Source of the DNA: Naegleria gruberi
Lineage: Eukaryota
Assembly (NCBI GenBank): GCA_000004985.1
Contig: GG738916.1
Reading direction: 5' to 3' (one strand)
Length of the DNA stretch: 64,000 nt
Shown: piece by piece, positions 1-64,000 of the stretch
How positions within the stretch are numbered: position 1 is the first letter of the stretch
Layout of the letters: every line of letters begins with the position of its first letter
Made by a program: the position numbers and the translations under genes
The notes under the pieces: model-generated
What the model saw: the letters and a program-made list of their open reading frames with translations, nothing else
Told to the model about the DNA's origin: nothing
Databases searched by the model: none

Positions 1-2135
1 GAGCTAGTTGCTTACAAAACTCATGAGAGAATCTGCAACACTGATAAATGAGCTTCAGAGTGGAAACCACAGCAGGGAGATCTGTTGATTTTAGCAAGCG
101 AGCAAGAGGAGCCATGTTGTTGTTCCTTGTCAGAAGTCTTGCAATCATGGCTCTAACAGTATTATCTTGATTGCATTCCAATACTTCCGTGACTGGGTAC
201 TTGTCAGAGTGGAAAATGCATGGAAAAGGGAATATATCTCCTTCACTAGGGTGAACCAACTCTGCCAGGGCCATAATCGTTGCGTTGGACAGGGCAACTG
301 TGTACTTTTCTTCAGTTTTAGTGCTACTTGTATCAAGACCTGACAACAAAATCGCAAACGACTTTTCATTCATGGTTTGATAAACAGAACTTGATTGGAA
401 AGGCATTATACATGACTTGATAGCAATTTCTTGTAAACATTTCATGGTATTTAACTGTACACTTAGCGTATTGTCCAACTTATATTCCATAAGATTGTTA
501 ACAATTGAGAAAAAATCTTTGAGTGTTTGAGCCATATTTTCAATTCCAAATTGAAGGGCATAGCTCAGTGAAATTAAAGCATCCGTTATTATAGTTCTAG
601 CATCAAAGGTAGCACCTGAGAATTCCTTTAAAAAACCAAATAAATTGGCAACAAGGTTAGCATCAATCAAATTATCGGTATCAGTATCTTTACATTTCTC
701 CAAGCATTTAGAGAGAATCTTTAGTGAGGTCTGTACAGTTTTAGTCGCTTTGGTCTTGTAATCATTTTGATTTACCAAAATAAATGATGACAATTTATCT
801 AAATAAAATACATTCTTGAGGACTTTGGTTGGTCCGTTTTCTTCCTTAGACATTACTGATTCAATTTCAGATAAAGGAACTATTTACATATTTAGTTTCA
901 TTACAAATCATTAATTACTTACTTTCCCTAGTGTGTTCTATTACTTTCTTTACATGATGCCCAGATTTAGCTATTACTTCTCCAGCTCTTAATCTTCTCT
1001 GGTTATAGACTATTTTATCAAAATCATGTATTCTCTTTCTTATTAAACTACTCTTCGATTCTCTTTCTCGTTGGTCTCTAAAAAGGTGATTAAAAAAGTT
1101 GTAAAATGAAAAGCTCACTTACCTCTCCTCTCTTGTTTCTTGAAGAAATGGGTGGTCCAATAATCTTGGCCAATCAAGTCTTTGGCTTGGTGACTTTGTT
1201 AATAGACCTTTAAGAAAACTTCTCAATGTTGGACTTATGTATGGTGGATATTTTACAGTGTCTTTTACAATTAACTGAATTAATGAAAAGAAATTGTTTG
1301 TATAAAATGGTGGTTTTCCAACCACCAACTCGAACAATATAATTCCTAACGACCACAGGTCAACTGTATGATTATAGGGATGCTCTTGGACAAGCTCTGG
1401 AGCCATATACAGAGGAGTACCTTTAATAGATGTCAACATCATGGTATTGTTTGACATTACTCTAGCAAATCCAAAATCGCAAAGCTTTACAGTACCATCA
1501 GCTCCAATTAGAATATTTTGTGGTTTCATGTCTATTAAAATGCTTCCCATACAGAATGATTACGAGTACTTACCTCTGTGAATAATTCTATTCGAATGAA
1601 TGTAATATAAGGCACTCACAAGCTGTCTTGCAATTTTGACTACTATTTCCTCAGGCAATCTTTCGTCATCTTCCAAAATTTCGTACAATTCTCCCTGTGC
1701 ATACTCCATCACAACACAAAATTCCTCGTTCGTTTCAAAAGAATCAAGAAGCAATACTATATTTTCATGATCCAACTTTCTTAGAATATTAATTTCCTGT
1801 CTCAATGTATTTAATTCCTTCTCATTCTTTCCCTTCTTTGGAATAAACTTTAAAGCCACAGTTTGGCTTGTTTGTTTTCTCCTTCCCTTGAACACTCTAC
1901 CAAAAGATCCCTCTCCAATTAAATCCAAAACATGATAATCATCAATGGAACTTCCCTTCTGAGCAACCATTGTTCTCGGTGTAATTGCACTCGTTTCATT
2001 ACTATTCGCATTAACTACCAATAATTGTTGTCGTTGTTGTTGAGGTGAGGGTGATAAAGGTCTTGCCTGTTGTTGTTGTTGATTGTTCATCCCCGCAACA
2101 GCAAGTGAGGGTTTTGCTGATGAGGGTCTTTGCAT
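1..2135 (-). CDS. tsuA: Fused-family Ser/Thr protein kinase (STK36/Fused ortholog, Dictyostelium tsunami-like). N-terminal kinase domain plus start of the long C-terminal region; the 3' part runs off the window start.
   Basis: Exons on the minus strand, derived by hand: 2135..1574, 1531..1123, 1077..923, 880..1. Introns 1573..1532, 1122..1078 and 922..881 all have GTAAGT donors and AT-rich ...AG acceptors. The HRD motif is re-formed across intron 1 (IIHR|DMKPQNILI). DFG (KLCDFGFAR), APE and the C-lobe segment [55 protein letters not shown] match Fused/STK36 closely. Exon 880..1 is an uninterrupted ORF (…[24 protein letters not shown]…) absent from the ORF track because it has no stop inside the window. 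A-rich context before the ATG at 2135. Confidence 0.8.
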
Positions 2136-2913
2136 TTATTTTTTTTTTAAAGCCTTTGATGGCCATCATTGTGTTTGCGCGCTGTTTATTCTTTTTCTCT
2201 CAAAAGATTCGACTACGGTATTGCTGTATTAATGCACCAAACTTGACTACTCGACATGAATCAAAATTGCTCAAGAAAAATTTATTAAGGATTATTTGGG
2301 CTTGCAGGATGAATATTTTGCCACGTCTGGAGATTGGCTTCGCACATGATTTTAAGCAATTTGGCAAAACAACTTTTTTGTGTTTTAAAGTGCTTTATTT
2401 TGAAACAACACAAGAAATCAAACAACAATCTTTTGATAATTAGCTGAACCATTGAGCCAACTTTGAAATCTTGTCAAATAACATCAAGTCTTTTTTCAAT
2501 AATTGCCAAATCCTTAAAATTTTCATCTCACGATCTGGCATTTTATTGTCTTGATGATATCTCGGAATTGTCATTCAAGATCAATTAATAGTAACCCACC
2601 ATGAAATTGTAAACATGAGAGCACTTATCTAACACTAGTAGGAGTATAGTTGTTTCTTATCTAATTTATGCTCCTCAAATTGTTGATTTGGGCCAACAAA
2701 CAAGATTTTGCCGAAACTGAAATTTCTAACATTTTGAAATTAAACTCCATTCAACAAGATTAGAATTCAATGCATGGCTATCTAACAAAATAATTGACAA
2801 TTCTGATTTTTGAATTGGTCATTTATCCAAATTCTTCACATTTTAAAAACTAAACATTATTGTAAACCCTGCAACTAAAACAAAAAATCAAGTTTCTCAA
2901 TCACAAAAAAAAA

Positions 2914-4179
2914 ATGCAACCAAACAGAAACGAACCACAGCCCATTCCTCCCTTCTCTGAAAGTTATTCCTATGATTTAGGACCTTTACCACAATACCAA
3001 CTAGAACCAACTCTTTCCGATTTTAATAATAACCAAAACATCACCAATGACAATTCCACCAATTCCACAAACAGTACTAGAACCAAAAAAACGAGACAAT
3101 TTCGTCGTGATCGTGATACACAAATCAGTACTCCTCCGACCTCATCATCATCATCATCATTAAATAATATTAATAATAATAATAATTCTAGAAATTTAGA
3201 AAAAAACAATTCAAGTAGCAGTAATAATAATAATAATAACATGGTGAGTGTTGCTCCTGGTATTTCCATAATACCTGGTAATCAACATTTGATAAATAAT
3301 AATGCAAATTCACTTCCGGAGAGGATTGAAGGTGGAGCTACTAAATGTCCAATCTGCACACGAAATAAACAATCGTGTGAAGAAGCTAAATCCCTGATGG
3401 GTAAGCTAGGAGTTAGTAATCCATTCCTCAAGGCACAGAATGATGCATTCAATAAAAAGGTTACGAGACATAAGGGGAAAATCAAAATGAAGGAATTCAA
3501 TGCATCAATTAGAGAGGAATTTAAACAATTATTGGGGAAAATTGAGGGGAAAATATTTAGAAATGAAGAGGAATATTCAACATTTCTAAAGAGGGAATAT
3601 TATGATCATTTGAATGAATACTTAAAAGAGACAGTAAATAGTAATGAGGATGATGAAGAGTATCATAGCAATGAGGATGATGAAGAAGATGTCTCAGAAA
3701 TTAGTACTGAGGAAGATGAGGGCAGTGATACTGAAACATCAGATGAAGATGAAGAATACCCAAAGAAGAGAAAGAGTAAAGCATCGACACCAAGCTCTAA
3801 AAAGAGTAAAGCTGACAAGTCAACAGCCAAAGCAAGCAGTTCAACCACTAACGTTGCTTCCTCTTCATCCTTTGCATCTGTTGCTCCATTAGGTGAAGCA
3901 AAAGTTGAGCTTGTTGCCTATCAAGAAAAGTACAAGGATCTTAACATTTACATGTTATGCATTCTTAATCTTTCAGATTTTGATAATTTTGACAAATTCA
4001 AATCAGCAATCAAAAAGGAATTGCTAATTACACATGACAATTTCAAAATTTACTTTAAATTTGGAATACTTGGGAAGAGTTTCATTATTACAAATTCCAA
4101 AATACTTGAAAATCTTAAACAACAAGTAATTGCTTGTCCATCAACCTCACGTGAAATTATCGAAATAAGAGGAATGTAA
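2914..4179 (+). CDS. Hypothetical low-complexity protein (Asn/Ser-rich N-terminus, acidic Asp/Glu/Ser-rich middle, Lys-rich stretch). Possibly the N-terminal part of the following F-box/LRR gene.
   Basis: 421-codon ORF with an A-rich Kozak-like context (aaaaaaaaATG). (AAT)n and acidic codon runs are typical of dictyostelid coding sequence. The stop TAA at 4177..4179 is in the same frame as the 4195..6612 ORF (see findings). Confidence 0.55.
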   Translation: MQPNRNEPQPIPPFSESYSYDLGPLPQYQLEPTLSDFNNNQNITNDNSTNSTNSTRTKKTRQFRRDRDTQISTPPTSSSSSSLNNINNNNNSRNLEKNNSSSSNNNNNNMVSVAPGISIIPGNQHLINNNANSLPERIEGGATKCPICTRNKQSCEEAKSLMGKLGVSNPFLKAQNDAFNKKVTRHKGKIKMKEFNASIREEFKQLLGKIEGKIFRNEEEYSTFLKREYYDHLNEYLKETVNSNEDDEEYHSNEDDEEDVSEISTEEDEGSDTETSDEDEEYPKKRKSKASTPSSKKSKADKSTAKASSSTTNVASSSSFASVAPLGEAKVELVAYQEKYKDLNIYMLCILNLSDFDNFDKFKSAIKKELLITHDNFKIYFKFGILGKSFIITNSKILENLKQQVIACPSTSREIIEIRGM

Positions 4180-4194
4180 AATACAGTTCAACGA

Positions 4195-6612
4195 ATGTCA
4201 CTTGTTATGTTCAAAGTTCAACCTGTCTGTCAAAATCAAAAAACATCAAAAAAAATGTTTTGCTTTCTCTTGCCCAATCGGAATAGTAGAAATAACAACA
4301 ATACCATCACTTCCATCTCTACCACTTCAAATGTAAATGACCACCTTTCGTCCGAATTATTGTCAATTATACTTTCGTATTTTTCATTCGAAGAGAAAAT
4401 TAGTGTGATGAGATTTGTTTCTAAAACTTGGTTTACTTTCTGTTGGATTAGTACTGATTCCATCAATATTGATGCTAAATGGAGTGAACAATATGTAAAA
4501 TATATTGTAAACAAAGTTATTCAAAAACAAACTCTTCCATATTTGGAAGAATTGACTGTTTCTTCAGAACATGCTCTTACAAATGATTTTCTAGTGGGTG
4601 ATTTCCTAACAAAATCAAGAAAATTGCAAAGACTCTTCTTGAAACAACCCATCAATTCATCTCAATTATTTAATGTCACCAATCATTTGAATAATTTGAC
4701 AAACATTTATTTGAATATTCATAATGTTAAGAATGAAACTCTCATTTCAACATTTAAAGATTTGGATTTTAATGATTTGAGACCAAAGACTGTAATATTG
4801 CCAAAACTCAAGTCGTTAACTTTACAAAATGCACATTTGGATGCTGAACATTCAGCATCGATCCTATTTCTCTTCCTTTTTAAGAATATTTTAGTGAACT
4901 TTTCTAATCATTTGCAATCCAGAACTGATCTTCCATCTACCATTGATTGTAATTTGTTGGAAGAAGTTGAATTAATCAAGTGTGATGGAATTGATGAGAT
5001 TTTTGAAAAATTGGAAAAGATTACAAAAGAATATTGTGAAAAGGAATTAAAGATTTATGGATCTACTGTTGAAAAATCATTCAGAAATTGCATTCCCCTC
5101 AATTCATTGACATTCAAGTTTTGTTCTGATGTTGGAGACAAGGCATGTGTTTCTAGTTCCAAATTATTTAAGAATCTCAACAAGTTGTGGTTTGATAAGA
5201 ATAAGAAACCAACAGAGTTGACCTTTGGTGTTGCTCCACAAAGTGGTTTTACAGGTATTTTGCACGAGAACAATGGATTGGTGTCTGTCTTGTATCAATT
5301 CAGAGATTCTTTGCGGAGTTTAAAGCTGTCAGAGTTTCTTTTCCATACATCAACCACTCCAGAGGATACACCTTACAATTTTACAAAAGTATTGAGTTTA
5401 TTGACGAATTTGAAAGATATTCAACTTGATTTAGGAAGCACCAATACATCAGTCTCGACTCAATCTGTATTTTTAGCTCAGAACATGTTTGAAATTTCGA
5501 ACAGTGTTGAAAGAATAGTTCTCAATGAATGTGGTGATATATTGACACAAGAATTTTGGGATGTCATGACTGGAAACAATGTTAAAGACGAGACTACCAT
5601 TTTTTATCCTAATCTACACACACTCACTGTTCACAGTGGCAAAATGTATAACATTACCTCTAGTTTAATTAGAGAAAATGCATTCCCTAAATTGGAAAAT
5701 GTTACCTTTGACTATTGTTGCAGAATTGAGAGTTTGTACAAGGATGCAAAAGAATCCTCAACTTCAACCTTCGAACAGAATGAAGAAGTCATCACCACCA
5801 ACAAGAAACAATTTAAAAACATTACATTCGATAGATGTATCAGATTGAAACAAGGAATGAATCAATTTATTTCCATGTGCAATCCAAAACTGATTGATAC
5901 GTTTGACTTTTTGCAAATGAAAGAATGCACACGTTATGATTGGTTAGGTAAATTGACCAGTGTGAAGCATGTCAACTTGACCAGCAATATTAATCTCAAG
6001 GATGATGATTTGAAGTATTTGGCAAATTGTGAACAACTTGTCTCACTTTCTCTAGCTCACAACAAGACTCTGAATGGTTCTGGACTCAAATACCTGGCCG
6101 ATTCTACAAGAATTTGTGAAACTTTGCAGTTCCTTAATGTAGATTGGTGTTCCAAATTTGAAGATCAAGCTCTAGAGCATATTTCAAAGTTTACCAATCT
6201 AAGACAATTACACATTTTACATGTAAAGATATTGTCTCGCTTTGATTTATTGAAGAGCTTAACCAAGTTGGAAACTCTGTTGCTTGTTCGTTGTTTCAAC
6301 TTGTCTGACGAGAGTATTATTCCAGTCATTGAAAATTGTAAAGATCTGAAGGTGTTATCACTTCATGGAGGGCATCACGGTTACAATGAAGCCATGTCCA
6401 ATAAGATTTTGAAAGCAATTTCTCAAAATTTACACAATATCAGACATTTGACTGTTAATTTTGCTCCAATCACCAACGATGGCGTTAAATTGCTTGCCAA
6501 ACTTCATTACTTGGAATATTTGGATGTAATGAGAAGTAAGGCATCCGATAAGATTTTAAAATACTTCCCAAACACTTCAGTTGTTCTTGATATCAAACAA
6601 ATATCCCAATAA
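4195..6612 (+). CDS. F-box/LRR-repeat protein (FBXL-like; cysteine-containing LRR subtype).
   Basis: 805-aa ORF. It has an F-box-like segment (LLSIILSYFSFEEKISVMRFVSKTWF). C-terminal repeats with the LRR_cc signature (LKYLANCEQLVSLSLAHNKTLNGSGLKYLADS…LQFLNVDWCSKFEDQALEHISKFTNLRQLHI…). Confidence 0.75.
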   Translation: MSLVMFKVQPVCQNQKTSKKMFCFLLPNRNSRNNNNTITSISTTSNVNDHLSSELLSIILSYFSFEEKISVMRFVSKTWFTFCWISTDSINIDAKWSEQYVKYIVNKVIQKQTLPYLEELTVSSEHALTNDFLVGDFLTKSRKLQRLFLKQPINSSQLFNVTNHLNNLTNIYLNIHNVKNETLISTFKDLDFNDLRPKTVILPKLKSLTLQNAHLDAEHSASILFLFLFKNILVNFSNHLQSRTDLPSTIDCNLLEEVELIKCDGIDEIFEKLEKITKEYCEKELKIYGSTVEKSFRNCIPLNSLTFKFCSDVGDKACVSSSKLFKNLNKLWFDKNKKPTELTFGVAPQSGFTGILHENNGLVSVLYQFRDSLRSLKLSEFLFHTSTTPEDTPYNFTKVLSLLTNLKDIQLDLGSTNTSVSTQSVFLAQNMFEISNSVERIVLNECGDILTQEFWDVMTGNNVKDETTIFYPNLHTLTVHSGKMYNITSSLIRENAFPKLENVTFDYCCRIESLYKDAKESSTSTFEQNEEVITTNKKQFKNITFDRCIRLKQGMNQFISMCNPKLIDTFDFLQMKECTRYDWLGKLTSVKHVNLTSNINLKDDDLKYLANCEQLVSLSLAHNKTLNGSGLKYLADSTRICETLQFLNVDWCSKFEDQALEHISKFTNLRQLHILHVKILSRFDLLKSLTKLETLLLVRCFNLSDESIIPVIENCKDLKVLSLHGGHHGYNEAMSNKILKAISQNLHNIRHLTVNFAPITNDGVKLLAKLHYLEYLDVMRSKASDKILKYFPNTSVVLDIKQISQ

Positions 6613-6627
6613 TTGTACCATAAATAA

Positions 6628-8355
6628 CTATCTATTTCTATAACTGGTCATGCTTGGATTGTATGCTCTATTATTCATATTAGGATTCTGTTGATTGTTA
6701 GTGATAGGTAACAGATTAGCCCTCACACCCATATAATACGAAAGCAAGAGTTCAACAAGGTAAACCAAAACAGTCCTTATTGGAAGATTCATCAAAAACA
6801 CTCTCAACTTGTCAGTTAATCCACTTTCCTTTCTGTAGAATGGATTAAGAAGTGAGTCAGTCTTTGGTGGTGAATCGATCTTGTTATTTAAGGAAATACA
6901 ATGACTTTCCAAATCTTTGAGTTTTTGTTCGTACTCTTCAATAAGTTTCTCCAGGTTATTCTTCTTTGTCTTTCTTGTTTCGGTTTCTTCAAGTCCATTA
7001 GTTGCTGTGGTTAAATTTCTTTCCTTCTTTTTCCTTTTTTTCCTTTCAACTTTTTCTACAGGTTTAACAATAGTTGGTTGACCAACAATTTCCTTTACAG
7101 CACTTCCTAAATCTTCCAGAGCTGGCTTGAACAAACTCAGCAATTCTCTATTGAGAGTTGAGATGGAAACAGCCAAGTGTTCAATTTCATCAATCAGTGT
7201 TTTTACCTGTTCAGTTGATTCCGCTTTCAATAAAGCAAAACAATTATATTTGAACATCCAAGTTGCTACTGCATCCTCTGTATTCATCAATTCCTTGAAA
7301 GTTTTCTTTGATTTTTCAATAAGCACTGCCAATGATTCGTTAATTTTCTTCTTTTTCTTTGATTTTGCATTTGTTTGCACTGAAAGAGCCAAACTTGTCA
7401 AAATATTTGCTAAATTCAATTTCAATTCCTCTATAAATTGTTGAAATTCTTTTGCCCTCTCAATCTTTTCTACAGAAACAAAATTCCTTACATGAAATGA
7501 ATTTTTCAAATAATCTGAATCAACATGAGGATAATTCTCCAATGCTCTTTCTCTTTCAGTTCTTGAATTTGCCTTGGCCATTGTAAAGATATAATCCAAA
7601 CTTGAATCAATCAAATCATACAAATAATAGACAACAATTGATCTCAATCCTTCCTTAATCATTGAAGATAACCAATGAGGAGATGATATTGGATTTTTTC
7701 CTCCATTCAAATCCACACTTTCCAACATCATGAAAACATTTCCAATACTTTCTGATCTGAACTTTCTAAAAAACAAATAATATAGACACGAAACCACCAA
7801 ATGCACAACTCTAAACGATTTCCTTCCAAACATTGACAAATTCTCCAACTCTAACCTTCTCATCTGATTCGAAGTTTCAATAATTTCATCCAACATTTGT
7901 TTCTTCTCCCTCATACGAGCTGATTCCTTCCACAAATAATTCTCAAAATCCGAATCTGCCTCCAAATCCTGATAGAAACCCCTCCTCCCAACCTCTGTCT
8001 GCTCTAGGAATGTAAAAACATCTTGTCTTTGCTTGGTGGCAAGCCTCTCATATTGTTCCGAATCTAAAATTGCTTCTCTCCTCCTCAGCAAACGTTCCAA
8101 AACGTAGGATGAAAATACAATAATCGAATCATCAATTAATAAACTCCAGAAAAGTGATGTAAATCGATTCCGAATAAACGGATTAAACAATGATGATAAT
8201 TGAAAATTATTTAGAAAATTAAATTGTGATGATGATGAATTGTAATAATTGCTTCCGAATGAGTTGTTATTATTGAATCCATAGCTATTATTATTGCTAT
8301 TAAAATTATTAAATTGACTCGAATGATTATTCAAATAATCGAAAGAGTTTTCCAT
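6628..8355 (-). CDS. Hypothetical protein, Asn-rich N-terminus, predicted coiled-coil segments and a Lys-rich stretch.
   Basis: 575-aa uninterrupted ORF with a true ATG at 8355..8353. Dictyostelid-type low complexity (NNFNSNNNSYGFNNNN). No family recognised by eye. Confidence 0.55.
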   Translation of the reverse strand: MENSFDYLNNHSSQFNNFNSNNNSYGFNNNNSFGSNYYNSSSSQFNFLNNFQLSSLFNPFIRNRFTSLFWSLLIDDSIIVFSSYVLERLLRRREAILDSEQYERLATKQRQDVFTFLEQTEVGRRGFYQDLEADSDFENYLWKESARMREKKQMLDEIIETSNQMRRLELENLSMFGRKSFRVVHLVVSCLYYLFFRKFRSESIGNVFMMLESVDLNGGKNPISSPHWLSSMIKEGLRSIVVYYLYDLIDSSLDYIFTMAKANSRTERERALENYPHVDSDYLKNSFHVRNFVSVEKIERAKEFQQFIEELKLNLANILTSLALSVQTNAKSKKKKKINESLAVLIEKSKKTFKELMNTEDAVATWMFKYNCFALLKAESTEQVKTLIDEIEHLAVSISTLNRELLSLFKPALEDLGSAVKEIVGQPTIVKPVEKVERKKRKKKERNLTTATNGLEETETRKTKKNNLEKLIEEYEQKLKDLESHCISLNNKIDSPPKTDSLLNPFYRKESGLTDKLRVFLMNLPIRTVLVYLVELLLSYYMGVRANLLPITNNQQNPNMNNRAYNPSMTSYRNR

Positions 8356-8415
8356 AAATTCAAATTTTTATATTTTTTTTTAATGTTTTTTAAATTTTTA
8401 CAATTTTAATTATAT

Positions 8416-9423
8416 TCAATCTTTCAATAATAATTCCAAAATGGCCATTCTCATGTAGACACCATTATTCATTTGTCTAAAGTAGGCTGCTCTTTCGTCA
8501 GTGTCAATACTTTCGTCCAATTCGTCAACTCTTGGCAATGGATGCATAATGATTGGCAAGTGTTGATTTCTGGAATGTTGTAAATCGTCCTTCTTGAGAC
8601 AGAATGATGATTTGTAGCTCAAATATTGATCTTCATTTTCAAATCTTTCCTTTTGCAATCTGGTTGCATAAATTACATCCAATTCCTTCATAATTTCAGG
8701 TGTCAATTTTTCACATTCAACAATTTCATGAACATTTCCATAATTCTTGACACATTCCTCAATAACATAATCTGGCATTTTCAATCCAGATGGAGAAATC
8801 AAGTATAATTTAAGCGGTTGGGTATTATAATATTTGTATAATAATCTCAATAAGGAATGAACAGTTCTACCAAATTTCAAATCACCAAACATGCAAATTG
8901 TCTTTAAATTGAAATCAATTTGTTGAGAAACTCTCTTTTCTTCTTCAGTAATTGTAAACAAGTCCAATAAAGCTTGAGTTGGATGTTCACCATCACCATC
9001 TCCAGCATTAATCAATGGCTTTTCCAATTTTGGTAAAACTTCTTGATGAACTCCTCTCTTTGGATGTCTCATAACAGTTAAATCACCATATTGCTCCATA
9101 GTACGAAGAGTATCTTGCAAAGATTCTCCCTTAACACTACTACTACTTTGAATATCAAGAGTAATTGGTTTACCACCCAATTTCAATACAGCAGATTGGA
9201 ATGAGCATAAAGTTCTAGTCGATGGTTCAAAGAATAACAAGTTTACAATCTTATCGGAAAGGACAGTATTATATTGATGATATTGTTTAGTTTTGTGATA
9301 ATTTTTAAATTCACCAGCTCTCAATGACAACTGTTCAATAAGTGACTTGTCGACTTGTTTGATGGAAAGTAAACTCTTCAAATTATTTTCAACACCTGTA
9401 CCAGAAGATGATGGAGAACTCAT
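8416..9423 (-). CDS. Aspartate carbamoyltransferase (ATCase) catalytic-chain-like protein, stand-alone, eukaryotic CAD-type sequence.
   Basis: 335 aa. Motifs seen: STRT(L)CSF (carbamoyl-phosphate loop; compare CAD STRTSCSF), VMRHP, GDGDGEHPTQALLDLFTI, GDLKFGRTVHS, ATRLQKERF, IMHPLPRVDEL, AAYFRQMNNGVYMRMAILELLL. True ATG at 9423..9421. No upstream in-frame coding sequence is visible between 9424 and 9925. Confidence 0.8.
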   Translation of the reverse strand: MSSPSSSGTGVENNLKSLLSIKQVDKSLIEQLSLRAGEFKNYHKTKQYHQYNTVLSDKIVNLLFFEPSTRTLCSFQSAVLKLGGKPITLDIQSSSSVKGESLQDTLRTMEQYGDLTVMRHPKRGVHQEVLPKLEKPLINAGDGDGEHPTQALLDLFTITEEEKRVSQQIDFNLKTICMFGDLKFGRTVHSLLRLLYKYYNTQPLKLYLISPSGLKMPDYVIEECVKNYGNVHEIVECEKLTPEIMKELDVIYATRLQKERFENEDQYLSYKSSFCLKKDDLQHSRNQHLPIIMHPLPRVDELDESIDTDERAAYFRQMNNGVYMRMAILELLLKD

Positions 9424-9925
9424 TCCTTTTTTTTCAATTTAATTGTGCAGCAAGTGATTGGACCCAAATTATCCTTCATCATTGATTGAGGAGGTGAGGA
9501 CTTGGATATTGTTTTAAATCTCCAGGTGGGTACTTCTTGAAGAAAAGTTTCAAAAGAGTGTTATCTGAGCAGTTGAAGAAGTTTGAGATTTTCAATAATC
9601 AGCTCGCTTGAGGCCTATTAGAAAATAAATGTTCATGATTTAGTTGAATTAAAAATATTGGATATCAAGTTAAAATGAAAAGGTATTCAAGTCAAATGTT
9701 CACTCTCAACATGTCCACTTGGAAGGTTCAAAGAAAAAGAGGATTATAAATTAAGCAAAAAGTTTAGTAAACAAATGAATTATAATAATTATATACAACA
9801 ATTCGGTTGTATAGGATGATTGTTGACACTCTAAGATTTGATTGATAAGAGTGAGTGATCCGAATTAGCTATTATTGCACATTAGTAAATCTCAATCTCA
9901 AATACAATCCTATTTGACTATAAAT

Positions 9926-10997
9926 TTAATAATAATAACTCTTCTTGACAGCAGGCTTCAAAATCTGGAATGAGCACATCAAAGTCTCATCGACAGACAT
10001 CATTGCACCTGCATTATCGAATTCGTTACAGTAATTTGGAGCACTGAAAATCGTCACCAATTGCCTCTTGGCAAAGAATTTGTATCCTTCTTCTACGACT
10101 TGGTGAGCACGACAGACAAGATCCAAATCATGTTTTTTCAGGAATTTTTCTACAACATCATTACCAAATGTGAAAGAAACACCTCTATCATTTTCTCCCC
10201 ATCCTTGTATGCCTTCTTCTGGATCACTCCACAACAAATCACACAACAAGCCACTATCTGGAACATCACTACAAAAAGTTAATAATATTAAACAGAGGGA
10301 TTACTTACGTTGGACGCATAACCTTTCTAATTTGTTCCATATTGTGAAGTTCTGGCGATAAACCACCGTGCATACAGAAAATCTTTTCATCAATAATAGC
10401 AGCAACAGGCATGCAGTTGAAGCAATCAGTAAAGCTCTTCCATAATCTTATGGAGTATCTTCTTTTACATTCGTCATAAAAACCATAAATTCTGTTGATG
10501 GAAGCGCATTCTATTGTTGTTGTTGATATTAATAAACTAGTAATAACAACAATAATACATACCGTGATTACCTCTCAAAAGGAAGAAATTTTCTGGATAT
10601 TTAATTTTGTAGGCAAGCAAAAGGCAAATAGTTTCCAAGGATTGCTTTCCTCTGTCTACGTAATCTCCCAAAAAGAGATAATTTGCTTCTGGTGGGAAAC
10701 CTCCGTATTCGAACAATCTCAAAAGATCATAGTATTGTCCATGGACATCTCCACAAATTTTAATAGGTGCTTCGAGTTCCAGCAAAGCAGGCTGAGATAT
10801 GAAAATTTCCCTAGATTTTAATATTAATTGTTTAATTTCGTTTTCAGTTAGACTCACTAATAAAAAAGTTCGAACCATTTCTTTGATGATTTTGAATACA
10901 AACCTTGTTTTCCTGGTCGAGAACCTCTAACTTCCAACAATTTAAAGATGATGGCATCAATGTCGATATCAGCCGTTGGTGTTGTAGGTGTAGACAT
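9926..10997 (-). CDS. pppB: Serine/threonine protein phosphatase PP1 catalytic subunit (PPP family), 4 exons, 310 aa.
   Basis: Exons (minus): 10997..10904, 10856..10563, 10510..10309, 10268..9926. Introns 10903..10857 (GTTTGT…TAG), 10562..10511 (GTATGT…TAG) and 10308..10269 (GTAAGT…TAG). Total 933 nt, in frame. Translation matches PP1c almost residue-for-residue: [31 protein letters not shown]|[11 protein letters not shown]…[18 protein letters not shown]…[35 protein letters not shown]|[19 protein letters not shown]…MRPT|[16 protein letters not shown]…[32 protein letters not shown]. Symbol as used for D. discoideum PP1c; species identity unconfirmed. Confidence 0.85.
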
Positions 10998-11796
10998 TTT
11001 TTTGTTGTTGTTTTATGAAGAATTTTGAATCAGCGCACTACAAAAAAATTGCTCTGATAATTTAAATAATATTATTGTTGATGATGATGTGTTCTTGTTG
11101 TCGAGTCTAACAACAATAAATTTATTTCCAATAGTACAAGAGAGAGATGAAGGAGCAAGATACGATTAGCTTGTCAAGTGTTGATACAATGCGACTCGTA
11201 TTTTTTTTGGATACAAAGCGCTGAGCGGCAAAACCTGTCTTCCCTGTGGTTGACTAGCATTTACAATTGCCAAGCGCCAAACAAGAAAATTTCTAACGGC
11301 CACTGAAAGCACTCAGAACGACAAGTTGTCTTCAACATGTTTCTACAGTTTTTGTGCAAACTTCATATGTGTAAATAATGTGTTGATGGATGATTCGACA
11401 ATTCCGTAATTCAATTGTTTCAACTACATACCTGTTATTAATTAACTTGTTTGATGATGAAATATTGCTTGTTGGTATTAAATATATTTGAGAATCTTTT
11501 AATTGGATGATGAACCTATGAATTGTAATATTCAAATAATCTCTAATGTGTTGATCCATAATTCTCGTGATGATGTTTAATTTTGAAAATCCTTAATCGG
11601 ATATCTCTATGACTTTGGAGGAAAATATTTGAACTATTTGGACGTTGTATTGAAGTTTACAAGAAGTCAACGAACGATTATCTCATAATACGATCACCAA
11701 TTAATTATTAATTTTAATTAATTGCAATCATGAAATTCATTGCTTGGTTGTATTGCAATAAGAACAATTTGAAATTTTGATTTTAAAATTAAAAAA

Positions 11797-11955
11797 ATGA
11801 AAGATTTAAAGAAGGGTGTTGGTCTGTGTATTGTATTAGGATTGGCTTGTATTGCATTGTATGCCTTTATTATTATGGCATCAGTAATTGCTCAGAGAAG
11901 TCCTGTTAAGGATGGAAATCTTACTTTTGCCACTTATTCAAAAGCAAATGTTTAA
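11797..11955 (+). CDS. Possible small single-pass membrane protein (52 aa).
   Basis: ATG in an A-rich context (aaaaaaATGaaagat). ORF MKDLKKGVGLCIVLGLACIALYAFIIMASVIAQRSPVKDGNLTFATYSKANV has one clear hydrophobic helix. Below the ORF-track length cut-off; no homology recognised. Confidence 0.2.
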   Translation: MKDLKKGVGLCIVLGLACIALYAFIIMASVIAQRSPVKDGNLTFATYSKANV

Positions 11956-12145
11956 AATTATTTCCGATGATGGAATATTACTTTTAATGATCAATAGATT
12001 TTGGACTTTAAATTTTCGGAAGGGACAAACCCTAAATTATAATTAACTGTTAATTTACAGTAGCAATGAAACAGAATATTGTGCAACAGTTGTTCTGAGC
12101 AGAAAATTATTATAAATTAATTAATTGAAAATGAGTACTATGGAT

Positions 12146-13210
12146 TTATAAAACTGGTGAGCCCTGGATGATATTGTAAATAAAATTAGTGACAGCATTC
12201 ATTCTAGTGAGAGGAAGAAAATGACCAGAGTGTTTCATTACACGCAATCTGTAGTTACCCTTATTTGGTAAAACTTGTTGCTTGACAAAGCTTTCACACA
12301 GGTTGGATCGAAGTAAATAATCGTTATCACCATGTAAATGAGAAATGGGGAGATCATTGTTGAATCTATCCCATTCAACTTGTTCATCCTTTTTCAAAGT
12401 ATTATCCAAATCGTGAGCAGTAAAATTGAATTCTGCAATCAGCATTTGAAAAACAAAATTTGGATCCTTATCCAACATCATGTCATCCAATACTGTCTTG
12501 TATTTTAACATGATATTTCTATCTTCCTTCCAAACAGAAACCATATTTGATTCCATTAGTGAACTAATCTTGTTGAGATATCTGTTGGCCCACAAGTAGA
12601 ATCTAACAATTCCATTCAAGACAAATCTTGGGAAATAATTCATAACAACCTTCTTAATTTTTAGATAACGAGGATCAACGCAGTGAGTAAAAGATGGACA
12701 GCTTCCAACCAACATGACACCTTTCAATTTCTTTGCAATTTCAGGATATCCTTTCATTAATTCTTGTGCAACAAATATTGAAATCATTCCTCCAACACAA
12801 AATCCACCAACAAAGAATTGTTCAAAATCCTTATCCAAAATTTCCTTTTCATAATTCTTGACAATATAAGCTGTCAATTGTTTGGCATATGAATGTAATG
12901 TCAACTCATCAACTTTTCCGTATACTTTTTCATCCAATTCGAATAAATCTATCACTTGCAAAATATCACCGTAAACCTTCTTTTGATTTGAAAATATTCT
13001 GTGATCAGTGAACAGACTCGGAAATAAAAACATTCTAGTATTTGTCTTTTTCTGTTGTATCAAATCATTATTAACAATTATCTCCTCATCCGTTCCTTCG
13101 GTCATGCACTCATCATCATCAAGTTGATTATTTTCCTTCTTGTTGCTGAATAATAAATAATAGCCACCTCCAACCAAGACAGCAATTCCAGCATAGAGGA
13201 GTGTTGTCAT
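12146..13210 (-). CDS. Alpha/beta-hydrolase, thioesterase-like protein with N-terminal transmembrane anchor.
   Basis: 354-aa ORF with an N-terminal TM (LLYAGIAVLVGGGYYLLF). Nucleophile-elbow-like GFCVGG (Cys in the GxSxG position) inside FFVGGFCVGGMISIFVAQEL. C-terminal GHF motif (MKHSGHFLPL) as in type-II thioesterase / alpha/beta hydrolases. Confidence 0.45.
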   Translation of the reverse strand: MTTLLYAGIAVLVGGGYYLLFSNKKENNQLDDDECMTEGTDEEIIVNNDLIQQKKTNTRMFLFPSLFTDHRIFSNQKKVYGDILQVIDLFELDEKVYGKVDELTLHSYAKQLTAYIVKNYEKEILDKDFEQFFVGGFCVGGMISIFVAQELMKGYPEIAKKLKGVMLVGSCPSFTHCVDPRYLKIKKVVMNYFPRFVLNGIVRFYLWANRYLNKISSLMESNMVSVWKEDRNIMLKYKTVLDDMMLDKDPNFVFQMLIAEFNFTAHDLDNTLKKDEQVEWDRFNNDLPISHLHGDNDYLLRSNLCESFVKQQVLPNKGNYRLRVMKHSGHFLPLTRMNAVTNFIYNIIQGSPVL

Positions 13211-14049
13211 TTTTTATTGGTAGAAGAATCTAATAATTTACCACAGCAGTTTATTGAACTTGGTATTGCTCCTGTGTAATCCAATATGCTTCTATCATAC
13301 TCATAAATGCAAAAATTGAGCAATGTTAGTAAATTTATTTACTAACATCCCGAAGAATATTCTATTGTTATTAGAGCGAGGAAACACACTAGGTACTTCC
13401 TCACGTATCAAAAATTTTGAAGGAGGGCAATAGCCAATGGCAATTGACCATATACAGGACAGCTTTTCAGAGTGCAAGGAAAAGCGTCGACTGCATAACT
13501 TTCCAACCTTCTTGATCATTGGAAAGTCCTTCAAGGTAAGTATGAAGATTTAAGAGAGGCAGTAAGACCATCCTTAAATTGTCCCTCAAAACCTCAACTG
13601 TTGGCTATATAAAATTATGGTCCATTATTTTTAAAAATATTTCTTATTACAATTTTGAAGCTATGGATTGGAAAAATAATCGCAGATCTATGTTTGTGTT
13701 AAGCCCGATAAATCAACAATATATTCATGTTGGTATTCTGTATATTCAAAGATTCAAGTAATTCTAACATTCTTTTAAAAAATGTGTTTGTAAACAATTT
13801 CCTATGTCAATATGTGTCGAACGTAATTGAAAAAATTGAAGTTCCAACCTACGGTGCAGTTTTTAGTGTGGGAATTTGCAGATAATGTTGATGTTGCCTC
13901 TTGTGATGACATTTTTTAATTAATGGCAGGAAAGAACTGTAGACTAATCCTCAAATCAATTATTCATTGCTCAGTAGTATAATAGATTGTAACAGTTAAC
14001 CTTAAATTGTCCTTGAAAACCTAAACAAATGCAAATAGACAAACATAAA

Positions 14050-14547
14050 TTAAACTTTATCATCATGAAAATTCCAACGAGTATTCTTTGGAGAATGTGA
14101 ACAACTCATTACATAAGTATCATTATCAATTGGTTTCTTCTTTTGAGTTGCACTACTCAACATGGATTGAATCGACATGCAAACACTCTGAATATTCATC
14201 ACAGGTGTCCATCCATCATATAAAATGTTAAGGCAAATATGTCCATTTGTATAGACATGTTCATGGAGAGGAACGTGAGGAGGTACAAATACTACTTCAG
14301 GTGATTGCAATGGATAATCATTGGAAAATGTAAATTTCAAAAGATATTGTTCTCCCGAGTAGATTGTATTTCTTGCTCCGTGTAATGTACAATAAATTGT
14401 TTCTAAATTATTGATTGGTTGATTTATGAAAATATCAATACCAACTCCACTTCCCTGTATGATTTGTCCACTCTGCATTCTCTTCTGATTATCTTCTTGT
14501 TCCTTTACAAGTTTTTGAATTTCCTTTTGAATTCTTTTGGCATACAT
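14050..14547 (-). CDS. Ubiquitin-conjugating enzyme E2, UBE2W-like.
   Basis: 165 aa. UBC fold with catalytic Cys in HVYTNGHICLNILYDGWTPVMNIQSVCMSIQSMLSS. C-terminal KKKPIDNDTYVMSCSHSPKNTRWNFHDDKV matches the UBE2W-specific tail (…PPDNSFYVRTCNKNPKKTKWWYHDD). HPN/HPH motif reads HEH here. Confidence 0.8.
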   Translation of the reverse strand: MYAKRIQKEIQKLVKEQEDNQKRMQSGQIIQGSGVGIDIFINQPINNLETIYCTLHGARNTIYSGEQYLLKFTFSNDYPLQSPEVVFVPPHVPLHEHVYTNGHICLNILYDGWTPVMNIQSVCMSIQSMLSSATQKKKPIDNDTYVMSCSHSPKNTRWNFHDDKV

Positions 14548-14822
14548 TTTTATTTACAATTAATTCCAATTAGTATGATGATGGTGGTGATGATGATGGA
14601 GAAGTATAATTATTATCGATGATTATTATTGTGATGATGCTATTGATGAATTGTCTACTTGTTCCGATTCTTGTAATAGTGCTTCACAATTATTCTTCTA
14701 TTTTTTTATGGTTGCTTTATTTGCTTTGATTTTCTATCTTTGTTCATCGTATTGTAAGATATGAACATTATCAGATTTTTCTAAAGTTAAATAGTAAATA
14801 TGAATATAGTATTGGAATATAT

Positions 14823-15977
14823 TTACTGTTCGTCATGATCTGCAAATTTCCAAATGTAAATAGTAAGTGTGGCAGCTGCTACTGCTAAAATTACACCCCA
14901 AATAGCCAAAGACTGATTGATGAGAGAATCGTTTGCTGGTGGTTTCCATTCTTCTTGTTTTTTGTTTTTCTTTCGTTTGTTAGAGAGAAGAGGTTGTCCA
15001 ATTGTCATGGCATTGGTCATCTTTGGAGGAATTTGATTCTTCTTTGGAAGTGGTTGACTTGGTTCAATATTAAATCCAAGAGCTTGTAAAATTGGTGAGA
15101 GAGGAGATCTAGGTGAGTGAACTGGAGAGGAGAAGGTAGCTGATTGTGGTGAGAGAGGGCTTGGATAGTTCTTGAGATATTCATCATTGAGAAGTTGTTC
15201 TTTGGTCTTTTCTAGATCGTCTTCTGAGCTTTCTTCATCTGAAATTTCCAAATTGGACAGCAGGGTTGAATCATCATTGGTGAGTTCACTAATTCTATCC
15301 TTTGAAGTGATGTGAACTGTGCACAGTTTATCATAGCAGGAGATTAAATTCATAAAATTAGGTTTTGGCACTTGGAATGGAATATTTCTGATTGGTAGAC
15401 TCTTTAGGTCCATTTCGTTCCACAATAATTGTTCAATCATATCTCTATTAATGTTACCAGGACAATAGACGAATGAGCAGTAAACTTTTTGTTGACCTTC
15501 TCCATCAAAATATTTCTTCCAAGTTTCAGTTAATAATTCGGTCAACTTTTCCTGGAATTTCACCTCTTGATTTCTTCTAATTTCACTACCGGCAGATTTT
15601 GCCTTATGTCCAGTTTGAATGTCGTGTTGTAATTGTCTTCCTCCTTGCTTCTTTCTAGATACATAATTCGAAAAAGTCTTGTGAACTATTGCCTTCCCTA
15701 AGGATGGATCAAAAATTGCTCCAGAAAAGTGTCCACCATGCATAATACACACAAAAATCAAATCACTCTTTGATTGAGGCAGCATGAATTTATATTCCTC
15801 CTGATTAAACCACGCATTCCAAAAAGTTAAATATTTATCATCATCAATTTCCAATCCGAACAATCCAGGAATTTGATTTAAATTCTTTTCAATCTTTTTC
15901 AATGGTTCTTGTTGAAAGAGGGCCACAATTTCCTCCTGATTAATTTTATATTTTCCCACTTTATGTTCCATCATCAT
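14823..15977 (-). CDS. VLRF1-domain protein (Vms1/ANKZF1-type release-factor-like domain) with C-terminal transmembrane tail.
   Basis: True ATG at 15977 (the track start at 15980 is TTG). Segment IFVCIMHGGHFSGAIFDPSLGKAIVHKTFSNYVSRKKQGGRQLQHDIQTGHKAKSAGSEIRRNQ resembles the VLRF1 core (HAGYFAGAI…HKTFHRYTVRAKRG.AQ… in ANKZF1, recalled from memory). C-terminal hydrophobic helix AIWGVILAVAAATLTIYIW. No ankyrin or zinc-finger modules. Confidence 0.45.
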   Translation of the reverse strand: MMMEHKVGKYKINQEEIVALFQQEPLKKIEKNLNQIPGLFGLEIDDDKYLTFWNAWFNQEEYKFMLPQSKSDLIFVCIMHGGHFSGAIFDPSLGKAIVHKTFSNYVSRKKQGGRQLQHDIQTGHKAKSAGSEIRRNQEVKFQEKLTELLTETWKKYFDGEGQQKVYCSFVYCPGNINRDMIEQLLWNEMDLKSLPIRNIPFQVPKPNFMNLISCYDKLCTVHITSKDRISELTNDDSTLLSNLEISDEESSEDDLEKTKEQLLNDEYLKNYPSPLSPQSATFSSPVHSPRSPLSPILQALGFNIEPSQPLPKKNQIPPKMTNAMTIGQPLLSNKRKKNKKQEEWKPPANDSLINQSLAIWGVILAVAAATLTIYIWKFADHDEQ

Positions 15978-16360
15978 CAAAAGCCTAGAATATTAAACTA
16001 TTTAATATTTAAATATATTATTAATAAATAGATGGTTAAATTATTCTACAATCCTATCCGATAAAAAAGTCTGTTGACGATGAAAAGATTACTATTACAA
16101 TAGAGAGAGACACCTAGTTATCTTTTGATATTTTTTTATAATCAAATTTCGAATATTTGTGACTTTTTCCCGCCAATTACAATAATTTCTTTTTTACTTC
16201 ATTAAAGAGAATGCTCTTCATCAGATCTCGCACTTGCCCTTTATTGTTCTGGAAAACTTCAAGGCAATTAGAGCATTCTGGTTGACAAACATCAAATAAA
16301 CTTTATTAAAAAAAAATAGAAGAAACAAATTCCTATTCTTTGAATCATCACTGAATACAT

Positions 16361-18787
16361 ATGCCCAATCATTCTAAATTATTTAGTAGTAAATTACATC
16401 ACAGCGAGGACGATGATGATATCTTCTCATCAGCTTCATCGGGAGGTTCATCAGCTTCCTCCGATCTGATCGATGTTCTGATCAAGAATACAACATCATC
16501 ACTGAAGGGGAAATCATCACTCGATTTTAAATCACTCCCAACAGGGATTATATTGAAAATTATTAGAGAGTATTATATTTTGGATTTGACTCAGTATTTT
16601 ACAATTTTAGTGAGAATGATTTATCACAAGTATAGAAATAACAAGACGAATGGTTTCTTTTTGATGAAATTGTTTTTTGGAAGGGTGAAGAAGGAAAGGT
16701 CTTTGGGATTTATGGATAAATATGACATGTCTTTGAATCCATTGTTTAATTCATTGACAAGTATTTCGAATAGTAGTAGTGTTAATACGGACAGTTGTTC
16801 AACAAGTGTTGGTTCTAACAAGTCGGAGGAAAATGAAAGAGTAGTCGTTTCCCTTTTCAAAAATGTATCATTATCAATAGAGCAAAGTTTTGTCGATCAA
16901 GAACAAGCAAAACACAAACATTACTATCAAATGATTGTTTGGTTGCATCAAATGTCAACATTGGAGTTTTTGTTTGGAGGAATACCACTGAATTATGTGG
17001 AATGGAATGTTCCTTATCCAGCCATTTTGGCCTCAGCTTTAAATAATCATGATTCCAATACACAATTGTTGGAAGAGATGAATTCCTCTCAGGTGGTAGT
17101 TGCTGGAGCTAAAAGTAATAGAAAATTTATTATTCGATCAGATGAACAATTTGAGGATTTGAATAGAAATCGTGTGAATAGCTTAATTCAAAATACACTT
17201 TATACGAGTAAGGAGGAAAAGACAGTGCTCAATTCTGATATATTATTCTACATTTACTTGAATGGAGTAAAGAGTGCCAAGTTGAAACTCTCTAATTTTG
17301 ACCTAGGTTTCGATCACATGACAACAAACAAGAGTAAGACTAATTTATTTTATTTGGAAAATATTGATTACCAAGGAAATAGTGATATGATGATGGAAGC
17401 ACTCAAATATTCAAAGAATATCAAGTTCTTAAACTTTATTGACTTTCCATTATCAGATCTGACCCACCTTTCGAATAACATGTTAAAATTATCACTGGAA
17501 ATTGCCAACATTTTCAATATCAAGGGAATTGAAAATATTGGAAAAATGGAAAAGCTTACCGAGCTGAAAATCATTATTGCAAAAAGTTTGCTGACAACCA
17601 CAATGAATAATTGCGATCCAATCATTGAAAAATTACAATTACAAAATCTTGACAAACTTAGGAAATTCCATCTCGAGAAAGAACCAACTATTAACTGTTC
17701 TGATTATAGAATTTTACTCAAATTGGTCAATTGCTTAACTAGCAAATTGAGAGAATTAACGTTTGCACGATTTCCTTATCCCAATATGGTTCATTCCCTT
17801 GTTAGAGAAAGATTTACAGAATTGAATTCTCTTATAATCAATGAGCCAACCATGTTGGAATTTTATGATGAACCAGTTCAATTTGATGGATTGGAACACT
17901 TTACACTCAAACTTTCCCCACAAATAGTGGCAGAAAACTCGAATTCGACTGTTAATTTACAATGCAAATTGACCAGTACCCAATTCGAGAATTTAAAGTT
18001 TAACTTCACAAATTCAAACTCTCTATGTTTCAATTTGGCTCCAAAGAATGCTTCAAATTACAAGAGTCATATTGTTGATAGTTTGGTCAATCAGGTTTTT
18101 GATAAGAACTCTCACATCTATGTCATCAGTTTTACAAATACTAGAATATCAAAACTCGAATCCATCTCTCACATGTTTCAGAAACCAAATTTTGTTCACG
18201 TACAAGTCCTCAATTTACTGCATTGTCTCAAACCAGAAATGTCAGTCACTCCAGAACTCGTGGATCAATTGGGAAAATCCTGTCCAAACCTAATTACACT
18301 CAAATGGTCTAATTTCAAGGAAAAGAAATGCTTTGAACATTTACAAAAACACTACAGACACCAACTACAGAATCTTTCTCTAAGACATTGTATTATTAGT
18401 AATTCTAAAGCTTTCGGATATCTATTCTCCATGAGTAAGCTCAAAAAGTTCTCACTCCAACTAGATCAAGCATTCCCTGCAAACTTCCATCAAACCATTT
18501 CCACACCACTTTTGACCTCCAAAACTACTTCAAATGGAAACGCTGATGAGCAATCAATTACTCAAGAAAATTCAACCACAATTCTATCTCTCTACAATGG
18601 ATGTTCTAATTTGGAATTATTTTCACTCGAAACTCCTGCATTTACAGATCCACAAGTATTGAGAGAATTATTTTCTAAAAAGAATAGAAATTTAACAAGA
18701 TTAACGATTCAAATCACTTCAAATAAGGATCAATTAGATACTCTACACGAAATTCTCAAAGAAGTTCAAAATGGAAAATTCAAATAA
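16361..18787 (+). CDS. Leucine-rich-repeat protein (probable F-box/LRR-like substrate-adaptor family member).
   Basis: 808-aa single ORF with ATG at 16361. Acidic/Ser-rich N-terminus, then many L-x-x-L-x-L repeat units (LKLSLEIANIF…LTELKIIIAKSL…LQNLSLRHCIISNSKAFGYLFSMSKLKKFSLQ). An F-box is not clearly recognisable. Confidence 0.55.
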   Translation: MPNHSKLFSSKLHHSEDDDDIFSSASSGGSSASSDLIDVLIKNTTSSLKGKSSLDFKSLPTGIILKIIREYYILDLTQYFTILVRMIYHKYRNNKTNGFFLMKLFFGRVKKERSLGFMDKYDMSLNPLFNSLTSISNSSSVNTDSCSTSVGSNKSEENERVVVSLFKNVSLSIEQSFVDQEQAKHKHYYQMIVWLHQMSTLEFLFGGIPLNYVEWNVPYPAILASALNNHDSNTQLLEEMNSSQVVVAGAKSNRKFIIRSDEQFEDLNRNRVNSLIQNTLYTSKEEKTVLNSDILFYIYLNGVKSAKLKLSNFDLGFDHMTTNKSKTNLFYLENIDYQGNSDMMMEALKYSKNIKFLNFIDFPLSDLTHLSNNMLKLSLEIANIFNIKGIENIGKMEKLTELKIIIAKSLLTTTMNNCDPIIEKLQLQNLDKLRKFHLEKEPTINCSDYRILLKLVNCLTSKLRELTFARFPYPNMVHSLVRERFTELNSLIINEPTMLEFYDEPVQFDGLEHFTLKLSPQIVAENSNSTVNLQCKLTSTQFENLKFNFTNSNSLCFNLAPKNASNYKSHIVDSLVNQVFDKNSHIYVISFTNTRISKLESISHMFQKPNFVHVQVLNLLHCLKPEMSVTPELVDQLGKSCPNLITLKWSNFKEKKCFEHLQKHYRHQLQNLSLRHCIISNSKAFGYLFSMSKLKKFSLQLDQAFPANFHQTISTPLLTSKTTSNGNADEQSITQENSTTILSLYNGCSNLELFSLETPAFTDPQVLRELFSKKNRNLTRLTIQITSNKDQLDTLHEILKEVQNGKFK

Positions 18788-18823
18788 AGATTAAAAGGAA
18801 TCTTGCAGTTTCATTTAACTCAA

Positions 18824-19977
18824 TTACTTCTTTACAATATAATCAAAAACAATAGGTTGTTCCACACCATCCGATGAAGCATTAATAAATAGAGTGTTTC
18901 CAACTTTCTGATATCCATAAGCTCCATGTACATGTCCAAAACATGAAACTTTCAAATTGGTCAAATATTGTAATCTCTCTTTCAAAGCATAACTTCCATA
19001 CTTTCCACTTCCATCAAGAATCTTATTTGGTGGTGTATGGGTCATTAATATATCAGTATCTGTATCAATTAAATCATAAACAGATTTCAAATCCTCTTCC
19101 TTTTTGTAAAACCCTGTATTGTCCAATAATTTTGTAAAGTAATTTTCACCTTGAAAGTCACCCATGTTAGGGACGAAAGGTGTTCCAAATATTTTGACTC
19201 CCTCAATGGTAATACTGGAATTCACCAATACAGCAGTGGCATTCGAAAGTAATTCATCATATTTTTCTTTTGTTTTTGGGTATTCCTAAAATACATTCCA
19301 ATAAATTTCCAATAGTGTCAAATATATTCGAAACTTACATGATTTCCACAAATCACAATCTTGTGCTTGTAATTTACAGTTCCAAGCCAATCATTAAACC
19401 TGGAAACTTCTGCATTCGATCCAGCATATGTAAAATCACCACAATGCAATAATACATCTGCCTCCTGTGGTAAATTCAACATTCCATGTTTGTTATGAGT
19501 GTCACTCGTCACTACAAATCTAACCACTCTCAACCCATCCTCTGAAATTGTCTCATTCTCTTCATTTATCTTGAACGGAACTACTTTACATTGTTCCACT
19601 TCCTTCTTAATTTTTAATTTCAATTCCTCGGCCAAACTTTTTGGTCGAGCAGAGGAAGAACAAGCATCTTCCTTTGGAATATATTTCAATGAGGAAGGAG
19701 GTGGAGGAACTCTCATTGTGTTGGCAGATGGAGGAGGAGGTGGAGGAACATTTCTATTTGGAGAAACAGCAATGACATTAAACTTTCTGATTGGATTGAG
19801 CAGAATTTTCTTGTTTTCATTTGATACAATGAGTGGGGGTGGAGGAGGAGGTGTTATTGATGAAATAATATTATTATCGTGAGTAGTAGTAGTAGTATTG
19901 GAATCGGAATGGTGAGGGCTATTAGTAGAGATCATTTTTTTTAATTGTTGTTTTGAGTGAACTTCTCTTTTGTTCAA
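18824..19977 (-). CDS. Metallophosphoesterase (calcineurin-like phosphoesterase domain protein), 2 exons, about 366 aa.
   Basis: Exons (minus) 19977..19339 and 19285..18824, intron 19338..19286 (GTAAGT…TTTTAG). The GNHE metal-ligand motif is re-formed across the splice (ICGNH|EYPK). Other motifs: GDFTYAG (GDxxxxG), GHVHGAYGY (GHxH). Pro-rich low-complexity N-terminal region. Confidence 0.75.
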
Positions 19978-20075
19978 ATGAATACATACAAGTTCAAAGT
20001 TCCTATCAACTCTAATTTATTGACAGCAACGTCGAATCATAAAAGATATAATCAATTAGCTAATTGTGAGAGAGT

Positions 20076-21069
20076 TTAATAATTATCAATGTAGGCAGCT
20101 CTATCATTAGCTCTATTCAACCATCCTTGCAAGAATTTGTTATTGGCAGTTCCTGGTCTTCCCCAATACAAGTAATCTTGTCTGTGTCTTTCGTTTAATT
20201 GTCTGGCGAAAGCTTTTGGATCTTGTCCATTGTAACCACCAAATTCATTAAGGTATTGTCTTGATCTACCAGTACCAGAGTTGACAGCAATATCAGAACA
20301 GACATAGAAAGCAGGTTGTGGTAAGTTAGAACATCCTCCAGGTCCAAAATAATTTTCAGAATATAATTGAGCTGCACTTGATTTGTAAAGTGATGGATTT
20401 TGGTTATAGGCATAATAGCAAAAGTCAGCTGGATGACCAGAGAAACCATTATTAAATGGTGCAAAGAAGCCATTTCTATTATTCCAACATTCTCTGTAAA
20501 ATTTCAAAATTTCAGTTTTTCGAATACAATTGAAAAGAAACTTACGATGGAGTAACACCCATACATGTATAACCAATCTTTCCTTGGAATTCATTACCAG
20601 AATCACTTGCCCAATTTTGACATCTTCCTTCACTCTTGAATATTTCTGCCAATGTTTCAGCTGCCTTATCACCAGTCTTGCTGTCAGGTCCAGAATATGA
20701 TTCTTGACAGGCCATCTTTAAAAATTGAGCAGAAACCCATTGATTATCTCCAATACGAGCCCACTTGACACCATTAACATTACTAGTTTCGTATACAGTT
20801 ACTTGAGTTTCTGGTCCTAAAGTTTTAACAACTTGTCCACCAGGAGAAGTTCTAACATTCAATGCATTATCAACATTGGTACAACGAGTTTCAGGCCAGA
20901 ATGATTCACTATCAGACAATCCAGAAAAAGAGGATTTGGTCAATTGGTGTCTAATTTCTTGAACGATAGCTTTGGCCAATCTTCTTTCCAAGCTCAAGGC
21001 ATTCAAGCTGCTTGCAACCAACAGGACAGAAAACAACACGGTAGCAACAATGAGTGTGCTAGATTTCAT
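20076..21069 (-). CDS. Secreted protein: signal peptide + bacterial-type SH3 (SH3b-like) domain + C-terminal lysozyme/peptidoglycan-hydrolase-like domain. 2 exons, about 313 aa.
   Basis: Exons (minus) 21069..20546 and 20493..20076, intron 20545..20494 (GTAAGT…TTTTACAG). Frames of the two track ORFs (20542..21114 and 20076..20672) join exactly. Signal peptide MKSSTLIVATVLFSVLLVASSLNA. SH3b-like segment NVRTSPGGQVVKTLGPETQVTVYETSNVNGVKWARIGDNQWVSAQFL. C-terminal Cys/Gly/aromatic-rich domain (GYTCMGVTPSECWNNRNGFFAPFNNGFSGHPADFCYYAYNQNP…) of bacterial flavour; exact family not assignable by eye. The upstream M at 21114 is probably 5'-UTR. Confidence 0.6.
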
Positions 21070-21567
21070 TATTGTGTTATTTTTTTTGTGAGATGCTTTT
21101 TCGTTACTAGACAACGCTGCATTCTTGATGATTCACCCACTTTCGTACATGTGATGAATTTAGCCAATTTACCCTTGAGAAATTATAATTATCTCTCTGA
21201 AGTTATTTTGAACCATTTATTTGCTTTCAAATATCACCAAGTTCAAATCAAAATAAATAGAAAAATATTGTAATAATGAAAACCTAAATTATTAAGGTAA
21301 TACACTCAAAAGTTCAGACTTTATCATCCAATACATTCTAAAACAAAGACCTGCAACTCTTTCAATATTTGCAACTGTTGTAATTGATTCAGTATTGCAG
21401 AATTATTATTGGTGGGTTGCAACACACAAATTCAGCACTGCACTGTTACATTCTTAATAAGGTTACGTTCTGAATATAATCTTGAAGCATTAAATTGTCA
21501 AAGATGAAATATTCAGCTAAATGCATCCTAAAAGTCTTTTCGTGCCCTTTTTCAAAAAATTAAAAAA

Positions 21568-23320
21568 ATGCTTTCTTTTTTACGCAAGGCTTTGACACAC
21601 AACAATAACAATAATAATAACAATAAGAATAACAATACTGATAACAATAATAATAATAATAGTGATAACAATCATTTTATTCCTAATGATATTTTAATAA
21701 TAATATTTCAATTTCTTAATCAACAAGATTATATAAAAATATCATTTGTTTGTAGATATTGGAGATTTGTTGTTCAACAACCATTCCGAAAGGAATTTAC
21801 AAATTTTATTTTAAACTCTTCATATTCAATAGTTTATTGTACATTTATTATTAATGCATTTGAGTTTTTTAAATTCTTTTCTTCCATAACATTATAACAC
21901 TGTACCTGAATCAACATTTAAAACTCTGCTTTCTTCAATGAAATTACAAAGTTTATTTATTGATTCTTGTGTTGTTAAAAATAATATACCATTCAATTCT
22001 GTAAAACAATCTAATATAACTGAATTAGGATTAAATTGTAAAATGAAAAAGAAAGATTTACGTGCTTTATTTATTGTAATTCCAAATTTGAAACATTTAA
22101 GTTTAGGAATGGTAGTAACCGAATGTTTAATTAACACAGAATCATTTCTGAGTACACATTGTCATAAATTAGAAACACTCCATTTACAATTATTACCTGA
22201 AAATCAAAAAAAAATTGTAAAATTATTACATGGAATATTTAATCCATCAACAACAATATCCAATCTCATTGATATTAGAATATTTGTAACAGATAATAAT
22301 CCAACAAGTAATAGAAAATTAAATAATTTTACATTTAATTTTAATTCATTTCCAAATTTAAAATATTTATTTCTTGATATTACCTATATTTATACATTAG
22401 AATCAATTAGTAATGTATTAAATTCAAATAATATTTCAAAATTACAAGAATTTGGATTTGGAACTATTAGAAAAGCTATTGAAAAATTACAATTTAATTC
22501 GAGTGAAAATTTACAAAATTTAAAAAAATTATTTTTAAATAGAACAGAAATGATGACAAATATTGATAATCTTCCTTCATTAGAATTATTATATATAGAT
22601 GAATATGCAAAAAAACATTATTCCGCTACAAAATATTCAAAACCATGGAATTTAGCATCTAATGTGAAAATGCCATCTCTAAAATATTTACATTTAAATC
22701 TTTTTAATGAAACTCATTTACCTGATCGATTAAATGTGGAACCATTTAAAAATATTAAATATTTTTATTTTGAATCTGAATATAATATTGATTTATCAGA
22801 ATTGAGTAAATTAAATTTAGAAATATTAATTCTTAAAATTTCTGAAGAATATAATAAGAATATACTTCATCACATTTCTAAAATATCAACATTGAGAGAT
22901 TTAACATTTAGTAATCCTATTAGTGAAATTGATTTGAAATTACTTTGTAAATTACCAAATTTAGAATATCTGAATATTAGATTGGAATTTTATAGTGAAA
23001 CATCTTTTACTTTTAATTCACTAACTACACTCTCAATTCATTCAAAAAATTTGAAAGGATTAAATTTCTTTCAAATATCAAATTTACCAAAATTTAAAAC
23101 TTTACTAATTCGTAATCCTTATGATAATAACTATACATGGTGGTTGCAACCATTATTTCCAAATTTACAAATAATTAAAGCAAGTACTGACAGTTTTGGA
23201 ATATTTTTAACATCTCAATATAATGATGATATGAATTTTGGTGAGTATGAAGTTTCACAAAGAGCAGCAAATCATTTCCAAAATGAAAACGTATGGCTCT
23301 TTCCAAAAAAATTTATTTAA
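21568..23320 (+). pseudogene. F-box/LRR protein, paralog A of the 27373..29145 gene, disrupted by an 8-bp indel (frameshift) at about 21885-21890.
   Basis: About 95% nucleotide identity to 27373..29145 over gene plus about 150 bp of 3' flank. Paralog B reads cttccataacattatttttccataatactgtacc where A reads cttccataacattataacactgtacc. This splits A into ORFs 21568..21897 (F-box part, IPNDILIIIFQFLNQQDYIKISFVCRYWRFVV) and 21938..23320 (LRR part). Confidence 0.6.
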
Positions 23321-24031
23321 TATTAAAGCTCTGTATCAGAGGTTTCTCCTTGGTCACAGTTGATTTTTTAGAAGGATCTCCTTCAGCCAATATCTTTGGT
23401 TTCAAATGGTGAATTCAAGCAAGCCAATGCTGAGAAGGCCAAAGTTGACAATGATTATGTTTGTAAACATTTCAAATCCTATTTTTCAAAAAATTCAAAT
23501 AAAAAGTTGGTACATCATCATAGTTGTTATTTATCATCATTATAAAAGCCTCTTGGATGGTTCAAGAGATGCTGAATTCAAATGTTATAGAGATTGAACA
23601 GAATATTGTTGTACATTATATTTATTGTACCCAAGAAGGAACTTTTGGAATAAAGGACAGTTCCTTCAAGTTTACCAATTCAAATGCCTTTCATTTGGAA
23701 TAAGCCAAGCTCCCAGGAACTCACCAAGATTATGAAAAAACTGGTAACCAAGTGGAGACAACAAGGTATTATTTTGTTCCTAAAATTCAGAAAGAAAAGG
23801 GTGTCTTTACTCCCTGACTCAAACTGAAGCAATTTAGACTTCAAACGTAATATTTCCATCATTTGCAAGCCTAAGAACTGAAAAAGGATAAGGAATTGCT
23901 TTAGTGTTGAGAAATGAAGGAGAATTTTGTGAAGAATTAAGACAGGCCAAAATTAAATCCTTACAAGTCTGATTTCTAACTTGGAAAATTTATTTATTTA
24001 TTGATTGGCCCATGGTTTTACCTCATTTCCA

Positions 24032-26504
24032 TTATTTTCTGTTTACTCTCAACCAATAATCGATAATAACTTTCAAGAAATTATTGCATGGTATATTTTC
24101 TTGACAAGATAATTGGATTTTTTGTAAATAATCAAGAGTTAAATTATTTGAGCAAAATATCTTGAAATACTCAACTAGCTCTCTACAATCATTATTATTT
24201 TGTGAAACTGAAGCTAAATTTAGTAATATAATAAATTCAGTATCATTAATGGAATATAATTTTTCAACAATCAAGATACAGACATGTTTAACAATCCATG
24301 TAATATCCAATTGTTGTGCAATGATTAAAATACCAACCAAATCATTCAATTTAAGGTAATTGAACTCATATCCATAACATAATTTACATATGATTTGTAA
24401 TATTGTATTAATTTTAGCTGAATTATTGAACAAATCAATAATCCAATGATCTGATACCATCATTTCAATGAATTCATACAAGTCAACCACATTATTTTCA
24501 TTATTTTTAAATAGAATATTTAAAACTGAACTATGAACGGATAGAATTGATTTATGTAATTGCAATAATTCATTTTTATCCTTATTAATAATTACATGAA
24601 TATCACTATTACTTTCATCATTATATAATAATTTTAATGATTCAGTTACATTTTTGGCAATATTTTCAAGATTATCAATTTTATAATTAATTTGTTTAAA
24701 TGGTTGTTTAACATTATTAATTTTATCTTGAATAATTTCGAATAATGGATCTGATTTCAATAAAGTTGCATTTTCTTTAATAAATGCAAGACACTTATTT
24801 GCCAACAATAGCAAAATACTATTTTTAGCTTGTTTTAAAATATTTAAAGAAAGATAATTATTAACTATTCGTAAAATCCTCATAATGTTATCTACATTCA
24901 TTCTATTTGAAATGTCATTAAATAACAATAATTTAATTTCATGCTTGATATCATTAATATCATTTAATATAAATAGACAAGTTACTAAATTTAATTCTAA
25001 TTCTCCAAATGAAATGAAATTAATAAATTTATCATAATTACTAAATAAATCATCTATATTTAAACAATTTAAATCAATAATTGCGTTTTTAATTAAATAA
25101 TATAAAACTTTTTGGTCATTCTCATTTAAATGTTCAATTATATCATTTTTAATTAAATTATAAAAATCATTTGAAATATTTTTTAATAAATTTAAATCTA
25201 AATAAAAATTAGAATTAATTTCATAATTGAACTTAAAATTATCAGTTACCATAATATCATTAATCTTGAGACTATTCTCATTATCTGTTTCATGAATAAA
25301 AATAGTAAAATTTTTACCACAACAAATTTGAATTTCATCACCTTCCTTAATAGTAAATGGTAATTCAATTAATTTTAGTTCATTGGCTGATTTATTAGCA
25401 TATCCTAATTCGCCAAATTCATTAGATCCAAATGAATAGAACTTTTGGTCTACTGTTTGCAAAACACTGTGGAAGGTACCACTTTCCATATTAATAATAT
25501 TATCCATATTTGCTTGTTTAGAATTATAGTCAATATATTTGCATTCATTATTATATAACGATAAAATTTGATATTCATTCAATATTAATTGATCATAATT
25601 TTTCTCAAATTTAAACTCATTATAATTATTATGTAATTTAATTACTTTTTTAGGATTGTAATAATCTGCCAAGCCATAATCAATTAAAGTATAATCTAGA
25701 ATTTACAATAGAAGAATCATTAAAAATAATGAAACTAGTTCTTCCATTACATTTAATATCCTTAATATCTTCAATATTCTTATTAACTAATTTGGTAACA
25801 TTCATAAAATTATTTAAGGTAAAATAATCTTCAACATGTAATTTACCATTTACAATACTTTCAATTACAAATGGTTGGAATGATTGTGAATATTCATTCA
25901 TTCCACAAACATACAATTCATTTTCAAATGTTGTGAAAAATGTCAAATGAAATGTTACAAATATTTTGTTTACTTTTAACTTTTCTAAATTTGTATTTTG
26001 TAATAAATTAACGGCTACATCATTTGATTTTTTAGCAATGATAGCCAATTGTCCATGTTCATTATTACCAATACCAAATATGGAATTTAATTTAGATAAA
26101 AATACAACATGTTCTTTACCAATCGCAAAATCAATAATTTTGTCACTAGTATTTAAATTATTAAATTTAATCAATGTAGGAATATTAGAAATATTATTAA
26201 TAAATGAACAATTTCCCATTTTGTAAACATATCCCTTACGCGTAAGAAATATGCACAATTGATCTTGACTTTTAAATTTAATAATCTTATCATTAATTAA
26301 ATAATTTTGTAAATAATCAATTTTATCAAAACATGTATCATTTAATTTTGTAACAGTAATAATATCACTTTGTTTCTTCCAGAATCCATCTCCGCATCCG
26401 TAAACAAATTGTGATTTAGAAGAATTAATACCGAAAGCAGTGTTATTAGGTTCTGTTTCGTCGTCCACTACTTGATCAACATGGTGAATGGTGAATTGAT
26501 TCAT
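24032..26504 (-). CDS. RCC1-repeat and BTB-like domain protein (RCBTB-like), present as two ORFs in different frames.
   Basis: ORF 26504..25680 (true ATG at 26504) and ORF 25672..24032 (track start is a TTG). RCC1-like blades (GIGNNEHGQLAI, YSFGSNEFGELGY). A BTB-like segment (LQLHKSILSVHSSVLNILFKNNENNVVDLYEFIEMM). Very Asn/Ile-rich. The junction at 25672..25682 needs a -1/+1 shift or a non-canonical short intron. Confidence 0.5.
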
Positions 26505-27372
26505 TTTTTTTTATAGAGTGGTCTCTCGGTTGTTATTGATACAAGAGACATTAATAAACTTGTACACCTTTTATTTTGTTATAGATTGTTACAACAAATA
26601 TTGTGCTTACTCAGCATTGCATTCATTGGTTTTGTCTAGCTAGATCGGCGGAAATGAAATCTCATTCGTGTGATTGATGTGAGAGATGTTACGCGCCAAA
26701 ATTTCTACACCAAAAAATAAGCAAAGCCACTTTTTCGAACTCTTATTTGAAAATCCATTAAGGAAATTAAACTCTCAGTACTTTCAAGAAATACCTCTAC
26801 TCATCATCATTGGTATTTAATTCAATCAACATAAATCAGCATCAATTTGGAATATTTCAATTAGAGTAGCTGGGATACATCTCACCAAAAGTAATAAGAG
26901 CAATATTGTGTGATGGTGTTTCTTCTTGGAATGAAGAAAGTTGCCAACCTCGGAAATATCAAACATTATCATTAAGCTGTAATTCAACATCACATTATAT
27001 TTATTTTTATATTAATAGTAATACTTGTTCATTAGGAATTTCTTCAACTAATTAATATATTTTCATCATGAATTCCAAAAACATTGTATGATTATTAGGG
27101 ATGTCTAATCTAATATCACCATCAAGAGAGTTGGATTATTTGTATTCATCGAGTTGTGGAATTTTACTTCATCATACCTTATCATCAGCAAGCTCACTTC
27201 AGATCATTAAGGTAAATATCTTAATGGTCATCATCAACCAGTTGCAGATTAAAACTGTGATTTAATGTCTCAATTAAGTTGATTGCTATGTTTGGAAAAT
27301 ACACGAACGATTCAATATTTCAATTTTTAAAAAGGAAGGAAGATTCTTCATGACTTTCAAAAAATTAAAAAA

Positions 27373-29145
27373 ATGCTTTCTTTTTTGCACAAGGCTTTGA
27401 CACACAACAATAACAAGAATAACAATAATAATACTAATAATACTAATAACAATACTGATAACAATAATAATAGTGATAACAATAATTTTATTCCCAATGA
27501 TATTTTAATAATAATATTTCAATTTCTCAATCAACAAGATTATATAAAAATATCATTTGTTTGTAGATATTGGAGATTTGTTGTTCAACAACCATTCCGA
27601 AAGGAATTTACAAATTATATTTTAAACTCTTCATATTCAATAGTTTATTGTACATTTATTATTAATGCATTTGAGTTTTTTAAATTCTTTTCTTCCATAA
27701 CATTATTTTTCCATAATACTGTACCTGAATCAACATTTAAAGCTCTACTTTCTTCAATGAAATTACAAAGTTTATTTATTGATTCTTGTGTTGCTAAAAA
27801 TAATATACCATTCAATTCTATAAAACAATCTAATATAACTGAATTAGGATTAAATTGTAAAATGAAAAAGAAAGATTTACGTGCTTTATTTATTGCACTT
27901 CCAAATTTGAAACATTTAAGTTTAGGAACGGTAGTAACAGAATGTTTAATTAGCACGGAATTATTTCTGAGTACACATTGTCATAAATTAGAAACACTCC
28001 ATTTACAATTATTACCTGAAAATCAAAAAAAAATTGTAAAATTATTAAATGGAATATTTAATCCATCAACAACAACAATATCCAATCTCATTGATATTAG
28101 AATATTTGTAAAAGAATATTATACAACAAGTAATAGAAAATTACATAATTTTACATTTAATTTTAATTCATTTCCAAATTTAAAATATTTATTTCTTGAT
28201 ATTACCTATATTTATACATTAGAATCAATTAGCAATGTATTAAATTCAAATAATATTTCAAAATTACAAGAATTTGGATTTGGAACTATTAGAAAAGCTA
28301 TTGAAAAATTACAATTTAATTCGAGTGAAAATTTACAAAATTTAAAAAAATTATTTTTAAATAGAACAGAAATGATGACAAATATTGATAATCTTCCTTC
28401 ATTAGAATTATTATATATAGATGAATATGCAAAAAAACATTATTCCGCTACAAAATATTCAAAACCATGGAATTTAGCATCTAATGTGAAAATGCCATCT
28501 CTAAAATATTTACATTTAAATCTTTTTAATGAAACTCATTTACCTGATCGATTAAATGTGGAATCATTTAAAAATATTAAATATTTTTATTTTGAATCAG
28601 AATATAATATTGATTTATCAGAATTGAGTAAATTAAATTTAGAAATATTAATTCTTAACATTTCTTTAAAATATAATAAGAATATATTTCATCACATTTC
28701 TAAAATATCAACATTGAGAGATTTAACATTTAGTAATCCTATTAGTGAAATTGATTTGAAATTACTTTGTAAATTACCAAATTTAGAATATCTTTATATT
28801 ACATTGGAATTTTATAGTGAAACATTTTTTACTTTTAATTCACTAACTACACTTTCAATTCATTCAGATAATTTGAAAGAATTAAATTTCTTTCAAATAT
28901 CAAATTTACCAAAATTGAAAACTTTACTAATTCGTAATCCTTTTGATAATAACCATACATGGTGGTTGCAACAATTGTTTCCAAATTTACAAATAATTAA
29001 TGCAAGTACTAACAGTATAGGAATATTTTCAACATCATCTCAATATAATGATGGTATGAATTTTGGTGAGTATGAAGTTTCACAAAGAGCAGCAAATTAT
29101 TTACAAAATGAATATGTATGGCTCTTTCCAAAAAAATTTATTTAA
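27373..29145 (+). CDS. F-box/LRR-repeat protein (intact paralog B).
   Basis: 590-aa uninterrupted ORF. Poly-Asn N-terminus, F-box (IPNDILIIIFQFLNQQDYIKISFVCRYWRFVV), then LRRs (LPNLKHLSLGTVVTECL…LPNLEYLYITLEF…). Confidence 0.75.
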   Translation: MLSFLHKALTHNNNKNNNNNTNNTNNNTDNNNNSDNNNFIPNDILIIIFQFLNQQDYIKISFVCRYWRFVVQQPFRKEFTNYILNSSYSIVYCTFIINAFEFFKFFSSITLFFHNTVPESTFKALLSSMKLQSLFIDSCVAKNNIPFNSIKQSNITELGLNCKMKKKDLRALFIALPNLKHLSLGTVVTECLISTELFLSTHCHKLETLHLQLLPENQKKIVKLLNGIFNPSTTTISNLIDIRIFVKEYYTTSNRKLHNFTFNFNSFPNLKYLFLDITYIYTLESISNVLNSNNISKLQEFGFGTIRKAIEKLQFNSSENLQNLKKLFLNRTEMMTNIDNLPSLELLYIDEYAKKHYSATKYSKPWNLASNVKMPSLKYLHLNLFNETHLPDRLNVESFKNIKYFYFESEYNIDLSELSKLNLEILILNISLKYNKNIFHHISKISTLRDLTFSNPISEIDLKLLCKLPNLEYLYITLEFYSETFFTFNSLTTLSIHSDNLKELNFFQISNLPKLKTLLIRNPFDNNHTWWLQQLFPNLQIINASTNSIGIFSTSSQYNDGMNFGEYEVSQRAANYLQNEYVWLFPKKFI

Positions 29146-29282
29146 CATTAAAGCTCTGTATCAGAAGTTTCTCCTTGGTCAAATCTGAATAGTGAATTCA
29201 AGTAAGGCCAAAGTTGACAATGTTCAATGAATAATGTTTGTAAACATTTCAAATCCTATTTTCAAAAAATTCAAATAAAAAA

Positions 29283-30829
29283 ATGTCAAGATTAACTTTT
29301 CCGTTACTTCTTGCTACATTGATAATCGCTTTCGTTTTGGTGTCATCAGCATCATTATCGGATCGGGTTAATGCCTTGACTCCACTCATAAAAACATCAA
29401 AATTATTCTCCATCAAACAACAGAATAATAACAAGCAATTATTTATTACTGCTACAATTTATCCTAATTTTAAAATTGTTCATGGAGTGAAGGATTTAAA
29501 ATTTGGTTTGGCTACTATTGAATATAATGATCAGTTACATGCACAAGGATTTGATACATTGGTTTTAGAGACGAGACAATCTACAAGTTTGGTGGAAGAC
29601 TTTGCTATTGCTCAGGGGGCTGGATATTTGGAAGGCTATTTGACAATGCAGAGAATTTACAATCATTTTGTGAATATTAATAGTGTATCGTGGTGGAATG
29701 CTAAGGAGAATAGAACTTTGGGAATGTCAAGTAATATTCGTCAATTTTTCAAAGATCAAAANACATGGATTTTACAACAAGTGAGCCAACACATGAATGG
29801 AACAACAGAAGAGGATTTATATTGGCNNNNNNNNNNNNNNNNNNNNNNNNNNNNNNNNNNNNNNNNNNNNNNNNNNACTGATATTATTTCAGTCATACCG
29901 TTGGGTGGGTATTTAGTGCCTTGACAAGAATGATGAAGACATACACTCTCAATTTTGCAAATCCACTCACAAAGTCTCGCACAGTGACATTTTCGAGTTA
30001 TCCTGGATCATTAGGCAGTAATGATGACTATTATCAAACTGATGGTGGTCTTGTTGTTATCGAGACAACCATTGGCATTTTGAATAATACTCTCTACGAT
30101 AATACTCATCCTCAATCATTGTTGAGTTGGTTTAGAGTTGTCTTGGCCAATAGAATGGCTACAAGTGGCAGAGAATGGTTTGAAGTTTTTAGTATTAATA
30201 ATGGAGGAACCTATAATAATGAGTGGATGATTCTCGATGTGAAAAAGTTTATTCCTGGTCAAGCTCAATTGACAAAGGATTTATTCTGGGTAATTGAACA
30301 AATACCTGGAACAGTGGTGGGATCAGATCAAACAAATCTTCTCTCCACTCGCGGATACTTTGCATCTTATAATGTTCCTTTCTATCCTTCCATTTATGAA
30401 AAAACTGGATATGCAGAATATGTGAAGAAATTTCCAGAGACTTATCATTATATGAGTTATGATAAGTGTGCCAGATCTGAAATATTCAGAAGAGATCAAC
30501 ATTTAGTCAAAGATCTGCCATCCATGCAACGAATTATGCAATATGATAATTATCATGATGAATTTTCATTCGGAAATCCTGACTGGGTAATCTCAGCAAG
30601 AGACGATTTAGCTCCAAATGTTCCAAATGGACAAAAGAGTTGTGGAGGTGGATATGACTGTAAAATATCATCTATTTCTAAATGGAATTTTGTATTTTTC
30701 AGAAGTGGACCAGCTCACCAATTTACACCTGTTTTCAAGTTTGAGAATCAATGTGGACCTCAATACTCACATGTTGGATTGCCTTTGGAGTGGAACTTCC
30801 CTTGGATTCAATTGGATAGCAGAGTTTAA
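29283..30829 (+). CDS. Phospholipase B-like protein (PLBD/LAMA family), interrupted by assembly gaps.
   Basis: Signal peptide MSRLTFPLLLATLIIAFVLVSSAS. PLB-like motifs ATIEYNDQLHAQGFDTLVLETRQST…AQGAGYLEGYLTMQRIYNHF. Second track ORF 29921..30829 (…WFRVVLANRMATSGREWFEVFSINNGGTYNNEWMILD…) continues the same protein. The frame break coincides with N at 29762 and the 50-N gap 29827..29876. Confidence 0.75.
29827..29876. other. Assembly gap (50 N) inside the PLB-like gene; single N also at 29762.
   Basis: Run of n. Confidence 1.
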
Positions 30830-31082
30830 TTTATACCCAAATGATTCATTTCAAGATTTCAGGATTAATGTGCATAATTGAGTGCATGACCATTTGTTGA
30901 ATTTATTCTTGAAAATATTAAAACGGATTAAAGTAAATTATGATAAATTCCTCTATTTGTAAGATACCGAATAACAACGATCCTTTTTAGTAAATTATTC
31001 AATTCAGGAAAAACAGAAATTCCCTTTAATACTGCAGATGTATGAAATGATATAGTCACCATTCAAAAAAACAAATATCAAA

Positions 31083-31322
31083 ATGCAACCTCAACAAAGC
31101 ACCACTGGCAGTACAATGCAAAATATTAAGGAGAAAGTCAAACATCCATTCACTCATGACACTGACACCAACATTACCTATCCAACCAGAGAACAAAAGA
31201 AATTAGCAGAATCTGGCACTACAGTTCCTCAATCCACCGTTGGAAGTGGTGGAATGTTAAATCAACCAACAACCACTCAATCCAATATTGGTAGAGAAGA
31301 ATACTTGGAAAAGAAATTGTAA
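31083..31322 (+). CDS. Possible small hydrophilic protein (79 aa).
   Basis: ATG in an A-rich context (caaaATGcaacct). Ser/Thr/Gln-rich, charged C-terminus. No homology recognised. Confidence 0.25.
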   Translation: MQPQQSTTGSTMQNIKEKVKHPFTHDTDTNITYPTREQKKLAESGTTVPQSTVGSGGMLNQPTTTQSNIGREEYLEKKL

Positions 31323-31382
31323 ATAAATTAAATTCCTGATTGGTTGTTAATTCGTCACCAGCAAAAAAACTTTACAAAAAAA

Positions 31383-32504
31383 ATGGCGCAAAATATCTTT
31401 GAAGTTTTGCCCAACGATTTGATCGGAGAAGTTCTCTCTCATATCAGCCATGTTGAATTACTTGTTACCTTCTCTCAAGTTTGTAAATATTGGCAGAGAA
31501 TTTGTTATGAATTAATTTGGAATTATTATGAAGAATCATTTACACATATTACGAATAATCCGAAACAAGTATTTGTTGATTTGGATCAATTTTTACATTC
31601 AAAAGAAGGAAAGAAATTTATTAGATATTTACTACGTAAACAGGTTTATGAATTTGCTTGTAAATTGGCTCAGAGTTCAACACTTTCCGATAAATCATGT
31701 AATGTGAAAGAAAAGTGGGTCGATGTGGAATTGAGTATATTGAAGGGATGTTTTAAAAGATTCTCTGATTTGGCAGAGCAACCAACGATTCCAATTCTAC
31801 AACCAAAAGTTTACAAAGATCCACCACCAACATCAGGATTGTTCAGTAGTGCTTTATCATTTATTGGATCAATGTTTTCAAAGAATTCATCAAGTAGTTC
31901 CAAAGCTACACCAATTAGTGTTGAGCCAAAACCAGAATATGATTTTCTAACAAAGGTACTTTTGGATGGCGACTATTCAAGTGGAAAGACTTCATTGCTT
32001 AATTGTGCAATGAATGAAACGCCAGTGGATCCATCAAATAATCATCATATCACAACGATTGGAATGGATTTTGCCATTAAGAATTTCCATTTTGGAGATA
32101 CCACTAAAGTCAAGCTGGTAAGTAACATTTCAAACTGACTTTGCAAACTCTAACAGCAATTGTGGGATCAATGTGGACCAGAACGTTTTCGTCAAATAAC
32201 TCTTCCATTCTATAGACATGCATCGGTTATTCTCTTACTGGTCGATCCTTCATCAACTCATGTTCTTCGATCAATGAATGAAAAAGTGGAAGTAATCAAA
32301 AATAATGCTACAAAACCAGAAGTTATTCTAATCACAACAAAGAAAGATAAGAAAGATGAAGTGAGATTAATTTCAAATGAGCAAGCTGACAAATTAGCCT
32401 ATGACAATTTTGGAACTTTACATTTGGATATTACCAATACTCAATTGGAAGAACCCAAAAATATTATTTGGTATTGTGCTTTACTCAAGTATTTACTTTC
32501 TTAA
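31383..32504 (+). CDS. F-box domain + Rab-like small GTPase domain protein with a degenerate catalytic motif. 2 exons, about 360 aa.
   Basis: Exons 31383..32117 and 32157..32504, intron 32118..32156 (GTAAGT…TAACAG, 39 nt). F-box-like LIGEVLSHISHVELLVTFSQVCKYWQRI. GTPase motifs: G1 GDYSSGKTSLL, switch-I TIGMDF, KVKL|QLWDQCGPERF spanning the splice (G3 DTAGQ replaced by DQCGP, so the catalytic Gln is Pro), and G4 TKKD instead of NKxD. Confidence 0.65.
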
Positions 32505-32737
32505 TTTTAGTACATGTACTGGAAGAATGGTCAAATCTGTCAAATCAAGTATTTTAGATTGGAATTCCATATCATAGGAACAAGTATTATTGTACATTAT
32601 TATTAAATGGTTTACCACCCGAGTTCACTCTCCCATCAAGACTCTTTTGAAAATTAAAAACAAAATTAATCAACTGACGTCATTCAATTCACATTGAGCT
32701 GGCCATGTTCCATTAAGATTGTTTTTTAATTAAAAAA

Positions 32738-34468
32738 ATGAAAAAACTATGTGCCAAGAGATGGGATCACAAATGTCCAATCATTTTCCATAACACTCTT
32801 TCCGAGCCCATTCAAATGATCTGGATTGATTATGAGGGAAATGAACAACCGTTTACAGTTTTAAATTCTGGCGGGAAATGTTGTCAGCAAGCCGGTGCTA
32901 CTCATCCTTTCATAATGAGAAGAATGAATGATGAGAAGAGGAAGGTTGTATCGATTTTTGTTCCGACAGAAGAGACTGTTGATTATTTTGAGGTTGTTCC
33001 TGGAATGTTTATGTATGATGAGGAGAGGGATGGGAAAATGGTTGATGAAGATGATGAAGAAATTGTGGTGGGTGATCAAGTGGAGGAGATAGAGGAAGAA
33101 ATAATTGAGGACCAATCAAAACACGTAACAATTTGCAAGATGACAAAAGCTCGTGAGGAGGATTGGAAATTAATTAGGTCAAGATTTGATGGACATGAAC
33201 TTGTGGATATTAGCATTAGAAATGATACATCTAGGAAATATAATGTATTTAGGGTAGACGAGGAAGGAAATCAAACTTCTCACGGATATTCAGCCCCAAT
33301 CTCAACTTTCTGGGCTACATTTGCATATCCAGGAAACGTATTTTTATTGAAGAACGAATGTGGTTCAGTTGAGTTTGTCTTGAAAGTTTCAGATAAGTCC
33401 ACCGTGTATATTATTGAATCTAACTATCTGGAGTCAACAGCATGTATTGATGATGATAAACAGTCTAGTTGCAGAAATATCCTATTGAAGAATGAAGATA
33501 AGAGAATCGGTCCTCGTAAAATGGGGTTCAATTCTCCTGAAATTGTTCAAGATATTGTTAATGAGCTAAAAAGGAGGAATTCGAAATTTATAGATGAAGA
33601 CTTTCCTCCAAGGAGTGATTGTGTTAGAGCTCAAAATTTATTCAAAAGACCTGCTATTTTCAAGAATATTTCTGTCATGGATCCAATTCAAGGAAAATTA
33701 GAAGATTGCTTTTTAATATCTAGTATTAGTGGGGCTGCATTAAGAACTAGATTATTGAGGAAAGTATTCACTCATTGTGAGGCCATAGATCCAAAGCTAG
33801 GTCTTTATGCTTTGACATTCTATTTAGAGCCAAATAATGAGAAAATGACTCTTCTATTGGATGATTATTTGCCTGCTGAAAATGGACATTTAAAGTTTGC
33901 TCATTCTCAAGATAGAGGAGAGTTGTGGATTTCTCTTATTGAAAAAGGCATTGCAAAATTGGTTGGAGATTATGACAAGATTAACCCTCAAACGAATTCT
34001 CATCTATTCTATCCCTCTAATATTCTTTCATTGCTCCTTGGTGGGAGATCAAAACAATTAGATTGGTTCTCTGGTCAAAGTACAACAGCAACTGATATGA
34101 TGAAGAAGGGAACTTTCTGGCCTCTCATTGAAAAACTAATGGACAGCTCATTAAGCGTTCCGGTTTGTGGAACCAAACCAGGTAAAGAAGGATCTGATTC
34201 GATCAATTCTAATGGCCTTGTAAATGCTCACGGTTATTCGCTTCTTAGCTATAGAAAATTCCCAGAACATGATTTGAAATTGGTCAACCTGAGAAATACA
34301 TGGGGAAGAATTGAGTACAATGGACCATGGTCAGATAATAGTCCAGAGTGGGATCAATATCCAGATGTTAAAAAAGCACTTGAATATCGAAATGCAGATG
34401 ACGGATGTTTCTATATGACCTATGAAGCATTTGAGAATTGTTTCGGAATTGTTTGGTGGAACGATTAA
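32738..34468 (+). CDS. Calpain-like cysteine protease (CysPc catalytic domain).
   Basis: 576 aa. Catalytic Cys context QGKLEDCFLISSISGAA. His context NAHGYSLLS. Asn/Trp context NLRNTWGRIEYNGPWSDNSPEW. Confidence 0.8.
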   Translation: MKKLCAKRWDHKCPIIFHNTLSEPIQMIWIDYEGNEQPFTVLNSGGKCCQQAGATHPFIMRRMNDEKRKVVSIFVPTEETVDYFEVVPGMFMYDEERDGKMVDEDDEEIVVGDQVEEIEEEIIEDQSKHVTICKMTKAREEDWKLIRSRFDGHELVDISIRNDTSRKYNVFRVDEEGNQTSHGYSAPISTFWATFAYPGNVFLLKNECGSVEFVLKVSDKSTVYIIESNYLESTACIDDDKQSSCRNILLKNEDKRIGPRKMGFNSPEIVQDIVNELKRRNSKFIDEDFPPRSDCVRAQNLFKRPAIFKNISVMDPIQGKLEDCFLISSISGAALRTRLLRKVFTHCEAIDPKLGLYALTFYLEPNNEKMTLLLDDYLPAENGHLKFAHSQDRGELWISLIEKGIAKLVGDYDKINPQTNSHLFYPSNILSLLLGGRSKQLDWFSGQSTTATDMMKKGTFWPLIEKLMDSSLSVPVCGTKPGKEGSDSINSNGLVNAHGYSLLSYRKFPEHDLKLVNLRNTWGRIEYNGPWSDNSPEWDQYPDVKKALEYRNADDGCFYMTYEAFENCFGIVWWND

Positions 34469-34734
34469 TCATTTCTAATTAATTTAATAGCTCCAACTGA
34501 ATACTAAAGCTCAAGCTTTGCGTGTTGGTTGCATTTATTTTCCATCACAATGCTGAAACAACTTACCAAATGTGACTTACAAGACATTGTAATGTTGTCT
34601 TTGAATTGTAGCTTGTAATGGAAAAATGGCGTTCAAAAAAAAAATAGCATGTTGAATAGCTTGCTGTCCATCATTCTGAGAAAATATCAATCCATCAATA
34701 ATAGCACAACTTGATAATAATTAATAGTATTAAC

Positions 34735-36459
34735 ATGATGAATTATTGTAAAATATTACAATTGAGTCAAGATATATTATGCAATGTAATTATTCCCTAC
34801 TGTAATTCACATACTTTGATTGCTTTTGCTGGGGTTTGTTCCGAGTGGAGAAGAATTGTCAAAGAAAGTGATACTAGAGGAATCAAGTGTGTAAATGTGA
34901 AGCATAAATCAGCAAGATACAGATTTGAATCATTAAATGATGAGGAGGAAATGAGTGGATTAATGAAAGGTGACCTCTTGCAAATATTCTCACAAATGGA
35001 AATAAGAACTTTTCCAGAATTTGAGGAAACTATTTTTCTTAACAGATCTTTTTTTAAAAAGTTATTCAATTCAAAAAAACTGGAATTATTGACATTACAA
35101 AATACTAATATTATTACAATTATTATTCCTGCTAAAGATATTTCACCAATTATAACTCTGAAATTAATAAGTGTTCAAATGGAAGTTGAAAATTTAAGAA
35201 CTATATGCACTAATTTACTAAATTTAACAGATCTAACATTAATTGATAATGGGCTTGATTATAAGGCAACACTTGTATTGACCAAATCAAAGTTGACTCG
35301 TCTAACACATCTTACACTTCGTAATAGAATTGGAGATGAAGGTGTTAATCAATTATTGACTCAACCAGGAAATATTAGAACTTTGAAACATATTAACTTT
35401 GTTGCAAGACCTCCAGAATCATCTCAAAAAGACAATATTTCATACATAGCACCAATTAATAGTTCAATGTTACCAAATCTTGAATCTTTTTCAATAGATT
35501 TGGAGATGTCTACAAAATCAATTATGAATGTGTTGAATAGTGGTAATTCATGGAGAGAATTGACTTTTTTTCACTCACATTTAAATAGTGAATGTATGAA
35601 ACAAATTGGAAAAATTCATACACTCCAAAAACTTTGTTTTCAATCAAAATTGGAAGTAGATTTACCTTACAGATGTTTATTACCTCTTCAAAATAATCTC
35701 ACTCATCTAGAAATTGGTCCTGTTGACAATAATACATTCTCCGAATTGAGTGAGGGTAACTTTGTTAATTTGAAATATTTATGCATTCTAAATACAAAAC
35801 AAGGAAATGAAATAGATGAATATGTAATACGAAAATTCTGTGAAAAAGTTCAAAATCTAACCTATTTAGAGTTAAGAAGAGTAGTAATGAAAAGTGGATG
35901 TATGAATCACATATCCCAACTTTCAAAAATTACTGATTTACGAATTATTCAAACACATATTGATAGTGAAGAAATGAAATATTTATCAAGAATGAGTAAC
36001 TTGACAACATTATATTTAGGAAGTGAAATTACATTTGATGGAATTTCATATTTATGCAACGGAAATTTACTAAATTTACACACTTTAAAGTTTACAAGAG
36101 TTCCTTCAGGCAAGTTCAAATATGACTCAAAGTTTACATCAAGTTTAGCTCATTCAAATTTTCCAAAATTAAGATATTTGAGTTTTTATTATGAATTTGA
36201 TATTTATGCAACTGATATGTTACATTCTGGTCCATCTCTGAAAAATTTGATACATTTAGAACTTTATTGGGTAGATTTAACAATTACACCTATTTTAGTA
36301 CCTATAGTCAATAATCTGGCGCCTAAATATCTGACTGGAATTGGAGGCTTTCCAAAGCTTAAAGCTTTCTCACCAGAAGCCATACCACAATTAAGACAAC
36401 CAACAAAAATCAACTATATGACTGGACATACCGATATACGAATTGATGAATTTATTTAA
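34735..36459 (+). CDS. F-box/LRR-repeat protein (member of the AGVCSxWRRIV subfamily), copy 1 of an inverted pair.
   Basis: True ATG at 34735 (track start 34711 is TTG). F-box LSQDILCNVIIPYCNSHTLIAFAGVCSEWRRIV, then LRRs. About 98% amino-acid identity with the product of 52527..54365 on the opposite strand. Confidence 0.75.
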   Translation: MMNYCKILQLSQDILCNVIIPYCNSHTLIAFAGVCSEWRRIVKESDTRGIKCVNVKHKSARYRFESLNDEEEMSGLMKGDLLQIFSQMEIRTFPEFEETIFLNRSFFKKLFNSKKLELLTLQNTNIITIIIPAKDISPIITLKLISVQMEVENLRTICTNLLNLTDLTLIDNGLDYKATLVLTKSKLTRLTHLTLRNRIGDEGVNQLLTQPGNIRTLKHINFVARPPESSQKDNISYIAPINSSMLPNLESFSIDLEMSTKSIMNVLNSGNSWRELTFFHSHLNSECMKQIGKIHTLQKLCFQSKLEVDLPYRCLLPLQNNLTHLEIGPVDNNTFSELSEGNFVNLKYLCILNTKQGNEIDEYVIRKFCEKVQNLTYLELRRVVMKSGCMNHISQLSKITDLRIIQTHIDSEEMKYLSRMSNLTTLYLGSEITFDGISYLCNGNLLNLHTLKFTRVPSGKFKYDSKFTSSLAHSNFPKLRYLSFYYEFDIYATDMLHSGPSLKNLIHLELYWVDLTITPILVPIVNNLAPKYLTGIGGFPKLKAFSPEAIPQLRQPTKINYMTGHTDIRIDEFI

Positions 36460-37459
36460 TTAAGCCAATTAATAATTCTTACTTCTAGCACTCCAGAGAA
36501 GATCAAACCAAGTTATCTTTGTTATTAATAATTCGACTAAATCTGAAATATTTGTTACTATAGAGCTATTTATTATAACCTGCACCAAAAAAAATGAGGT
36601 TTATAAGGCAAGCACTGGAGGTTGTAGTGCCTCAATCGGAACAAGGGACCATTTTAATGATGTTTATTGGAACGTGCTCCTTACACTGAAAAAGTTCAAA
36701 ACGGAAATATTGAATGGGTTCCTCATGATGAGTTGGAATTTACCACAAAAACTCAAACTTTATTATCACAAATGAGAGTGTTATGAATGGGTCATCAGGT
36801 GGTTGTTTACAATCTTATCAATGCCAAAAAACTCAAGTTGGTGAGTATACAATTGTTGAATTTCATGGAATTCACTTTGGAGGAGAATTTTGAAAGTGTC
36901 AACATTGCTTGAAGAATATCAAACACTTGAAAGAGAAGAATATCAGATGGTCTGATTGGAATCGATATATTAATAAGTGGGACCATTGTACCTGTAAATC
37001 ACCAACCGGTTTAGCTTACAACTACTCTGTCTCTGTTCATCATCCACTATTTAAAGATGAAAACAAAAAGCTAATTCTTGAGGATTTATTGGAGTTATTG
37101 GATGTTAATATTGAAGATGAACGGTTGGCAAGATTAAAAGAATACCTCCAATAGTAAGATCCCTGTAAGAAAACACTTTCTGTATGATAGATCCCAACTA
37201 AACATAACATTGATATTTACCCATAGAATCTTCAATATCTGATATAAGAAAGAAGGAATTGTTTATAAACATTTATTTATTGGTGGCAATACCATGTTGG
37301 AGGGACTAACTTCTATAGCTCCAGAATATTTCAAGGTAAATGCTCCACCTGAGAGAAAATACTGGTAGTTCAATGTTTGACCATCTTACCTGTTGAAAAT
37401 AGAGCGAGAAGCTTCATAATAATACAATTAGTACATAATTGGTTTATATACATGTGAAA

Positions 37460-37530
37460 TCGGGTGTGGTATAGTGGTAGCATTCCAGACTGTCACTCTG
37501 GCGACCCGGGTTCAATTCCCGGCACTCGAG
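37460..37530 (+). tRNA. tRNA-Asp (anticodon GTC).
   Basis: Cloverleaf by eye. Acceptor stem TCGGGTG/CACTCGA with one G-T pair and discriminator G. U8 present. Anticodon stem CCAGA/TCTGG with loop CTGTCAC (GTC at 37492..37494). T-arm CCGGG-TTCAATT-CCCGG. Starts with U as eukaryotic tRNA-Asp does. No intron. Confidence 0.8.
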
Positions 37531-37930
37531 ATCAATTTTTAACTTTATCTCCAATAAATGATTATTACTTTTTACATCCAGGTAGGGATGATATGTAATC
37601 TAGCTAAATATCAATTTTCAAAGTTTCATCTCTTAAAACCACCGAGAAAATAATCAAAGATTTGTCACTCTCATTTAGCTTAAAAATATTACCAAGTTGC
37701 TGCAAGTTCCAAGTTCCTTGCCTTTCAAATTATTTCCGCTTATCAATCAAACTAGAAACAATTCTATTGGTTGATACACCACCAATCTTTCAAAATTGTC
37801 TCCTTTCCACTCCCAATTTGCAACAAGTTTGAACTTTAAAATAGTTATAAATACTTTCATTGTATTCGAAACTTTAGAAAAACAACAAAACAAATATCTA
37901 AACAACTAAAACAACTCAAAACTAATCAAA

Positions 37931-38383
37931 ATGATGCTTAATTGTCAATTCAGTGATGAAATTATCAAAACCTATGAAGAAATGAGAATGGGAAAGGGTT
38001 CGAATAAGGATAACAAGTTCCTCGTATTAAAAATGCAAGAAAGTTCCATTCAAATCGATCAAGAATTGTCTCAACTCTCTTCATTGGAAGAATTGACTTC
38101 CAATCTCCCACCAAAGAATTCTCGTTTCATTTGCTATCATTTAAGTTTCGAAATGCCATCTCAAAACGAAAGTTGTCAAATCAGAGAAGGAACCAGAACC
38201 AAAATGATGTTTCTCACATGGTGTCCAAACGAAACCAATGTTAAGGAAAAGTTTCAAGTAGCTGCCACTGTCAAAACAGTTAAACAAAAATTAAATGGTT
38301 TGAGTGCAACTATTCACTGCTCAACCAAGAGTGAAATTGATGAAAAGACAATGATTGAAAATTGTTTAACTTTTATGAAATGA
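37931..38383 (+). CDS. ADF-H domain protein (cofilin/GMF/coactosin-like actin-binding protein).
   Basis: 150 aa. Layout and motifs of the ADF-H fold: RFICYHLSFE…KMMFLTWCPNETNVKEKFQVAATVKTVKQKLNGLSATIHCSTKSEIDEKTMIEN (compare cofilin [31 protein letters not shown]). Confidence 0.6.
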   Translation: MMLNCQFSDEIIKTYEEMRMGKGSNKDNKFLVLKMQESSIQIDQELSQLSSLEELTSNLPPKNSRFICYHLSFEMPSQNESCQIREGTRTKMMFLTWCPNETNVKEKFQVAATVKTVKQKLNGLSATIHCSTKSEIDEKTMIENCLTFMK

Positions 38384-38396
38384 GTTTGTTTAACAT

Positions 38397-38933
38397 TCAC
38401 AATTTGCTAGATAACCAATCTAAACCTTCGAATAAACCAGTGCCATTCATTGCGCTACATGGTTGGATGTACCAATCTTGTTTGATCGAATTTAAGCGCA
38501 ATATCTTTGAAAGATCTGTAACATTGGTGGCTCTTGGTATATCTTGCTTATTAGCCCATACTAATAACTTGGCATTTGATAGTGATGGATCTTCCATAAC
38601 TTTATGCAATGTTTCTGAAACCTCTTCAAACCTCTCTCTATCATTCGAATCGACGATGAATATGACAGCATCTGTTCCATTATAATAGTGTCTCCACAAG
38701 GTTCTAATCTTATCCTGACCACCAATATCAAAAACTCTGAATTGAACTCTCTTATATTGAATCACTTCAGCATTGAAACCAATAGTAGGAATAGTATCTA
38801 CATTCTCATCTAATTGAATCTTGTACAGAGTTGATGTTTTACCAGCTGCATCCAAACCTAAAAAGAGAATTTTGGCTTGCTTGTTTTCGAATAAGGACAA
38901 GTTCTTGATCATGTTAGAAAGCAATTGACCCAT
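38397..38933 (-). CDS. ARF-family small GTPase (ARF/ARL).
   Basis: True start MGQLLSNMI (N-myristoylation-type Gly2) at 38933..38931; the track ORF extends upstream artefactually. [41 protein letters not shown] and [16 protein letters not shown] are close to ARF1. Confidence 0.85.
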
Positions 38934-39240
38934 TGTTGCGTAATGTATTTTGTTGTAGCTTGAAGTATTGTTGCTGTTTTTTTTCAATTTGTTGTTGAGT
39001 AATTTTCATTCAAGTTCAATGCAAAGGTTGTTTTTAAAGTGAAATCCTCGCTATCATTTCGTCACCATTTTTTGTAAACTTCGTCATTAGATAAAAATAG
39101 ACTGTTTTTAAAAAGACAGCAACAATAAGAACCAATGTAGGGAGAAATATTAAAAACAATATTTATTCTCTTCTTCTAAAAGGTAAAATAAAAGCAATAG
39201 TTTTTAATGTTAAAGAATTGAGCTTAATAAAAAAGACTAC

Positions 39241-39400
39241 AGCACCACAGGTTCCCAAGTTGTCTCCAACCTCAGTACTGATGTGGCTCGACGATGCTTA
39301 ACTTCTCAAATCGGACGGGATGAGGTGCATTCATCGTGATATGGCCGTAGCCATTCCCTATGTATAAATCTTAATGTTGAATAAGAATATTACTGATTTT
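39241..39400. ncRNA. Candidate structured non-coding RNA / GC-richer island in a divergent promoter region (speculative).
   Basis: About 45% G+C in a locus that is otherwise under 25% G+C. No credible ORF. A DUSE-like TCCCAAG sits at 39258. A TATAAAT box sits at 39364. Confidence 0.2.
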
Positions 39401-39878
39401 TAAATCTAATGTTTTCGTCTATGAATTCTATCTATTCTAACAATATTCTTTTCAATTTACAATTAAGACGGGAAGCCTGCCAGGAATATGGCGACAATCC
39501 CGCTACAGTCTTTGACTGTATGAACAGTGAAGGCAACGATCTTGCGATAGTTGGTTTGTTCAATTTGGTTGAGGAAATTAAGAAGATAACTGGCCTACTA
39601 TTTATTTGTTGGCAATTAGCAAAAAGTTCTTCTTAAATTTTGGTTTGATTCTTTCCCTCAATATTTAAAGCCAAATTGAATGTTCAACCCCAAACTAAAT
39701 ACAAAAACAGTCATCAAAATGTTTTCAACATGGTTAAACAGCAACAATTTAATATACTAATTTGTTAACAAATTATTAATCACTTTGATGTTTTTGATGT
39801 TGTTGTATTCATCGGATCACCTTCATCATCAAAATAATAATAATTTATTAATAAATATTTAAAAAACAAGAAGAAAAA

Positions 39879-41741
39879 ATGAGCGGAATGCCTCAACCAC
39901 GTTCTCCATCTGCTGGTCCACCTCCACCTTCAAGCGGTAGTAGCAGACATCACCACAGCAGTAGTAGTAGAGGTTCCTCTTCTTCCTCTCATCATCGTAG
40001 TGGCGGAAGTAGTAGTGGTTCCCATCATAGATCTGGAAGCTCTAGCAGAGACTCTCATCGTGACTCTCACCGATCATCATCTTCATCAAGAAATTCTAGT
40101 AATCCATCTAGTTCTCATCCACACGATGACAAAAGAAAACGTCCATCATCCTCTAAATCATCATCATCTAAACATCGCTCTAGTGGCTCTAGTAGCAAAC
40201 ACGATAGTCGTTCACAACGTTCTAAACCATCATCCTCAAATACTGTCAAAGCTCCTCCATTGTTTAAAACTGTTGAACATCCATTGAAGGAATTGGTAAA
40301 GAGTTCATTCCTTTGTAATATGAAATTCCAAACAGGTTTACCAGAAATTTTATTGGATCCTGTTTTATTAGAATATCCAAAGGATTTTACAGAAAATTTC
40401 ATCGGATACAAAACAACAAGTTTAGAAAAGAATCACAAATTCGAATTATTGACAGAAAATAATTTAGGAATCAACATGAATCTGATTAATCCTTTTGTAT
40501 ATTATAAAGATGAATCTGCCAAACTTGATCCTGAAGATGAATTATTATTGAAACCAGTTAAATCAGCAAAGAAGGAAATTGCTCGTGAATTGGTTGAAAA
40601 CTTGTCATCAAGACCATCCTGGCTTAAAGCTCCAACTTATGTTGATATGATCAATTATAAGAAGGCTGTTAAAGGTTATGGCGAAGATTTAATTCAAGAT
40701 GTTGAAGAAGAACATGTTCAGAAAATCAAACCAAAAACAGTTCCTAGAAAAGTCGAAGAAAAGAGTAGATTTGAAAAGGCTAAACAATTAGATGCCAAAT
40801 TCCAATCAGATACCTTAACCAGAACATTACCAAATGGTCAAAAAGTTAAAGCTATTGCTTGCTATTCACTTTTACCTAATTTTGCCACAATGGGCACTAA
40901 ATTTATGGCTGCAAACTTTGGAAGTGATAATCATACATTATTAGGAAAGAGAGGACGTTTTGGTGAATTAACAGCAAAGGATGCTAGTGATTCCCTTATT
41001 CTCATTCAACCAACAGATGATATTATTTTAGCAGAAAAGGCAGCTGATGACAGAAATGTTCAAGTTGCTCAATACTATGTTCCAGTTTCTAATAATGATG
41101 AAGAGGAATTATTTAATAGTGAAAAGACTGTTGGTAATATTGTGGAATTAGTTCGTGAATATGGTGGTACAATCTATGAAAAGAATAGCTCCAATGTTCA
41201 AGTTAATAAGGAAAATGAAAAGAGATTCAAATTACCAAACCACTTAATGTCTAAAGATAAGATGACCCAAGCAGAAATTGAACCGTGTGTTGCTTTGAGA
41301 TTTGATGACAATACCAGTCAATGTGTATATTCCTACATTCAAGAAGGTGTCAACTTTAAGGTCTTACCAAAGAAGAAGAAACGTAGAGTTTTCACTAAAG
41401 TTAAATTGAATGGTAAAAATCCAGATGAAGAAGTTCAATTCGAATCTCTGACAGATATCATTGCCAGCACTGAAGAACTTGGAGCAACTAAGCAAGGACC
41501 TTCTTATGAAGATGAAGAAATGCAAGAAGAAACAACTCAACAACAATCAGAAGAAGAGGAAGAAATTATTTCACCATCCGATAGAGGATCAGCAAAGAAG
41601 AGAGCTGTTCAATCCGATGATGAAGATGAAAACATGGAAGAAAGTGCACCAAATGGTGGTGAAGAAAACATGCCATCCTCTCCGACTATTGGTGATCAAC
41701 GTGCACCTTTATCCGAAGATGAATATGATGAAGAAGAATAA
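39879..41741 (+). CDS. RNA polymerase II-associated factor 1 (Paf1) homolog with Ser/Arg/His-rich N-terminal extension and acidic C-terminus.
   Basis: 620-aa ORF. FLCNMKFQTGLPEILLDPVLLEYPKDFTENFIGYKTTSLEKNHKFELLTENNLGINMNLINPFVY aligns with the Paf1 N-terminal conserved block ([25 protein letters not shown]…[22 protein letters not shown]…LINPDTY). Confidence 0.75.
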   Translation: MSGMPQPRSPSAGPPPPSSGSSRHHHSSSSRGSSSSSHHRSGGSSSGSHHRSGSSSRDSHRDSHRSSSSSRNSSNPSSSHPHDDKRKRPSSSKSSSSKHRSSGSSSKHDSRSQRSKPSSSNTVKAPPLFKTVEHPLKELVKSSFLCNMKFQTGLPEILLDPVLLEYPKDFTENFIGYKTTSLEKNHKFELLTENNLGINMNLINPFVYYKDESAKLDPEDELLLKPVKSAKKEIARELVENLSSRPSWLKAPTYVDMINYKKAVKGYGEDLIQDVEEEHVQKIKPKTVPRKVEEKSRFEKAKQLDAKFQSDTLTRTLPNGQKVKAIACYSLLPNFATMGTKFMAANFGSDNHTLLGKRGRFGELTAKDASDSLILIQPTDDIILAEKAADDRNVQVAQYYVPVSNNDEEELFNSEKTVGNIVELVREYGGTIYEKNSSNVQVNKENEKRFKLPNHLMSKDKMTQAEIEPCVALRFDDNTSQCVYSYIQEGVNFKVLPKKKKRRVFTKVKLNGKNPDEEVQFESLTDIIASTEELGATKQGPSYEDEEMQEETTQQQSEEEEEIISPSDRGSAKKRAVQSDDEDENMEESAPNGGEENMPSSPTIGDQRAPLSEDEYDEEE

Positions 41742-41805
41742 ATTTTAATTTATATTAATATAATTACGTGATTTTTAAATATTATGTTTTAATGTATTAT
41801 CAAAT

Positions 41806-42436
41806 TTAAGCAGATCTTGGCTTGGAGATGTAGTTCACACCAAATGAAGACAACAACAATGAAGCAACATAGTTGATACGGACATCAATTCTCTTCAAGG
41901 AATAGAAAGAGAAGAACAAAACCAAAGCGAAGAAGATAATGTTAGAAATGAACAAAGCGTGACCAGTAGCTCCTAATTCAGCCAACTTATCCTTCTTGGC
42001 ATAAGCTTCTTCCTTATCCTTCTTGTTGAATGAACCCTTAGCATTGGTAACAATCTTTTCATAGTTATCAGTCAAAATTGGCTTCTTACGCAAATAATTG
42101 AAAACATAAGCTTTAGAAAGGAAATAAGCAGAAACACAAGAGACGATGAGGAAGAGTAAAATAGTACCTCCAGTGAATTCCAAATTCAAAACTCCTTGGA
42201 AAAGATCTAATATTGTTCATCAATAATAAAATCAATCATCATCATATAATAAATTTGATCGAAATTTAAGTTCATAAATTTAAATACTAACATGATGGTA
42301 AAATAGTGGAAACTAATGCTACAAGATAGAAGAAGAGATTTTGATTAAAGTTGATAGTTCTGTCCTTTTTGGCTTCTCTTACGAGTTGGGTCAAAACTTT
42401 TTCGTCTTCCTTCTTAGCGGCGAGTCTGGTTGACAT
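41806..42436 (-). CDS. Translocon-associated protein subunit gamma (TRAP-gamma/SSR3), 2 exons, about 181 aa.
   Basis: Exons (minus) 42436..42292 and 42206..41806, intron 42291..42207 (GTTAGT…TATTAG). Four predicted TM helices. C-terminal …RIDVRINYVASLLLSSFGVNYISKPRSA resembles SSR3 …[24 protein letters not shown]. Confidence 0.7.
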
Positions 42437-43477
42437 TTTTTATGTGTGTTGTGTGGTTTTACTTGCTTGTTTGCTGAAGCTCATTTTTCACCACGTCAGC
42501 TGCAAAGCTTGAAAAAAATTCAAATGTTTACAAAAAATCATTAGAAAACACAGCACCAACAAACGATGACTCATCACCATTATCAACATTAACACAAAAA
42601 GAAAAACCCTAAAGAGACCTCTTATTATTCATGGAATAAAGATTACTTTGAGTGATTAGGAAATTTATTAAAAACAATATGTGGTGTGTGGGATAACAAT
42701 TTTGTCAACAAGAATTTATTGTCGGAAGTTGTGCTGATTATATCTGTTCAACATTGAGCTGCAATATTAATGAGATGATGAAGATTGATTGTTTGATCGA
42801 GATGGAAGCTTGGATCTTCTCTCAACAAGTTGCACTTCTTTATCAACCTGTTTAGAACAAAAATCCATACCAAAGAGAAGAATCGAGGAAGATTGATGAA
42901 GTCTTTTGAATAATTGGAATATATTCTTTTAATAGTAGCACTTACTGCTTTTCCTTCTCAATAATGATATTCATATTATCACCTTGAATAAGGATGAGTA
43001 TTGGAAACATGAGATAATGCTGATTTACTTACTACACTCTTTCAAGCCTTTCAAAATTTCCTCAAGATTAGTCAAGGCTGATGATTTTTCTGCACTCAAA
43101 CCCTTTCTGTTTTGGTTTGATAGAGAAGATTCTCCTGGGGTTTGTTTAGGCATGTTTTTTTAGAATGTTTAATTGATTTTGTCGTCCTTAATCATAACAC
43201 TATTGTACAATTGACATGGTGCTCAACATTGGATGAAGGAATAAATTTGACATTTAACAGAAGAAATTCCTCTGCTATCGAATTTTCACAATACATTACT
43301 ACAACATTGTTTCATCATTACGAAACTATTATTAAAGTTATTTGTTGCTCATCATACAATTCATAGATAATTCTTCTTGCTAGTTTTCTTCTCCATTCAA
43401 CTCATCAAAGGCCGGTAAGCAGCCGGAAAGAAAAACCACAATACAAAAAAAATACATTAACACCCTCACCCTTCACC

Positions 43478-45155
43478 ATGTCTGTTGTATTTGACGAATT
43501 TGGAAGACCATTCATCATCCTCAGGGAACAAGATAAGAAACAAAGATTGAAGGGATTGGAAGCCATCAAGGTTTGTACTGATAATTATCATGAATCACCA
43601 ATATAAAAATTGTACCGAATATTTTTGACTTCTATACAACAATAACAACAATATCAATCATAATAATAATTTAATAATATCTAATACAACAACAACAACA
43701 ACAACAATTAAATAGGCTAACATCCAAGCTGCTATTAAAGTTGTGAATACATTAAAGACCTCTCTTGGTCCAAGAGGGATGGATAAGATGATGGTCAGTC
43801 CCGATGGAGATGTTACAGTGACTAACGATGGTGCTACAATCCTTGAAAAAATGCAAGTCAACCATCAAGTTGCTAAGCTTTTAGTAGAACTTTCTCAATC
43901 ACAAGACGACGAAATTGGTGATGGTACCACTGGTGTTGTTGTTTTGGCTGGAGCTTTGCTCGAAAAATCATTGGAATTACTTGATCGTGGTATTCACCCA
44001 ACCAAGATTTCTGAAGGATATGAAAAGGCTTGCGAATTTGCCTGTGATGAATTGGAAAAAATCAGTGATAGACTTGAATTCTCAAAGGATAATATTGAAC
44101 CACTTTTCAAGACTGCTTCCACAACACTTAACTCTAAGATTATTAACAAGTTTAGAGAAAAGTTCGCCAAGATGTGTGTTGATGCTGTTCTTGATGTTGC
44201 CGATATTGACAGAAAGGATGTTAACTTGGATTTGATTAAAGTTGAAGGAAAGACTGGTGGTAGACTCGAAGATTCATGCCTTGTTGATGGTATTGTTGTT
44301 GACAAAGAAATGAGTCACCCACAAATGGTTAAATCAATTGAAAATGCCAAGATTGCTATTTTGACTTGCCCATTCGAACCTCCAAAGACCAAGAATAAGG
44401 GTAACGTTGAAATTGACACTGTTGAAAAGTATAATTCATTGTATGAACTCGAACAAAACTACTTTGTTGAACAAGTTAAGAGATGTAAAGACTCTGGAGC
44501 CAACCTCATTATTTGTCAATGGGGCTTTGATGATGAAGCTAACCACTTGCTTCTCCAAAATGAACTTCCATCCGTTCGTTGGGTTGGTGGTGTTGAAATT
44601 GAATTGATTGCTATTGCCACTGGAGGCCGTATCATTCCAAGATTTGAAGAATTGTCAGCTGACAAGTTGGGTTCTGCTGGAAGAGTCCGTGAAGTCACTT
44701 TCGGTACAACATCTGATAAGATGATTTTCATTGAAAACTGTGCTAACACTAAGGCTGTCACTATCTTTGTCAGAGGTGGTAACAAGATGATCATTGAAGA
44801 AGCCAAGAGATCTATCCATGATGCTCTCTGCGTTGTAAGAAACCTTGTCAGAGACAATAGAATTGTTTATGGTGGTGGTTCTGCTGAAATTGCTTGTTCA
44901 TTGAGATTATCTAACGAAGCTGATAAGGTTACAGATGTTGACCAATATGCTATTAGATCTTTTGCAGATGCTTTGGAATTCGTTCCGCTTGCTCTTGCTC
45001 AAAACTCTGGTTACAATCCAATCGAATTTGTTTCAAATGTCAAGGGCGAACAATGTATGAATAAGGGAACTAAGGACATGAAGGACCAAGGAGTCTTTGA
45101 AACACTTGTCGGTAAGCAACAACAAATGAGGCTGGCCAGTCAAGTTGTCAGATGA
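43478..45155 (+). CDS. T-complex protein 1 subunit epsilon (CCT5) chaperonin, 2 exons. C-terminus possibly affected by a 1-nt frameshift.
   Basis: Exon 1 is 43478..43570 ([31 protein letters not shown]). Intron 43571..43715 (GTTTGT…AAATAG) contains a (CAA)n run. Exon 2 is 43716..45155. Near-identical blocks to CCT5: [96 protein letters not shown]. Confidence 0.85.
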
Positions 45156-45635
45156 TCTTGAAGATAGACGGTAATTATTTTTTTTTTATATTATTTTCTT
45201 ACATTATTTTAACAAACTTCTATTGTTTAATTATTCGGATATTATTAAATCGTTACTCAAAAATTTTCACAGATGGTAAGTATTTTAAAAATCATTTACA
45301 AATTTACCTTTATTATAGTGATAATGAACAACTCAAGCCAATTCTAAATCAACTTTTTTACATTTTACAACCAAATAAATTATTTAATTTTATAAAATTT
45401 TGCAAAGTGGTGCTCTTTGGATAACTTGAGTGATTTATCCGTTTACAAAAGTAATAAGAAAATTCACATTCTGTTTGTTAATGAATTTGCCATTACAATA
45501 ATTTCTTATTGGAATGTGTTGTGACAATTGCTTAGGCTTCTACATGCACTATCGAATGTTTGCTTTCACGGTTCAGTTCGGTTTTCAACCATACCCTACA
45601 ATGTATAATTCATCGTTCGAGTAACATGAAATAAT

Positions 45636-46400
45636 TTATTCATCTTTGGTTTTTTTGTAAAGTCTATATCTTCTTTTCTTAAAACACAAACAACAAAAGC
45701 TACTAGGAATGCAACAACCAGCACATATAATAACTTTGCATCCTGTACAAAGTGATAAATATTTTGCAAATTTGGGAATTGAGACAAACTTATATTGGAG
45801 TAATATAGAAAGAGACCAAGTTGTAAAATTGAGAATACATAAAACCAATAAACCCCAACTGAGTCCTGTAATTCTTTCAAAGTCTTTAGATTTGCAATTA
45901 TTATAAGCTCCATTTACTAGAACAAATAATACAATTGAACTAATAGACCACACAATACCAAATATTAAACAAATAATTAGCAAAGCAGATCCTGCCTTTG
46001 AATTTCGATATTCCCTTTCTTGTAAATCTATTGAAAAATATGAATACCAAATAAAAGTTGCCGGAACAGCTAAGAGTATGAAAAAACACCTCATATAGTC
46101 AAAGAACATTGTTTGGAAAGCAATACTTGTATAGTCTCTAGAGTCAACTATTATGGATCCAGGAGATGTACTGTTGGTATTTGTTATATTGGCCATTGTT
46201 GTTGTGTTTGTTTCTGTAGTAGATGATAAAGAACAACCATAACCAGGTACATTATTCACAATGATATATGGGTCTGTTTGTAATCTTGAAGCATTACTCC
46301 AAAAAGCTGCATGGCCAATACATGAAATAAATATCATGAGAAAGTTAAATAGGGTTAGGTACTTTCTGATGCGTTCGTTATCTTCTAGTTTGTCTGTCAT
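45636..46400 (-). CDS. Tetraspan (4-TM) membrane protein with Cys-rich cytoplasmic tail; lineage-specific family.
   Basis: 254 aa. Four hydrophobic helices, N-glycosylation-type sequons in the first loop, tail CTGCKVIICAGCCIPSSFCCLCFKKRRYRLYKK. Confidence 0.55.
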   Translation of the reverse strand: MTDKLEDNERIRKYLTLFNFLMIFISCIGHAAFWSNASRLQTDPYIIVNNVPGYGCSLSSTTETNTTTMANITNTNSTSPGSIIVDSRDYTSIAFQTMFFDYMRCFFILLAVPATFIWYSYFSIDLQEREYRNSKAGSALLIICLIFGIVWSISSIVLFVLVNGAYNNCKSKDFERITGLSWGLLVLCILNFTTWSLSILLQYKFVSIPKFAKYLSLCTGCKVIICAGCCIPSSFCCLCFKKRRYRLYKKTKDE

Positions 46401-46531
46401 GGTTGTATCGGTATTTTTTTTAGGGTGTGAAAGTTAAGTTGACAATTATGCATAATTAAATTAATTAAATGGTTATTCGAATATTTTATTCGAAAGCTTG
46501 ATAATTATTAGCGAAGAATCATCACACAAGC

Positions 46532-47983
46532 TTATTGATTCAAAACATTTGTTCGTATTGTTCTGGGGTTTGAAGCATTTGGACGTTTTCTCACCACATT
46601 GTGCGTTTGTTGAAGGTAATATGGATCGTTTTGCAAATAAAGAGGGTTTCTATCAATTTTGTGAATTTGGTTAAACGTTCTCACAAATTCTGAAACGTTT
46701 CTATCTTTGGATTCATCCTCATCCCAAAAGACCTTGTCAATTATTGTTGAGATTGCATCACGAATGAGCTTACCATATCGTTTGTGGAACGTCATGCTAT
46801 AGTAACAAATATAAGACAATACCCAAATAAAAACCTGAGCCAACGCCAAAACAAAGACTGTTAACACAACATTAAGTTTGTCTTGTGCATTGGAGGAACA
46901 ATCAGTGTAGACTGCAATGTGCCAAGAAAATTGAATGACCACAGAAGCTACAGCAACAATACATGAAATTCCAAATGAAAGAATTAAGAGAGAGAAACTG
47001 AACATGTCCATAAAATAGTCATATGCTTGATCTCTAACTTGGGAATTAAAATCACCAAACCAAGTAATTGCAAGAGGAACAGCAATAGCAACAATATAAT
47101 TTCTAACAAATTCTGTCAAACCAACCAAAACACTGCTATTATACTGTTCAAATCTTTGGCAACTATCACTAGGAGGATTTGCAACATAGCCATTATTAAT
47201 GATCATCAAATTAGAATCAGTCAATAAACGATTCAACATGGTAAAGAAAATAGCATATGAGACACATGTTGTCATCAAAAACAGGACTGAAAAGCAGCTT
47301 ATCATACTTCTAACTGCTTCATTGGTGGTTTTTTGGTAGCTGTAGAATTCACTATCCAAAAATAAGTCTTTGAGTGATTCTAATGTTTCGTGGTCAATTT
47401 CTTTTGTATTGTTTCTACTCTTTGAAAGTTTAGAAGAACGTAGGATTTTGATTTGTTCATACGCATCTTTAAATTCTTTAGGTGGAAGAGTATCCTTTAC
47501 AAATCTATCAAACTTTTCAATAATTATTCCATAGTCATCGTGCACAATATTTTTGCGTGTCATGGTTGACATTAGTCGAGTGTAAGATATCAACTTTTGA
47601 GCAAGAGACATATTTGGACCAATGTTATTACTACCACCATGTGAAATCAAGGTATTTCCAATATTTAATGTTTGCATAGGTCCATTGGTACCAATAACTA
47701 TAGATGTAACAGGTTGACCACCTGTTGATGAACTTGGTATTACACCATCAGATAAACTATTAATTGTGGAAATTGAGTTGTTAGTTCTTGTCAATACTAT
47801 CTCATCTGTTATGGGTTCAATTTGAGTCAAGACATTTTGTGTTGCTTGCAAATGATTATTTGGTACAACAATAAGAGTTTGTGGTGGTAATGATGATGAG
47901 CGTTGTGGTACTTCCTCCTCGATAATAGTAAGCTCCTCCTCCTCCTCACTCACCAAATTGTTTCTGTTGTTGGATGCTGACAT
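46532..47983 (-). CDS. Multi-pass membrane protein with N-terminal soluble domain; paralogous family with 49702..51195 and 51362..52504.
   Basis: 483 aa. Ser/Thr-rich N-terminal region, then a TM-loop-TM-TM-TM architecture (…AIFFTMLNRLL…IVAIAVPLAITWFGDF…FSFSLLILSFGISCIVAVASVVIQF…VVLTVFVLALAQVFIWVLSYICYY). Confidence 0.55.
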   Translation of the reverse strand: MSASNNRNNLVSEEEEELTIIEEEVPQRSSSLPPQTLIVVPNNHLQATQNVLTQIEPITDEIVLTRTNNSISTINSLSDGVIPSSSTGGQPVTSIVIGTNGPMQTLNIGNTLISHGGSNNIGPNMSLAQKLISYTRLMSTMTRKNIVHDDYGIIIEKFDRFVKDTLPPKEFKDAYEQIKILRSSKLSKSRNNTKEIDHETLESLKDLFLDSEFYSYQKTTNEAVRSMISCFSVLFLMTTCVSYAIFFTMLNRLLTDSNLMIINNGYVANPPSDSCQRFEQYNSSVLVGLTEFVRNYIVAIAVPLAITWFGDFNSQVRDQAYDYFMDMFSFSLLILSFGISCIVAVASVVIQFSWHIAVYTDCSSNAQDKLNVVLTVFVLALAQVFIWVLSYICYYSMTFHKRYGKLIRDAISTIIDKVFWDEDESKDRNVSEFVRTFNQIHKIDRNPLYLQNDPYYLQQTHNVVRKRPNASNPRTIRTNVLNQ

Positions 47984-48089
47984 TATTTTTTAAAAATGTG
48001 GAAAATTTTAAAAAAACTTTTAAAAAAATCACCTTATAACCATGAATACCAAAAGTGATTTTAAATCCAAAACAGAAAAAATAGCCTAA

Positions 48090-49646
48090 ATGCGCCTGTT
48101 ACCTTTTCTAAAGTTGAATAACAAACCAAGAAGAGAATCAGCACGGCAATTATTGCTCTCTGATGATATTATTTACATTATTCTTCCATGCTTGCATCAA
48201 AATGAAATTATTAAATTTGCTGGTGTTTGTTCATCGTGGAGAAGAATTGTTATTGATGCTTCCGAAGGTAGTTTCTCTAATGTATTATATCATAGGAGTG
48301 AATTTAAGAAAATACCAATGAAAATGGAGAACAAGAGTGAAAACCAACAAGTTTTATTAATGTTTTCAAAATTTGATTTCTCTGATTGCAATTTAACTTT
48401 ATCACAATTCAAAAGAATATTCATGTCAACTAAATTGACATCATTGACACTATGCCGTACAAATATTATGATTTTCCCTTCTGAATCACTCACATTTCTA
48501 ACCATTAATCAAATTAATCTTTCTCTAAACAATATTGAACAATTAATATTTCAATTTAAAAATTTGAAAAATTTAATTTTATTACATACTAATGTTGATT
48601 GTGAGTGCATTGATCTTATTATTAATAATAATCAATTAGAGAGTCTTATTATTGAGCAGAAAATAATATCTGAGAGAGGATTCTCTGCCGTGTTCAATCC
48701 TCATTTCAATTCATCACTCAATACCCTTCATGTTAAGAGTTTGAACACAGAGGAATTTCTTAGTTTTAATATTGATACACTTAAATTTCCTCATTTGAGA
48801 ACATTGGAAATTATTGGATTATTTGATAGATTAGTGCTTGAGAAAATATTTAATTATGGTCTTGAATTAACGTATTTAGCAATATTGACAACGAGCATTA
48901 TGAGCTACGATGTTGATTTTTCATATGTACATCAAATACCCTCTCTCAAATCATTTTCCTATAATGGACCTCTTAATAATGTAGATGTTCAACAATTTCT
49001 TAATAAGGATATGGAACATATTCTGTTTTCAGATCTTGACACAGTATCATCATTGAATTTATCTAGAATACTTTGTGACAAATATACTAGTTTAATTTCA
49101 TTAGAGCTTTCAAATTGTGAATTACCTACAAATTGTGGACAATACATTTACAATTTAAAACACTTGACAAAACTAGATATGGGATATAGTAAAATACAAT
49201 CAACAATTTGTGGATATATTTTCAAGATGAAAACTCTGGTTCATCTCAATCTAAAATGTTGTAAATTAAGAGATGACGGATTGAAGTATTTAGAACATCA
49301 CAACTTGGATAATATACAGACATTAATTCTAGAAGAAAACGAATTTACATATATTGGCTTTGAATACTTAATTCGTGCCAAATTTCACCGTCCATTGAAA
49401 TATCTTTCCATTTTTGACCATATTAATAATAAGGGAACAATACATTTTGACACTGACCACACTCTTAATGTTAAAACACTCTTTATTTGTGATAGGTATA
49501 TAGATTATAGGGGAGTAATTTCTATTCTACAAAATTGTATAATAGAAGAATTAATTATCAAGAAACCACAATTACTCTATCTTGGATCACACTCCATTAA
49601 ACAACTTTCAAAGAAGAATCACGTGAAGGTAGTAATGTTTATATAA
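48090..49646 (+). CDS. F-box/LRR-like protein (AGVCSxWRRIV subfamily, divergent member).
   Basis: 518 aa. F-box-like LLSDDIIYIILPCLHQNEIIKFAGVCSSWRRIV, then LRR-like units (LKNLILLHTNVDCECIDLII…LTKLDMGYSKIQ…LVHLNLKCCKLRDDGLKYL). Confidence 0.65.
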   Translation: MRLLPFLKLNNKPRRESARQLLLSDDIIYIILPCLHQNEIIKFAGVCSSWRRIVIDASEGSFSNVLYHRSEFKKIPMKMENKSENQQVLLMFSKFDFSDCNLTLSQFKRIFMSTKLTSLTLCRTNIMIFPSESLTFLTINQINLSLNNIEQLIFQFKNLKNLILLHTNVDCECIDLIINNNQLESLIIEQKIISERGFSAVFNPHFNSSLNTLHVKSLNTEEFLSFNIDTLKFPHLRTLEIIGLFDRLVLEKIFNYGLELTYLAILTTSIMSYDVDFSYVHQIPSLKSFSYNGPLNNVDVQQFLNKDMEHILFSDLDTVSSLNLSRILCDKYTSLISLELSNCELPTNCGQYIYNLKHLTKLDMGYSKIQSTICGYIFKMKTLVHLNLKCCKLRDDGLKYLEHHNLDNIQTLILEENEFTYIGFEYLIRAKFHRPLKYLSIFDHINNKGTIHFDTDHTLNVKTLFICDRYIDYRGVISILQNCIIEELIIKKPQLLYLGSHSIKQLSKKNHVKVVMFI

Positions 49647-49701
49647 AGATTCATTTCATTCATTTATTTGATTATCCAGAGTTGTGGTTTTTATCTTGAT
49701 T

Positions 49702-51195
49702 TCAATAAGTTCTGTTTAAATCATTTTCTAGTTCCAACCAATGCCAACTTTTCCATTTCTCAATTGCTTGTTTTTGAGGTTCATTTTTAAGCTTGGTGAT
49801 GGCAACATCCAGCTCATGCTGTCTATTTCCAATTTCTCTGTGTTGAAGTTCAATTTCTTCAGTGGAGTTAGATGCTTGAATAACAGGCTCTGTAAATAAC
49901 ACACTATAGTTCACATTTTGAATGCTGTGTGTTTTGGTATTGTGATAGCTGTAGTATTTTCTTTTCTTTTGGTTTTTTGCCTTCCTAAATTGTCTATTCA
50001 TTAAAATTCTAAAACAACCGAATGCAGGTATAAACAGCATAAACAAAATACTACCAACAACTTGAGTCCAAAATGCACCAAGCATGAGCTTTAGGTATTC
50101 ATTTGGAGCTATTAAATTAATGGCTGTATTAAAACTGATACCAATGGCAATGTTTAAGATAATGGTAATAAAAGTAATGAATTTAAATGTAACCTCGAGA
50201 ACATTTGTAACGGTATCACTATTAATCAATATACTCTTATTGTTGATTGAATTTAACATGGCATCCATAATTGTCAAAAAGGCTGCATATGAACCTGTTT
50301 TGAAAAAGCTTGAATTTAAAATATCGACTATAGAAGCCAATATTTTGCTATCTCTGAAGTTTTGATTATGATCAGTATACTGAGTAGTATCATTTCTGCT
50401 GAAGTAGCTTGGATAGATACCTATAGGGCCTTGTTTGTCAATTCCTAACCCTGACAAAGTGTCGAAGGGAATGAGATCACTAAGAGTGGTCATTACAATT
50501 AACAAACTGATAGCAGCACCGAACGCAAGATTGTACCATGAAACAAGTGAGGTTTCTCTTTTTTGAACAAAGTCCTTCTTGTTTGTTTTGATATCTTTCT
50601 CAAGAGTTTCGTATTTCTTTTCAACTTCTCTTATAGCTGTAAGAAATTTTCTTTTCCCCTCCCAACCATTTTTAGCATCTTGGTTAGCAAACAGATTTAC
50701 TAAAGCTTCAACATCTTCTACCAAAACATTTCCATCAACAAGGATAACACTATTATAAATATTTTTGTAAAGGCTATTCAACTTTGTAATATCTACACCG
50801 TGCCAAAACGATGTCCAAGTAGTTGCACCATTCTCCCCAAAATAAAAATCGTAAAAAGCTATTTCAGTGTTGACTGGTGAATCTGGTATTTTGCTAATTA
50901 CACCCTTCAAACCATAGTAGCTAGTGGCAATCAACTCAATTCTCTCTCCAACATAGTCTGTAGTGTCAATTCCTTCTAAATCACCCAAAGTGTTGTACTT
51001 TCGTATTTTCTCAACATTTGCTTGTACAAAATTATGACAGTTGTGGAAGGATGTAGAGGCAAATTTGATAAGTTTTCCCACCTTTTTCCATTTTTTGTAA
51101 CGCCAAGCATAGTCGCTGGTGTCTCCTGTGCGTGCCACAATACCACAACAACCTTTGTTGGTTTTCTTGCCTTTTGCTTTGTTCTGAGATGACAT
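49702..51195 (-). CDS. Multi-pass membrane protein (same family as 51362..52504 and 46532..47983).
   Basis: 497 aa. N-terminal soluble region with IREVEKKYETLEKDIKT…KRETSLVSWYNLAFGAAISLLIV, paralleling IRALEEKYLGFKKSIKT…KPREASLIALFNISFGIWMG in the neighbouring gene. Then four TM helices and a basic tail. Confidence 0.55.
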   Translation of the reverse strand: MSSQNKAKGKKTNKGCCGIVARTGDTSDYAWRYKKWKKVGKLIKFASTSFHNCHNFVQANVEKIRKYNTLGDLEGIDTTDYVGERIELIATSYYGLKGVISKIPDSPVNTEIAFYDFYFGENGATTWTSFWHGVDITKLNSLYKNIYNSVILVDGNVLVEDVEALVNLFANQDAKNGWEGKRKFLTAIREVEKKYETLEKDIKTNKKDFVQKRETSLVSWYNLAFGAAISLLIVMTTLSDLIPFDTLSGLGIDKQGPIGIYPSYFSRNDTTQYTDHNQNFRDSKILASIVDILNSSFFKTGSYAAFLTIMDAMLNSINNKSILINSDTVTNVLEVTFKFITFITIILNIAIGISFNTAINLIAPNEYLKLMLGAFWTQVVGSILFMLFIPAFGCFRILMNRQFRKAKNQKKRKYYSYHNTKTHSIQNVNYSVLFTEPVIQASNSTEEIELQHREIGNRQHELDVAITKLKNEPQKQAIEKWKSWHWLELENDLNRTY

Positions 51196-51361
51196 TCTCA
51201 GTCCTGTAACCTTGTGTTATTTTTTCTCGGCTATTAAAAGTATATTAACTTTTAAACAGAAAATAATACGGTGCGATTGAGCTCTTGAATGGTTTTGTCT
51301 GGTTGACCGTGAAACCTAATTCAATTTTTGGATAAAAAAAATATTAAAGAGCACTTTCAGC

Positions 51362-52504
51362 ATGGTTAACATTCGTGATTTTGATAAACAGCCTGAAGCA
51401 CGAAGTAAAGCAGCACGAAATGAAGCAACCCTAAAAGAAGAAGAGGACAACACCACACTTTATCAATGGTTCCTAGATCTTGGTAGAGCAATCCAAAATG
51501 CAGGTACAGAAGATAGTCCCTTGTCTAAATTGATGTTAGTTTCCAAAGAACAATGGTTTTTGGATGCCAAAGAATTTGTTTTTAAGCCACCTAAAACACA
51601 ATACAAACATAGATATGTTCTTGTACTTATTTCCAATTTGAAGACTTTGATTGTTGGTACTGAAATTTTACTCAAGAAAAAAGACGACAATGTTGATAAA
51701 ATAGAGCAGCTAACCAGTATAAGAGCTTTGGAAGAAAAGTATTTGGGGTTTAAGAAATCGATCAAGACTCAACAAAACTCATTGCAAAAGCCAAGAGAAG
51801 CTTCATTGATAGCATTGTTCAACATATCATTTGGAATTTGGATGGGTTTGTTCCTTTTGTTGTTGTCCCTTGGTTCAAATGCTGGTTTTGCTTACAAAGT
51901 TGAGACAACTGCAAATGATTTGGCAAAAGCCATAAATTCTACATTCATATCAAAACCTATTAGCAACATGACACTTAATTCTTCAAGCAATATCACACCA
52001 AACAATATAACAAACCACAATGAAGAGATCATTGCAGACATTCGTTGGTACATGGCATCAAGAGGATTCACCAATTTATTCAGCCTTTTCAGTAGCAGTG
52101 TTGTTCGTATTACAACTTTTTCAATCCTGATTACCATTATTGACTTGCTTCTTGGACTTGAATTTAAGGATTACCTTACCTCTGCCTCCTTTAAAAAGAG
52201 AAGACAATATTTTTTCTATACTTTTTACTTTTGGATTAGTTCTGGATTTTTAGCTCACCTTTTTATTTTTGTACTCTTTGTAGCATTGTTTAATGGTGCA
52301 GTAATTGGTGATGGAACAATGTCCTTTCAAACTTTTGTGTCAGTGGTCAAGTCTGTGCAGATTGTTGGCCTAATTGGAATGTCTGTTGTATTGCTCTCTA
52401 CTGTATTCATCAAAATTTTCCTGGTTTGGCAAGTAAGGAAGAGTGAAGAAAGATTTGTTGGTTCTAAAAAATCTAAAGGTTGCTGCCGTTGCTTTTGTTG
52501 TTAA
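51362..52504 (+). CDS. Multi-pass membrane protein with Cys-rich C-terminal tail (paralog of 49702..51195, divergently transcribed).
   Basis: 380 aa. TM helices and tail SKKSKGCCRCFCC. The two ATGs (51195 minus, 51362 plus) lie 166 bp apart. Confidence 0.55.
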   Translation: MVNIRDFDKQPEARSKAARNEATLKEEEDNTTLYQWFLDLGRAIQNAGTEDSPLSKLMLVSKEQWFLDAKEFVFKPPKTQYKHRYVLVLISNLKTLIVGTEILLKKKDDNVDKIEQLTSIRALEEKYLGFKKSIKTQQNSLQKPREASLIALFNISFGIWMGLFLLLLSLGSNAGFAYKVETTANDLAKAINSTFISKPISNMTLNSSSNITPNNITNHNEEIIADIRWYMASRGFTNLFSLFSSSVVRITTFSILITIIDLLLGLEFKDYLTSASFKKRRQYFFYTFYFWISSGFLAHLFIFVLFVALFNGAVIGDGTMSFQTFVSVVKSVQIVGLIGMSVVLLSTVFIKIFLVWQVRKSEERFVGSKKSKGCCRCFCC

Positions 52505-52526
52505 TAATATAAATTAGTTTGCTTTA

Positions 52527-54365
52527 TTAAATAAATTCATCAATTCGTATATCTGTATATGCAATCAAATAGTTGATTTTTGTTGGTTGTCTTAATTGTG
52601 ATATGACTTTTGCTTTAAGGGCTGCAAAACCTCCAATTCCAGTCAGATATTTAGGTGCCAGATTATTGACTATAGGTACTAAAATAGGTGTAATTGTTAA
52701 ATCTACCCAATAAAGTTCTAAATGTATCAAATTTTTCAGAGATGGTCCAGAATGTAACATATCAGTTGCATAAATATCAAATTCATAATAAAAACTCAAG
52801 TATCTTAATTTGGGAAAATTTGAATGAGCTAAACTTGATGTAAACTTTGAGTCATATTTGAACTTGCCTGAAGGAACTCTTGTAAACTTTAAAGTTTGTA
52901 AATTTAGTAAATTTCCGTTGCATAAATATGAAATTCCATCAAATGTAATTTCACTTCCTAAATATAATGTTGTCAAGTTACTCATTCTTGATAAATATTT
53001 CATTTCTTCACTATCAATATGTGTTTGAATAATTCGTAAATCAGTAATTTTTGAAAGTTGGGATATGTGATGCATACATCCACTTTTCATTACTACTTTT
53101 CTTAACTCTAAATAGGTTAGATTTTGGACTTTTTCACAGAATTTTCGTATTACATATTCATCTATTTCAGTTCCTTGTTTTGTATTTAGAATGCATAAAT
53201 ATTTCAAATTAAGAAAGTTACCCTCACTCAATTCAGAGAATGTATTATTGTCAACAGGACCAATTTCTAGGTGAGTGAGATTATTTTGAAGAGGTAATAA
53301 ACATCTGTAAGGTAAATCTACTTCCAATTTTGATTGAAAACAAAGTTTTTGGAGTGTATGAATTTTTCCAATTTGTTTCACACATTCACTATTTAAATGT
53401 GAGTGAAGAAAAGTCAATTCTCTCCATGAATTACCACTATTCAACACATTCATAATTGATTTTGTCGACATCTCCAAATCTATTGAAAAAGATTCAAGAT
53501 TTGGTAAAATTGAACTATTAATTGGTGCTATGTATGAAATATTGTCTTTTTGAGATGATTCTGGAGGTCTTGCAACAAAGTTAATATGTTTCAAAGTTCT
53601 AATATTTCCTGGTTGAGTCAATATTTGATTAACACCTTCATCTCCAATTCGATTACGAAGTGTAAGATGTGTTAGACGAGTCAACTTTGATTTGGTCAAT
53701 ACAAGTGTTGCCTTATAATCAAGTCCATTATCAATTAATGTTAGATCTGTTAAATTTAGTAAATTAGTGCATATAGTTCTTAAATTTTCAACTTCCATTT
53801 GAACACTTATTAATTTCAGTGTTGTAATTGGTGAAATATCTTTAGCAGGAATAACAATTGTAATAATATTAGTATTTTGTAATGTCAATAATTCCAGTTT
53901 TTTTGAATTGAATAACTTTTTAAAAAAAGATCTGTTAAGAAAAATAGTTTCCTCAAATTCTGGAAAAGTTCTTATTTCCATTTGTGAGAATATTTGCAAG
54001 AGGTCACCTTTCATCAATCCACTCATTTCCTCCTCATCATTTAATGATTCAAATCTGTATCTTGCTGATTTATGCTTCACATTTACACACTTGATTTCTC
54101 TAGTATCACTTTCTTTTACAATTCTTCTCCACTCGGAACAAACTCCAGCAAAAGCAATCAAAGTATGCCAATTAAAATAGGGAATAATAACATTGCAAAA
54201 TATATCTTGACTCAATTGTAATATTTTGGAATAAATCATCATGTTAATACTATTATCTGTTGTTGTTGTGCTATTACTATCGGTTGTTGTGTTATTATTG
54301 ATGGATTGATAGTGGGTACTTTCTCTAGAAAAACAACAGAATGATGGACAACAAGTTGTCAACAT
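52527..54365 (-). CDS. F-box/LRR-repeat protein, inverted near-identical paralog of 34735..36459, with a longer N-terminal extension.
   Basis: 612-aa ORF with ATG at 54365. About 98% identical to copy 1 across the F-box and all LRRs. The N-terminal 40-aa extension (MLTTCCPSFCCFSRESTHYQSINNNTTTDSNSTTTTDNSIN) is degraded by indels in copy 1. Confidence 0.75.
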   Translation of the reverse strand: MLTTCCPSFCCFSRESTHYQSINNNTTTDSNSTTTTDNSINMMIYSKILQLSQDIFCNVIIPYFNWHTLIAFAGVCSEWRRIVKESDTREIKCVNVKHKSARYRFESLNDEEEMSGLMKGDLLQIFSQMEIRTFPEFEETIFLNRSFFKKLFNSKKLELLTLQNTNIITIVIPAKDISPITTLKLISVQMEVENLRTICTNLLNLTDLTLIDNGLDYKATLVLTKSKLTRLTHLTLRNRIGDEGVNQILTQPGNIRTLKHINFVARPPESSQKDNISYIAPINSSILPNLESFSIDLEMSTKSIMNVLNSGNSWRELTFLHSHLNSECVKQIGKIHTLQKLCFQSKLEVDLPYRCLLPLQNNLTHLEIGPVDNNTFSELSEGNFLNLKYLCILNTKQGTEIDEYVIRKFCEKVQNLTYLELRKVVMKSGCMHHISQLSKITDLRIIQTHIDSEEMKYLSRMSNLTTLYLGSEITFDGISYLCNGNLLNLQTLKFTRVPSGKFKYDSKFTSSLAHSNFPKLRYLSFYYEFDIYATDMLHSGPSLKNLIHLELYWVDLTITPILVPIVNNLAPKYLTGIGGFAALKAKVISQLRQPTKINYLIAYTDIRIDEFI

Positions 54366-54507
54366 GCTCTCTTATTTTTTTTTGAACCTTAACTCCATTT
54401 TCCCCATTTTTCTTTTGATTCGGCAAAATACACAAAAACGTACAAAAATGTAAAAAATATTACAACGATGACTTTTGAAAGAGTTTACCAAAACCGACTG
54501 TTAAAAA

Positions 54508-55790
54508 ATGAAGAGAGCTCGAGATGAAATGAGAAGCGCAAACAACATTGTCCTGTTATTATTCTTGTTGATGATGATGACAATCTTTTCCACAACAACA
54601 ACAGCAGCAACTACAAGTTCCACCACTAAATTATCATATATTTCAACAATTGCAGGAAGTGGATTAATATCAGCAGCAGGTATGGAAGGAGATGGTGGTT
54701 TGGCTATCAATGCCCAATTAAATTCTCCCTCCTATTCAATAAGTATTTCCCCTCTCAGCAATAATAATTACACTGAAACACTTATTGTCGATACACAAAA
54801 TGGAAGAATTAGAAAAATATTTATGAATGGTACAATTTTCACATTACCAATTAATATGCAAACAGGTAACAAGTTTAAACCAACCATGGCTGTTTTATTT
54901 AGAAATGAATTATACATGACAGATGTGTTAAATCATAGAATTCTTTCTGTTTGCCTTTCACGTTATTTGGTGACCATTGTTTCTGGAAAGCAAAACTGTA
55001 ATGAACATTCTGATTGTGATGGTTTTAGTGGTGATGGTGGTTTAGCTAGTAGAGCAAAATTAAATTCACCTAATGGTCTCTCTATTTCTCAGAATGGTGA
55101 AATTTACATTGCTGACACATTGAACCATAGAATCAGAAAGATTAATAGTTATGGAGTGATTTCAACTATTGCTGGAACTGGTAGAGCATCCTTTGGTGGT
55201 GATGGTGGATTTGCTGTTCTTTCACAATTAAACTCTCCAAATGGTGTTCATATTTCACAGAATGGTGAAATTTACATTGCTGATACATTGAACCATAGAA
55301 TTAGAAAGATTAATAGTTATGGTGTGATTTCAACAGTGGCAGGAACTGGTAGAGCATCATTTGGTGGTGATGGTGGTTTGGCTATAAACTCTCAATTGAA
55401 TTCACCATATGGCGTCCATGTTTCACAGAATGGTGAAATTTACATTGCTGACACATTGAATCATCGAATTAGAAAGATATTTGTGAATGGAACTATTACA
55501 ACCATTGCTGGAAGTAGTAGCGATGGATCATTTGGTGGTGATGGTGGTTTGTCAATTGCGAGTCGACTTAATTCTCCTAAAGGTGTTTTTGTTTCTCCAA
55601 ATAATAATGAAATATTAATTGCAGACACATCAAATAACAGGATTAGAAAGATCATTGAATGTGGTACAACTCTTCAATTTACACAAGATTTCAATGGAGC
55701 TATGAGTTGTGTGAATACATGCAATGGAACACGATCCAATTCAAAATCAGTTTGTAATGGCAATGGTATCTGTAATGGTTTTAATGAATG
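54508..55790 (+). CDS. Secreted NHL-repeat beta-propeller protein, 5' part of an NHL/EGF-array gene, truncated by the assembly gap at 55791.
   Basis: Signal peptide MKRARDEMRSANNIVLLLFLLMMMTIFS. Six NHL repeats of the form LNSPNGxxISQNGEIYIADTLNHRIRKI, then the first EGF-like Cys pattern (CVNTCNGTRSNSKSVCNGNGICNGFNEC) before the gap. Nucleotide sequence is about 98% identical to 56163..57363. Confidence 0.65.
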
Positions 55791-55841
55791 TNNNNNNNNN
55801 NNNNNNNNNNNNNNNNNNNNNNNNNNNNNNNNNNNNNNNNN
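55791..55841. other. Assembly gap (51 N) truncating the first NHL/EGF gene copy.
   Basis: Run of n. Confidence 1.
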
Positions 55842-56160
55842 CACCGAATAGTCACTGAATGTTTACCATATAATAACCGAATGGTTACTGAATATTTATT
55901 GAATAGTTACCCACCAATTTCATTCCTTTACCCAACAATCAACCGACTACCAACCAACTAACACTGAACTAAAACGGTCAGGCGATTATGGGCTGATATT
56001 CGATTAATTTCTGGAAAATCGTTCAGTTATTTTCGGAAACAAGTTGGGGGAAATTAGGGTTGTAGTCGGTGGTAGTAGGGTTGTGGATGGGGTTTAGACG
56101 GAACATAGCCAACTAAAAACCAACTATAACACTGTCTATTACCCAAGTACTCCACTCTTA
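55842..56160. repeat. Compositionally atypical GC-richer block with internal direct/inverted sub-repeats, bounded by an assembly gap; possible repetitive-element fragment.
   Basis: Motifs agtcactgaatg / ggttactgaatat / cgttcagttatt recur. caaccgactaccaaccaactaac is partially mirrored by ggttgtagtcggtggtagtagggttgtgg. The block replaces the upstream region seen in front of the first NHL gene copy. Confidence 0.3.
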
Positions 56161-56179
56161 GGAGAGAGCTCGAGATGAA

Positions 56180-59100
56180 ATGAGAAGCGCAAACAACATT
56201 GTCCTGTTATTATTCTTGTTGTTGATGATGACACTCTTTTCCACAACAACAACAATAGGATACTTTTCGTATGTGAAAGCAACAACTGCAAGTTCCACCA
56301 CTAAATTATCATATATTTCAACAATTGCAGGAAGTGGATTAATGGCAGCATCAGGTATGGAAGGAGATGGTGGTTTGGCTATCAATGCCCAATTAAATGC
56401 TCCCTCCTATTCAATAAGTATTTCCCCTCTCAACAATAATAATTACACTGAAACACTTATTATAGATACACAAAATGGAAGAATTAGAAAAATATTTATG
56501 AATGGTACAATTTTCACATTACCAATTAATATGCAAACAGGTAACAAGTTTAAACCAACCGTGGCTGTTTTATTTAGAAATGAATTATACATGACAGATG
56601 TGTTAAATCATAGAATTCTTTCTGTTTCTCTGTCAAGTTATTTGGTGACCATTGTTTCTGGAAAGCAAAACTGTAATGGACATTCTGATTGTGATGGTTT
56701 TAGTGGTGATGGTGGTTTAGCTAGTAGAGCAAAATTAAATTCACCAAATGGTCTCTCTATTTCTCAGAATGGTGAAATTTACATTGCTGACACATTGAAC
56801 CATAGAATCAGAAAGATTAATAGTTATGGAGTGATTTCAACTATTGCTGGAACTGGTAGAGCATCCTTTGGTGGTGATGGTGGATTTGCTGTTCTTTCAC
56901 AATTAAACTCTCCAAATGGTGTTCATATTTCACAGAATGGTGAAATTTACATTGCTGATACATTGAACCATAGAATTAGAAAGATTAATAGTTATGGTGT
57001 GATTTCAACAGTGGCAGGAACTGGTAGAGCATCCTTTGGTGGTGATGGTGGTTTGGCTATAAACTCTCAATTGAATTCACCATATGGCGTCCATGTTTCA
57101 CAGAATGGTGAAATTTACATTGCTGACACATTGAATCATCGAATTAGAAAGATATTTGTGAATGGAACTATTACAACCATTGCTGGAAGTAGTAGCGATG
57201 GATCATTTGGTGGTGATGGTGGTTTGTCAATTGCGAGTCGACTTAATTCTCCTAAAGGTGTTTTTGTTTCTCCAAATAATAATGAAATATTAATTGCAGA
57301 CACATCAAATAACAGGATTAGAAAGATCATTGAATGTGGTACAACTCTTCAATTACACAAGATNNNNNNNNNNNNNNNNNNNNNNNNNNNNNNNNNNNNN
57401 NNNNNNNNNNNNNNNNNNNNNNNNNNNNNNNNNNNNNNNNNNNNNNNNNNNNNNNNNNNNNNNNNNNNNNNNNNNNNNNNNNNNNNNNNNNNNNNNNNNN
57501 NNNNNNNNNNNNNNNNNNNNNNNNNNNNNNNNNNNNNNNNNNNNNNNNNNNNNNNNNNNNNNNNNNNNNNNNNNNNNNNNNNNNNNNNNNNNNNNNNNNN
57601 NNNNNNNNNNNNNNNNNNNNNNNNNNNNNNNNNNNNNNNNNNNNNNNNNNNNNNNNNNNNNNNNNNNNNNNNNNNNNNNNNNNNNNNNNNNNNNNNNNNN
57701 NNNNNNNNNNNNNNNNNNNNNNNNNNNNNNNNNNNNNNNNNNNNNNNNNNNNNNNNNNNNNNNNNNNNNNNNNNNNNNNNNNNNNNNNNNNNNNNNNNNN
57801 NNNNNNNNNNNNNNNNNNNNNNNNNNNNNNNNNNNNNNNNNNNNNNNNNNNNNNNNNNNNNNNNNNNNNNNNNNNNNNNNNNNNNNNNNNNNNNNNNNNN
57901 NNNNNNNNNNNNNNNNNNNNNNNNNNNNNNNNNNNNNNNNNNNNNNNNNNNNNNNNNNNNNNNNNNNNNNNNNNNNNNNNNNNNNNNNNNNNNNNNNNNN
58001 NNNNNNNNNNNNNNNNNNNNNNNNNNNNNNNNNNNNNNNNNNNNNNNNNNNNNNNNNNNNNNNNNNNNNNNNNNNNNNNNNNNNNNNNNNNNNNNNNNNN
58101 NNNNNNNNNNNNNNNNNNNNNNNNNNNNNNNNNNNNNNNNNNNNNNNNNNNNNNNNNNNNNNNNNNNNNNNNNNNNNNNNNNNNNNNNNNNNNNNNNNNN
58201 NNNNNNNNNNNNNNNNNNNNNNNNNNNNNNNNNNNNNNNNNNNNNNNNNNNNNNNNNNNNNNNNNNNNNNNNNNNNNNNNNNNNNNNNNNNNNNNNNNNN
58301 NNNNNNNNNNNNNNNNNNNNNNNNNNNNNNNNNNNNNNNNNNNNNNNNNNNNNNNNNNNNNNNNNNNNNNNNNNNNNNNGCCAATTCTGTGAAATTCCAA
58401 TTTGTAATGGAACAATGGCAACTGATGCTTTGGTTTGTAATGGCAATGGTACATGTATTCAACCAGATATATGTAATTGTACTTCAGAATGGGGTGGACA
58501 GTATTGTGAAATTCCATATTGTAATGGAATATTGGCAAATAATATATCTGCTTGTGAAGGACATGGTAACTGTATTAGCCCAAATATTTGTGAGTGTAAT
58601 TCGACATATGGTGGAGAATTTTGTGAATCTCCAAAATGTAACTTTACACTGGCAACTGATCCTTATGTATGTACTGGAAATGGAGAATGTATTCAACCAG
58701 ATGAATGTATTTGTAATACCAATTGGACTGGTCAATTCTGTCAAACTCCACTTTGTAATGGTACGAGTGCAACTGATGCATTGGTTTGTAATGGAAACGG
58801 TCAATGTGTGAGTCCAAATATTTGTGAATGTAATTCAAGTTGGTCAGGAGAACTTTGTGAAATTCCAATTTGTAATGGAACTTTGGCCATTGATGAATTT
58901 GTGTGTAGTGGTAATGGTGCATGTATTGGTCCAGATGTTTGTGAGTGCAATTCTACATGGGGTGGACAATATTGTGAATCTCCAAAATGTAACTCTACAC
59001 TGGCAACTGATCCTTATGTATGCAATGGTAATGGAGAATGTTTTCAACCCAATGAATGTATTTGTAATTCAAATTGGACAGGTCCATTTTGTGAAATTCC

Positions 59101-61044
59101 AATATGTAATGGTATTAAGGCTACCAATGATAGTAATTCAACTTTAACCACCAATGAAACAGTGGTGTGTAGTGGAAATGGTCTTTGCATTCGTCCAGAC
59201 GAATGTTTATGTAATTCAAATTGGGCAGGTCAATATTGTGAAATTCCAATATGTGGAGATGTTTTGGCAACCAATGAAACAGCATGTAATGGCAATGGTA
59301 AATGTGTTCAACCAAATGAATGCATTTGCGACTCAAATTGGACAGGTCAATTATGTGAAACTCCAATATGTAGTGGTATAATTTCCACTAATATATCTGT
59401 TTGTAGTAGAAAGGGTGATTGTGTTGGTGCCAATCTTTGTATCTGTTTAACTGGTTGGGGAGGTGAAGATTGTTCCACACCAATTTGTAATAATATTCTA
59501 TCTACCAATGCTACTACCAATACTGATAGTAATGGAACTATAGTTAGCAATAATACATTGGTGTGTAGTGGACATGGTGAATGTACTAGTCCAAATCAAT
59601 GCAATTGTAATTTAAATTGGGGTGGTAAACAATGTGAAATACCTAAATGTCAAGGTATTTTGGCTAATAATGAGGCAGTTTGCAACTCTAGAGGATATTG
59701 TGTCAATGAAAATCAATGTCAATGTAATGAAATGTGGGGAGGTCAATTTTGTGAAATTCCATTTTGTAATGGAACTTTAGCCACTGATTCAAATGTGTGT
59801 AATTCATTGGGAGTATGTGTTGGTCCAAATCAATGTAAATGTCTCTCAGGTTGGGGTGGTAAACTATGTACAATACCATCATGTAATGGAATTCTTGCAT
59901 TTGATGAGAATGAAGTGTGTATCGCAAAGAGTAATGCATGTAGTGGAAATGGAAAGTGTATTGATCTTAATCGATGCAAATGTGACAAAGGTTGGACTGG
60001 ACCATTATGTTCAACACCAACATGTAATGGAACATCGGCCACTGAACTAACTGTTTGTAATGGTTTTGGAGTGTGTGTTGCACCAGATACGTGTAATTGT
60101 TATAGANNNNNNNNNNNNNNNNNNNNNNNNNNNNNNNNNNNNNNNNNNNNNNNNNNGCAACACCAACATGTAATGGAATTGTTGCCACAGATCCAAACGT
60201 GTGCAATTCAAGTGGTGTTTGTGTCGATTNTGATAAGTGTGAATGTTTTTCTGGTTATGGAGATGCATTCTGTGGCACTCCAACTTGTAATGGAATTCTA
60301 GCAACTCAAATTAATGTAGAAGTAGCTGTTTGTAGTGGTCGTGGAGTGTGTTTGGGACCAAATAAGTGTGTCTGTGAACCGAATTGGGGTGGTTTCATGT
60401 GTAATATTCCAAAATGCTACGATATTGAAGGAGACAAGAAAGGTGCTTGCTTTGGAAATGGTGATTGTATAGCAGTTGACTCATGTAAATGTTATCAAGG
60501 TTATATTGGTTATGATTGTCGTACTGTTGCTCCTGATAATAATTGTGGTGGATCAGGTTCAGGAACTACTTTTTGGGATGTTGTCTTGGAGGGTATGAAG
60601 ATAATTCGTACAGTGTTATCCGGTGCAGTGTCACTAGCTAGTTCAATTAGTGATGTTATTTCATCCTTAGGAAAAGGTTTGATTGACCTTCTTGGAGGAA
60701 TTGTTCCAAGCATTGCAAATATTTTCAGCTCCATTCCAAAATTAATAGAGAAAATTATTTCCTTTATTATCAGTACGGCAGAGAAGTTTATTAACTTTAT
60801 TCTCGGTTTATGGACAAAGATATTAGATTTTATATCATGGTTATTGACCTATCTTCCAAAAATATTTTCTGGAGTTACAACTCAACAAGTGGCAACAGTT
60901 TTGATTGTCATTGGTGTTGTCATACTTTTAATCATTATTTGTGTATTGTTGTATTTACTTAGTCCATATGTTACATTGGTACTTGAATTTTTCAAAATTA
61001 TTACCAGTTTTTGCTCAGCTCGTAAGAAGGCACTTAAGGAGTAG
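56180..61044 (+). CDS. Giant type-I membrane protein: signal peptide, 6-bladed NHL propeller, about 28 tandem EGF-like repeats, single TM. Interrupted by gaps 57364..58379 and 60107..60156.
   Basis: ORF 56180..60301 continues as ORF 60199..61044 once gap-induced frame offsets are allowed for. EGF units have the form C-E-I-P-x-C-N-G-x-x-A-T-D-x-x-V-C-N-G-N-G-x-C-x-x-P-x-x-C-x-C-N-x-x-W-x-G-x-x, period about 114-120 nt. C-terminal TM is VATVLIVIGVVILLIIICVLLYLL followed by a short tail. Stop at 61042..61044. Confidence 0.7.
57364..58379. other. Assembly gap (1016 N) between the NHL and EGF parts of the giant gene.
   Basis: Run of n. Confidence 1.
58378..60540 (+). repeat. Coding tandem-repeat array (EGF-like module, about 117-nt period, about 18 units visible after the 57364..58379 gap).
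   Basis: Recurrent nucleotide strings tgtgaaattccaatttgtaatgga / tgtaatggaaatgg / aattggacaggtcaattttgtga at regular spacing. Protein-level C-x-I-P-x-C-N-G periodicity. Confidence 0.8.
60107..60156. other. Assembly gap (50 N) inside the EGF array; single N at 60219.
   Basis: Run of n. Confidence 1.
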
Positions 61045-61171
61045 TACAATTATAAACCATTTAGTTGTTGTTTCCAATAATCTCAAAAATATTAGATTTT
61101 TTCCCTTGGTCAACCAAAGTTTTCTTGATTAGTTTCAAAAGAAAAGAGACAATAATAAACAAATTCTCAAT

Positions 61172-63185
61172 TTATTTAGGTACCAACTTTTTCTTTTCAA
61201 TAGAATCGCCAGAACAACAACATCTTGCAACACAACAGCAACAAATTGTCAATGAAATGGTAATCAATACAAATAAAACTGATACACCAACAACAACAGC
61301 AATAACTCTGTTTGTGTTAAGTGAAGAAGTATCAAGGAAATCTATAAAGATGAAAGAATCCAAAAAGTCAACAATAACTTGCTTCACTTTGTAGTAAACA
61401 TATAAAAGTTCACCCCAGAAACTACTTGCTGGTGCTTTGTTATCAACTAATGTACCATTGGATGCAATGTAAAAATCATACTCAACTACGAGTGAGGAAG
61501 TATAGGTACCACAAGTGAGAGTCATCATTGCATAGCCTGTGAAATTTTTGGTTGGATAAATTGTAATTGAGTTTGTATCAGAATTTGACAAGGATACATA
61601 AGTTGGTGTAAATGAAGGTGTAGATGATTCAAAGAAACAACCTTGTTGAGTTTTAGATTTAACTACACAAGATGTTGATAAACAACTGACAAGAGTTGGT
61701 TGTGAATTGTCAGTTGTCAATATTGTCATGTTACCAACAATTTTCAATGAAACTGATGCTAATGAAACACCTTTAAATGAAATTGAAGAAAGAACTGTTG
61801 GATCAGTTGGTTCAACAGTAACTGGAATAAAAGATGCTCCATTACGTGTTTCACCTTTGAAAGAAACACGTTTAAGCATATTATCAGGCCAAGTATATGC
61901 TAATATTTGTGTATCTGCATCTCCTTTGATTAATTGTGGGTTAGAATCACCACCATCAGTATATCTCTCTATATAGATACAATTTGGTTCCTTGAAAAAA
62001 AGTTTGGTAGAAATGACTGGATTGGAGTTGATTGAATTTTCTTTGAAATTATAAATTTTAAAATTTCCAGTTATAGAACCACAAGTAGTTGATAAAGTAA
62101 GACTATTTGAAGTTTCAGTGGATTTCCAGCAAGAATTCCTTCAATATTGCTACCAATAATAATAGGTTCAGTTGAATCTATACCTAAATAACCAAATCCT
62201 AGAATATTTTCAGGCCTACTAATGGCATGTGAAATACATCCTTTGAAGCAATGATGGATGCTTGTAAATTCAAATCTGAATATTCGGCAAATTTGGCCAA
62301 GAAAGAAGCTCTACTTGCAGCATGGGCCTCTAAAATACGTCTAGTAATAGAGGCATTATCAAAAGAAGCTACAGTATAAGCAGGGGAACTTTCACAACCA
62401 GTTGAAAAGTGTACCATTGATTGAATTTCTGAGAGTTCAGGAAGTGTAACATCAAAATTACAACTACCTCTTGGTGATTGACAATTATATTTGATTTCAC
62501 TGTTTTTAATATTGCTGACCTTAATCCAACCAATCTTTGAAATATCAGAAACGTTAAAACCATTTACTACTGAAGAAGGTAGTAAGTAAAAATCTGATTT
62601 AGATGTTAAATCAATAACTGAATAATCTGCAACAAATGGAAGGGTAGTTGAATTTAAATCCATAATGAAATTTAAACCAGTGTAACCAATTGGAATTGAT
62701 GCTTGATTATTTACAACTGAAACTTGAGAAGAACTTCCTTGATATTTAACAGTAATAAAACCGCTATAGGTAGGAGGATCCAATTTACAAACTTTGAAAC
62801 GTCTAAAAGCTTCAAATGCCAAATTATAACAAGAAGTACTATAACCTGGGTCAGTGTTTGGAATACTAAAAGAAACGGTGTTCAAATAGTTATTACCTGT
62901 AAAATCAGGTGGAGAACAAACATTGCTTTTTGAGCAAGCAGAAGTATATCTTGGAATTGGATCATCTGTATAATAACAACTAGAAGATGATAATTTAACA
63001 ATAAAATCCATTCCAAGTGTAATATCAACAATGGAATTGTCATCTGTAATCTTGAAACAAACTTTGTCATTCAATGTTCGGGTATAACCAGTATCAACAG
63101 AATAAATACAACTGGTTGAATTATTGGCACCAAGGCATGACTTTTGTTGACCTTTAGAAAGTGCTATTGGAAGACACTGTTCATA
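61172..63185 (-). CDS. Large extracellular/glycosylated membrane protein with C-terminal TM and poly-Cys tail (possibly IPT/TIG-type adhesion family). Fragmented by a frame break and the 63186..63680 gap.
   Basis: ORFs 62199..63074 and 61172..61879, same strand. Extracellular-type composition (many N-x-S/T sequons, Cys pairs). C-terminus VIAVVVGVSVLFVLITISLTICCCCVARCCCSGDS. The 5' end is lost in the gap. Family assignment is speculative. Confidence 0.4.
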
Positions 63186-63680
63186 NNNNNNNNNNNNNNN
63201 NNNNNNNNNNNNNNNNNNNNNNNNNNNNNNNNNNNNNNNNNNNNNNNNNNNNNNNNNNNNNNNNNNNNNNNNNNNNNNNNNNNNNNNNNNNNNNNNNNNN
63301 NNNNNNNNNNNNNNNNNNNNNNNNNNNNNNNNNNNNNNNNNNNNNNNNNNNNNNNNNNNNNNNNNNNNNNNNNNNNNNNNNNNNNNNNNNNNNNNNNNNN
63401 NNNNNNNNNNNNNNNNNNNNNNNNNNNNNNNNNNNNNNNNNNNNNNNNNNNNNNNNNNNNNNNNNNNNNNNNNNNNNNNNNNNNNNNNNNNNNNNNNNNN
63501 NNNNNNNNNNNNNNNNNNNNNNNNNNNNNNNNNNNNNNNNNNNNNNNNNNNNNNNNNNNNNNNNNNNNNNNNNNNNNNNNNNNNNNNNNNNNNNNNNNNN
63601 NNNNNNNNNNNNNNNNNNNNNNNNNNNNNNNNNNNNNNNNNNNNNNNNNNNNNNNNNNNNNNNNNNNNNNNNNNNNNNNN
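63186..63680. other. Assembly gap (495 N) removing the 5' part of the minus-strand membrane glycoprotein gene.
   Basis: Run of n. Confidence 1.
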
Positions 63681-64000
63681 TATTTATTTAGTAAAAATTG
63701 TGTAATCGGCAATTTAAATGTGCGAATGACTTTTGTGGCTCAATGGCTTGGTTGACTACCTACCTACGCTTTGGTGTGGCCACAACATGAACCACCTGGA
63801 TTGTTGACTGGGATCCACACTCTTTTCACAACAATTTACTCCCACAACGTGTATCAGAGAAACTAAACTAAAGGTACGAAACTAAACGAAACCAACCTAA
63901 TCATCAAAGTTAACAAGAACATACAATTAGAATAACAAAATCACAATTGTACCATTCCTTTTCAACCAATTATTGATTGTGTTTTTCACAAATTCTTAAA

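What the first reader, a model, noticed from the sequence alone, without database searches (positions are those of the whole stretch)
34711..54365. Near-identical inverted gene pair 18 kb apart (recent inverted duplication or gene conversion)
34735..36459 (+) and 52527..54365 (-) encode F-box/LRR proteins about 98% identical over about 580 aa. Antisense artefact ORFs 34797..35069 and 53908..54180 are also near-identical. Similarity ends within a few bp after the stop codons. The N-terminal extension present in the minus copy is broken by indels in the plus copy. Inverted repeats of this size can mediate inversion of the intervening 16 kb, which holds the calpain, tRNA-Asp, ADF-H, ARF, Paf1, SSR3 and CCT5 genes.
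Basis: seen in the sequence. Interest (0 to 1): 0.55.

Follow-up and report, generated by a model that had tools for sequence, protein, structure and literature searches.

The report
Inverted paralogue pair kept alike by conversion
Two tail-to-tail copies of a Naegleria gruberi F-box-like/leucine-rich-repeat gene, 16 kb apart, are real members of a young family of at least four copies whose middles are kept alike by gene conversion; this is an ordinary kind of eukaryotic gene-family evolution, and the proposed inversion is untested.

Summary
Arm A (34631-36473, +) and arm B (54388-52513, -) are one gene-sized inverted repeat on a gapless stretch of a Naegleria gruberi NEG-M scaffold.

- **Identity.** A 1,456-bp core is 98.4% identical. 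The 5' and 3' edges are 8-16% diverged with indels, and the flanks are unrelated. Protein identity is 95%, not 98%.
- **Which copy is ancestral.** B is: its NHL and membrane-protein neighbours match N. lovaniensis. A is a derived copy of the ORF plus about 20 bp on each side, lying between a calpain gene and tRNA-Asp. Two 19-bp deletions removed its Cys-rich N-terminal extension.
- **Not an artefact.** An independent contig from another sample spans the calpain-to-A junction.
- **Not just a pair.** The 90% protein cluster holds four NEG-M genes (three on this scaffold, one on a 9.7-kb scaffold). All four combinations of 5' and 3' end types occur.
- **Gene conversion.** Synonymous divergence is 0.04 in the core against 0.16-0.26 at the edges. 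With the mosaic variants, this points to an older duplication homogenised by interlocus gene conversion.
- **Inversion.** Flipping of the 16-kb block is possible but untested.
- **Correction.** The calpain gene lies outside the interval.

Interest is low: a new example of a known kind.

The parts
34631..36473 (+). Repeat arm A: the derived copy of the F-box-like/LRR gene, with about 104 bp of degenerated former 5' coding sequence and 14 bp after the stop codon
   Evidence: MAFFT and blastn boundaries. The calpain-to-A junction is confirmed in independent contig L007, 99.2% identical over window 31349-35258.
34735..36459 (+). ORF of copy A, 574 aa. It corresponds to GenBank EFC37617.1 / NAEGRDRAFT_74674, whose model starts one Met later.
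34649..34714 (+). Relic of the ancestral start codon in copy A. It is now a 21-codon dead-end upstream ORF, created by two 19-bp deletions relative to B.
   Evidence: The same deletions are present in L007 and L006.
34882..36337 (+). Homogenised core of arm A. It pairs with 54095-52640 in arm B: 1,456 bp, 23 mismatches, no gaps.
52513..54388 (-). Repeat arm B: the copy at the ancestral locus
   Evidence: Boundaries. The neighbours (NHL gene upstream and divergent, membrane-protein gene downstream and convergent) are the same as around the N. lovaniensis orthologue in L001.
52527..54365 (-). ORF of copy B, 612 aa, with a Cys-rich N-terminal extension (MLTTCCPSFCCF...). The GenBank model EFC37661.1 / NAEGRDRAFT_74682 starts at the internal Met (570 aa).
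36474..52512 (.). The 16-kb spacer between the arms. It holds:
- tRNA-Asp, 37460-37530 (+)
- cofilin/ADF-H, 37931-38383 (+)
- ARF, 38397-38933 (-)
- 5S rRNA, 39234-39352 (-)
- Paf1, 39879-41741 (+)
- TRAP-gamma, about 41806-42450 (-)
- CCT5, about 43430-45155 (+)
- three ORFs of unknown function: 45636-46400 (-), 46532-47983 (-), 49702-51195 (-)
- a distant paralogue, 48090-49646 (+)
- a membrane-protein ORF, 51362-52504 (+)
48090..49646 (+). Older paralogue of the same family inside the spacer: 25% identity over 512 aa, E = 2e-15, with the same FAGVCSxWRRIV motif
32738..34468 (+). Calpain-family gene, the left neighbour of copy A. It lies outside the interval.
51362..52504 (+). Membrane-protein ORF convergent with copy B, with 22 bp between the two stop codons. 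Its homologue sits in the same position in N. lovaniensis.
54508..55791 (+). NHL-repeat gene divergent from copy B. It is tandemly duplicated at 56278-57166, and a homologous segment lies upstream of the N. lovaniensis orthologue.

Best explanation
The window comes from a 245-kb scaffold of Naegleria gruberi NEG-M. It carries two paralogous, intronless copies of a gene for an F-box-like/leucine-rich-repeat protein. By inference this protein is a substrate receptor of an SCF-type ubiquitin ligase. The copies lie tail to tail, 16 kb apart.

Copy B is at the ancestral locus. Copy A arose by a DNA- or RNA-mediated copy of almost exactly the ORF (23 bp upstream, 14 bp downstream), placed between a calpain gene and tRNA-Asp. 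It later lost the Cys-rich N-terminal 41 codons through two 19-bp deletions.

The pair belongs to a young, N. gruberi-specific family of at least four copies. The duplication is older than the 98% core identity suggests. The edges give dS of about 0.16-0.26, while the 1.46-kb core (dS 0.04) has been homogenised by interlocus gene conversion among family members.

Shown: the repeat, its boundaries, its reality in a second sample, B's ancestral position, uneven divergence along the arms, and mosaic variants.
Inferred: gene conversion as the cause, the SCF role of the protein, and the potential of the arms to invert the spacer by non-allelic homologous recombination.
For: Repeat and boundaries.

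Species, family size and age:
- Best hit is an N. gruberi predicted protein. [quoted passage not shown]
- The 90% cluster holds four NEG-M genes: EFC37617.1 (A), EFC37661.1 (B), EFC37623.1 (same scaffold, but not in the window by tblastn) and EFC35768.1 (on a 9,731-bp scaffold). It also holds one Logan contig.

B is ancestral:
- tblastx shows the NHL segment and the membrane-protein gene flanking the N. lovaniensis orthologue in the same relative orientation as around B.
- A's flanks find nothing in that locus.
- B keeps an N-terminal extension, as the orthologues do.

A is real: L007, from run ERR1078381, spans the calpain-to-A junction and has both 19-bp deletions.

Conversion:
- Mismatch rate is 1.6% in the core against 8.2% (5' coding), 11.5% (3' coding) and 15.5% (former 5' coding). 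Fisher p ranges from 3e-5 to 4e-10.
- dS is 0.041 in the core against 0.26 and 0.16 at the edges, p = 3e-4.
- All four combinations of 5' type (long or deleted) and 3' type (PKLKAFSPE... or AALKA...) exist among A, B, P0013 and P0014. Among the four NEG-M copies all three possible 2:2 splits occur.
- L007 carries B-type variants interleaved with A-type ones within less than 127 bp, the k-mer size in the contig's name.

Selection: overall dN/dS is 0.32, and 0.23 in the core.

Protein:
- AlphaFold model with a confident LRR solenoid.
- Top Foldseek hits are COI1, TIR1 and FBXL2.
- The N-terminal motif matches two Pfam-passing F-boxes from the same window by hhalign, 93% probability, E = 2.8e-7.
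Against: - The edges are short (about 27 and 25 synonymous sites) and partly low-complexity, so faster local mutation, slippage or relaxed constraint could inflate their divergence.
- The mosaic evidence is partly at protein level only (P0012, P0013), where recurrent substitution cannot be excluded.
- L006 is a short-read contig confined to the repeat and may be an assembly chimera.
- The genomic place of P0013 is unknown, so it could be an allele rather than a fourth locus.
- No outgroup is close enough to polarise the DNA differences: at 26 differing residues B matches the outgroups 5 times and A once.
- The F-box is not confirmed by Pfam thresholds, and the N-terminus of the model has low confidence.
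Confidence: 0.75

Rival explanations
1. Plain recent duplication without gene conversion. The copies split about dS 0.04-0.06 ago, and the termini simply evolve faster because of relaxed constraint, low-complexity slippage and loss of the N-terminal extension in A.
For: - The 5' edge is rich in AAT/ACA low-complexity sequence and indels.
- C-terminal dN/dS is 0.85 against 0.23 in the core, as expected if the tail is less constrained.
Against: - Synonymous divergence is also 4-6 times higher at the edges, p = 3e-4.
- All four combinations of end types exist, and 2:2 splits among the NEG-M copies are incompatible with one tree.
- The copy anchored to calpain in a second sample carries B-type variants.
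Confidence: 0.15
2. The arms are recombinationally active, and the 16-kb block exists in both orientations in N. gruberi haplotypes or strains. P0013 (B-type 5', A-type 3') and P0014 (A-type 5', B-type 3') would be the reciprocal chimeric arms of the flipped arrangement.
For: - The arms are 1.84 kb and 98% identical in the core, with identical runs up to 175 bp.
- The two chimeric end combinations expected from a crossover between inverted arms both exist.
- N. gruberi is reported to be heterozygous and recombining (PMC9928731, citing Fritz-Laylin 2010).
- A 1,151-bp NEG-M scaffold carries a second partial calpain, so haplotigs or extra copies of this region exist.
Against: - Neither chimera is a clean single-crossover product; both are patchworks.
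- P0014 comes from a repeat-confined short-read contig.
- The 9.7-kb scaffold with P0013 carries no cluster-mate of calpain, ARF, Paf1 or the 497-aa gene, so no expected neighbour could be placed on it.
- Gene conversion alone explains the same chimeras.
- The reference orientation keeps NHL-B-membrane protein collinear with N. lovaniensis.
Confidence: 0.15
3. Copy A originated as a retrocopy of the B mRNA. This concerns origin only and is compatible with later gene conversion.
For: - The duplicated unit is almost exactly the ORF, from 23 bp upstream of B's ATG to 14 bp after the stop, so no promoter-sized flank came along.
- The insertion lies in an unrelated intergenic site 160 bp after the calpain stop codon.
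Against: - There is no poly(A) remnant and no target-site duplication at A's boundaries; the longest shared flank word is 6 bp.
- Both copies are intronless, so intron loss cannot be scored.
- Fourteen bp of 3' trailer is short for a complete 3' UTR.
Confidence: 0.2
4. Assembly artefact: one locus, or two haplotypes of one locus, placed twice in the scaffold.
For: - The scaffold has N gaps nearby: 29827-29876 and 55792-55841.
- NEG-M has small extra scaffolds with near-identical genes.
Against: - Both arms and the spacer lie in one gapless stretch, 29877-55791.
- The arms have different unique flanks and different indel-bearing edges.
- The calpain-to-A junction is reproduced in an independent assembly of another sample.
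- B's flanks are syntenic with N. lovaniensis.
Confidence: 0.02

Closest known systems
F-box/LRR substrate receptors of SCF ubiquitin ligases (FBXL type: Skp2, FBXL2; plant TIR1, COI1, MAX2/D3)
   Same: - An N-terminal F-box-like motif of about 40 residues followed by a long solenoid of alternating strand-helix leucine-rich repeats.
- The top Foldseek hits are COI1, TIR1 and FBXL2, solved in complex with ASK1/SKP1.
- The motif profile matches bona fide F-boxes.
   Different: - Sequence similarity is marginal: Pfam F-box is below threshold, LRR_14 scores 33 bits against a cut-off of 40, and TM-scores are only 0.4-0.5.
- Copy B and the orthologues carry a Cys-rich N-terminal extension.
- Binding to Skp1 is untested.
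Lineage-specific expansion of F-box gene families by local duplication, as in plants and nematodes (from general knowledge)
   Same: - Several F-box genes cluster in this window: A, B, the distant paralogue at 48090-49646, a separate F-box/LRR pair at 21938-23320 and 27373-29145, and an F-box/Roc gene at 31344-32138.
- The young copies are species-specific.
   Different: - The organism is a heterolobosean amoeba.
- The copies are dispersed and inverted rather than a simple tandem array.
- The duplicated unit is ORF-sized.
Arm-to-arm gene conversion in inverted repeats and palindromes, such as the human Y-chromosome palindromes, and concerted evolution of young paralogues (from general knowledge)
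   Same: - Inverted arms with high identity in the interior and a sharp drop at the boundaries.
- Mosaic sharing of variants between copies.
   Different: - The arms are only 1.8 kb, with a 16-kb spacer full of housekeeping genes.
- At least four partners take part rather than two.
- The evidence is indirect.
Inversions mediated by inverted low-copy repeats through non-allelic homologous recombination, such as the human Xq28 FLNA-EMD and F8 int22h inversions (from general knowledge)
   Same: The geometry is right: two inverted, highly similar arms flank a unique segment.
   Different: - No inverted arrangement was observed here.
- The arms are much shorter, and their longest perfectly identical run is 175 bp.

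Membership tests
F-box protein (SCF substrate receptor) | An F-box motif of about 40-50 residues recognisable by sequence | tested here: inconclusive
   - Pfam F-box and F-box-like give no hit in copy B. They score 19.4 and 19.0 bits in the N. lovaniensis orthologue, against cut-offs of 20.5 and 24.3.
- hhalign of the family motif against two Pfam-passing F-boxes from this window gives 93% probability, E = 2.8e-7 over 31 columns.
- The AlphaFold model has three short helices at residues 53-85, but with pLDDT below 50.
F-box protein (SCF substrate receptor) | A C-terminal protein-interaction domain, here leucine-rich repeats | tested here: met
   - The AlphaFold model shows a regular strand-helix solenoid from about residue 150 to 600, with pLDDT mostly 83-96 between residues 180 and 470.
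- Foldseek E-values reach 1e-9 to COI1 and TIR1, and also match ribonuclease inhibitor and NLR proteins.
- Pfam LRR_14 scores 33 bits, below its cut-off of 40.
F-box protein (SCF substrate receptor) | Binds Skp1 and recruits substrates to a cullin ligase | not testable with these tools
   This needs pull-down or two-hybrid assays with N. gruberi Skp1.
Inverted segmental duplication (substrate for non-allelic recombination) | Two arms in opposite orientation with high identity and unrelated flanks | tested here: met
   The arms are 1.84 kb, 96.3% identical overall and 98.4% in the core. The flanks are 58-67% mismatched.
Inverted segmental duplication (substrate for non-allelic recombination) | Both orientations of the spacer are observed | not testable with these tools
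   - The N. gruberi genome is not in the contig collections: look-ups of A, B and P0013 found nothing.
- Only chimeric end combinations were seen, and gene conversion explains them equally well.
Interlocus gene conversion (concerted evolution of paralogues) | Divergence is uneven along the repeat, including at synonymous sites | tested here: met
   Core 1.6% against edges 8-16%, p between 3e-5 and 4e-10. dS 0.041 against 0.26 and 0.16, p = 3e-4.
Interlocus gene conversion (concerted evolution of paralogues) | Variants shared among copies in patterns that no single tree explains | tested here: met
   - All four 5'/3' end combinations occur.
- Among the NEG-M copies the splits are AD|BC (many sites), AC|BD (residues 171 and 490) and AB|CD (residue 483).
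- The A-locus contig L007 carries B-type bases.
- Caveat: part of this evidence is protein-level or comes from short-read contigs.
Processed retrocopy | A poly(A) tail remnant and a target-site duplication | tested here: not met
   There is no A-run after the 3' boundary, and the longest word shared by the two flanks is 6 bp.
Processed retrocopy | Loss of introns relative to the parent gene | tested here: inconclusive
   The parent copy B and both orthologues are single uninterrupted ORFs, so there are no introns to lose.

The most novel reading that the evidence does not exclude
The two arms act as a recombination switch. Crossing-over between A and B flips the 16-kb block of housekeeping genes (tRNA-Asp, cofilin, ARF, 5S rRNA, Paf1, TRAP-gamma, CCT5), and both orientations segregate in N. 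gruberi. The B5'/A3' gene on the 9.7-kb NEG-M scaffold and the A5'/B3' contig from ERR1078381 would be the reciprocal recombinant arms. Each flip would also swap the Cys-rich N-terminal extension between two different C-terminal tails of the F-box-like protein.
Probability: 0.15. Interest if true: 0.4.

Novelty: new member of a known kind. Interest (0 to 1): 0.2.

Why it matters
This is a clean, well-bounded example of young paralogues in a heterolobosean amoeba, a group with little work on genome dynamics. It has an identifiable ancestral copy, a derived 5'-truncated copy, and signs of ongoing sequence exchange.

Practical points for N. gruberi NEG-M:
- Copy B is probably annotated too short. 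The 612-aa ORF with the N-terminal extension seen in the orthologues fits better than the 570-aa model.
- Copies of this family cannot be told apart by short reads across about 1.5 kb.
- Identity in the core underestimates the age of the duplication.

If the inversion were shown, it would be a compact model for repeat-mediated structural polymorphism in a putatively sexual protist. No new principle is involved.

Tried and rejected
**Look-ups that failed**
- Exact-protein look-ups of A, B and P0013 found no record, because the N. gruberi assembly is not in the contig collection. The third copy (NAEGRDRAFT_74692) was not looked up and does not lie in the window. Neither the 9.7-kb scaffold nor that copy could be read.
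- I tried to place P0013's scaffold through the 90% clusters of neighbouring genes. No cluster-mate on a 9,731-bp scaffold was found for calpain, ARF, Paf1, or the 254-, 483- and 497-aa genes.
- The ADF-H, 518-aa and membrane-protein ORFs are not in the protein collection, in full or from internal Met starts.
- A scan of metagenome contigs for relatives of B found none.
- A calpain search to find an 'empty site' in relatives found no N. lovaniensis or N. fowleri orthologue.
- The Paf1 loci of both relatives show that only Paf1-TRAP-gamma-CCT5 is syntenic. The site of A therefore has no direct counterpart.
- The Cell 2010 genome paper and the 2011 review are not held.

**An error of my own, corrected**
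I first read tblastx hits at 5844-7493 as a second paralogue in N. lovaniensis. They belonged to the N. fowleri locus L002, stored in the same file.

**Ideas rejected**
- Chance: ruled out by 1.8 kb at 96% identity.
- Assembly artefact: see the rival explanations.
- Transposable element: no terminal repeats, no target-site duplication, and no transposase or reverse transcriptase in or beside the arms.

Full report
Yes. The repeat finder reports a single inverted pair in the whole 64-kb window: 34722-36365 against 52612-54255, 1644 nt, 98% complementary, 16,246 nt apart. blastn and a MAFFT alignment with flanks extend the homology to A = 34631-36473 (+) and B = 54388-52513 (-). That is 96.3% identity over 1775 columns with four gaps. 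Outside these limits the two sequences are 58-67% mismatched, which is random for 32% G+C DNA.

The ORFs are as stated: 34735-36459 (574 aa from the first ATG) and 52527-54365 (612 aa). The two 90-aa antisense ORFs also exist, and their similarity follows simply from lying inside the repeat. There is no N run between 29877 and 55791, so both arms and the spacer are one contiguous piece of sequence.

Two details needed correcting. Protein identity is 95.4% over 571 residues, not 98%. The calpain gene (32738-34468) lies to the left of copy A, not in the interval.
- tRNA-Asp
- cofilin/ADF-H, ARF, Paf1 and TRAP-gamma
- CCT5, whose best matches are all CCT epsilon subunits, E = 4e-207

A 5S rRNA gene is also there, at 39234-39352.

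**2. Whose genome, and how many copies?**
The best database hit is a predicted protein of Naegleria gruberi on a 245,038-bp scaffold. The only other homologues found are one protein each in N. lovaniensis (43%) and N. fowleri (41%). The duplication is therefore specific to the N. gruberi lineage.

The 90%-identity cluster shows that this is not just a pair. It holds four NEG-M genes and one short-read contig:

| Member | Accession / gene | Where |
|---|---|---|
| A | EFC37617.1 / NAEGRDRAFT_74674 | this window |
| B | EFC37661.1 / NAEGRDRAFT_74682 (model starts at an internal Met) | this window |
| third copy (P0012) | EFC37623.1 / NAEGRDRAFT_74692, 499 aa | same scaffold, outside the window (tblastn finds only A and B) |
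| fourth copy (P0013) | EFC35768.1 / NAEGRDRAFT_76573, 615 aa | a 9,731-bp scaffold |
| P0014 | 571-aa product of a Logan contig | run ERR1078381 |

A much older paralogue lies inside the spacer at 48090-49646. It is 25% identical over 512 aa (E = 2e-15) and has the same FAGVCSxWRRIV motif. The window also holds a second, unrelated F-box/LRR pair in a 5.8-kb direct duplication, and an F-box/Roc gene. The neighbourhood is a cluster of duplicating F-box-type genes.

**3. Which copy is ancestral?**
In N. lovaniensis (locus L001) the orthologue has an NHL-repeat segment upstream on the opposite strand. Downstream it has a convergent membrane-protein gene. This is exactly the arrangement NHL (54508...) / B / membrane-protein ORF (51362-52504) around copy B. 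Nothing around copy A matches that locus.

Both orthologues have an N-terminal extension of about 40 residues ahead of the conserved motif, containing a Cys-Phe pair. B keeps such an extension (MLTTCCPSFCCF...). In A the ancestral ATG survives at 34649, but two 19-bp deletions shift the frame. What remains is a 21-codon dead-end ORF, and translation must start at 34735.

At the 26 residues where A and B differ, B matches an outgroup five times and A once. The direction fits B being ancestral, but the difference is not significant.

The Paf1-TRAP-gamma-CCT5 block of the spacer is syntenic in N. lovaniensis and N. fowleri, but everything upstream of Paf1 differs. The site of A therefore has no direct 'empty' counterpart.

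**4. Is copy A an assembly artefact?**
No. Contig L007 is a MEGAHIT contig from ENA assembly ERZ929261 of run ERR1078381. It is 99.2% identical to window 31349-35258 and runs from calpain across the junction 620 bp into the repeat. It carries both 19-bp deletions. A second contig from that sample is 99.5% identical to the Paf1 region. That sample therefore holds a closely related N. gruberi genome with the same arrangement at this junction.

**5. The duplicated unit**
Homology starts 23 bp upstream of B's ATG and ends 14 bp after the stop. B's stop is only 22 bp from the stop of the convergent membrane-protein gene. The unit is thus almost exactly the ORF, without a promoter-sized flank.

That would suit a retrocopy. 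However, there is no poly(A) remnant and no target-site duplication; the longest word shared by the two flanks is 6 bp. The parent gene has no introns to lose. The mode of origin stays open.

**6. Recent duplication or gene conversion?**
Divergence is very uneven along the arms:

| Segment | Mismatch | dS |
|---|---|---|
| Former 5' coding region | 15.5%, plus 43 gap columns | not scored |
| First 147 coding bp | 8.2% | 0.26 |
| 1,456-bp core (34882-36337) | 1.6%, no gaps | 0.041 |
| Last 122 coding bp | 11.5%, plus a 9-bp indel | 0.16 |

- Fisher p for core against the edges ranges from 3e-5 to 4e-10.
- The same pattern holds for synonymous sites alone (edges against core, p = 3e-4), which argues against relaxed constraint as the sole cause.
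- dN/dS is 0.32 overall and 0.23 in the core, so the copies look constrained. Conversion from a functional partner could have the same effect.

The family is reticulate. All four combinations of 5' type (long or deleted) and 3' type (...GGFPKLKAFSPEAIP... or ...GGFAALKAKVIS...) occur among A, B, P0013 and P0014. Among the four NEG-M copies all three possible 2:2 splits are seen.

In the second sample, the copy anchored to calpain interleaves A-type and B-type bases within distances shorter than 127 bp, the k-mer size in the contig's name.

Taken together, the best reading is an older duplication (dS about 0.16-0.26) whose middle is kept alike by interlocus gene conversion.

Caveats:
- The edges are short and partly low-complexity.
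- Some of the evidence is at protein level only.
- L006 is confined to the repeat and may be a chimeric contig.

**7. What the gene encodes**
- Pfam gives only a sub-threshold LRR_14 match for A and B (33 bits against 40) and no F-box. The orthologues score 19.4 bits against the F-box cut-off of 20.5.
- An AlphaFold model of B (mean pLDDT 69.9) has a confident strand-helix solenoid over roughly residues 150-600 and a poorly defined N-terminus.
- Its best Foldseek matches in the PDB are COI1, TIR1 and FBXL2 in complex with ASK1/SKP1. Ribonuclease inhibitor and NLR proteins follow, and TM-scores are only 0.4-0.5.
- A profile of the family's N-terminal motif matches two Pfam-passing F-boxes from the same window with 93% probability, E = 2.8e-7.

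'F-box-like/LRR protein, probably an SCF substrate receptor' is a fair label. Membership is not proven.

**8. Inversion**
The geometry allows it: two inverted arms of 1.84 kb, with identical runs up to 175 bp. The two chimeric end combinations are what a crossover between the arms would produce.

Both chimeras are patchworks rather than single-crossover products, however. One comes from a repeat-confined short-read contig. No expected neighbour could be placed on P0013's scaffold. Gene conversion explains the chimeras without any inversion.

The reference orientation keeps NHL-B-membrane protein collinear with N. lovaniensis. I put the probability of a segregating inversion at about 0.15.

**9. 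Verdict**
It is an ordinary phenomenon: a young, locally expanding F-box-type gene family with concerted evolution, here in a heterolobosean amoeba. Both genes are already in GenBank as 'predicted proteins'. Their inverted arrangement, B's ancestral status, the truncation of A and the conversion signal were not mentioned in the papers I was able to read.

Novelty: a new member of a known kind. Interest: 0.2.

Noticed in passing
window 39234-39352 (-); L004 18452-18602: A 5S rRNA gene (Rfam 105 bits) lies inside the spacer, 500 bp upstream of Paf1. A segment about 93% identical exists in N. fowleri, but on the other side of the Paf1-TRAP-gamma-CCT5 block. The 5S gene has therefore moved relative to a conserved gene block.
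   Followed up: partly
window 21601-23363 and 27412-29188: A 5.8-kb direct duplication (93-97% identical) lies in an AT-rich stretch (21-27% G+C) next to N gaps. It carries a second, unrelated F-box/LRR gene pair: 27373-29145 passes the Pfam F-box threshold, and its twin is at 21938-23320. An RCC1/BTB gene sits between them.
   Followed up: partly
window 54603-55491 and 56278-57166; 58382-59530: The NHL-repeat gene next to copy B is tandemly duplicated (97-100% identical, spacing 1675 bp) and bordered by N gaps. A 117-bp tandem repeat array follows. The right side of B is thus also a duplication-prone or poorly assembled area.
   Followed up: no
window 48090-49646 (+): A distant paralogue of A and B (25% identity, E = 2e-15) lies inside the spacer. 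Its exact sequence, like those of the cofilin ORF (37931-38383) and the membrane-protein ORF (51362-52504), is not in the protein collection. These genes may be missing from the NEG-M annotation or modelled differently.
   Followed up: partly
window 14050-18787 versus L003 2816-6208 and L004 2512-6094: The UQ_con gene and the 808-aa gene lie next to the Paf1 block in N. lovaniensis and N. fowleri, with only a PCMT-domain gene between. In N. gruberi they are separated from Paf1 by about 21 kb. That stretch holds F-box genes, RCC1/BTB, phospholipase B, calpain, copy A, tRNA-Asp, cofilin, ARF and 5S rRNA.
   Followed up: partly
L005, L006, L007 (run ERR1078381, project PRJEB11402, labelled metagenome): A public 'metagenome' run contains DNA 99.2-99.5% identical to this N. 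gruberi window. It holds two different sequences with the A-type deleted 5' edge (L006 and L007). These may be two alleles or copies in that strain, or a chimeric contig.
   Followed up: partly
window 13376-13543 (-): A U1 spliceosomal RNA gene, just above the Rfam gathering score (70.4 against 69.5 bits).
   Followed up: no
window 52527-54365 (-) N-terminus; 51362-52504 (+) C-terminus: Copy B starts with a Cys-rich stretch (MLTTCCPSFCCF), and the convergent neighbour ends with one (GCCRCFCC). Both look like possible palmitoylation sites. Copy A has lost its stretch. This is speculative and was not tested.
   Followed up: no
P0025 (EFC35232.1), a 1,151-bp NEG-M scaffold: A partial calpain (216 aa), at least 90% identical to the calpain next to copy A, sits on a tiny separate NEG-M scaffold. 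This suggests a haplotig or an extra copy of the left flank.
   Followed up: no

What the first reader, a model, noticed from the sequence alone, without database searches (positions are those of the whole stretch)
45636..52504. Four-member family of lineage-specific multi-pass membrane proteins, including a divergent bidirectional pair
Genes at 45636..46400, 46532..47983, 49702..51195 and 51362..52504 all encode proteins with four hydrophobic helices. They have a glycosylation-type first loop and basic or Cys-rich cytoplasmic tails (CCRCFCC; CAGCCIPSSFCCLCF), which suggests palmitoylation. The last two share a conserved N-terminal soluble block (IR.(L/V)E.KY..L.K.IKT … ASL(I/V)..(F/Y)N(I/L)(A/S)FG). 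They are transcribed divergently from ATGs 166 bp apart. No known family is recognisable by eye.
Basis: partly seen in the sequence, partly recalled or inferred. Interest (0 to 1): 0.5.

Follow-up and report, generated by a model that had tools for sequence, protein, structure and literature searches.

The report
Two orphan Naegleria membrane-protein gene pairs
The four genes are real and encode four-pass membrane proteins with cysteine-rich tails, but they form two unrelated, Naegleria gruberi-only gene pairs of unknown function, which is ordinary for this genome.

Summary
The window is Naegleria gruberi. Genes A, B and C are 100% identical to annotated "predicted proteins" NAEGRDRAFT_74679, 74680 and 53624. 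D has no gene model on record.

The "four-member family" is not supported.
- A~B and C~D are each significant: E about 1e-8, and z = 11-13 over shuffles that keep the hydropathy pattern.
- All four cross-pair comparisons are noise (z -0.5 to 1.4; hhalign probability 2-7%).

An exhaustive HMMER scan of 1.84 billion proteins with the C/D profile found only three more N. gruberi proteins, so that family has at least five members, all in this species. A/B gave nothing beyond themselves. Pfam, PDB sequences, AlphaFold2 (pLDDT 43-49) and fold searches gave no link to tetraspanin, claudin, MARVEL or channel families.

A second-strain contig shows B under purifying selection (9 synonymous, 3 non-synonymous changes, one in-frame indel). 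The 166-bp spacer is typical here, where neighbouring gaps are 22-166 bp.

Best reading: locally duplicated orphan genes for N-in/C-in four-pass glycoproteins with S-acylated tails, probably membrane scaffolds. The function is inferred, not shown. Interest is low.

The parts
45636..46400 (-). Gene A (254 aa), NAEGRDRAFT_74679 / EFC37658. A/B family. TM helices at aa 15-33, 106-124, 140-158 and 183-201. Loop 1 is 72 aa with 4 sequons.
45684..45749 (-). Cys-rich juxtamembrane tail of A (CTGCKVIICAGCCIPSSFCCLC, 9 Cys in 22 aa), followed by the basic stretch KKRRYRLYKKTKDE. Predicted S-acylation cluster.
46532..47983 (-). Gene B (483 aa), NAEGRDRAFT_74680 / EFC37659. Paralogue of A over the 4-TM core (aa 221-407), with an added 220-aa cytosolic N-terminal region and a 93-aa tail. 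A and B lie in tandem, 131 bp apart.
49702..51195 (-). Gene C (497 aa), NAEGRDRAFT_53624 / EFC37660. C/D family: an N-terminal soluble domain of about 220 aa, a 4-TM core (the second helix is only weakly hydrophobic) and a 100-aa helical tail.
51145..51150 (-). Cys16-Cys17 of C within the polybasic N-terminus (KAKGKKTNKGCCGIV). Predicted N-terminal dual S-acylation site.
50518..50634 (-). Conserved juxtamembrane block plus the start of TM1 in C (IREVEKKYETLEKDIKTNKKDFVQKRETSLVSWYNLAFG).
51196..51361 (.). 166-bp spacer between the head-to-head start codons of C and D. AT-rich, with only short chance-level repeats.
51362..52504 (+). Gene D (380 aa). No exact protein record exists, so it is apparently unannotated. 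Paralogue of C, with a soluble N-terminal domain of about 148 aa and TM helices at aa 149-167, 247-265, 297-315 and 337-355. Loop 1 is 79 aa with 5 sequons.
51719..51835 (+). Conserved juxtamembrane block plus the start of TM1 in D (IRALEEKYLGFKKSIKTQQNSLQKPREASLIALFNISFG).
52478..52501 (+). C-terminal GCCRCFCC of D. Predicted S-acylation cluster.
34478..34528 (+). 51-bp relic of a C-like gene, 87% identical to 50068-50121. It reads INLIAPTEY* because a 1-bp deletion creates a stop. It lies next to the duplicated LRR2 gene.

Best explanation
Shown:
- The segment is part of a Naegleria gruberi scaffold.
- It carries two separate orphan gene families, each present as a local duplicate. A/B is a tandem pair on the minus strand. 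C/D is an inverted, head-to-head pair.
- The C/D family has at least three further members elsewhere in N. gruberi (NAEGRDRAFT_54957, 76572 and 62004). It has none in any other organism among 1.84 billion representative proteins.
- The surrounding DNA is prone to duplication.

Inferred from sequence:
- Every member is a four-pass membrane protein with both ends in the cytosol.
- There is no signal peptide, so TM1 acts as a signal anchor.
- The first exoplasmic loop is 37-92 aa long, rich in N-glycosylation sequons in A and D, and not conserved in sequence.
- The TM2-TM3 cytosolic loop is short and positively charged, and the second exoplasmic loop is about 21-25 aa.
- The cytosolic ends carry basic residues plus dense Cys clusters (tail of A, C-terminus of D, N-terminus of C). 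These would be S-acylated by DHHC enzymes and would pin those ends to the inner leaflet.

Inferred function (weakest step): non-enzymatic tetraspan-like scaffold or organiser proteins of the plasma membrane or of an endomembrane. The cytosolic N-terminal helical domain of C/D, and that of B, would recruit partners. The variable glycosylated loop would face the outside. The function has not been tested.
For: - Organism and annotation: A and C match N. gruberi proteins at 100%; accessions come.
- Real genes: the ORFs run 254-497 codons in 33% GC DNA. In a second-strain contig that is 98.5% identical, B has 9 synonymous and 3 non-synonymous changes and one in-frame codon indel, while the intergenic DNA carries many indels.
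- Two families: A~B E = 1.3e-8 over 217 aa and C~D E = 1.8e-8. Both score z = 11-13 against window shuffles and hydropathy-class shuffles.
- C/D family restricted to N. gruberi: the exhaustive profile search found only P0004, P0001 and P0008, all from N. gruberi. P0008 carries the RE...(F/Y)N..FG block and the 4-TM core.
- Nothing was found in metagenome or viral DNA.
- Topology: the hydropathy peaks and K+R counts fit N-in/C-in, with 4/14, 3/15 and 8/14 positive residues in the putative inside segments of A. The sequons are concentrated in loop 1, with enrichment P = 0.014 in A, 0.004 in D and 2e-5 pooled.
- The Cys clusters are far above background (P = 6e-11 and 3e-8).
- The AF2 secondary structure shows four long helices in A and matching helices in D.
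- Duplication-prone context: LRR2 has an inverted 94% copy, a C-like relic lies beside it, and the NHL gene is tandemly duplicated.
Against: - There is no direct evidence of transcription, membrane insertion, glycosylation or acylation.
- C's second helix is too weakly hydrophobic to be called transmembrane on its own. If it is not a TM helix, C would have an odd number of passes.
- The sequon enrichment is not significant in B or C.
- B has no Cys cluster.
- The AF2 models are low-confidence (pLDDT 49 and 43), so no fold supports a scaffold over a channel or transporter.
- A/B was searched only with the word-indexed tool (query A alone) and with DNA pattern scans. Diverged orthologues in other Naegleria species could have been missed.
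- I could not verify that other Naegleria proteomes are in the libraries searched.
Confidence: 0.55

Rival explanations
1. All four genes are one very old family of four-pass proteins. An ancestral [4-TM gene + F-box/LRR gene] unit was duplicated, then the 4-TM gene was duplicated again in each copy. A/B and C/D have since diverged beyond sequence recognition.
For: - The predicted topology and loop proportions are the same in both pairs.
- Cys-rich or basic cytosolic ends occur in both pairs.
- The locus reads [A B LRR1][C D LRR2], and LRR1 and LRR2 are themselves paralogues (25% identity over 482 aa, E = 6e-15).
Against: - Cross-pair Smith-Waterman scores are z = -0.5 to 1.4 against shuffles.
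- blastp finds nothing better than E = 0.2.
- hhalign gives 2.4-7.3% probability and aligns TM1 of A to TM2 of D, which is out of register.
- The conserved motifs differ: AVP...W, FGI and Y..C.S in A/B, against RE..L...N..FG and T(I/F)(I/M)D in C/D.
- A/B keep one Cys in each outer loop; C/D have none.
- Gene orientations in the two units do not match a simple segmental duplication.
- F-box/LRR genes are common in this window.
Confidence: 0.15
2. The proteins are subunits of oligomeric four-TM channels, working like pannexin/innexin, CALHM or Orai. In C/D the long helix that runs from the cytosolic domain into TM1 would line or gate a pore, and the co-located paralogues would form heteromers.
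For: - They have four TM helices with N-in/C-in topology.
- D has a continuous predicted helix from residue 110 to 172 running into TM1.
- A and B each have one Cys in each outer loop (C56/C169 in A, C275/C362 in B), which could form an inter-loop disulfide.
- C and D are paired head to head.
Against: - No Pfam hit to innexin, connexin, CALHM or Orai at E up to 1.
- No PDB sequence hit.
- The fold searches return only generic helical bundles.
- There are no conserved polar or charged pore-type residues in the TM helices of A/B.
- C/D have no outer-loop Cys at all.
Confidence: 0.1
3. Some or all of the ORFs are not functional genes. They would be chance ORFs or decaying duplicates in a region that rearranges often.
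For: - D has no gene model on record.
- A C-like pseudogene relic exists at 34478-34528.
- A shows only 1 synonymous and 1 non-synonymous difference between strains, which is uninformative.
Against: - The chance of a 380-codon open frame at this base composition is about 1e-13 (my own calculation from the composition).
- D is 73% identical to annotated P0001 and shares a conserved block with C and P0008.
- B shows 9 synonymous and 3 non-synonymous changes and only in-frame indels, while the spacers accumulate indels.
Confidence: 0.03
4. The genes were acquired from a giant virus or another foreign source and are not native Naegleria inventions.
For: They are orphans with no eukaryotic homologues, and giant viruses of Naegleria exist (PMC11043551, listed but not read).
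Against: - No relative was found in 2.9 million viral contigs for either family.
- GC content and third-position GC match the neighbouring host genes such as CCT.
- The genes sit among ordinary eukaryotic genes (CCT, calpain-like, F-box/LRR).
Confidence: 0.02

Closest known systems
Claudin / PMP22 / EMP / MP20 superfamily (Pfam PF00822, PF13903)
   Same: Four TM helices with N-in/C-in topology, a long first and a short second extracellular loop, glycosylation in loop 1, and membrane-proximal cytosolic Cys palmitoylation. These family properties come from my own knowledge.
   Different: There is no Pfam hit at E up to 1 and no W-GLW-C-C signature in loop 1. C/D and B carry cytosolic N-terminal domains of 150-220 aa that claudins lack. 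No structural support could be obtained.
Tetraspanins (PF00335)
   Same: Four-pass, N-in/C-in, N-glycosylated, multiply palmitoylated membrane organisers. This is the functional analogy I favour.
   Different: In tetraspanins the large loop is EC2 (between TM3 and TM4) and carries a CCG motif and conserved disulfides. Here the large loop is EC1, and EC2 is only about 21-25 aa with 0-1 Cys. There is no Pfam hit.
MARVEL-domain proteins (PF01284)
   Same: A four-helix membrane domain with both ends in the cytosol.
   Different: There is no Pfam hit. As far as I know, MARVEL loops are short, whereas loop 1 here is 37-92 aa.
Four-TM large-pore channels (innexin/pannexin PF00876, connexin PF00029, CALHM PF14798)
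   Same: Four TM helices, cytosolic ends, and Cys in both outer loops (A/B only).
   Different: There are no sequence hits. A/B have only one Cys per loop and C/D have none. The proteins here are much smaller in the case of A, or have different cytosolic domains.
Other N. gruberi 'predicted proteins' without homologues
   Same: A, B, C, P0001, P0004 and P0008 are all deposited as 'predicted protein' with no Pfam domain.
   Different: Here the relationships (two families, at least five C/D members), the topology and the unannotated member D have been worked out.

Membership tests
   Cross-pair z = -0.5 to 1.4 against hydropathy-preserving shuffles. The best blastp E is 0.2. hhalign probability is 2.4% and 7.3%.
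A/B family (new, two members) | Significant similarity across the 4-TM core, with shared motifs (RL.TD, AVP...W, FGI, Y..C.S, W.LS) | tested here: met
   blastp E = 1.3e-8 over 217 aa; z = 12-13; alignment.
C/D family (new, at least five N. gruberi members) | The juxtamembrane block IR..E.KY.....IKT...RE..L...(F/Y)N..FG followed by the 4-TM core | tested here: met
   C~D E = 1.8e-8, z = 11-12. The profile search recovers P0004, P0001 and P0008 only. Alignment.
Tetraspanin (PF00335) | Pfam profile match | tested here: not met
   No hit at E up to 1 for A-D, P0001, P0004 or P0008.
Tetraspanin (PF00335) | Small EC1 and a large EC2 carrying CCG and conserved Cys | tested here: not met
   The large loop lies between TM1 and TM2. 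The TM3-TM4 loop is 21-25 aa with 0-1 Cys. The only CCG is at C16-G18 of gene C, in the cytosolic N-terminus.
Claudin/PMP22 (PF00822, PF13903) | Pfam profile match and the W-GLW-C-C motif in ECL1 | tested here: not met
   No Pfam hit. Loop 1 holds 2 Cys in A (one is at the TM2 edge), 1 in B and 0 in C and D, and has no GLW.
Claudin/PMP22 (PF00822, PF13903) | 4-TM, N-in/C-in topology with a long ECL1 and a short ECL2 | tested here: met
   Hydropathy plus the positive-inside count. This is a prediction only and is shared by many unrelated families.
MARVEL (PF01284) | Pfam profile match | tested here: not met
   No hit.
Innexin/pannexin/connexin/CALHM channels | Profile match, and two or more conserved Cys in each extracellular loop | tested here: not met
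   No Pfam or PDB sequence hit. A/B have one conserved or near-conserved Cys per loop and C/D have none.
Any known fold (structure-based) | A confident model that superposes on a solved 4-TM family | tested here: inconclusive
S-acylated (palmitoylated) membrane proteins | Thioester-linked acyl chains on cytosolic Cys residues | not testable with these tools
   Only the sequence context is available: the Cys clusters adjoin TM4 or polybasic stretches.

The most novel reading that the evidence does not exclude
C and D (and their co-diverged paralogues P0004 and P0001) are obligate partners, expressed together from the 166-bp bidirectional spacer. They would assemble into a hetero-oligomeric four-TM complex of a fold not yet described, for example a Naegleria-specific surface channel or adhesion/recognition complex. 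The family would have arisen de novo within the N. gruberi lineage.
Probability: 0.06. Interest if true: 0.5.

Novelty: new variant of a known kind. Interest (0 to 1): 0.2.

Why it matters
The result matters mainly for annotation.
- It defines two small orphan families in N. gruberi.
- It shows that a 380-aa member (D), and apparently both neighbouring F-box/LRR ORFs, have no exact protein record.
- It shows that this stretch of the scaffold is being reshaped by recent duplications.

If the proteins do sit at the cell surface, they would be candidates for species-specific surface organisation or recognition in an amoeboflagellate related to the pathogen N. fowleri. No evidence yet ties them to a process. 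Orphan 'predicted proteins' are common in this genome, so a specialist would not be surprised.

Tried and rejected
- Pfam scans of all four proteins and of all five C/D members gave only sub-threshold hits, each in a single member. DUF2231 (E = 9.5e-4, 27 residues on TM1 of C only), PDR_CDR, Oxidored_q5_N, SKA2 and KxDL were rejected as noise.
- Profile searches of PDB sequences found nothing better than E = 0.9.
- DNA-level searches for relatives of either family in JGI metagenomes and IMG/VR found none.
- Contigs for P0001, P0004, P0008, C and D could not be retrieved. I therefore could not test whether the P0004/P0001 paralogues are also head to head.
- Literature searches for the six locus tags returned nothing, and a search for Naegleria plus tetraspanin returned nothing relevant.
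- The 166-bp spacer contains only short AT-rich repeats of chance size. The bacterial promoter scanner was not used, because it does not apply to a eukaryote.
- I considered A's fifth hydrophobic stretch (aa 222-240) as a TM5 and rejected it. It is missing in B, holds 7 Cys plus Pro and Ser, and a fifth pass would place the KKRRYRLYKK tail outside, against the positive-inside rule.
- I considered D residues 86-104 as a TM helix and rejected it. The homologous segment in C carries four acidic residues.
Full report
**Source and context**

The window is AT-rich (GC about 0.21-0.35). It carries long, mostly uninterrupted ORFs for eukaryotic proteins: a TCP-1/CCT chaperonin subunit (Pfam E = 5e-156), F-box/LRR proteins and an NHL-repeat protein.

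Genes A (45636-46400, minus strand) and C (49702-51195, minus strand) are 100% identical to Naegleria gruberi 'predicted proteins' on a 245-kb scaffold. Exact look-up gives these identities:
- A = EFC37658 / NAEGRDRAFT_74679
- B = EFC37659 / NAEGRDRAFT_74680
- C = EFC37660 / NAEGRDRAFT_53624

Gene D (51362-52504, plus strand) has no exact record, and neither do the two flanking LRR ORFs. D's closest relative in 5.8 billion clusters is a 246-aa N. gruberi fragment, P0001, at 73% identity.

**Checking the observation**

The four ORFs, their strands and their lengths are as stated.

The Cys strings are exact. A has CTGCKVIICAGCCIPSSFCCLC followed by KKRRYRLYKKTKDE. D ends in GCCRCFCC. C carries CC at residues 16-17 in a polybasic N-terminus. 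Against the window's own Cys frequency of 1.7%, these clusters have P = 6e-11 (A) and P = 3e-8 (D).

Hydropathy and charge counts fit an N-in/C-in four-pass topology. Loop 1 is 37-92 aa, the TM2-TM3 loop is short and positively charged, loop 3 is 21-25 aa, and the tails are basic.

Sequons are enriched in loop 1 of A (4 in 72 aa, P = 0.014) and D (5 in 79 aa, P = 0.004). They are not significantly enriched in B or C. Pooled over five proteins, P = 2e-5.

There are caveats on the helix count:
- B's TM2 scores KD 1.54.
- C's TM2 falls below KD 1.0 and counts as transmembrane only by alignment to D and P0008.
- A has a fifth hydrophobic stretch (the Cys-rich tail), and D has one at residues 86-104. 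I argue that neither is a TM helix (see Tried and rejected).

The ATGs of C and D are 166 bp apart, head to head.

**One family or two?**

blastp finds A~B (E = 1.3e-8 over 217 aa, the whole 4-TM core) and C~D (E = 1.8e-8; tblastn extends this to 192 aa). It finds nothing across the pairs better than E = 0.2.

I tested specifically for similarity beyond hydrophobic composition. Smith-Waterman scores were compared with 300 shuffles that keep either local composition (10-residue windows) or the exact hydrophobic/polar pattern:
- A-B: z = 12.2 and 12.9
- C-D: z = 12.3 and 11.0
- The four cross-pairs: z = -0.5 to 1.4

Profile-profile comparison gives 2.4% probability, and 7.3% after adding P0008. 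It aligns TM1 of A to TM2 of D, which is out of register.

The conserved motifs also differ, and A/B keep one Cys in each outer loop while C/D have none. What stands is two families that share a predicted topology.

One hint favours a deeper link. The locus reads [A B LRR1][C D LRR2], and LRR1 and LRR2 are paralogues (E = 6e-15). However, the gene orientations do not fit a simple unit duplication, and F-box/LRR genes recur elsewhere in the window. I keep this as a rival at 0.15.

**Distribution**

An exhaustive HMMER search of 1.84 billion representatives with the C/D profile returned only three proteins: P0004 (E = 3e-125), P0001 (E = 1e-116) and P0008 (E = 1e-5). All are N. gruberi 'predicted proteins' (NAEGRDRAFT_54957, 76572 and 62004).

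P0008 is 185 aa. It begins just before the RE...FN..FG block and carries the full 4-TM core, 31% identical to D. The C/D family therefore has at least five members, all in one species.

C-P0004 (78%) and D-P0001 (73%) are similarly diverged. This is compatible with duplication of the pair as a unit, but I could not retrieve those contigs to check.

For A/B, the word-indexed search with A found only itself. DNA pattern scans of JGI metagenomes and IMG/VR found no relative of either family. The A/B family was not searched exhaustively, and I could not verify that other Naegleria proteomes are in the libraries. 'N. gruberi-restricted' is therefore well supported for C/D and provisional for A/B.

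**Are they real genes?**

A 5.6-kb ENA metagenome contig (L001) is 98.5% identical to window 44142-49673. It carries CCT, A, B and LRR1 in the same order.
- B differs by 9 synonymous changes, 3 non-synonymous changes and one in-frame codon deletion.
- A differs by 1 synonymous and 1 non-synonymous change.
- The spacers hold 38 indel positions.

This supports purifying selection on B and intact reading frames in both strains. D's support is its 380-codon open frame in 33% GC DNA, plus its homology to C, P0001 and P0008.

**Comparison with known families**

Pfam gives no hit at E up to 1 to tetraspanin, claudin/PMP22, MARVEL, innexin, connexin, CALHM or any other family. Only isolated sub-threshold hits appeared, each in a single member. 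Profile searches of all PDB sequences gave nothing better than E = 0.9.

By architecture, the proteins resemble claudin/PMP22-type tetraspans (long loop 1, short loop 2, juxtamembrane Cys) more than tetraspanins (large loop 2 with CCG). The defining motifs of both were tested and are absent. I therefore do not file them under any known family.

**Mechanism**

Shown:
- Two locally duplicated orphan families.
- A conserved juxtamembrane helix plus a 4-TM core in C/D.
- A conserved 4-TM core in A/B, with one Cys per outer loop.

Inferred:
- TM1 acts as a signal anchor.
- A glycosylated, fast-evolving loop 1 faces the outside or the lumen.
- DHHC-type S-acylation of the Cys clusters tethers the cytosolic ends.
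- The cytosolic helical domains of B, C and D act as interaction modules.

I take a tetraspan-like scaffold or organiser role as the most likely function (overall confidence 0.55 for the whole statement, with the functional step the weakest). A channel role is the main functional rival (0.1).

**The 'bidirectional promoter'**

Every gap between neighbouring genes here is short:
- A-B: 131 bp
- B-LRR1: 106 bp, divergent
- LRR1-C: 55 bp
- C-D: 166 bp, divergent
- D-LRR2: 22 bp
- LRR2-NHL: 142 bp, divergent

A 166-bp divergent spacer is therefore normal for this compact genome. The notable point is only that the two genes it separates are paralogues, that is, an inverted duplication. The spacer has no repeat beyond chance size. 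Co-regulation needs expression data.

**Verdict**

This is a set of ordinary orphan membrane-protein genes: two families rather than one, three of the four genes already deposited as 'predicted proteins', and one apparently unannotated. Interest is low (0.2). The most novel reading that the evidence does not exclude is a new heteromeric four-TM complex born in this lineage, at a probability of about 0.06.

Noticed in passing
window 52513-54387 and 34631-36473: The LRR2 gene with its short flanks has an inverted copy 18 kb away, 94% identical in DNA and 95% in protein. The duplication boundary lies 9 bp after gene D's stop codon.
   Followed up: partly
window 34478-34528: A 51-bp relic of a C-like gene, 87% identical to 50068-50121. 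It reads INLIAPTEY*, where gene C reads INLIAPNEYLKLMLGAFW; a 1-bp deletion creates the stop. It sits between a calpain-like ORF (32738-34468) and the LRR2 copy, and is not collinear with the C-D-LRR2 order.
   Followed up: partly
window 48090-49646 (+) and 52527-54365 (-): The two F-box/LRR ORFs that flank the membrane-protein genes are paralogues (25% identity over 482 aa, E = 6e-15) and share the motif FAGVCS.WRRIV. Neither has an exact protein record. The accessions of B and C are consecutive, so LRR1 may be unannotated.
   Followed up: partly
window 54350-54365 (-), the N-terminus of LRR2: LRR2 begins MLTTCCPSFCCF. This is a Cys-rich N-terminus of the same style as the tails of A and D and the N-terminus of C, which suggests that S-acylation motifs are common in this gene neighbourhood.
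   Followed up: no
window 45053/45054 and about 45150; L001 4651-4683: Compared with the second-strain contig, the reference CCT ORF lacks 33 in-frame bases that encode IQTKNPRLGVD. It also has a 1-bp difference near its end, so the window reads ...QVVR* where L001 reads ...QVVKMILKIDG, a typical CCT C-terminus. This is either an assembly error or a strain difference.
   Followed up: partly
window 54512-55689 and 56163-57363: The NHL-repeat gene is tandemly duplicated at 96% identity and has internal repeats of about 168 bp. The area is interrupted by runs of N, i.e. assembly gaps.
   Followed up: no
window 22000-30000: A stretch of markedly lower GC content (0.21-0.27, against about 0.33 elsewhere).
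   Followed up: no
L001 (ENA ERZ929261, run ERR1078381, project PRJEB11402): A 'metagenome' assembly contains a 5.6-kb contig that is 98.5% identical to N. gruberi NEG-M. A close N. gruberi-complex strain was therefore present in that sample.
   Followed up: no

Follow-up and report, generated by a model that had tools for sequence, protein, structure and literature searches.

A gapped Naegleria gruberi locus with one or two members of a Naegleria family of NHL-propeller and EGF-array membrane glycoproteins

Two nearly identical 5′ modules, each coding for a signal peptide and an NHL propeller, and a single downstream EGF array that ends in a transmembrane (TM) helix and a short tail lie towards the end of the 64,000-nt stretch of Naegleria gruberi DNA analysed here (the window; Table 1). 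Taken together, we consider it likely that the locus encodes one or two type I glycoproteins of a Naegleria-wide family, which would act in contact binding through a propeller on a stalk, and that most likely two tandem paralogues were collapsed by the assembly. The order signal peptide, NHL, EGF repeats and TM had been read correctly in the original prediction, and the four assembly gaps were all found where it had placed them. Its "cluster of giant genes" was overstated: it comes down to one gene, or two, of roughly 1,600 aa and a neighbour that is unrelated, and no other NHL or EGF locus was found in the remaining 54 kb of the window. The "aggregation stage" suggested for expression timing does not apply, because the organism is N. 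gruberi NEG-M and no dictyostelid, the ORF at 49705-51195 on the minus strand being identical to N. gruberi EFC37660.1. A dictyostelid origin, first suspected because the DNA is AT-rich, was rejected on this evidence.

Table 1. Features of the NHL-EGF-TM locus and its surroundings, in positions of the window.
Feature	Positions	Strand	Details
Copy 1, start codon, signal peptide and Thr/Ser-rich linker	54508-54627	+	From translation; hydropathy peak at aa 10-32
Copy 1, six-bladed NHL beta-propeller	54628-55662	+	Pfam, PDB search, AF2, Foldseek
Copy 1, first Cys-rich EGF-like module CVNTCNGTRSNSKSVCNGNGICNGFNEC	55708-55791	+	Cut by gap
Assembly gap 1	55792-55841		50 N, probably a placeholder length
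Unique segment before copy 2	55842-56162		321 bp, non-coding-looking; stop codons in the frames read
Copy 2, 5′ CDS: signal peptide, extra 8 aa, NHL propeller	56180-57363	+	Ends at gap
Assembly gap 2	57364-58379		1016 N; room for about 8-9 more EGF repeats if the length estimate is right (117-bp unit)
EGF array, main part	58382-60106	+	13 complete repeats, preceded by the end of another and followed by one cut by gap
Assembly gap 3	60107-60156		50 N, inside an EGF repeat; frame differs on either side
Last three EGF repeats	60157-60519	+	One N at 60230
Juxtamembrane region, about 120 aa	60520-60888	+	Gly/Ser linker, then amphipathic, moderately hydrophobic segments; hydropathy 1.0-1.4
TM helix VATVLIVIGVVILLIIICVLLYLL	60889-60960	+	Single strong helix, hydropathy up to 3.55
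Cytoplasmic tail of 27 aa SPYVTLVLEFFKIITSFCSARKKALKE and stop codon (61042-61044)	60961-61044	+	
Orphan neighbour gene with Cys-rich ectodomain	61172-63185	-	Probably not part of the NHL-EGF system; 5′ end lost in gap
Assembly gap 4	63186-63680		495 N

The domain assignments of the original prediction were upheld by Pfam. For the propeller, TEN_NHL was matched at 7e-34 (copy 1) and 5e-35 and NHL at 1e-30, and both copies exceed the curated cut-offs for NHL-repeat membership (20 bits for NHL, PF01436; 27.1 bits for TEN_NHL, PF25021), with 104 bits for NHL and 118-122 bits for TEN_NHL. For the EGF array, EGF_2 (1e-60), EGF_Teneurin (7e-55) and EGF_TEN were matched. The IPT/TIG domain that had also been proposed for checking was matched in none of the six segments translated, even when E ≤ 10 was allowed for the minus-strand gene. 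The AF2 model of the propeller (pLDDT 80.7, pTM 0.83) comprises 6 x 4 strands, with blades 1-2 less confident (pLDDT 46-75), and blades 3-5 of copy 1 form a 168-bp tandem repeat with 82% matches.

A PDB sequence search with the copy 1 NHL domain returned 9IFO (2e-79), and the same entry, a bacterial TLP, was the best Foldseek match (E 1e-29, TM 0.77, 36% identity), followed by teneurin-2/3/4 (E 4e-24 for teneurin-2); TM scores to solved NHL propellers ranged from 0.67 to 0.77. The propeller is 40-43% identical to bacterial NHL proteins, 36% to BiTLP and 21-26% to animal teneurins. When the whole copy-1 protein was compared with an index of 5.8 billion proteins, the matches were mostly multi-propeller bacterial NHL proteins (35-51% identity), and neither the protein itself nor a eukaryotic orthologue was found among the top 120. 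A search with the N-terminal 190 aa gave only proteins of at most 333 aa, the best Naegleria matches being NHL-only (34-41% identity), and again not the protein itself.

Bacterial relatives of the propeller are labelled "sugar lactone lactonase YvrE", and there are weak secondary Pfam matches to Arylesterase (5e-10), Str_synth (4e-8), SGL (7e-8) and Vgb_lyase. A membrane-tethered extracellular enzyme (a lactonase, a lyase or a strictosidine-synthase-like protein) in place of a binding module is nevertheless very improbable in our judgement. The YvrE-type names are automatic labels, all the enzyme-model matches overlap much stronger NHL matches, the SGL match spans only about a third of its model, and Arylesterase, Str_synth and Vgb_lyase have no individually passing matched stretch. 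Moreover, the closest solved structures in sequence and fold searches are non-catalytic scaffolds (teneurin, TLP, the PknD sensor, TRIM-NHL and NHLRC2).

The visible EGF repeats add up to 17 and a fragment, against the at least 18 proposed originally; the array, the TM helix and the short tail, of 27 aa, are otherwise present as placed. The repeat unit is C-x10-C-x5-C-x5-C-x-C-x8-C (39 aa, 117 bp), with 24 N-glycosylation sequons between 58382 and 60106 and a 351-bp super-unit of three repeats at 58382-59114. The frame changes inside a repeat across the 50-N gap at 60107, which means that the true length of that gap is not 50 and that the 50 N are a placeholder. Since the 1016-N gap lies between the two, we infer rather than read that copy 2 continues into the array.

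The junction from NHL to EGF is directly visible in copy 1, where the first EGF-like module follows the propeller; the corresponding junction of copy 2 falls in the gap. The ORF of copy 1 starts with ATG 54508, has a signal peptide with a basic n-region and the h-region IVLLLFLLMMMTIF, and remains open for 428 codons into the gap after 55791, so that copy 1 does run into this gap, as had been claimed. Its first EGF-like module, CVNTCNGTRSNSKSVCNGNGICNGFNEC, resembles the EGF repeats of Naegleria paralogues, for example residues 350-378 of P0342, which lie directly after the P0342 NHL domain. Copy 1 might instead be a truncated duplicate, either a secreted NHL-only protein or a pseudogene, if gap 1 is short and the gene ends soon after the first EGF-like module. 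Gap 1 is indeed given as no more than 50 N, it is followed directly by non-coding-looking sequence, and NHL-only secreted proteins of about 300 aa occur in Naegleria (N. gruberi P0131 and N. lovaniensis P0178). However, the ORF has not ended where the gap cuts through its EGF module, and 50 N is not a measured length, the 50-N gap at 60107 being demonstrably wrong, so that we regard truncation as unlikely.

The two 5′ modules had been described as about 98% identical, and this was confirmed. An alignment of 54512-55689 with 56163-57363 contains 19 substitutions (about 98.4% identity in aligned columns), and blastn, which counts indels, gives 96.3%, far beyond chance. The ATG of copy 2 at 56180 is the equivalent of Met8 in copy 1, its propeller occupies 56303-57337, and it differs further by a 24-bp in-frame insert at 56254-56277, encoding IGYFSYVK, and by the loss of 1 bp at 57353, with 10 nt left to the end of the contig. 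The substitutions are distributed unevenly: 18 of the 19 fall in the first 560 bp, where divergence reaches 3.4% in addition to the 24-bp indel, and one in the last 620 bp. The codon changes, which lie in the signal region and the first two blades, are almost only non-synonymous (14, against 3 synonymous, for 885 N and 264 S sites), with dN/dS of about 1. Homology breaks off at 54511/56162, and the sequences upstream of this point are completely unrelated between the copies. An LRR gene occupies 52.5-54.4 kb, ahead of copy 1.

The 321-bp segment in front of copy 2 matched only itself within the window. It was considered as a repeat or a transposon end, and this idea was dropped for want of a second copy in the window; it contains no tRNA and no Rfam family. 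An acceptor-like sequence, ...ctccactcttag followed by GAG, is found at 56158, near the start of copy 2.

These data bear on whether one gene or two are present. Judged from the sequence, it is plausible, and in our view most likely, that two tandem paralogues have near-identical EGF arrays, which the Sanger assembler merged into the one array seen at 58.4-61.0 kb, with the gaps hiding the paralogues. Such a collapse would account for the fact that the two NHL contigs stop where NHL gives way to EGF, each within about 100 nt of the homologous junction. The distinct 5′ modules, with 19 substitutions and a 24-bp indel, and the unrelated upstream sequence also speak for two paralogues. A simple tandem duplication, on the other hand, predicts the 321 bp found before copy 2 also at the right end of the second unit, and it is absent there and throughout the window.

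This absence fits better with a single gene. The 1,522-bp contig 55842-57363 would in that case come from the other haplotype in a heterozygous diploid, or represent a paralogue from another place in the genome, set into a scaffold gap by mate pairs, and the tandem duplication would be an artefact of assembly. The contig is very short and has a gap on both sides, the divergence is mosaic, a dN/dS of about 1 is expected for young alleles or errors, and Naegleria has been described as mainly heterozygous diploid, with heterozygosity reported for N. gruberi (PMC9928731). A plain allele, however, would share the upstream sequence, so that the haplotype reading needs an extra structural difference at 54511/56162, and the divergence and 24-bp indel over the first 560 bp are high for alleles. 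Moreover, the family includes the pair EFC38199.1/EFC38200.1, whose consecutive accession numbers on one scaffold suggest, from the numbering alone, that real adjacency occurs in this family. A single gene is a serious possibility, although we do not favour it over two tandem paralogues. In either case repeats have made the locus a weak point in the 2010 draft assembly, and the genes it seems to contain should not be relied on as assembled.

The same layout is not confined to this locus. NHL is also present in 16 of the 150 best EGF-array relatives, mostly N-terminal to the EGF array and combined with a C-terminal TM and a short tail. Ten of the NHL-carrying relatives were looked up, and all eight with a name were "predicted proteins" of N. 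gruberi (EFC41150.1, EFC38199.1, EFC38200.1 and EFC42088.1) or N. lovaniensis (KAG2389232.1, KAG2374402.1, KAG2394121.1 and KAG2373947.1); Pfam confirmed the same domain set in five named members. With at least four N. gruberi and at least four N. lovaniensis proteins among the 150 best EGF-array relatives, the architecture cannot be called unusual, as it had been at first. These proteins constitute an uncharacterised family, defined in the present analysis from the EGF-array relatives and Pfam; a literature search for Naegleria together with NHL, teneurin or EGF-like domains returned nothing on it. An "EGF-like domain-containing protein" is mentioned, in an unrelated context, in N. fowleri secretions.

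The products of the locus share with this family the signal peptide followed by an N-terminal TEN_NHL-type propeller, the EGF type (E = 0 to 1e-59, 36-50% identity to family members over the array) and the single C-terminal TM with a short tail, as in the paralogues P0256, P0295, P0342 and P0323. Several members carry a signal peptide, one to several N-terminal TEN_NHL-type propellers, the same type of EGF and a C-terminal TM; between the locus and N. gruberi EFC41150.1, the NHL domains share 47% identity. The C-terminal end, in contrast, is atypical for the family: several paralogues end in an acidic "VEL"-type motif that is missing from the tail found here, some have REJ or FN3 domains inserted after the EGF array and ahead of the TM, and nothing in the paralogues corresponds to the juxtamembrane region and tail of this locus. 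No homologue of the juxtamembrane region was found in the 5.8-billion-protein search, in Pfam or in the fetched Naegleria paralogues, and the C-terminal 209 aa, from the last EGF to the stop, gave zero matches in the 5.8-billion-protein index. Queries with both ends of the gene did not recover the product itself from the public protein sets searched, so that the exon structure has no independent gene model behind it. The locus is, apparently, a new and unannotated member, or two, of a known but uncharacterised Naegleria family.

The opposite-strand gene with a poly-Cys tail, noted in the original prediction, is present downstream of the array, with a TM at 61306-61244 followed by CCCCVARCCC at 61243-61214. 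Coding from 63185 to 61175 requires two frame changes near 62100-62260, and no GT-AG introns able to join the frames were found. Its translation gave nothing meaningful in Pfam (E ≤ 10), in a phmmer search of the PDB (E ≤ 10) or in phmmer against more than 390 fetched proteins, and the N-terminal half had a pLDDT of 30 in single-sequence AF2. A HAP2/class II fusogen, an idea suggested by the Cys-rich tail, found no support.

On the basis of this layout we infer a possible role in surface adhesion or recognition. The predicted product would consist of a signal peptide, a six-bladed NHL propeller of the bacterial/teneurin type, an N-glycosylated array of 39-aa EGF units (17 visible and probably about 25 repeats), an amphipathic juxtamembrane region, a TM and a 27-aa tail. 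The EGF array may serve as a stiff stalk holding the propeller tens of nanometres from the amoeba membrane, and the propeller would be the ligand-binding part, in a contact-dependent binding of the substrate, of bacterial prey or of other cells. With so short a tail, in which no domain is recognised, the protein itself would not signal enzymatically. A sizeable Naegleria surface family thereby gains one or two apparently unannotated members; the family is a reasonable candidate for the binding of the amoeba to prey, to substrate or, in the pathogenic relative N. fowleri, to host tissue.

The family pairs two extracellular modules that are best known from teneurins, and a resemblance to teneurin- or tenascin-like proteins had been proposed from the start. 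It holds for the individual domains, as judged by Pfam and the PDB. The best Pfam models are teneurin-specific for both domain types (TEN_NHL, EGF_Teneurin and EGF_TEN), teneurin NHL domains are structural neighbours of the propeller, whose closest solved fold is that of teneurins/BiTLP (PDB 9IFO/9PT5; PMC13018210), and both kinds of protein would be extracellular, contact-dependent surface proteins. It does not hold for the overall architecture. Teneurins have type II topology and the domain order ICD-TM-EGF(8)-Cys-rich-TTR-FN-plug-NHL-YD shell-ABD-Tox-GHH (PMC13018210), whereas here type I topology is indicated by the signal peptide at the N-terminus and by the only TM, which lies 27 aa before the C-terminus, and the order is reversed, SP-NHL-EGF(17 or more)-TM, with at least 17 visible EGF repeats after the NHL instead of the eight that precede it in metazoa. 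Of the FN-plug, NHL, YD/RHS superfold and toxin-like domain, NHL alone is present: Pfam found no FN-plug, YD/RHS shell, TTR, Tox-GHH, FN3 or fibrinogen globe in the visible parts. The gaps, written as 1016, 50 and 50 nt (lengths that are estimates), are too small for a YD shell, which exceeds 1,000 aa and would not fit into the 1-kb gap. Tenascins are secreted oligomers with EGF, FN3 and a fibrinogen globe, and this protein is membrane-anchored with no fn3 or fibrinogen match. As the propeller is also nearer to bacterial NHL proteins than to animal teneurins, a true teneurin or tenascin homologue, sharing whole-architecture ancestry with animal adhesion proteins, is extremely improbable: the topology and the lack of the other domains effectively refute it.

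The shared modules could have come together twice. Naegleria is a non-opisthokont bacterivore, and in this family a eukaryote would for a second time, and independently, have paired EGF repeats with an NHL propeller of bacterial-like type, a point of relevance to the horizontal-transfer account of how teneurins arose. A bolder conjecture, and as a whole a rather improbable one, is that Naegleria independently joined a bacterial-type NHL propeller to teneurin-type EGF arrays, creating a large, rapidly duplicating type I receptor family, a convergent "inverted teneurin", in which the predominantly non-synonymous copy differences would reflect diversifying selection on a surface for prey, mate or self recognition and not assembly noise.

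The type I layout is also reminiscent of the animal receptors with an EGF stalk, such as tenascin-type arrays, the PEAR1/MEGF10/Draper class of engulfment receptors and Delta/Jagged, which likewise combine an N-terminal recognition domain, a tandem EGF stalk and one TM; Pfam models of this group matched the array (EGF_DL_JAG 1e-33, EGF_PEAR1L 5e-19 and JAG1-like_EGF2 5e-19). This likeness would be a functional analogy and does not imply homology beyond the EGF module. The putative recognition domain is here an NHL propeller and not an EMI, DSL or fibrinogen domain, there is no FN3 or fibrinogen domain and no recognised signalling domain in the 27-aa tail, and the EGF unit is distinguished by its C1-C2 loop, which is glycosylated and, with 10 or more residues, unusually long.

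With this locus a known but uncharacterised family of Naegleria surface proteins gains a new and apparently unannotated member, or a pair of them. Domain searches upheld its original NHL and EGF assignments: in Pfam, the two signal peptide-NHL modules (copy 1 and copy 2) matched TEN_NHL (7e-34 and 5e-35) and NHL (1e-30), and the EGF array 3′ of copy 2 matched EGF_2 (1e-60, 10 stretches), EGF_Teneurin (7e-55, 11 stretches) and EGF_TEN (2e-47); the IPT/TIG domain also proposed for checking is not present. By far the best PDB sequence match was the NHL domain of a Bacillus inaquosorum teneurin-like protein (9IFO/9PT5, 2e-79), whose structure is described in PMC13018210, followed by SOQ1, Thin, NHLRC2, teneurins, TRIM71 and PknD. 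An AlphaFold2 model of copy 1 residues 40-428, built on a 122-sequence alignment, has six four-stranded blades (pLDDT 80.7, pTM 0.83), and with it Foldseek retrieved 9IFO first (E 1e-29, TM 0.77, 36% identity) and then teneurin-2, -3, -4 and fly Ten-m. The propeller is 40-43% identical to bacterial NHL proteins, compared with 47% for its best Naegleria paralogue, and a bacterial origin is possible. The bacterial relatives (P0088, P0045 and others) come from soil and freshwater bacteria, among them Telluribacter, Spirosoma, Fibrella and Acidobacteria, and from metagenomes.

When the EGF array was searched exhaustively with HMMER against 1.84 billion representative proteins, 2,412 matched, the best 150 being 36-50% identical. 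NHL was found in 16 of these 150 by local phmmer with the NHL domain as query. In most of them it precedes the EGF array, and many of the 16 also start with a predicted signal peptide and end in a single TM and a short tail; the architecture, at first called unusual, is thus common in Naegleria. Eight of ten NHL-EGF relatives looked up could be named, all from N. gruberi (EFC41150.1, 2,807 aa; EFC38199.1, 4,502 aa; EFC38200.1, 1,514 aa; EFC42088.1, 2,158 aa) or N. lovaniensis (KAG2389232.1, KAG2374402.1, KAG2394121.1, KAG2373947.1). None has a label beyond "predicted protein" or "EGF-like domain-containing protein", and for five of them Pfam confirmed TEN_NHL and NHL together with EGF_2/EGF_Teneurin/EGF_TEN, in some cases with REJ or FN3 inserted ahead of the TM. 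Other top matches of the EGF array come from the same two species or are unnamed metagenome proteins, the longest with 7,087 aa. Unlike the window protein, several Naegleria paralogues have tails ending in an acidic ...VEL... motif. Our literature search found no paper discussing Naegleria NHL-EGF proteins, and Tucker et al. (2012), whose screen for EGF plus NHL proteins was aimed at finding teneurins, do not mention Naegleria. Whole copy 1, its N-terminal 190 aa, the EGF array and the C-terminal 209 aa of the locus (last EGF repeat to stop codon) all lacked a self match in the protein collections, so the locus was probably left unannotated, or gap-containing models were excluded.

Features of the NHL-EGF locus and its surroundings
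Feature	Coordinates	Strand	Remark
U1 snRNA gene	13376-13543	-	
AT-rich stretch	22000-30000		gaps at 29762 and 29827-29876
tRNA-Asp(GTC) gene	37460-37530	+	
5S rRNA gene	39234-39352	-	
ORF matching EFC37660.1	49705-51195	-	
Copy 1	54508-55791	+	ATG 54508
Propeller, copy 1	54628-55662	+	
Blades 3-5, copy 1	55024-55551	+	
Gap	55792-55841		50 N
Copy 2	56180-57363	+	ATG 56180
In-frame insert, copy 2	56254-56277	+	24 bp
Blades 3-5, copy 2	56699-57226	+	
Gap	57364-58379		1016 N
EGF array, first part	58382-60106	+	
Gap	60107-60156		50 N
EGF array, second part	60157-60519	+	single N at 60230
Juxtamembrane region	60520-60888	+	about 120 aa: Gly/Ser linker, then amphipathic, moderately hydrophobic segments
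TM helix	60889-60960	+	single, strong
Tail, stop codon	61042-61044 (stop)	+	27 aa
Third gene	63185-61175	-	
TM helix, third gene	61306-61244	-	
Frame changes, third gene	62100-62260	-	
Gap	63186-63680		495 N

The EGF array, TM helix and short tail are as originally described; copy 2 and the array would join inside the 1016-N gap. The first part of the array holds the end of one repeat, 13 complete repeats and one interrupted at the following gap, and the second part three more; the unit is C-x10-C-x5-C-x5-C-x-C-x8-C (39 aa, 117 bp), with 24 N-glycosylation sequons in the array, many within the long C1-C2 loop. In the first six repeats (58382-59114) a 351-bp three-repeat super-unit fits better (79% matches) than the 117-bp unit (66%), a periodicity indicating that the array was amplified in three-repeat blocks. 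The juxtamembrane segment has no detectable homologue anywhere, Naegleria paralogues included. The reading frame shifts across the gap at 60107, and the 50-N gaps are therefore placeholders, not measured lengths. All four gaps originally noted were found again at their stated places, as were the two head-to-tail NHL modules of about 98% identity.

In copy 1 a basic/hydrophobic signal peptide is followed by six NHL blades and a single Cys-rich EGF-like module, and the ORF stays open for 428 codons up to the gap; that this copy is truncated seems improbable. Copy 2 starts at an ATG equivalent to copy 1 Met8. Within 56140-56180 it reads TAG at the position matching the copy 1 ATG, preceded by a polypyrimidine tract, ...ctccactcttag followed by GAG, which resembles a 3′ splice acceptor; its start may be the downstream Met, or an upstream exon may be hidden in the gap. 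Alignment of 54512-55689 with 56163-57363 shows 19 substitutions (about 98.4% identity), 18 of them in the first 560 bp, with 14 non-synonymous and 3 synonymous codon changes (dN/dS roughly 1.2). Right after the signal h-region, an insert in copy 2 adds IGYFSYVK, which could change the cleavage site, and a 1-bp deletion at 57353, 10 nt from the contig end, is typical of a low-quality read end. In both copies blades 3-5 form a 168-bp tandem repeat (82% DNA matches); recent internal duplication has therefore enlarged the propeller or is homogenising it.

Homology between the copies begins abruptly at 54511/56162, and the unrelated upstream DNA and clearly different 5′ modules argue for real tandem paralogues with collapsed EGF arrays, a reading to which we give an even chance or slightly better. 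The contigs of both copies break off no more than about 100 nt from the homologous NHL/EGF boundary, as happens in assembly where two copies enter near-identical repeats. EFC38199.1 and EFC38200.1 (P0285 and P0342), which have consecutive GenBank accessions on the same 243,952-bp scaffold, point the same way: the accession numbers suggest a second adjacent NHL-EGF pair elsewhere in the genome. Copy 2 could also be a haplotig or a misplaced paralogue, and about one chance in three seems fair to us for such an artefact: its contig is just 1.5 kb with gaps on either side, the differences form a mosaic and dN/dS is about 1, heterozygosity has been reported for N. gruberi (PMC9928731), and the 321 bp preceding copy 2, unique within the window, are not repeated where a simple tandem unit should end. 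The locus is a repeat-induced weak spot of the draft assembly.

At about 32% G+C the window is AT-rich, and ordinary genes (a CCT chaperonin subunit, Paf1, an LRR protein) adjoin the locus; a tblastn scan of the rest of the 64 kb found no further NHL or EGF coding sequence. One neighbouring ORF is identical over its full length to N. gruberi EFC37660.1 / XP_002670404.1 (NAEGRDRAFT_53624; 245-kb scaffold). The window therefore belongs to the 2010 Sanger draft genome of N. gruberi NEG-M, a heterolobosean amoeboflagellate and no dictyostelid, and the "aggregation stage" test once proposed is inapplicable. Dispersed among protein-coding genes are a 5S rRNA gene, a tRNA-Asp(GTC) gene and a U1 snRNA gene barely above the gathering score, and one stretch with two more gaps falls to 21-27% G+C, against about 33% elsewhere.

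The opposite-strand third gene was confirmed. Its ectodomain is rich in Cys and sparsely glycosylated, and with it come a TM helix and a juxtamembrane cluster, CCCCVARCCC, resembling a palmitoylation site; the 5′ end of the gene is missing in the 495-N gap. Over a stretch of about 110 bp the frame changes two times and no GT-AG intron reconciling the frames was found there, which points to a pseudogene or to sequencing or assembly errors (two single-base). Pfam, PDB and the paralogues gave no match for it, its single-sequence AlphaFold model is useless (pLDDT 30), and nothing was found tying it functionally to the NHL-EGF gene.

From the layout, a six-bladed propeller carried outermost on a long and heavily glycosylated EGF stalk with one TM anchor, we infer a contact receptor or adhesin, in which the propeller would bind ligand and the stalk give reach. 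The 27-aa tail would be incapable of enzymatic signalling, the amphipathic juxtamembrane segment might serve oligomerisation or membrane association, and plausible ligands for a soil bacterivore would be substrate, prey surfaces or other amoebae. A catalytic propeller, to which weak secondary Pfam matches (SGL, arylesterase and strictosidine-synthase models) point, is a minor alternative.

The predicted resemblance to teneurins and tenascins stands for single modules and fails for the whole protein. Pfam detected no FN-plug, YD/RHS, TTR, toxin, FN3 or fibrinogen domain in it, and membership of either family is rejected on the defining features of topology, domain order and missing domains. Teneurins are type II proteins of the order ICD-TM-EGF(8)-Cys-rich-TTR-FN-plug-NHL-YD shell-toxin (PMC13018210), whereas the window protein is type I, with NHL before EGF.
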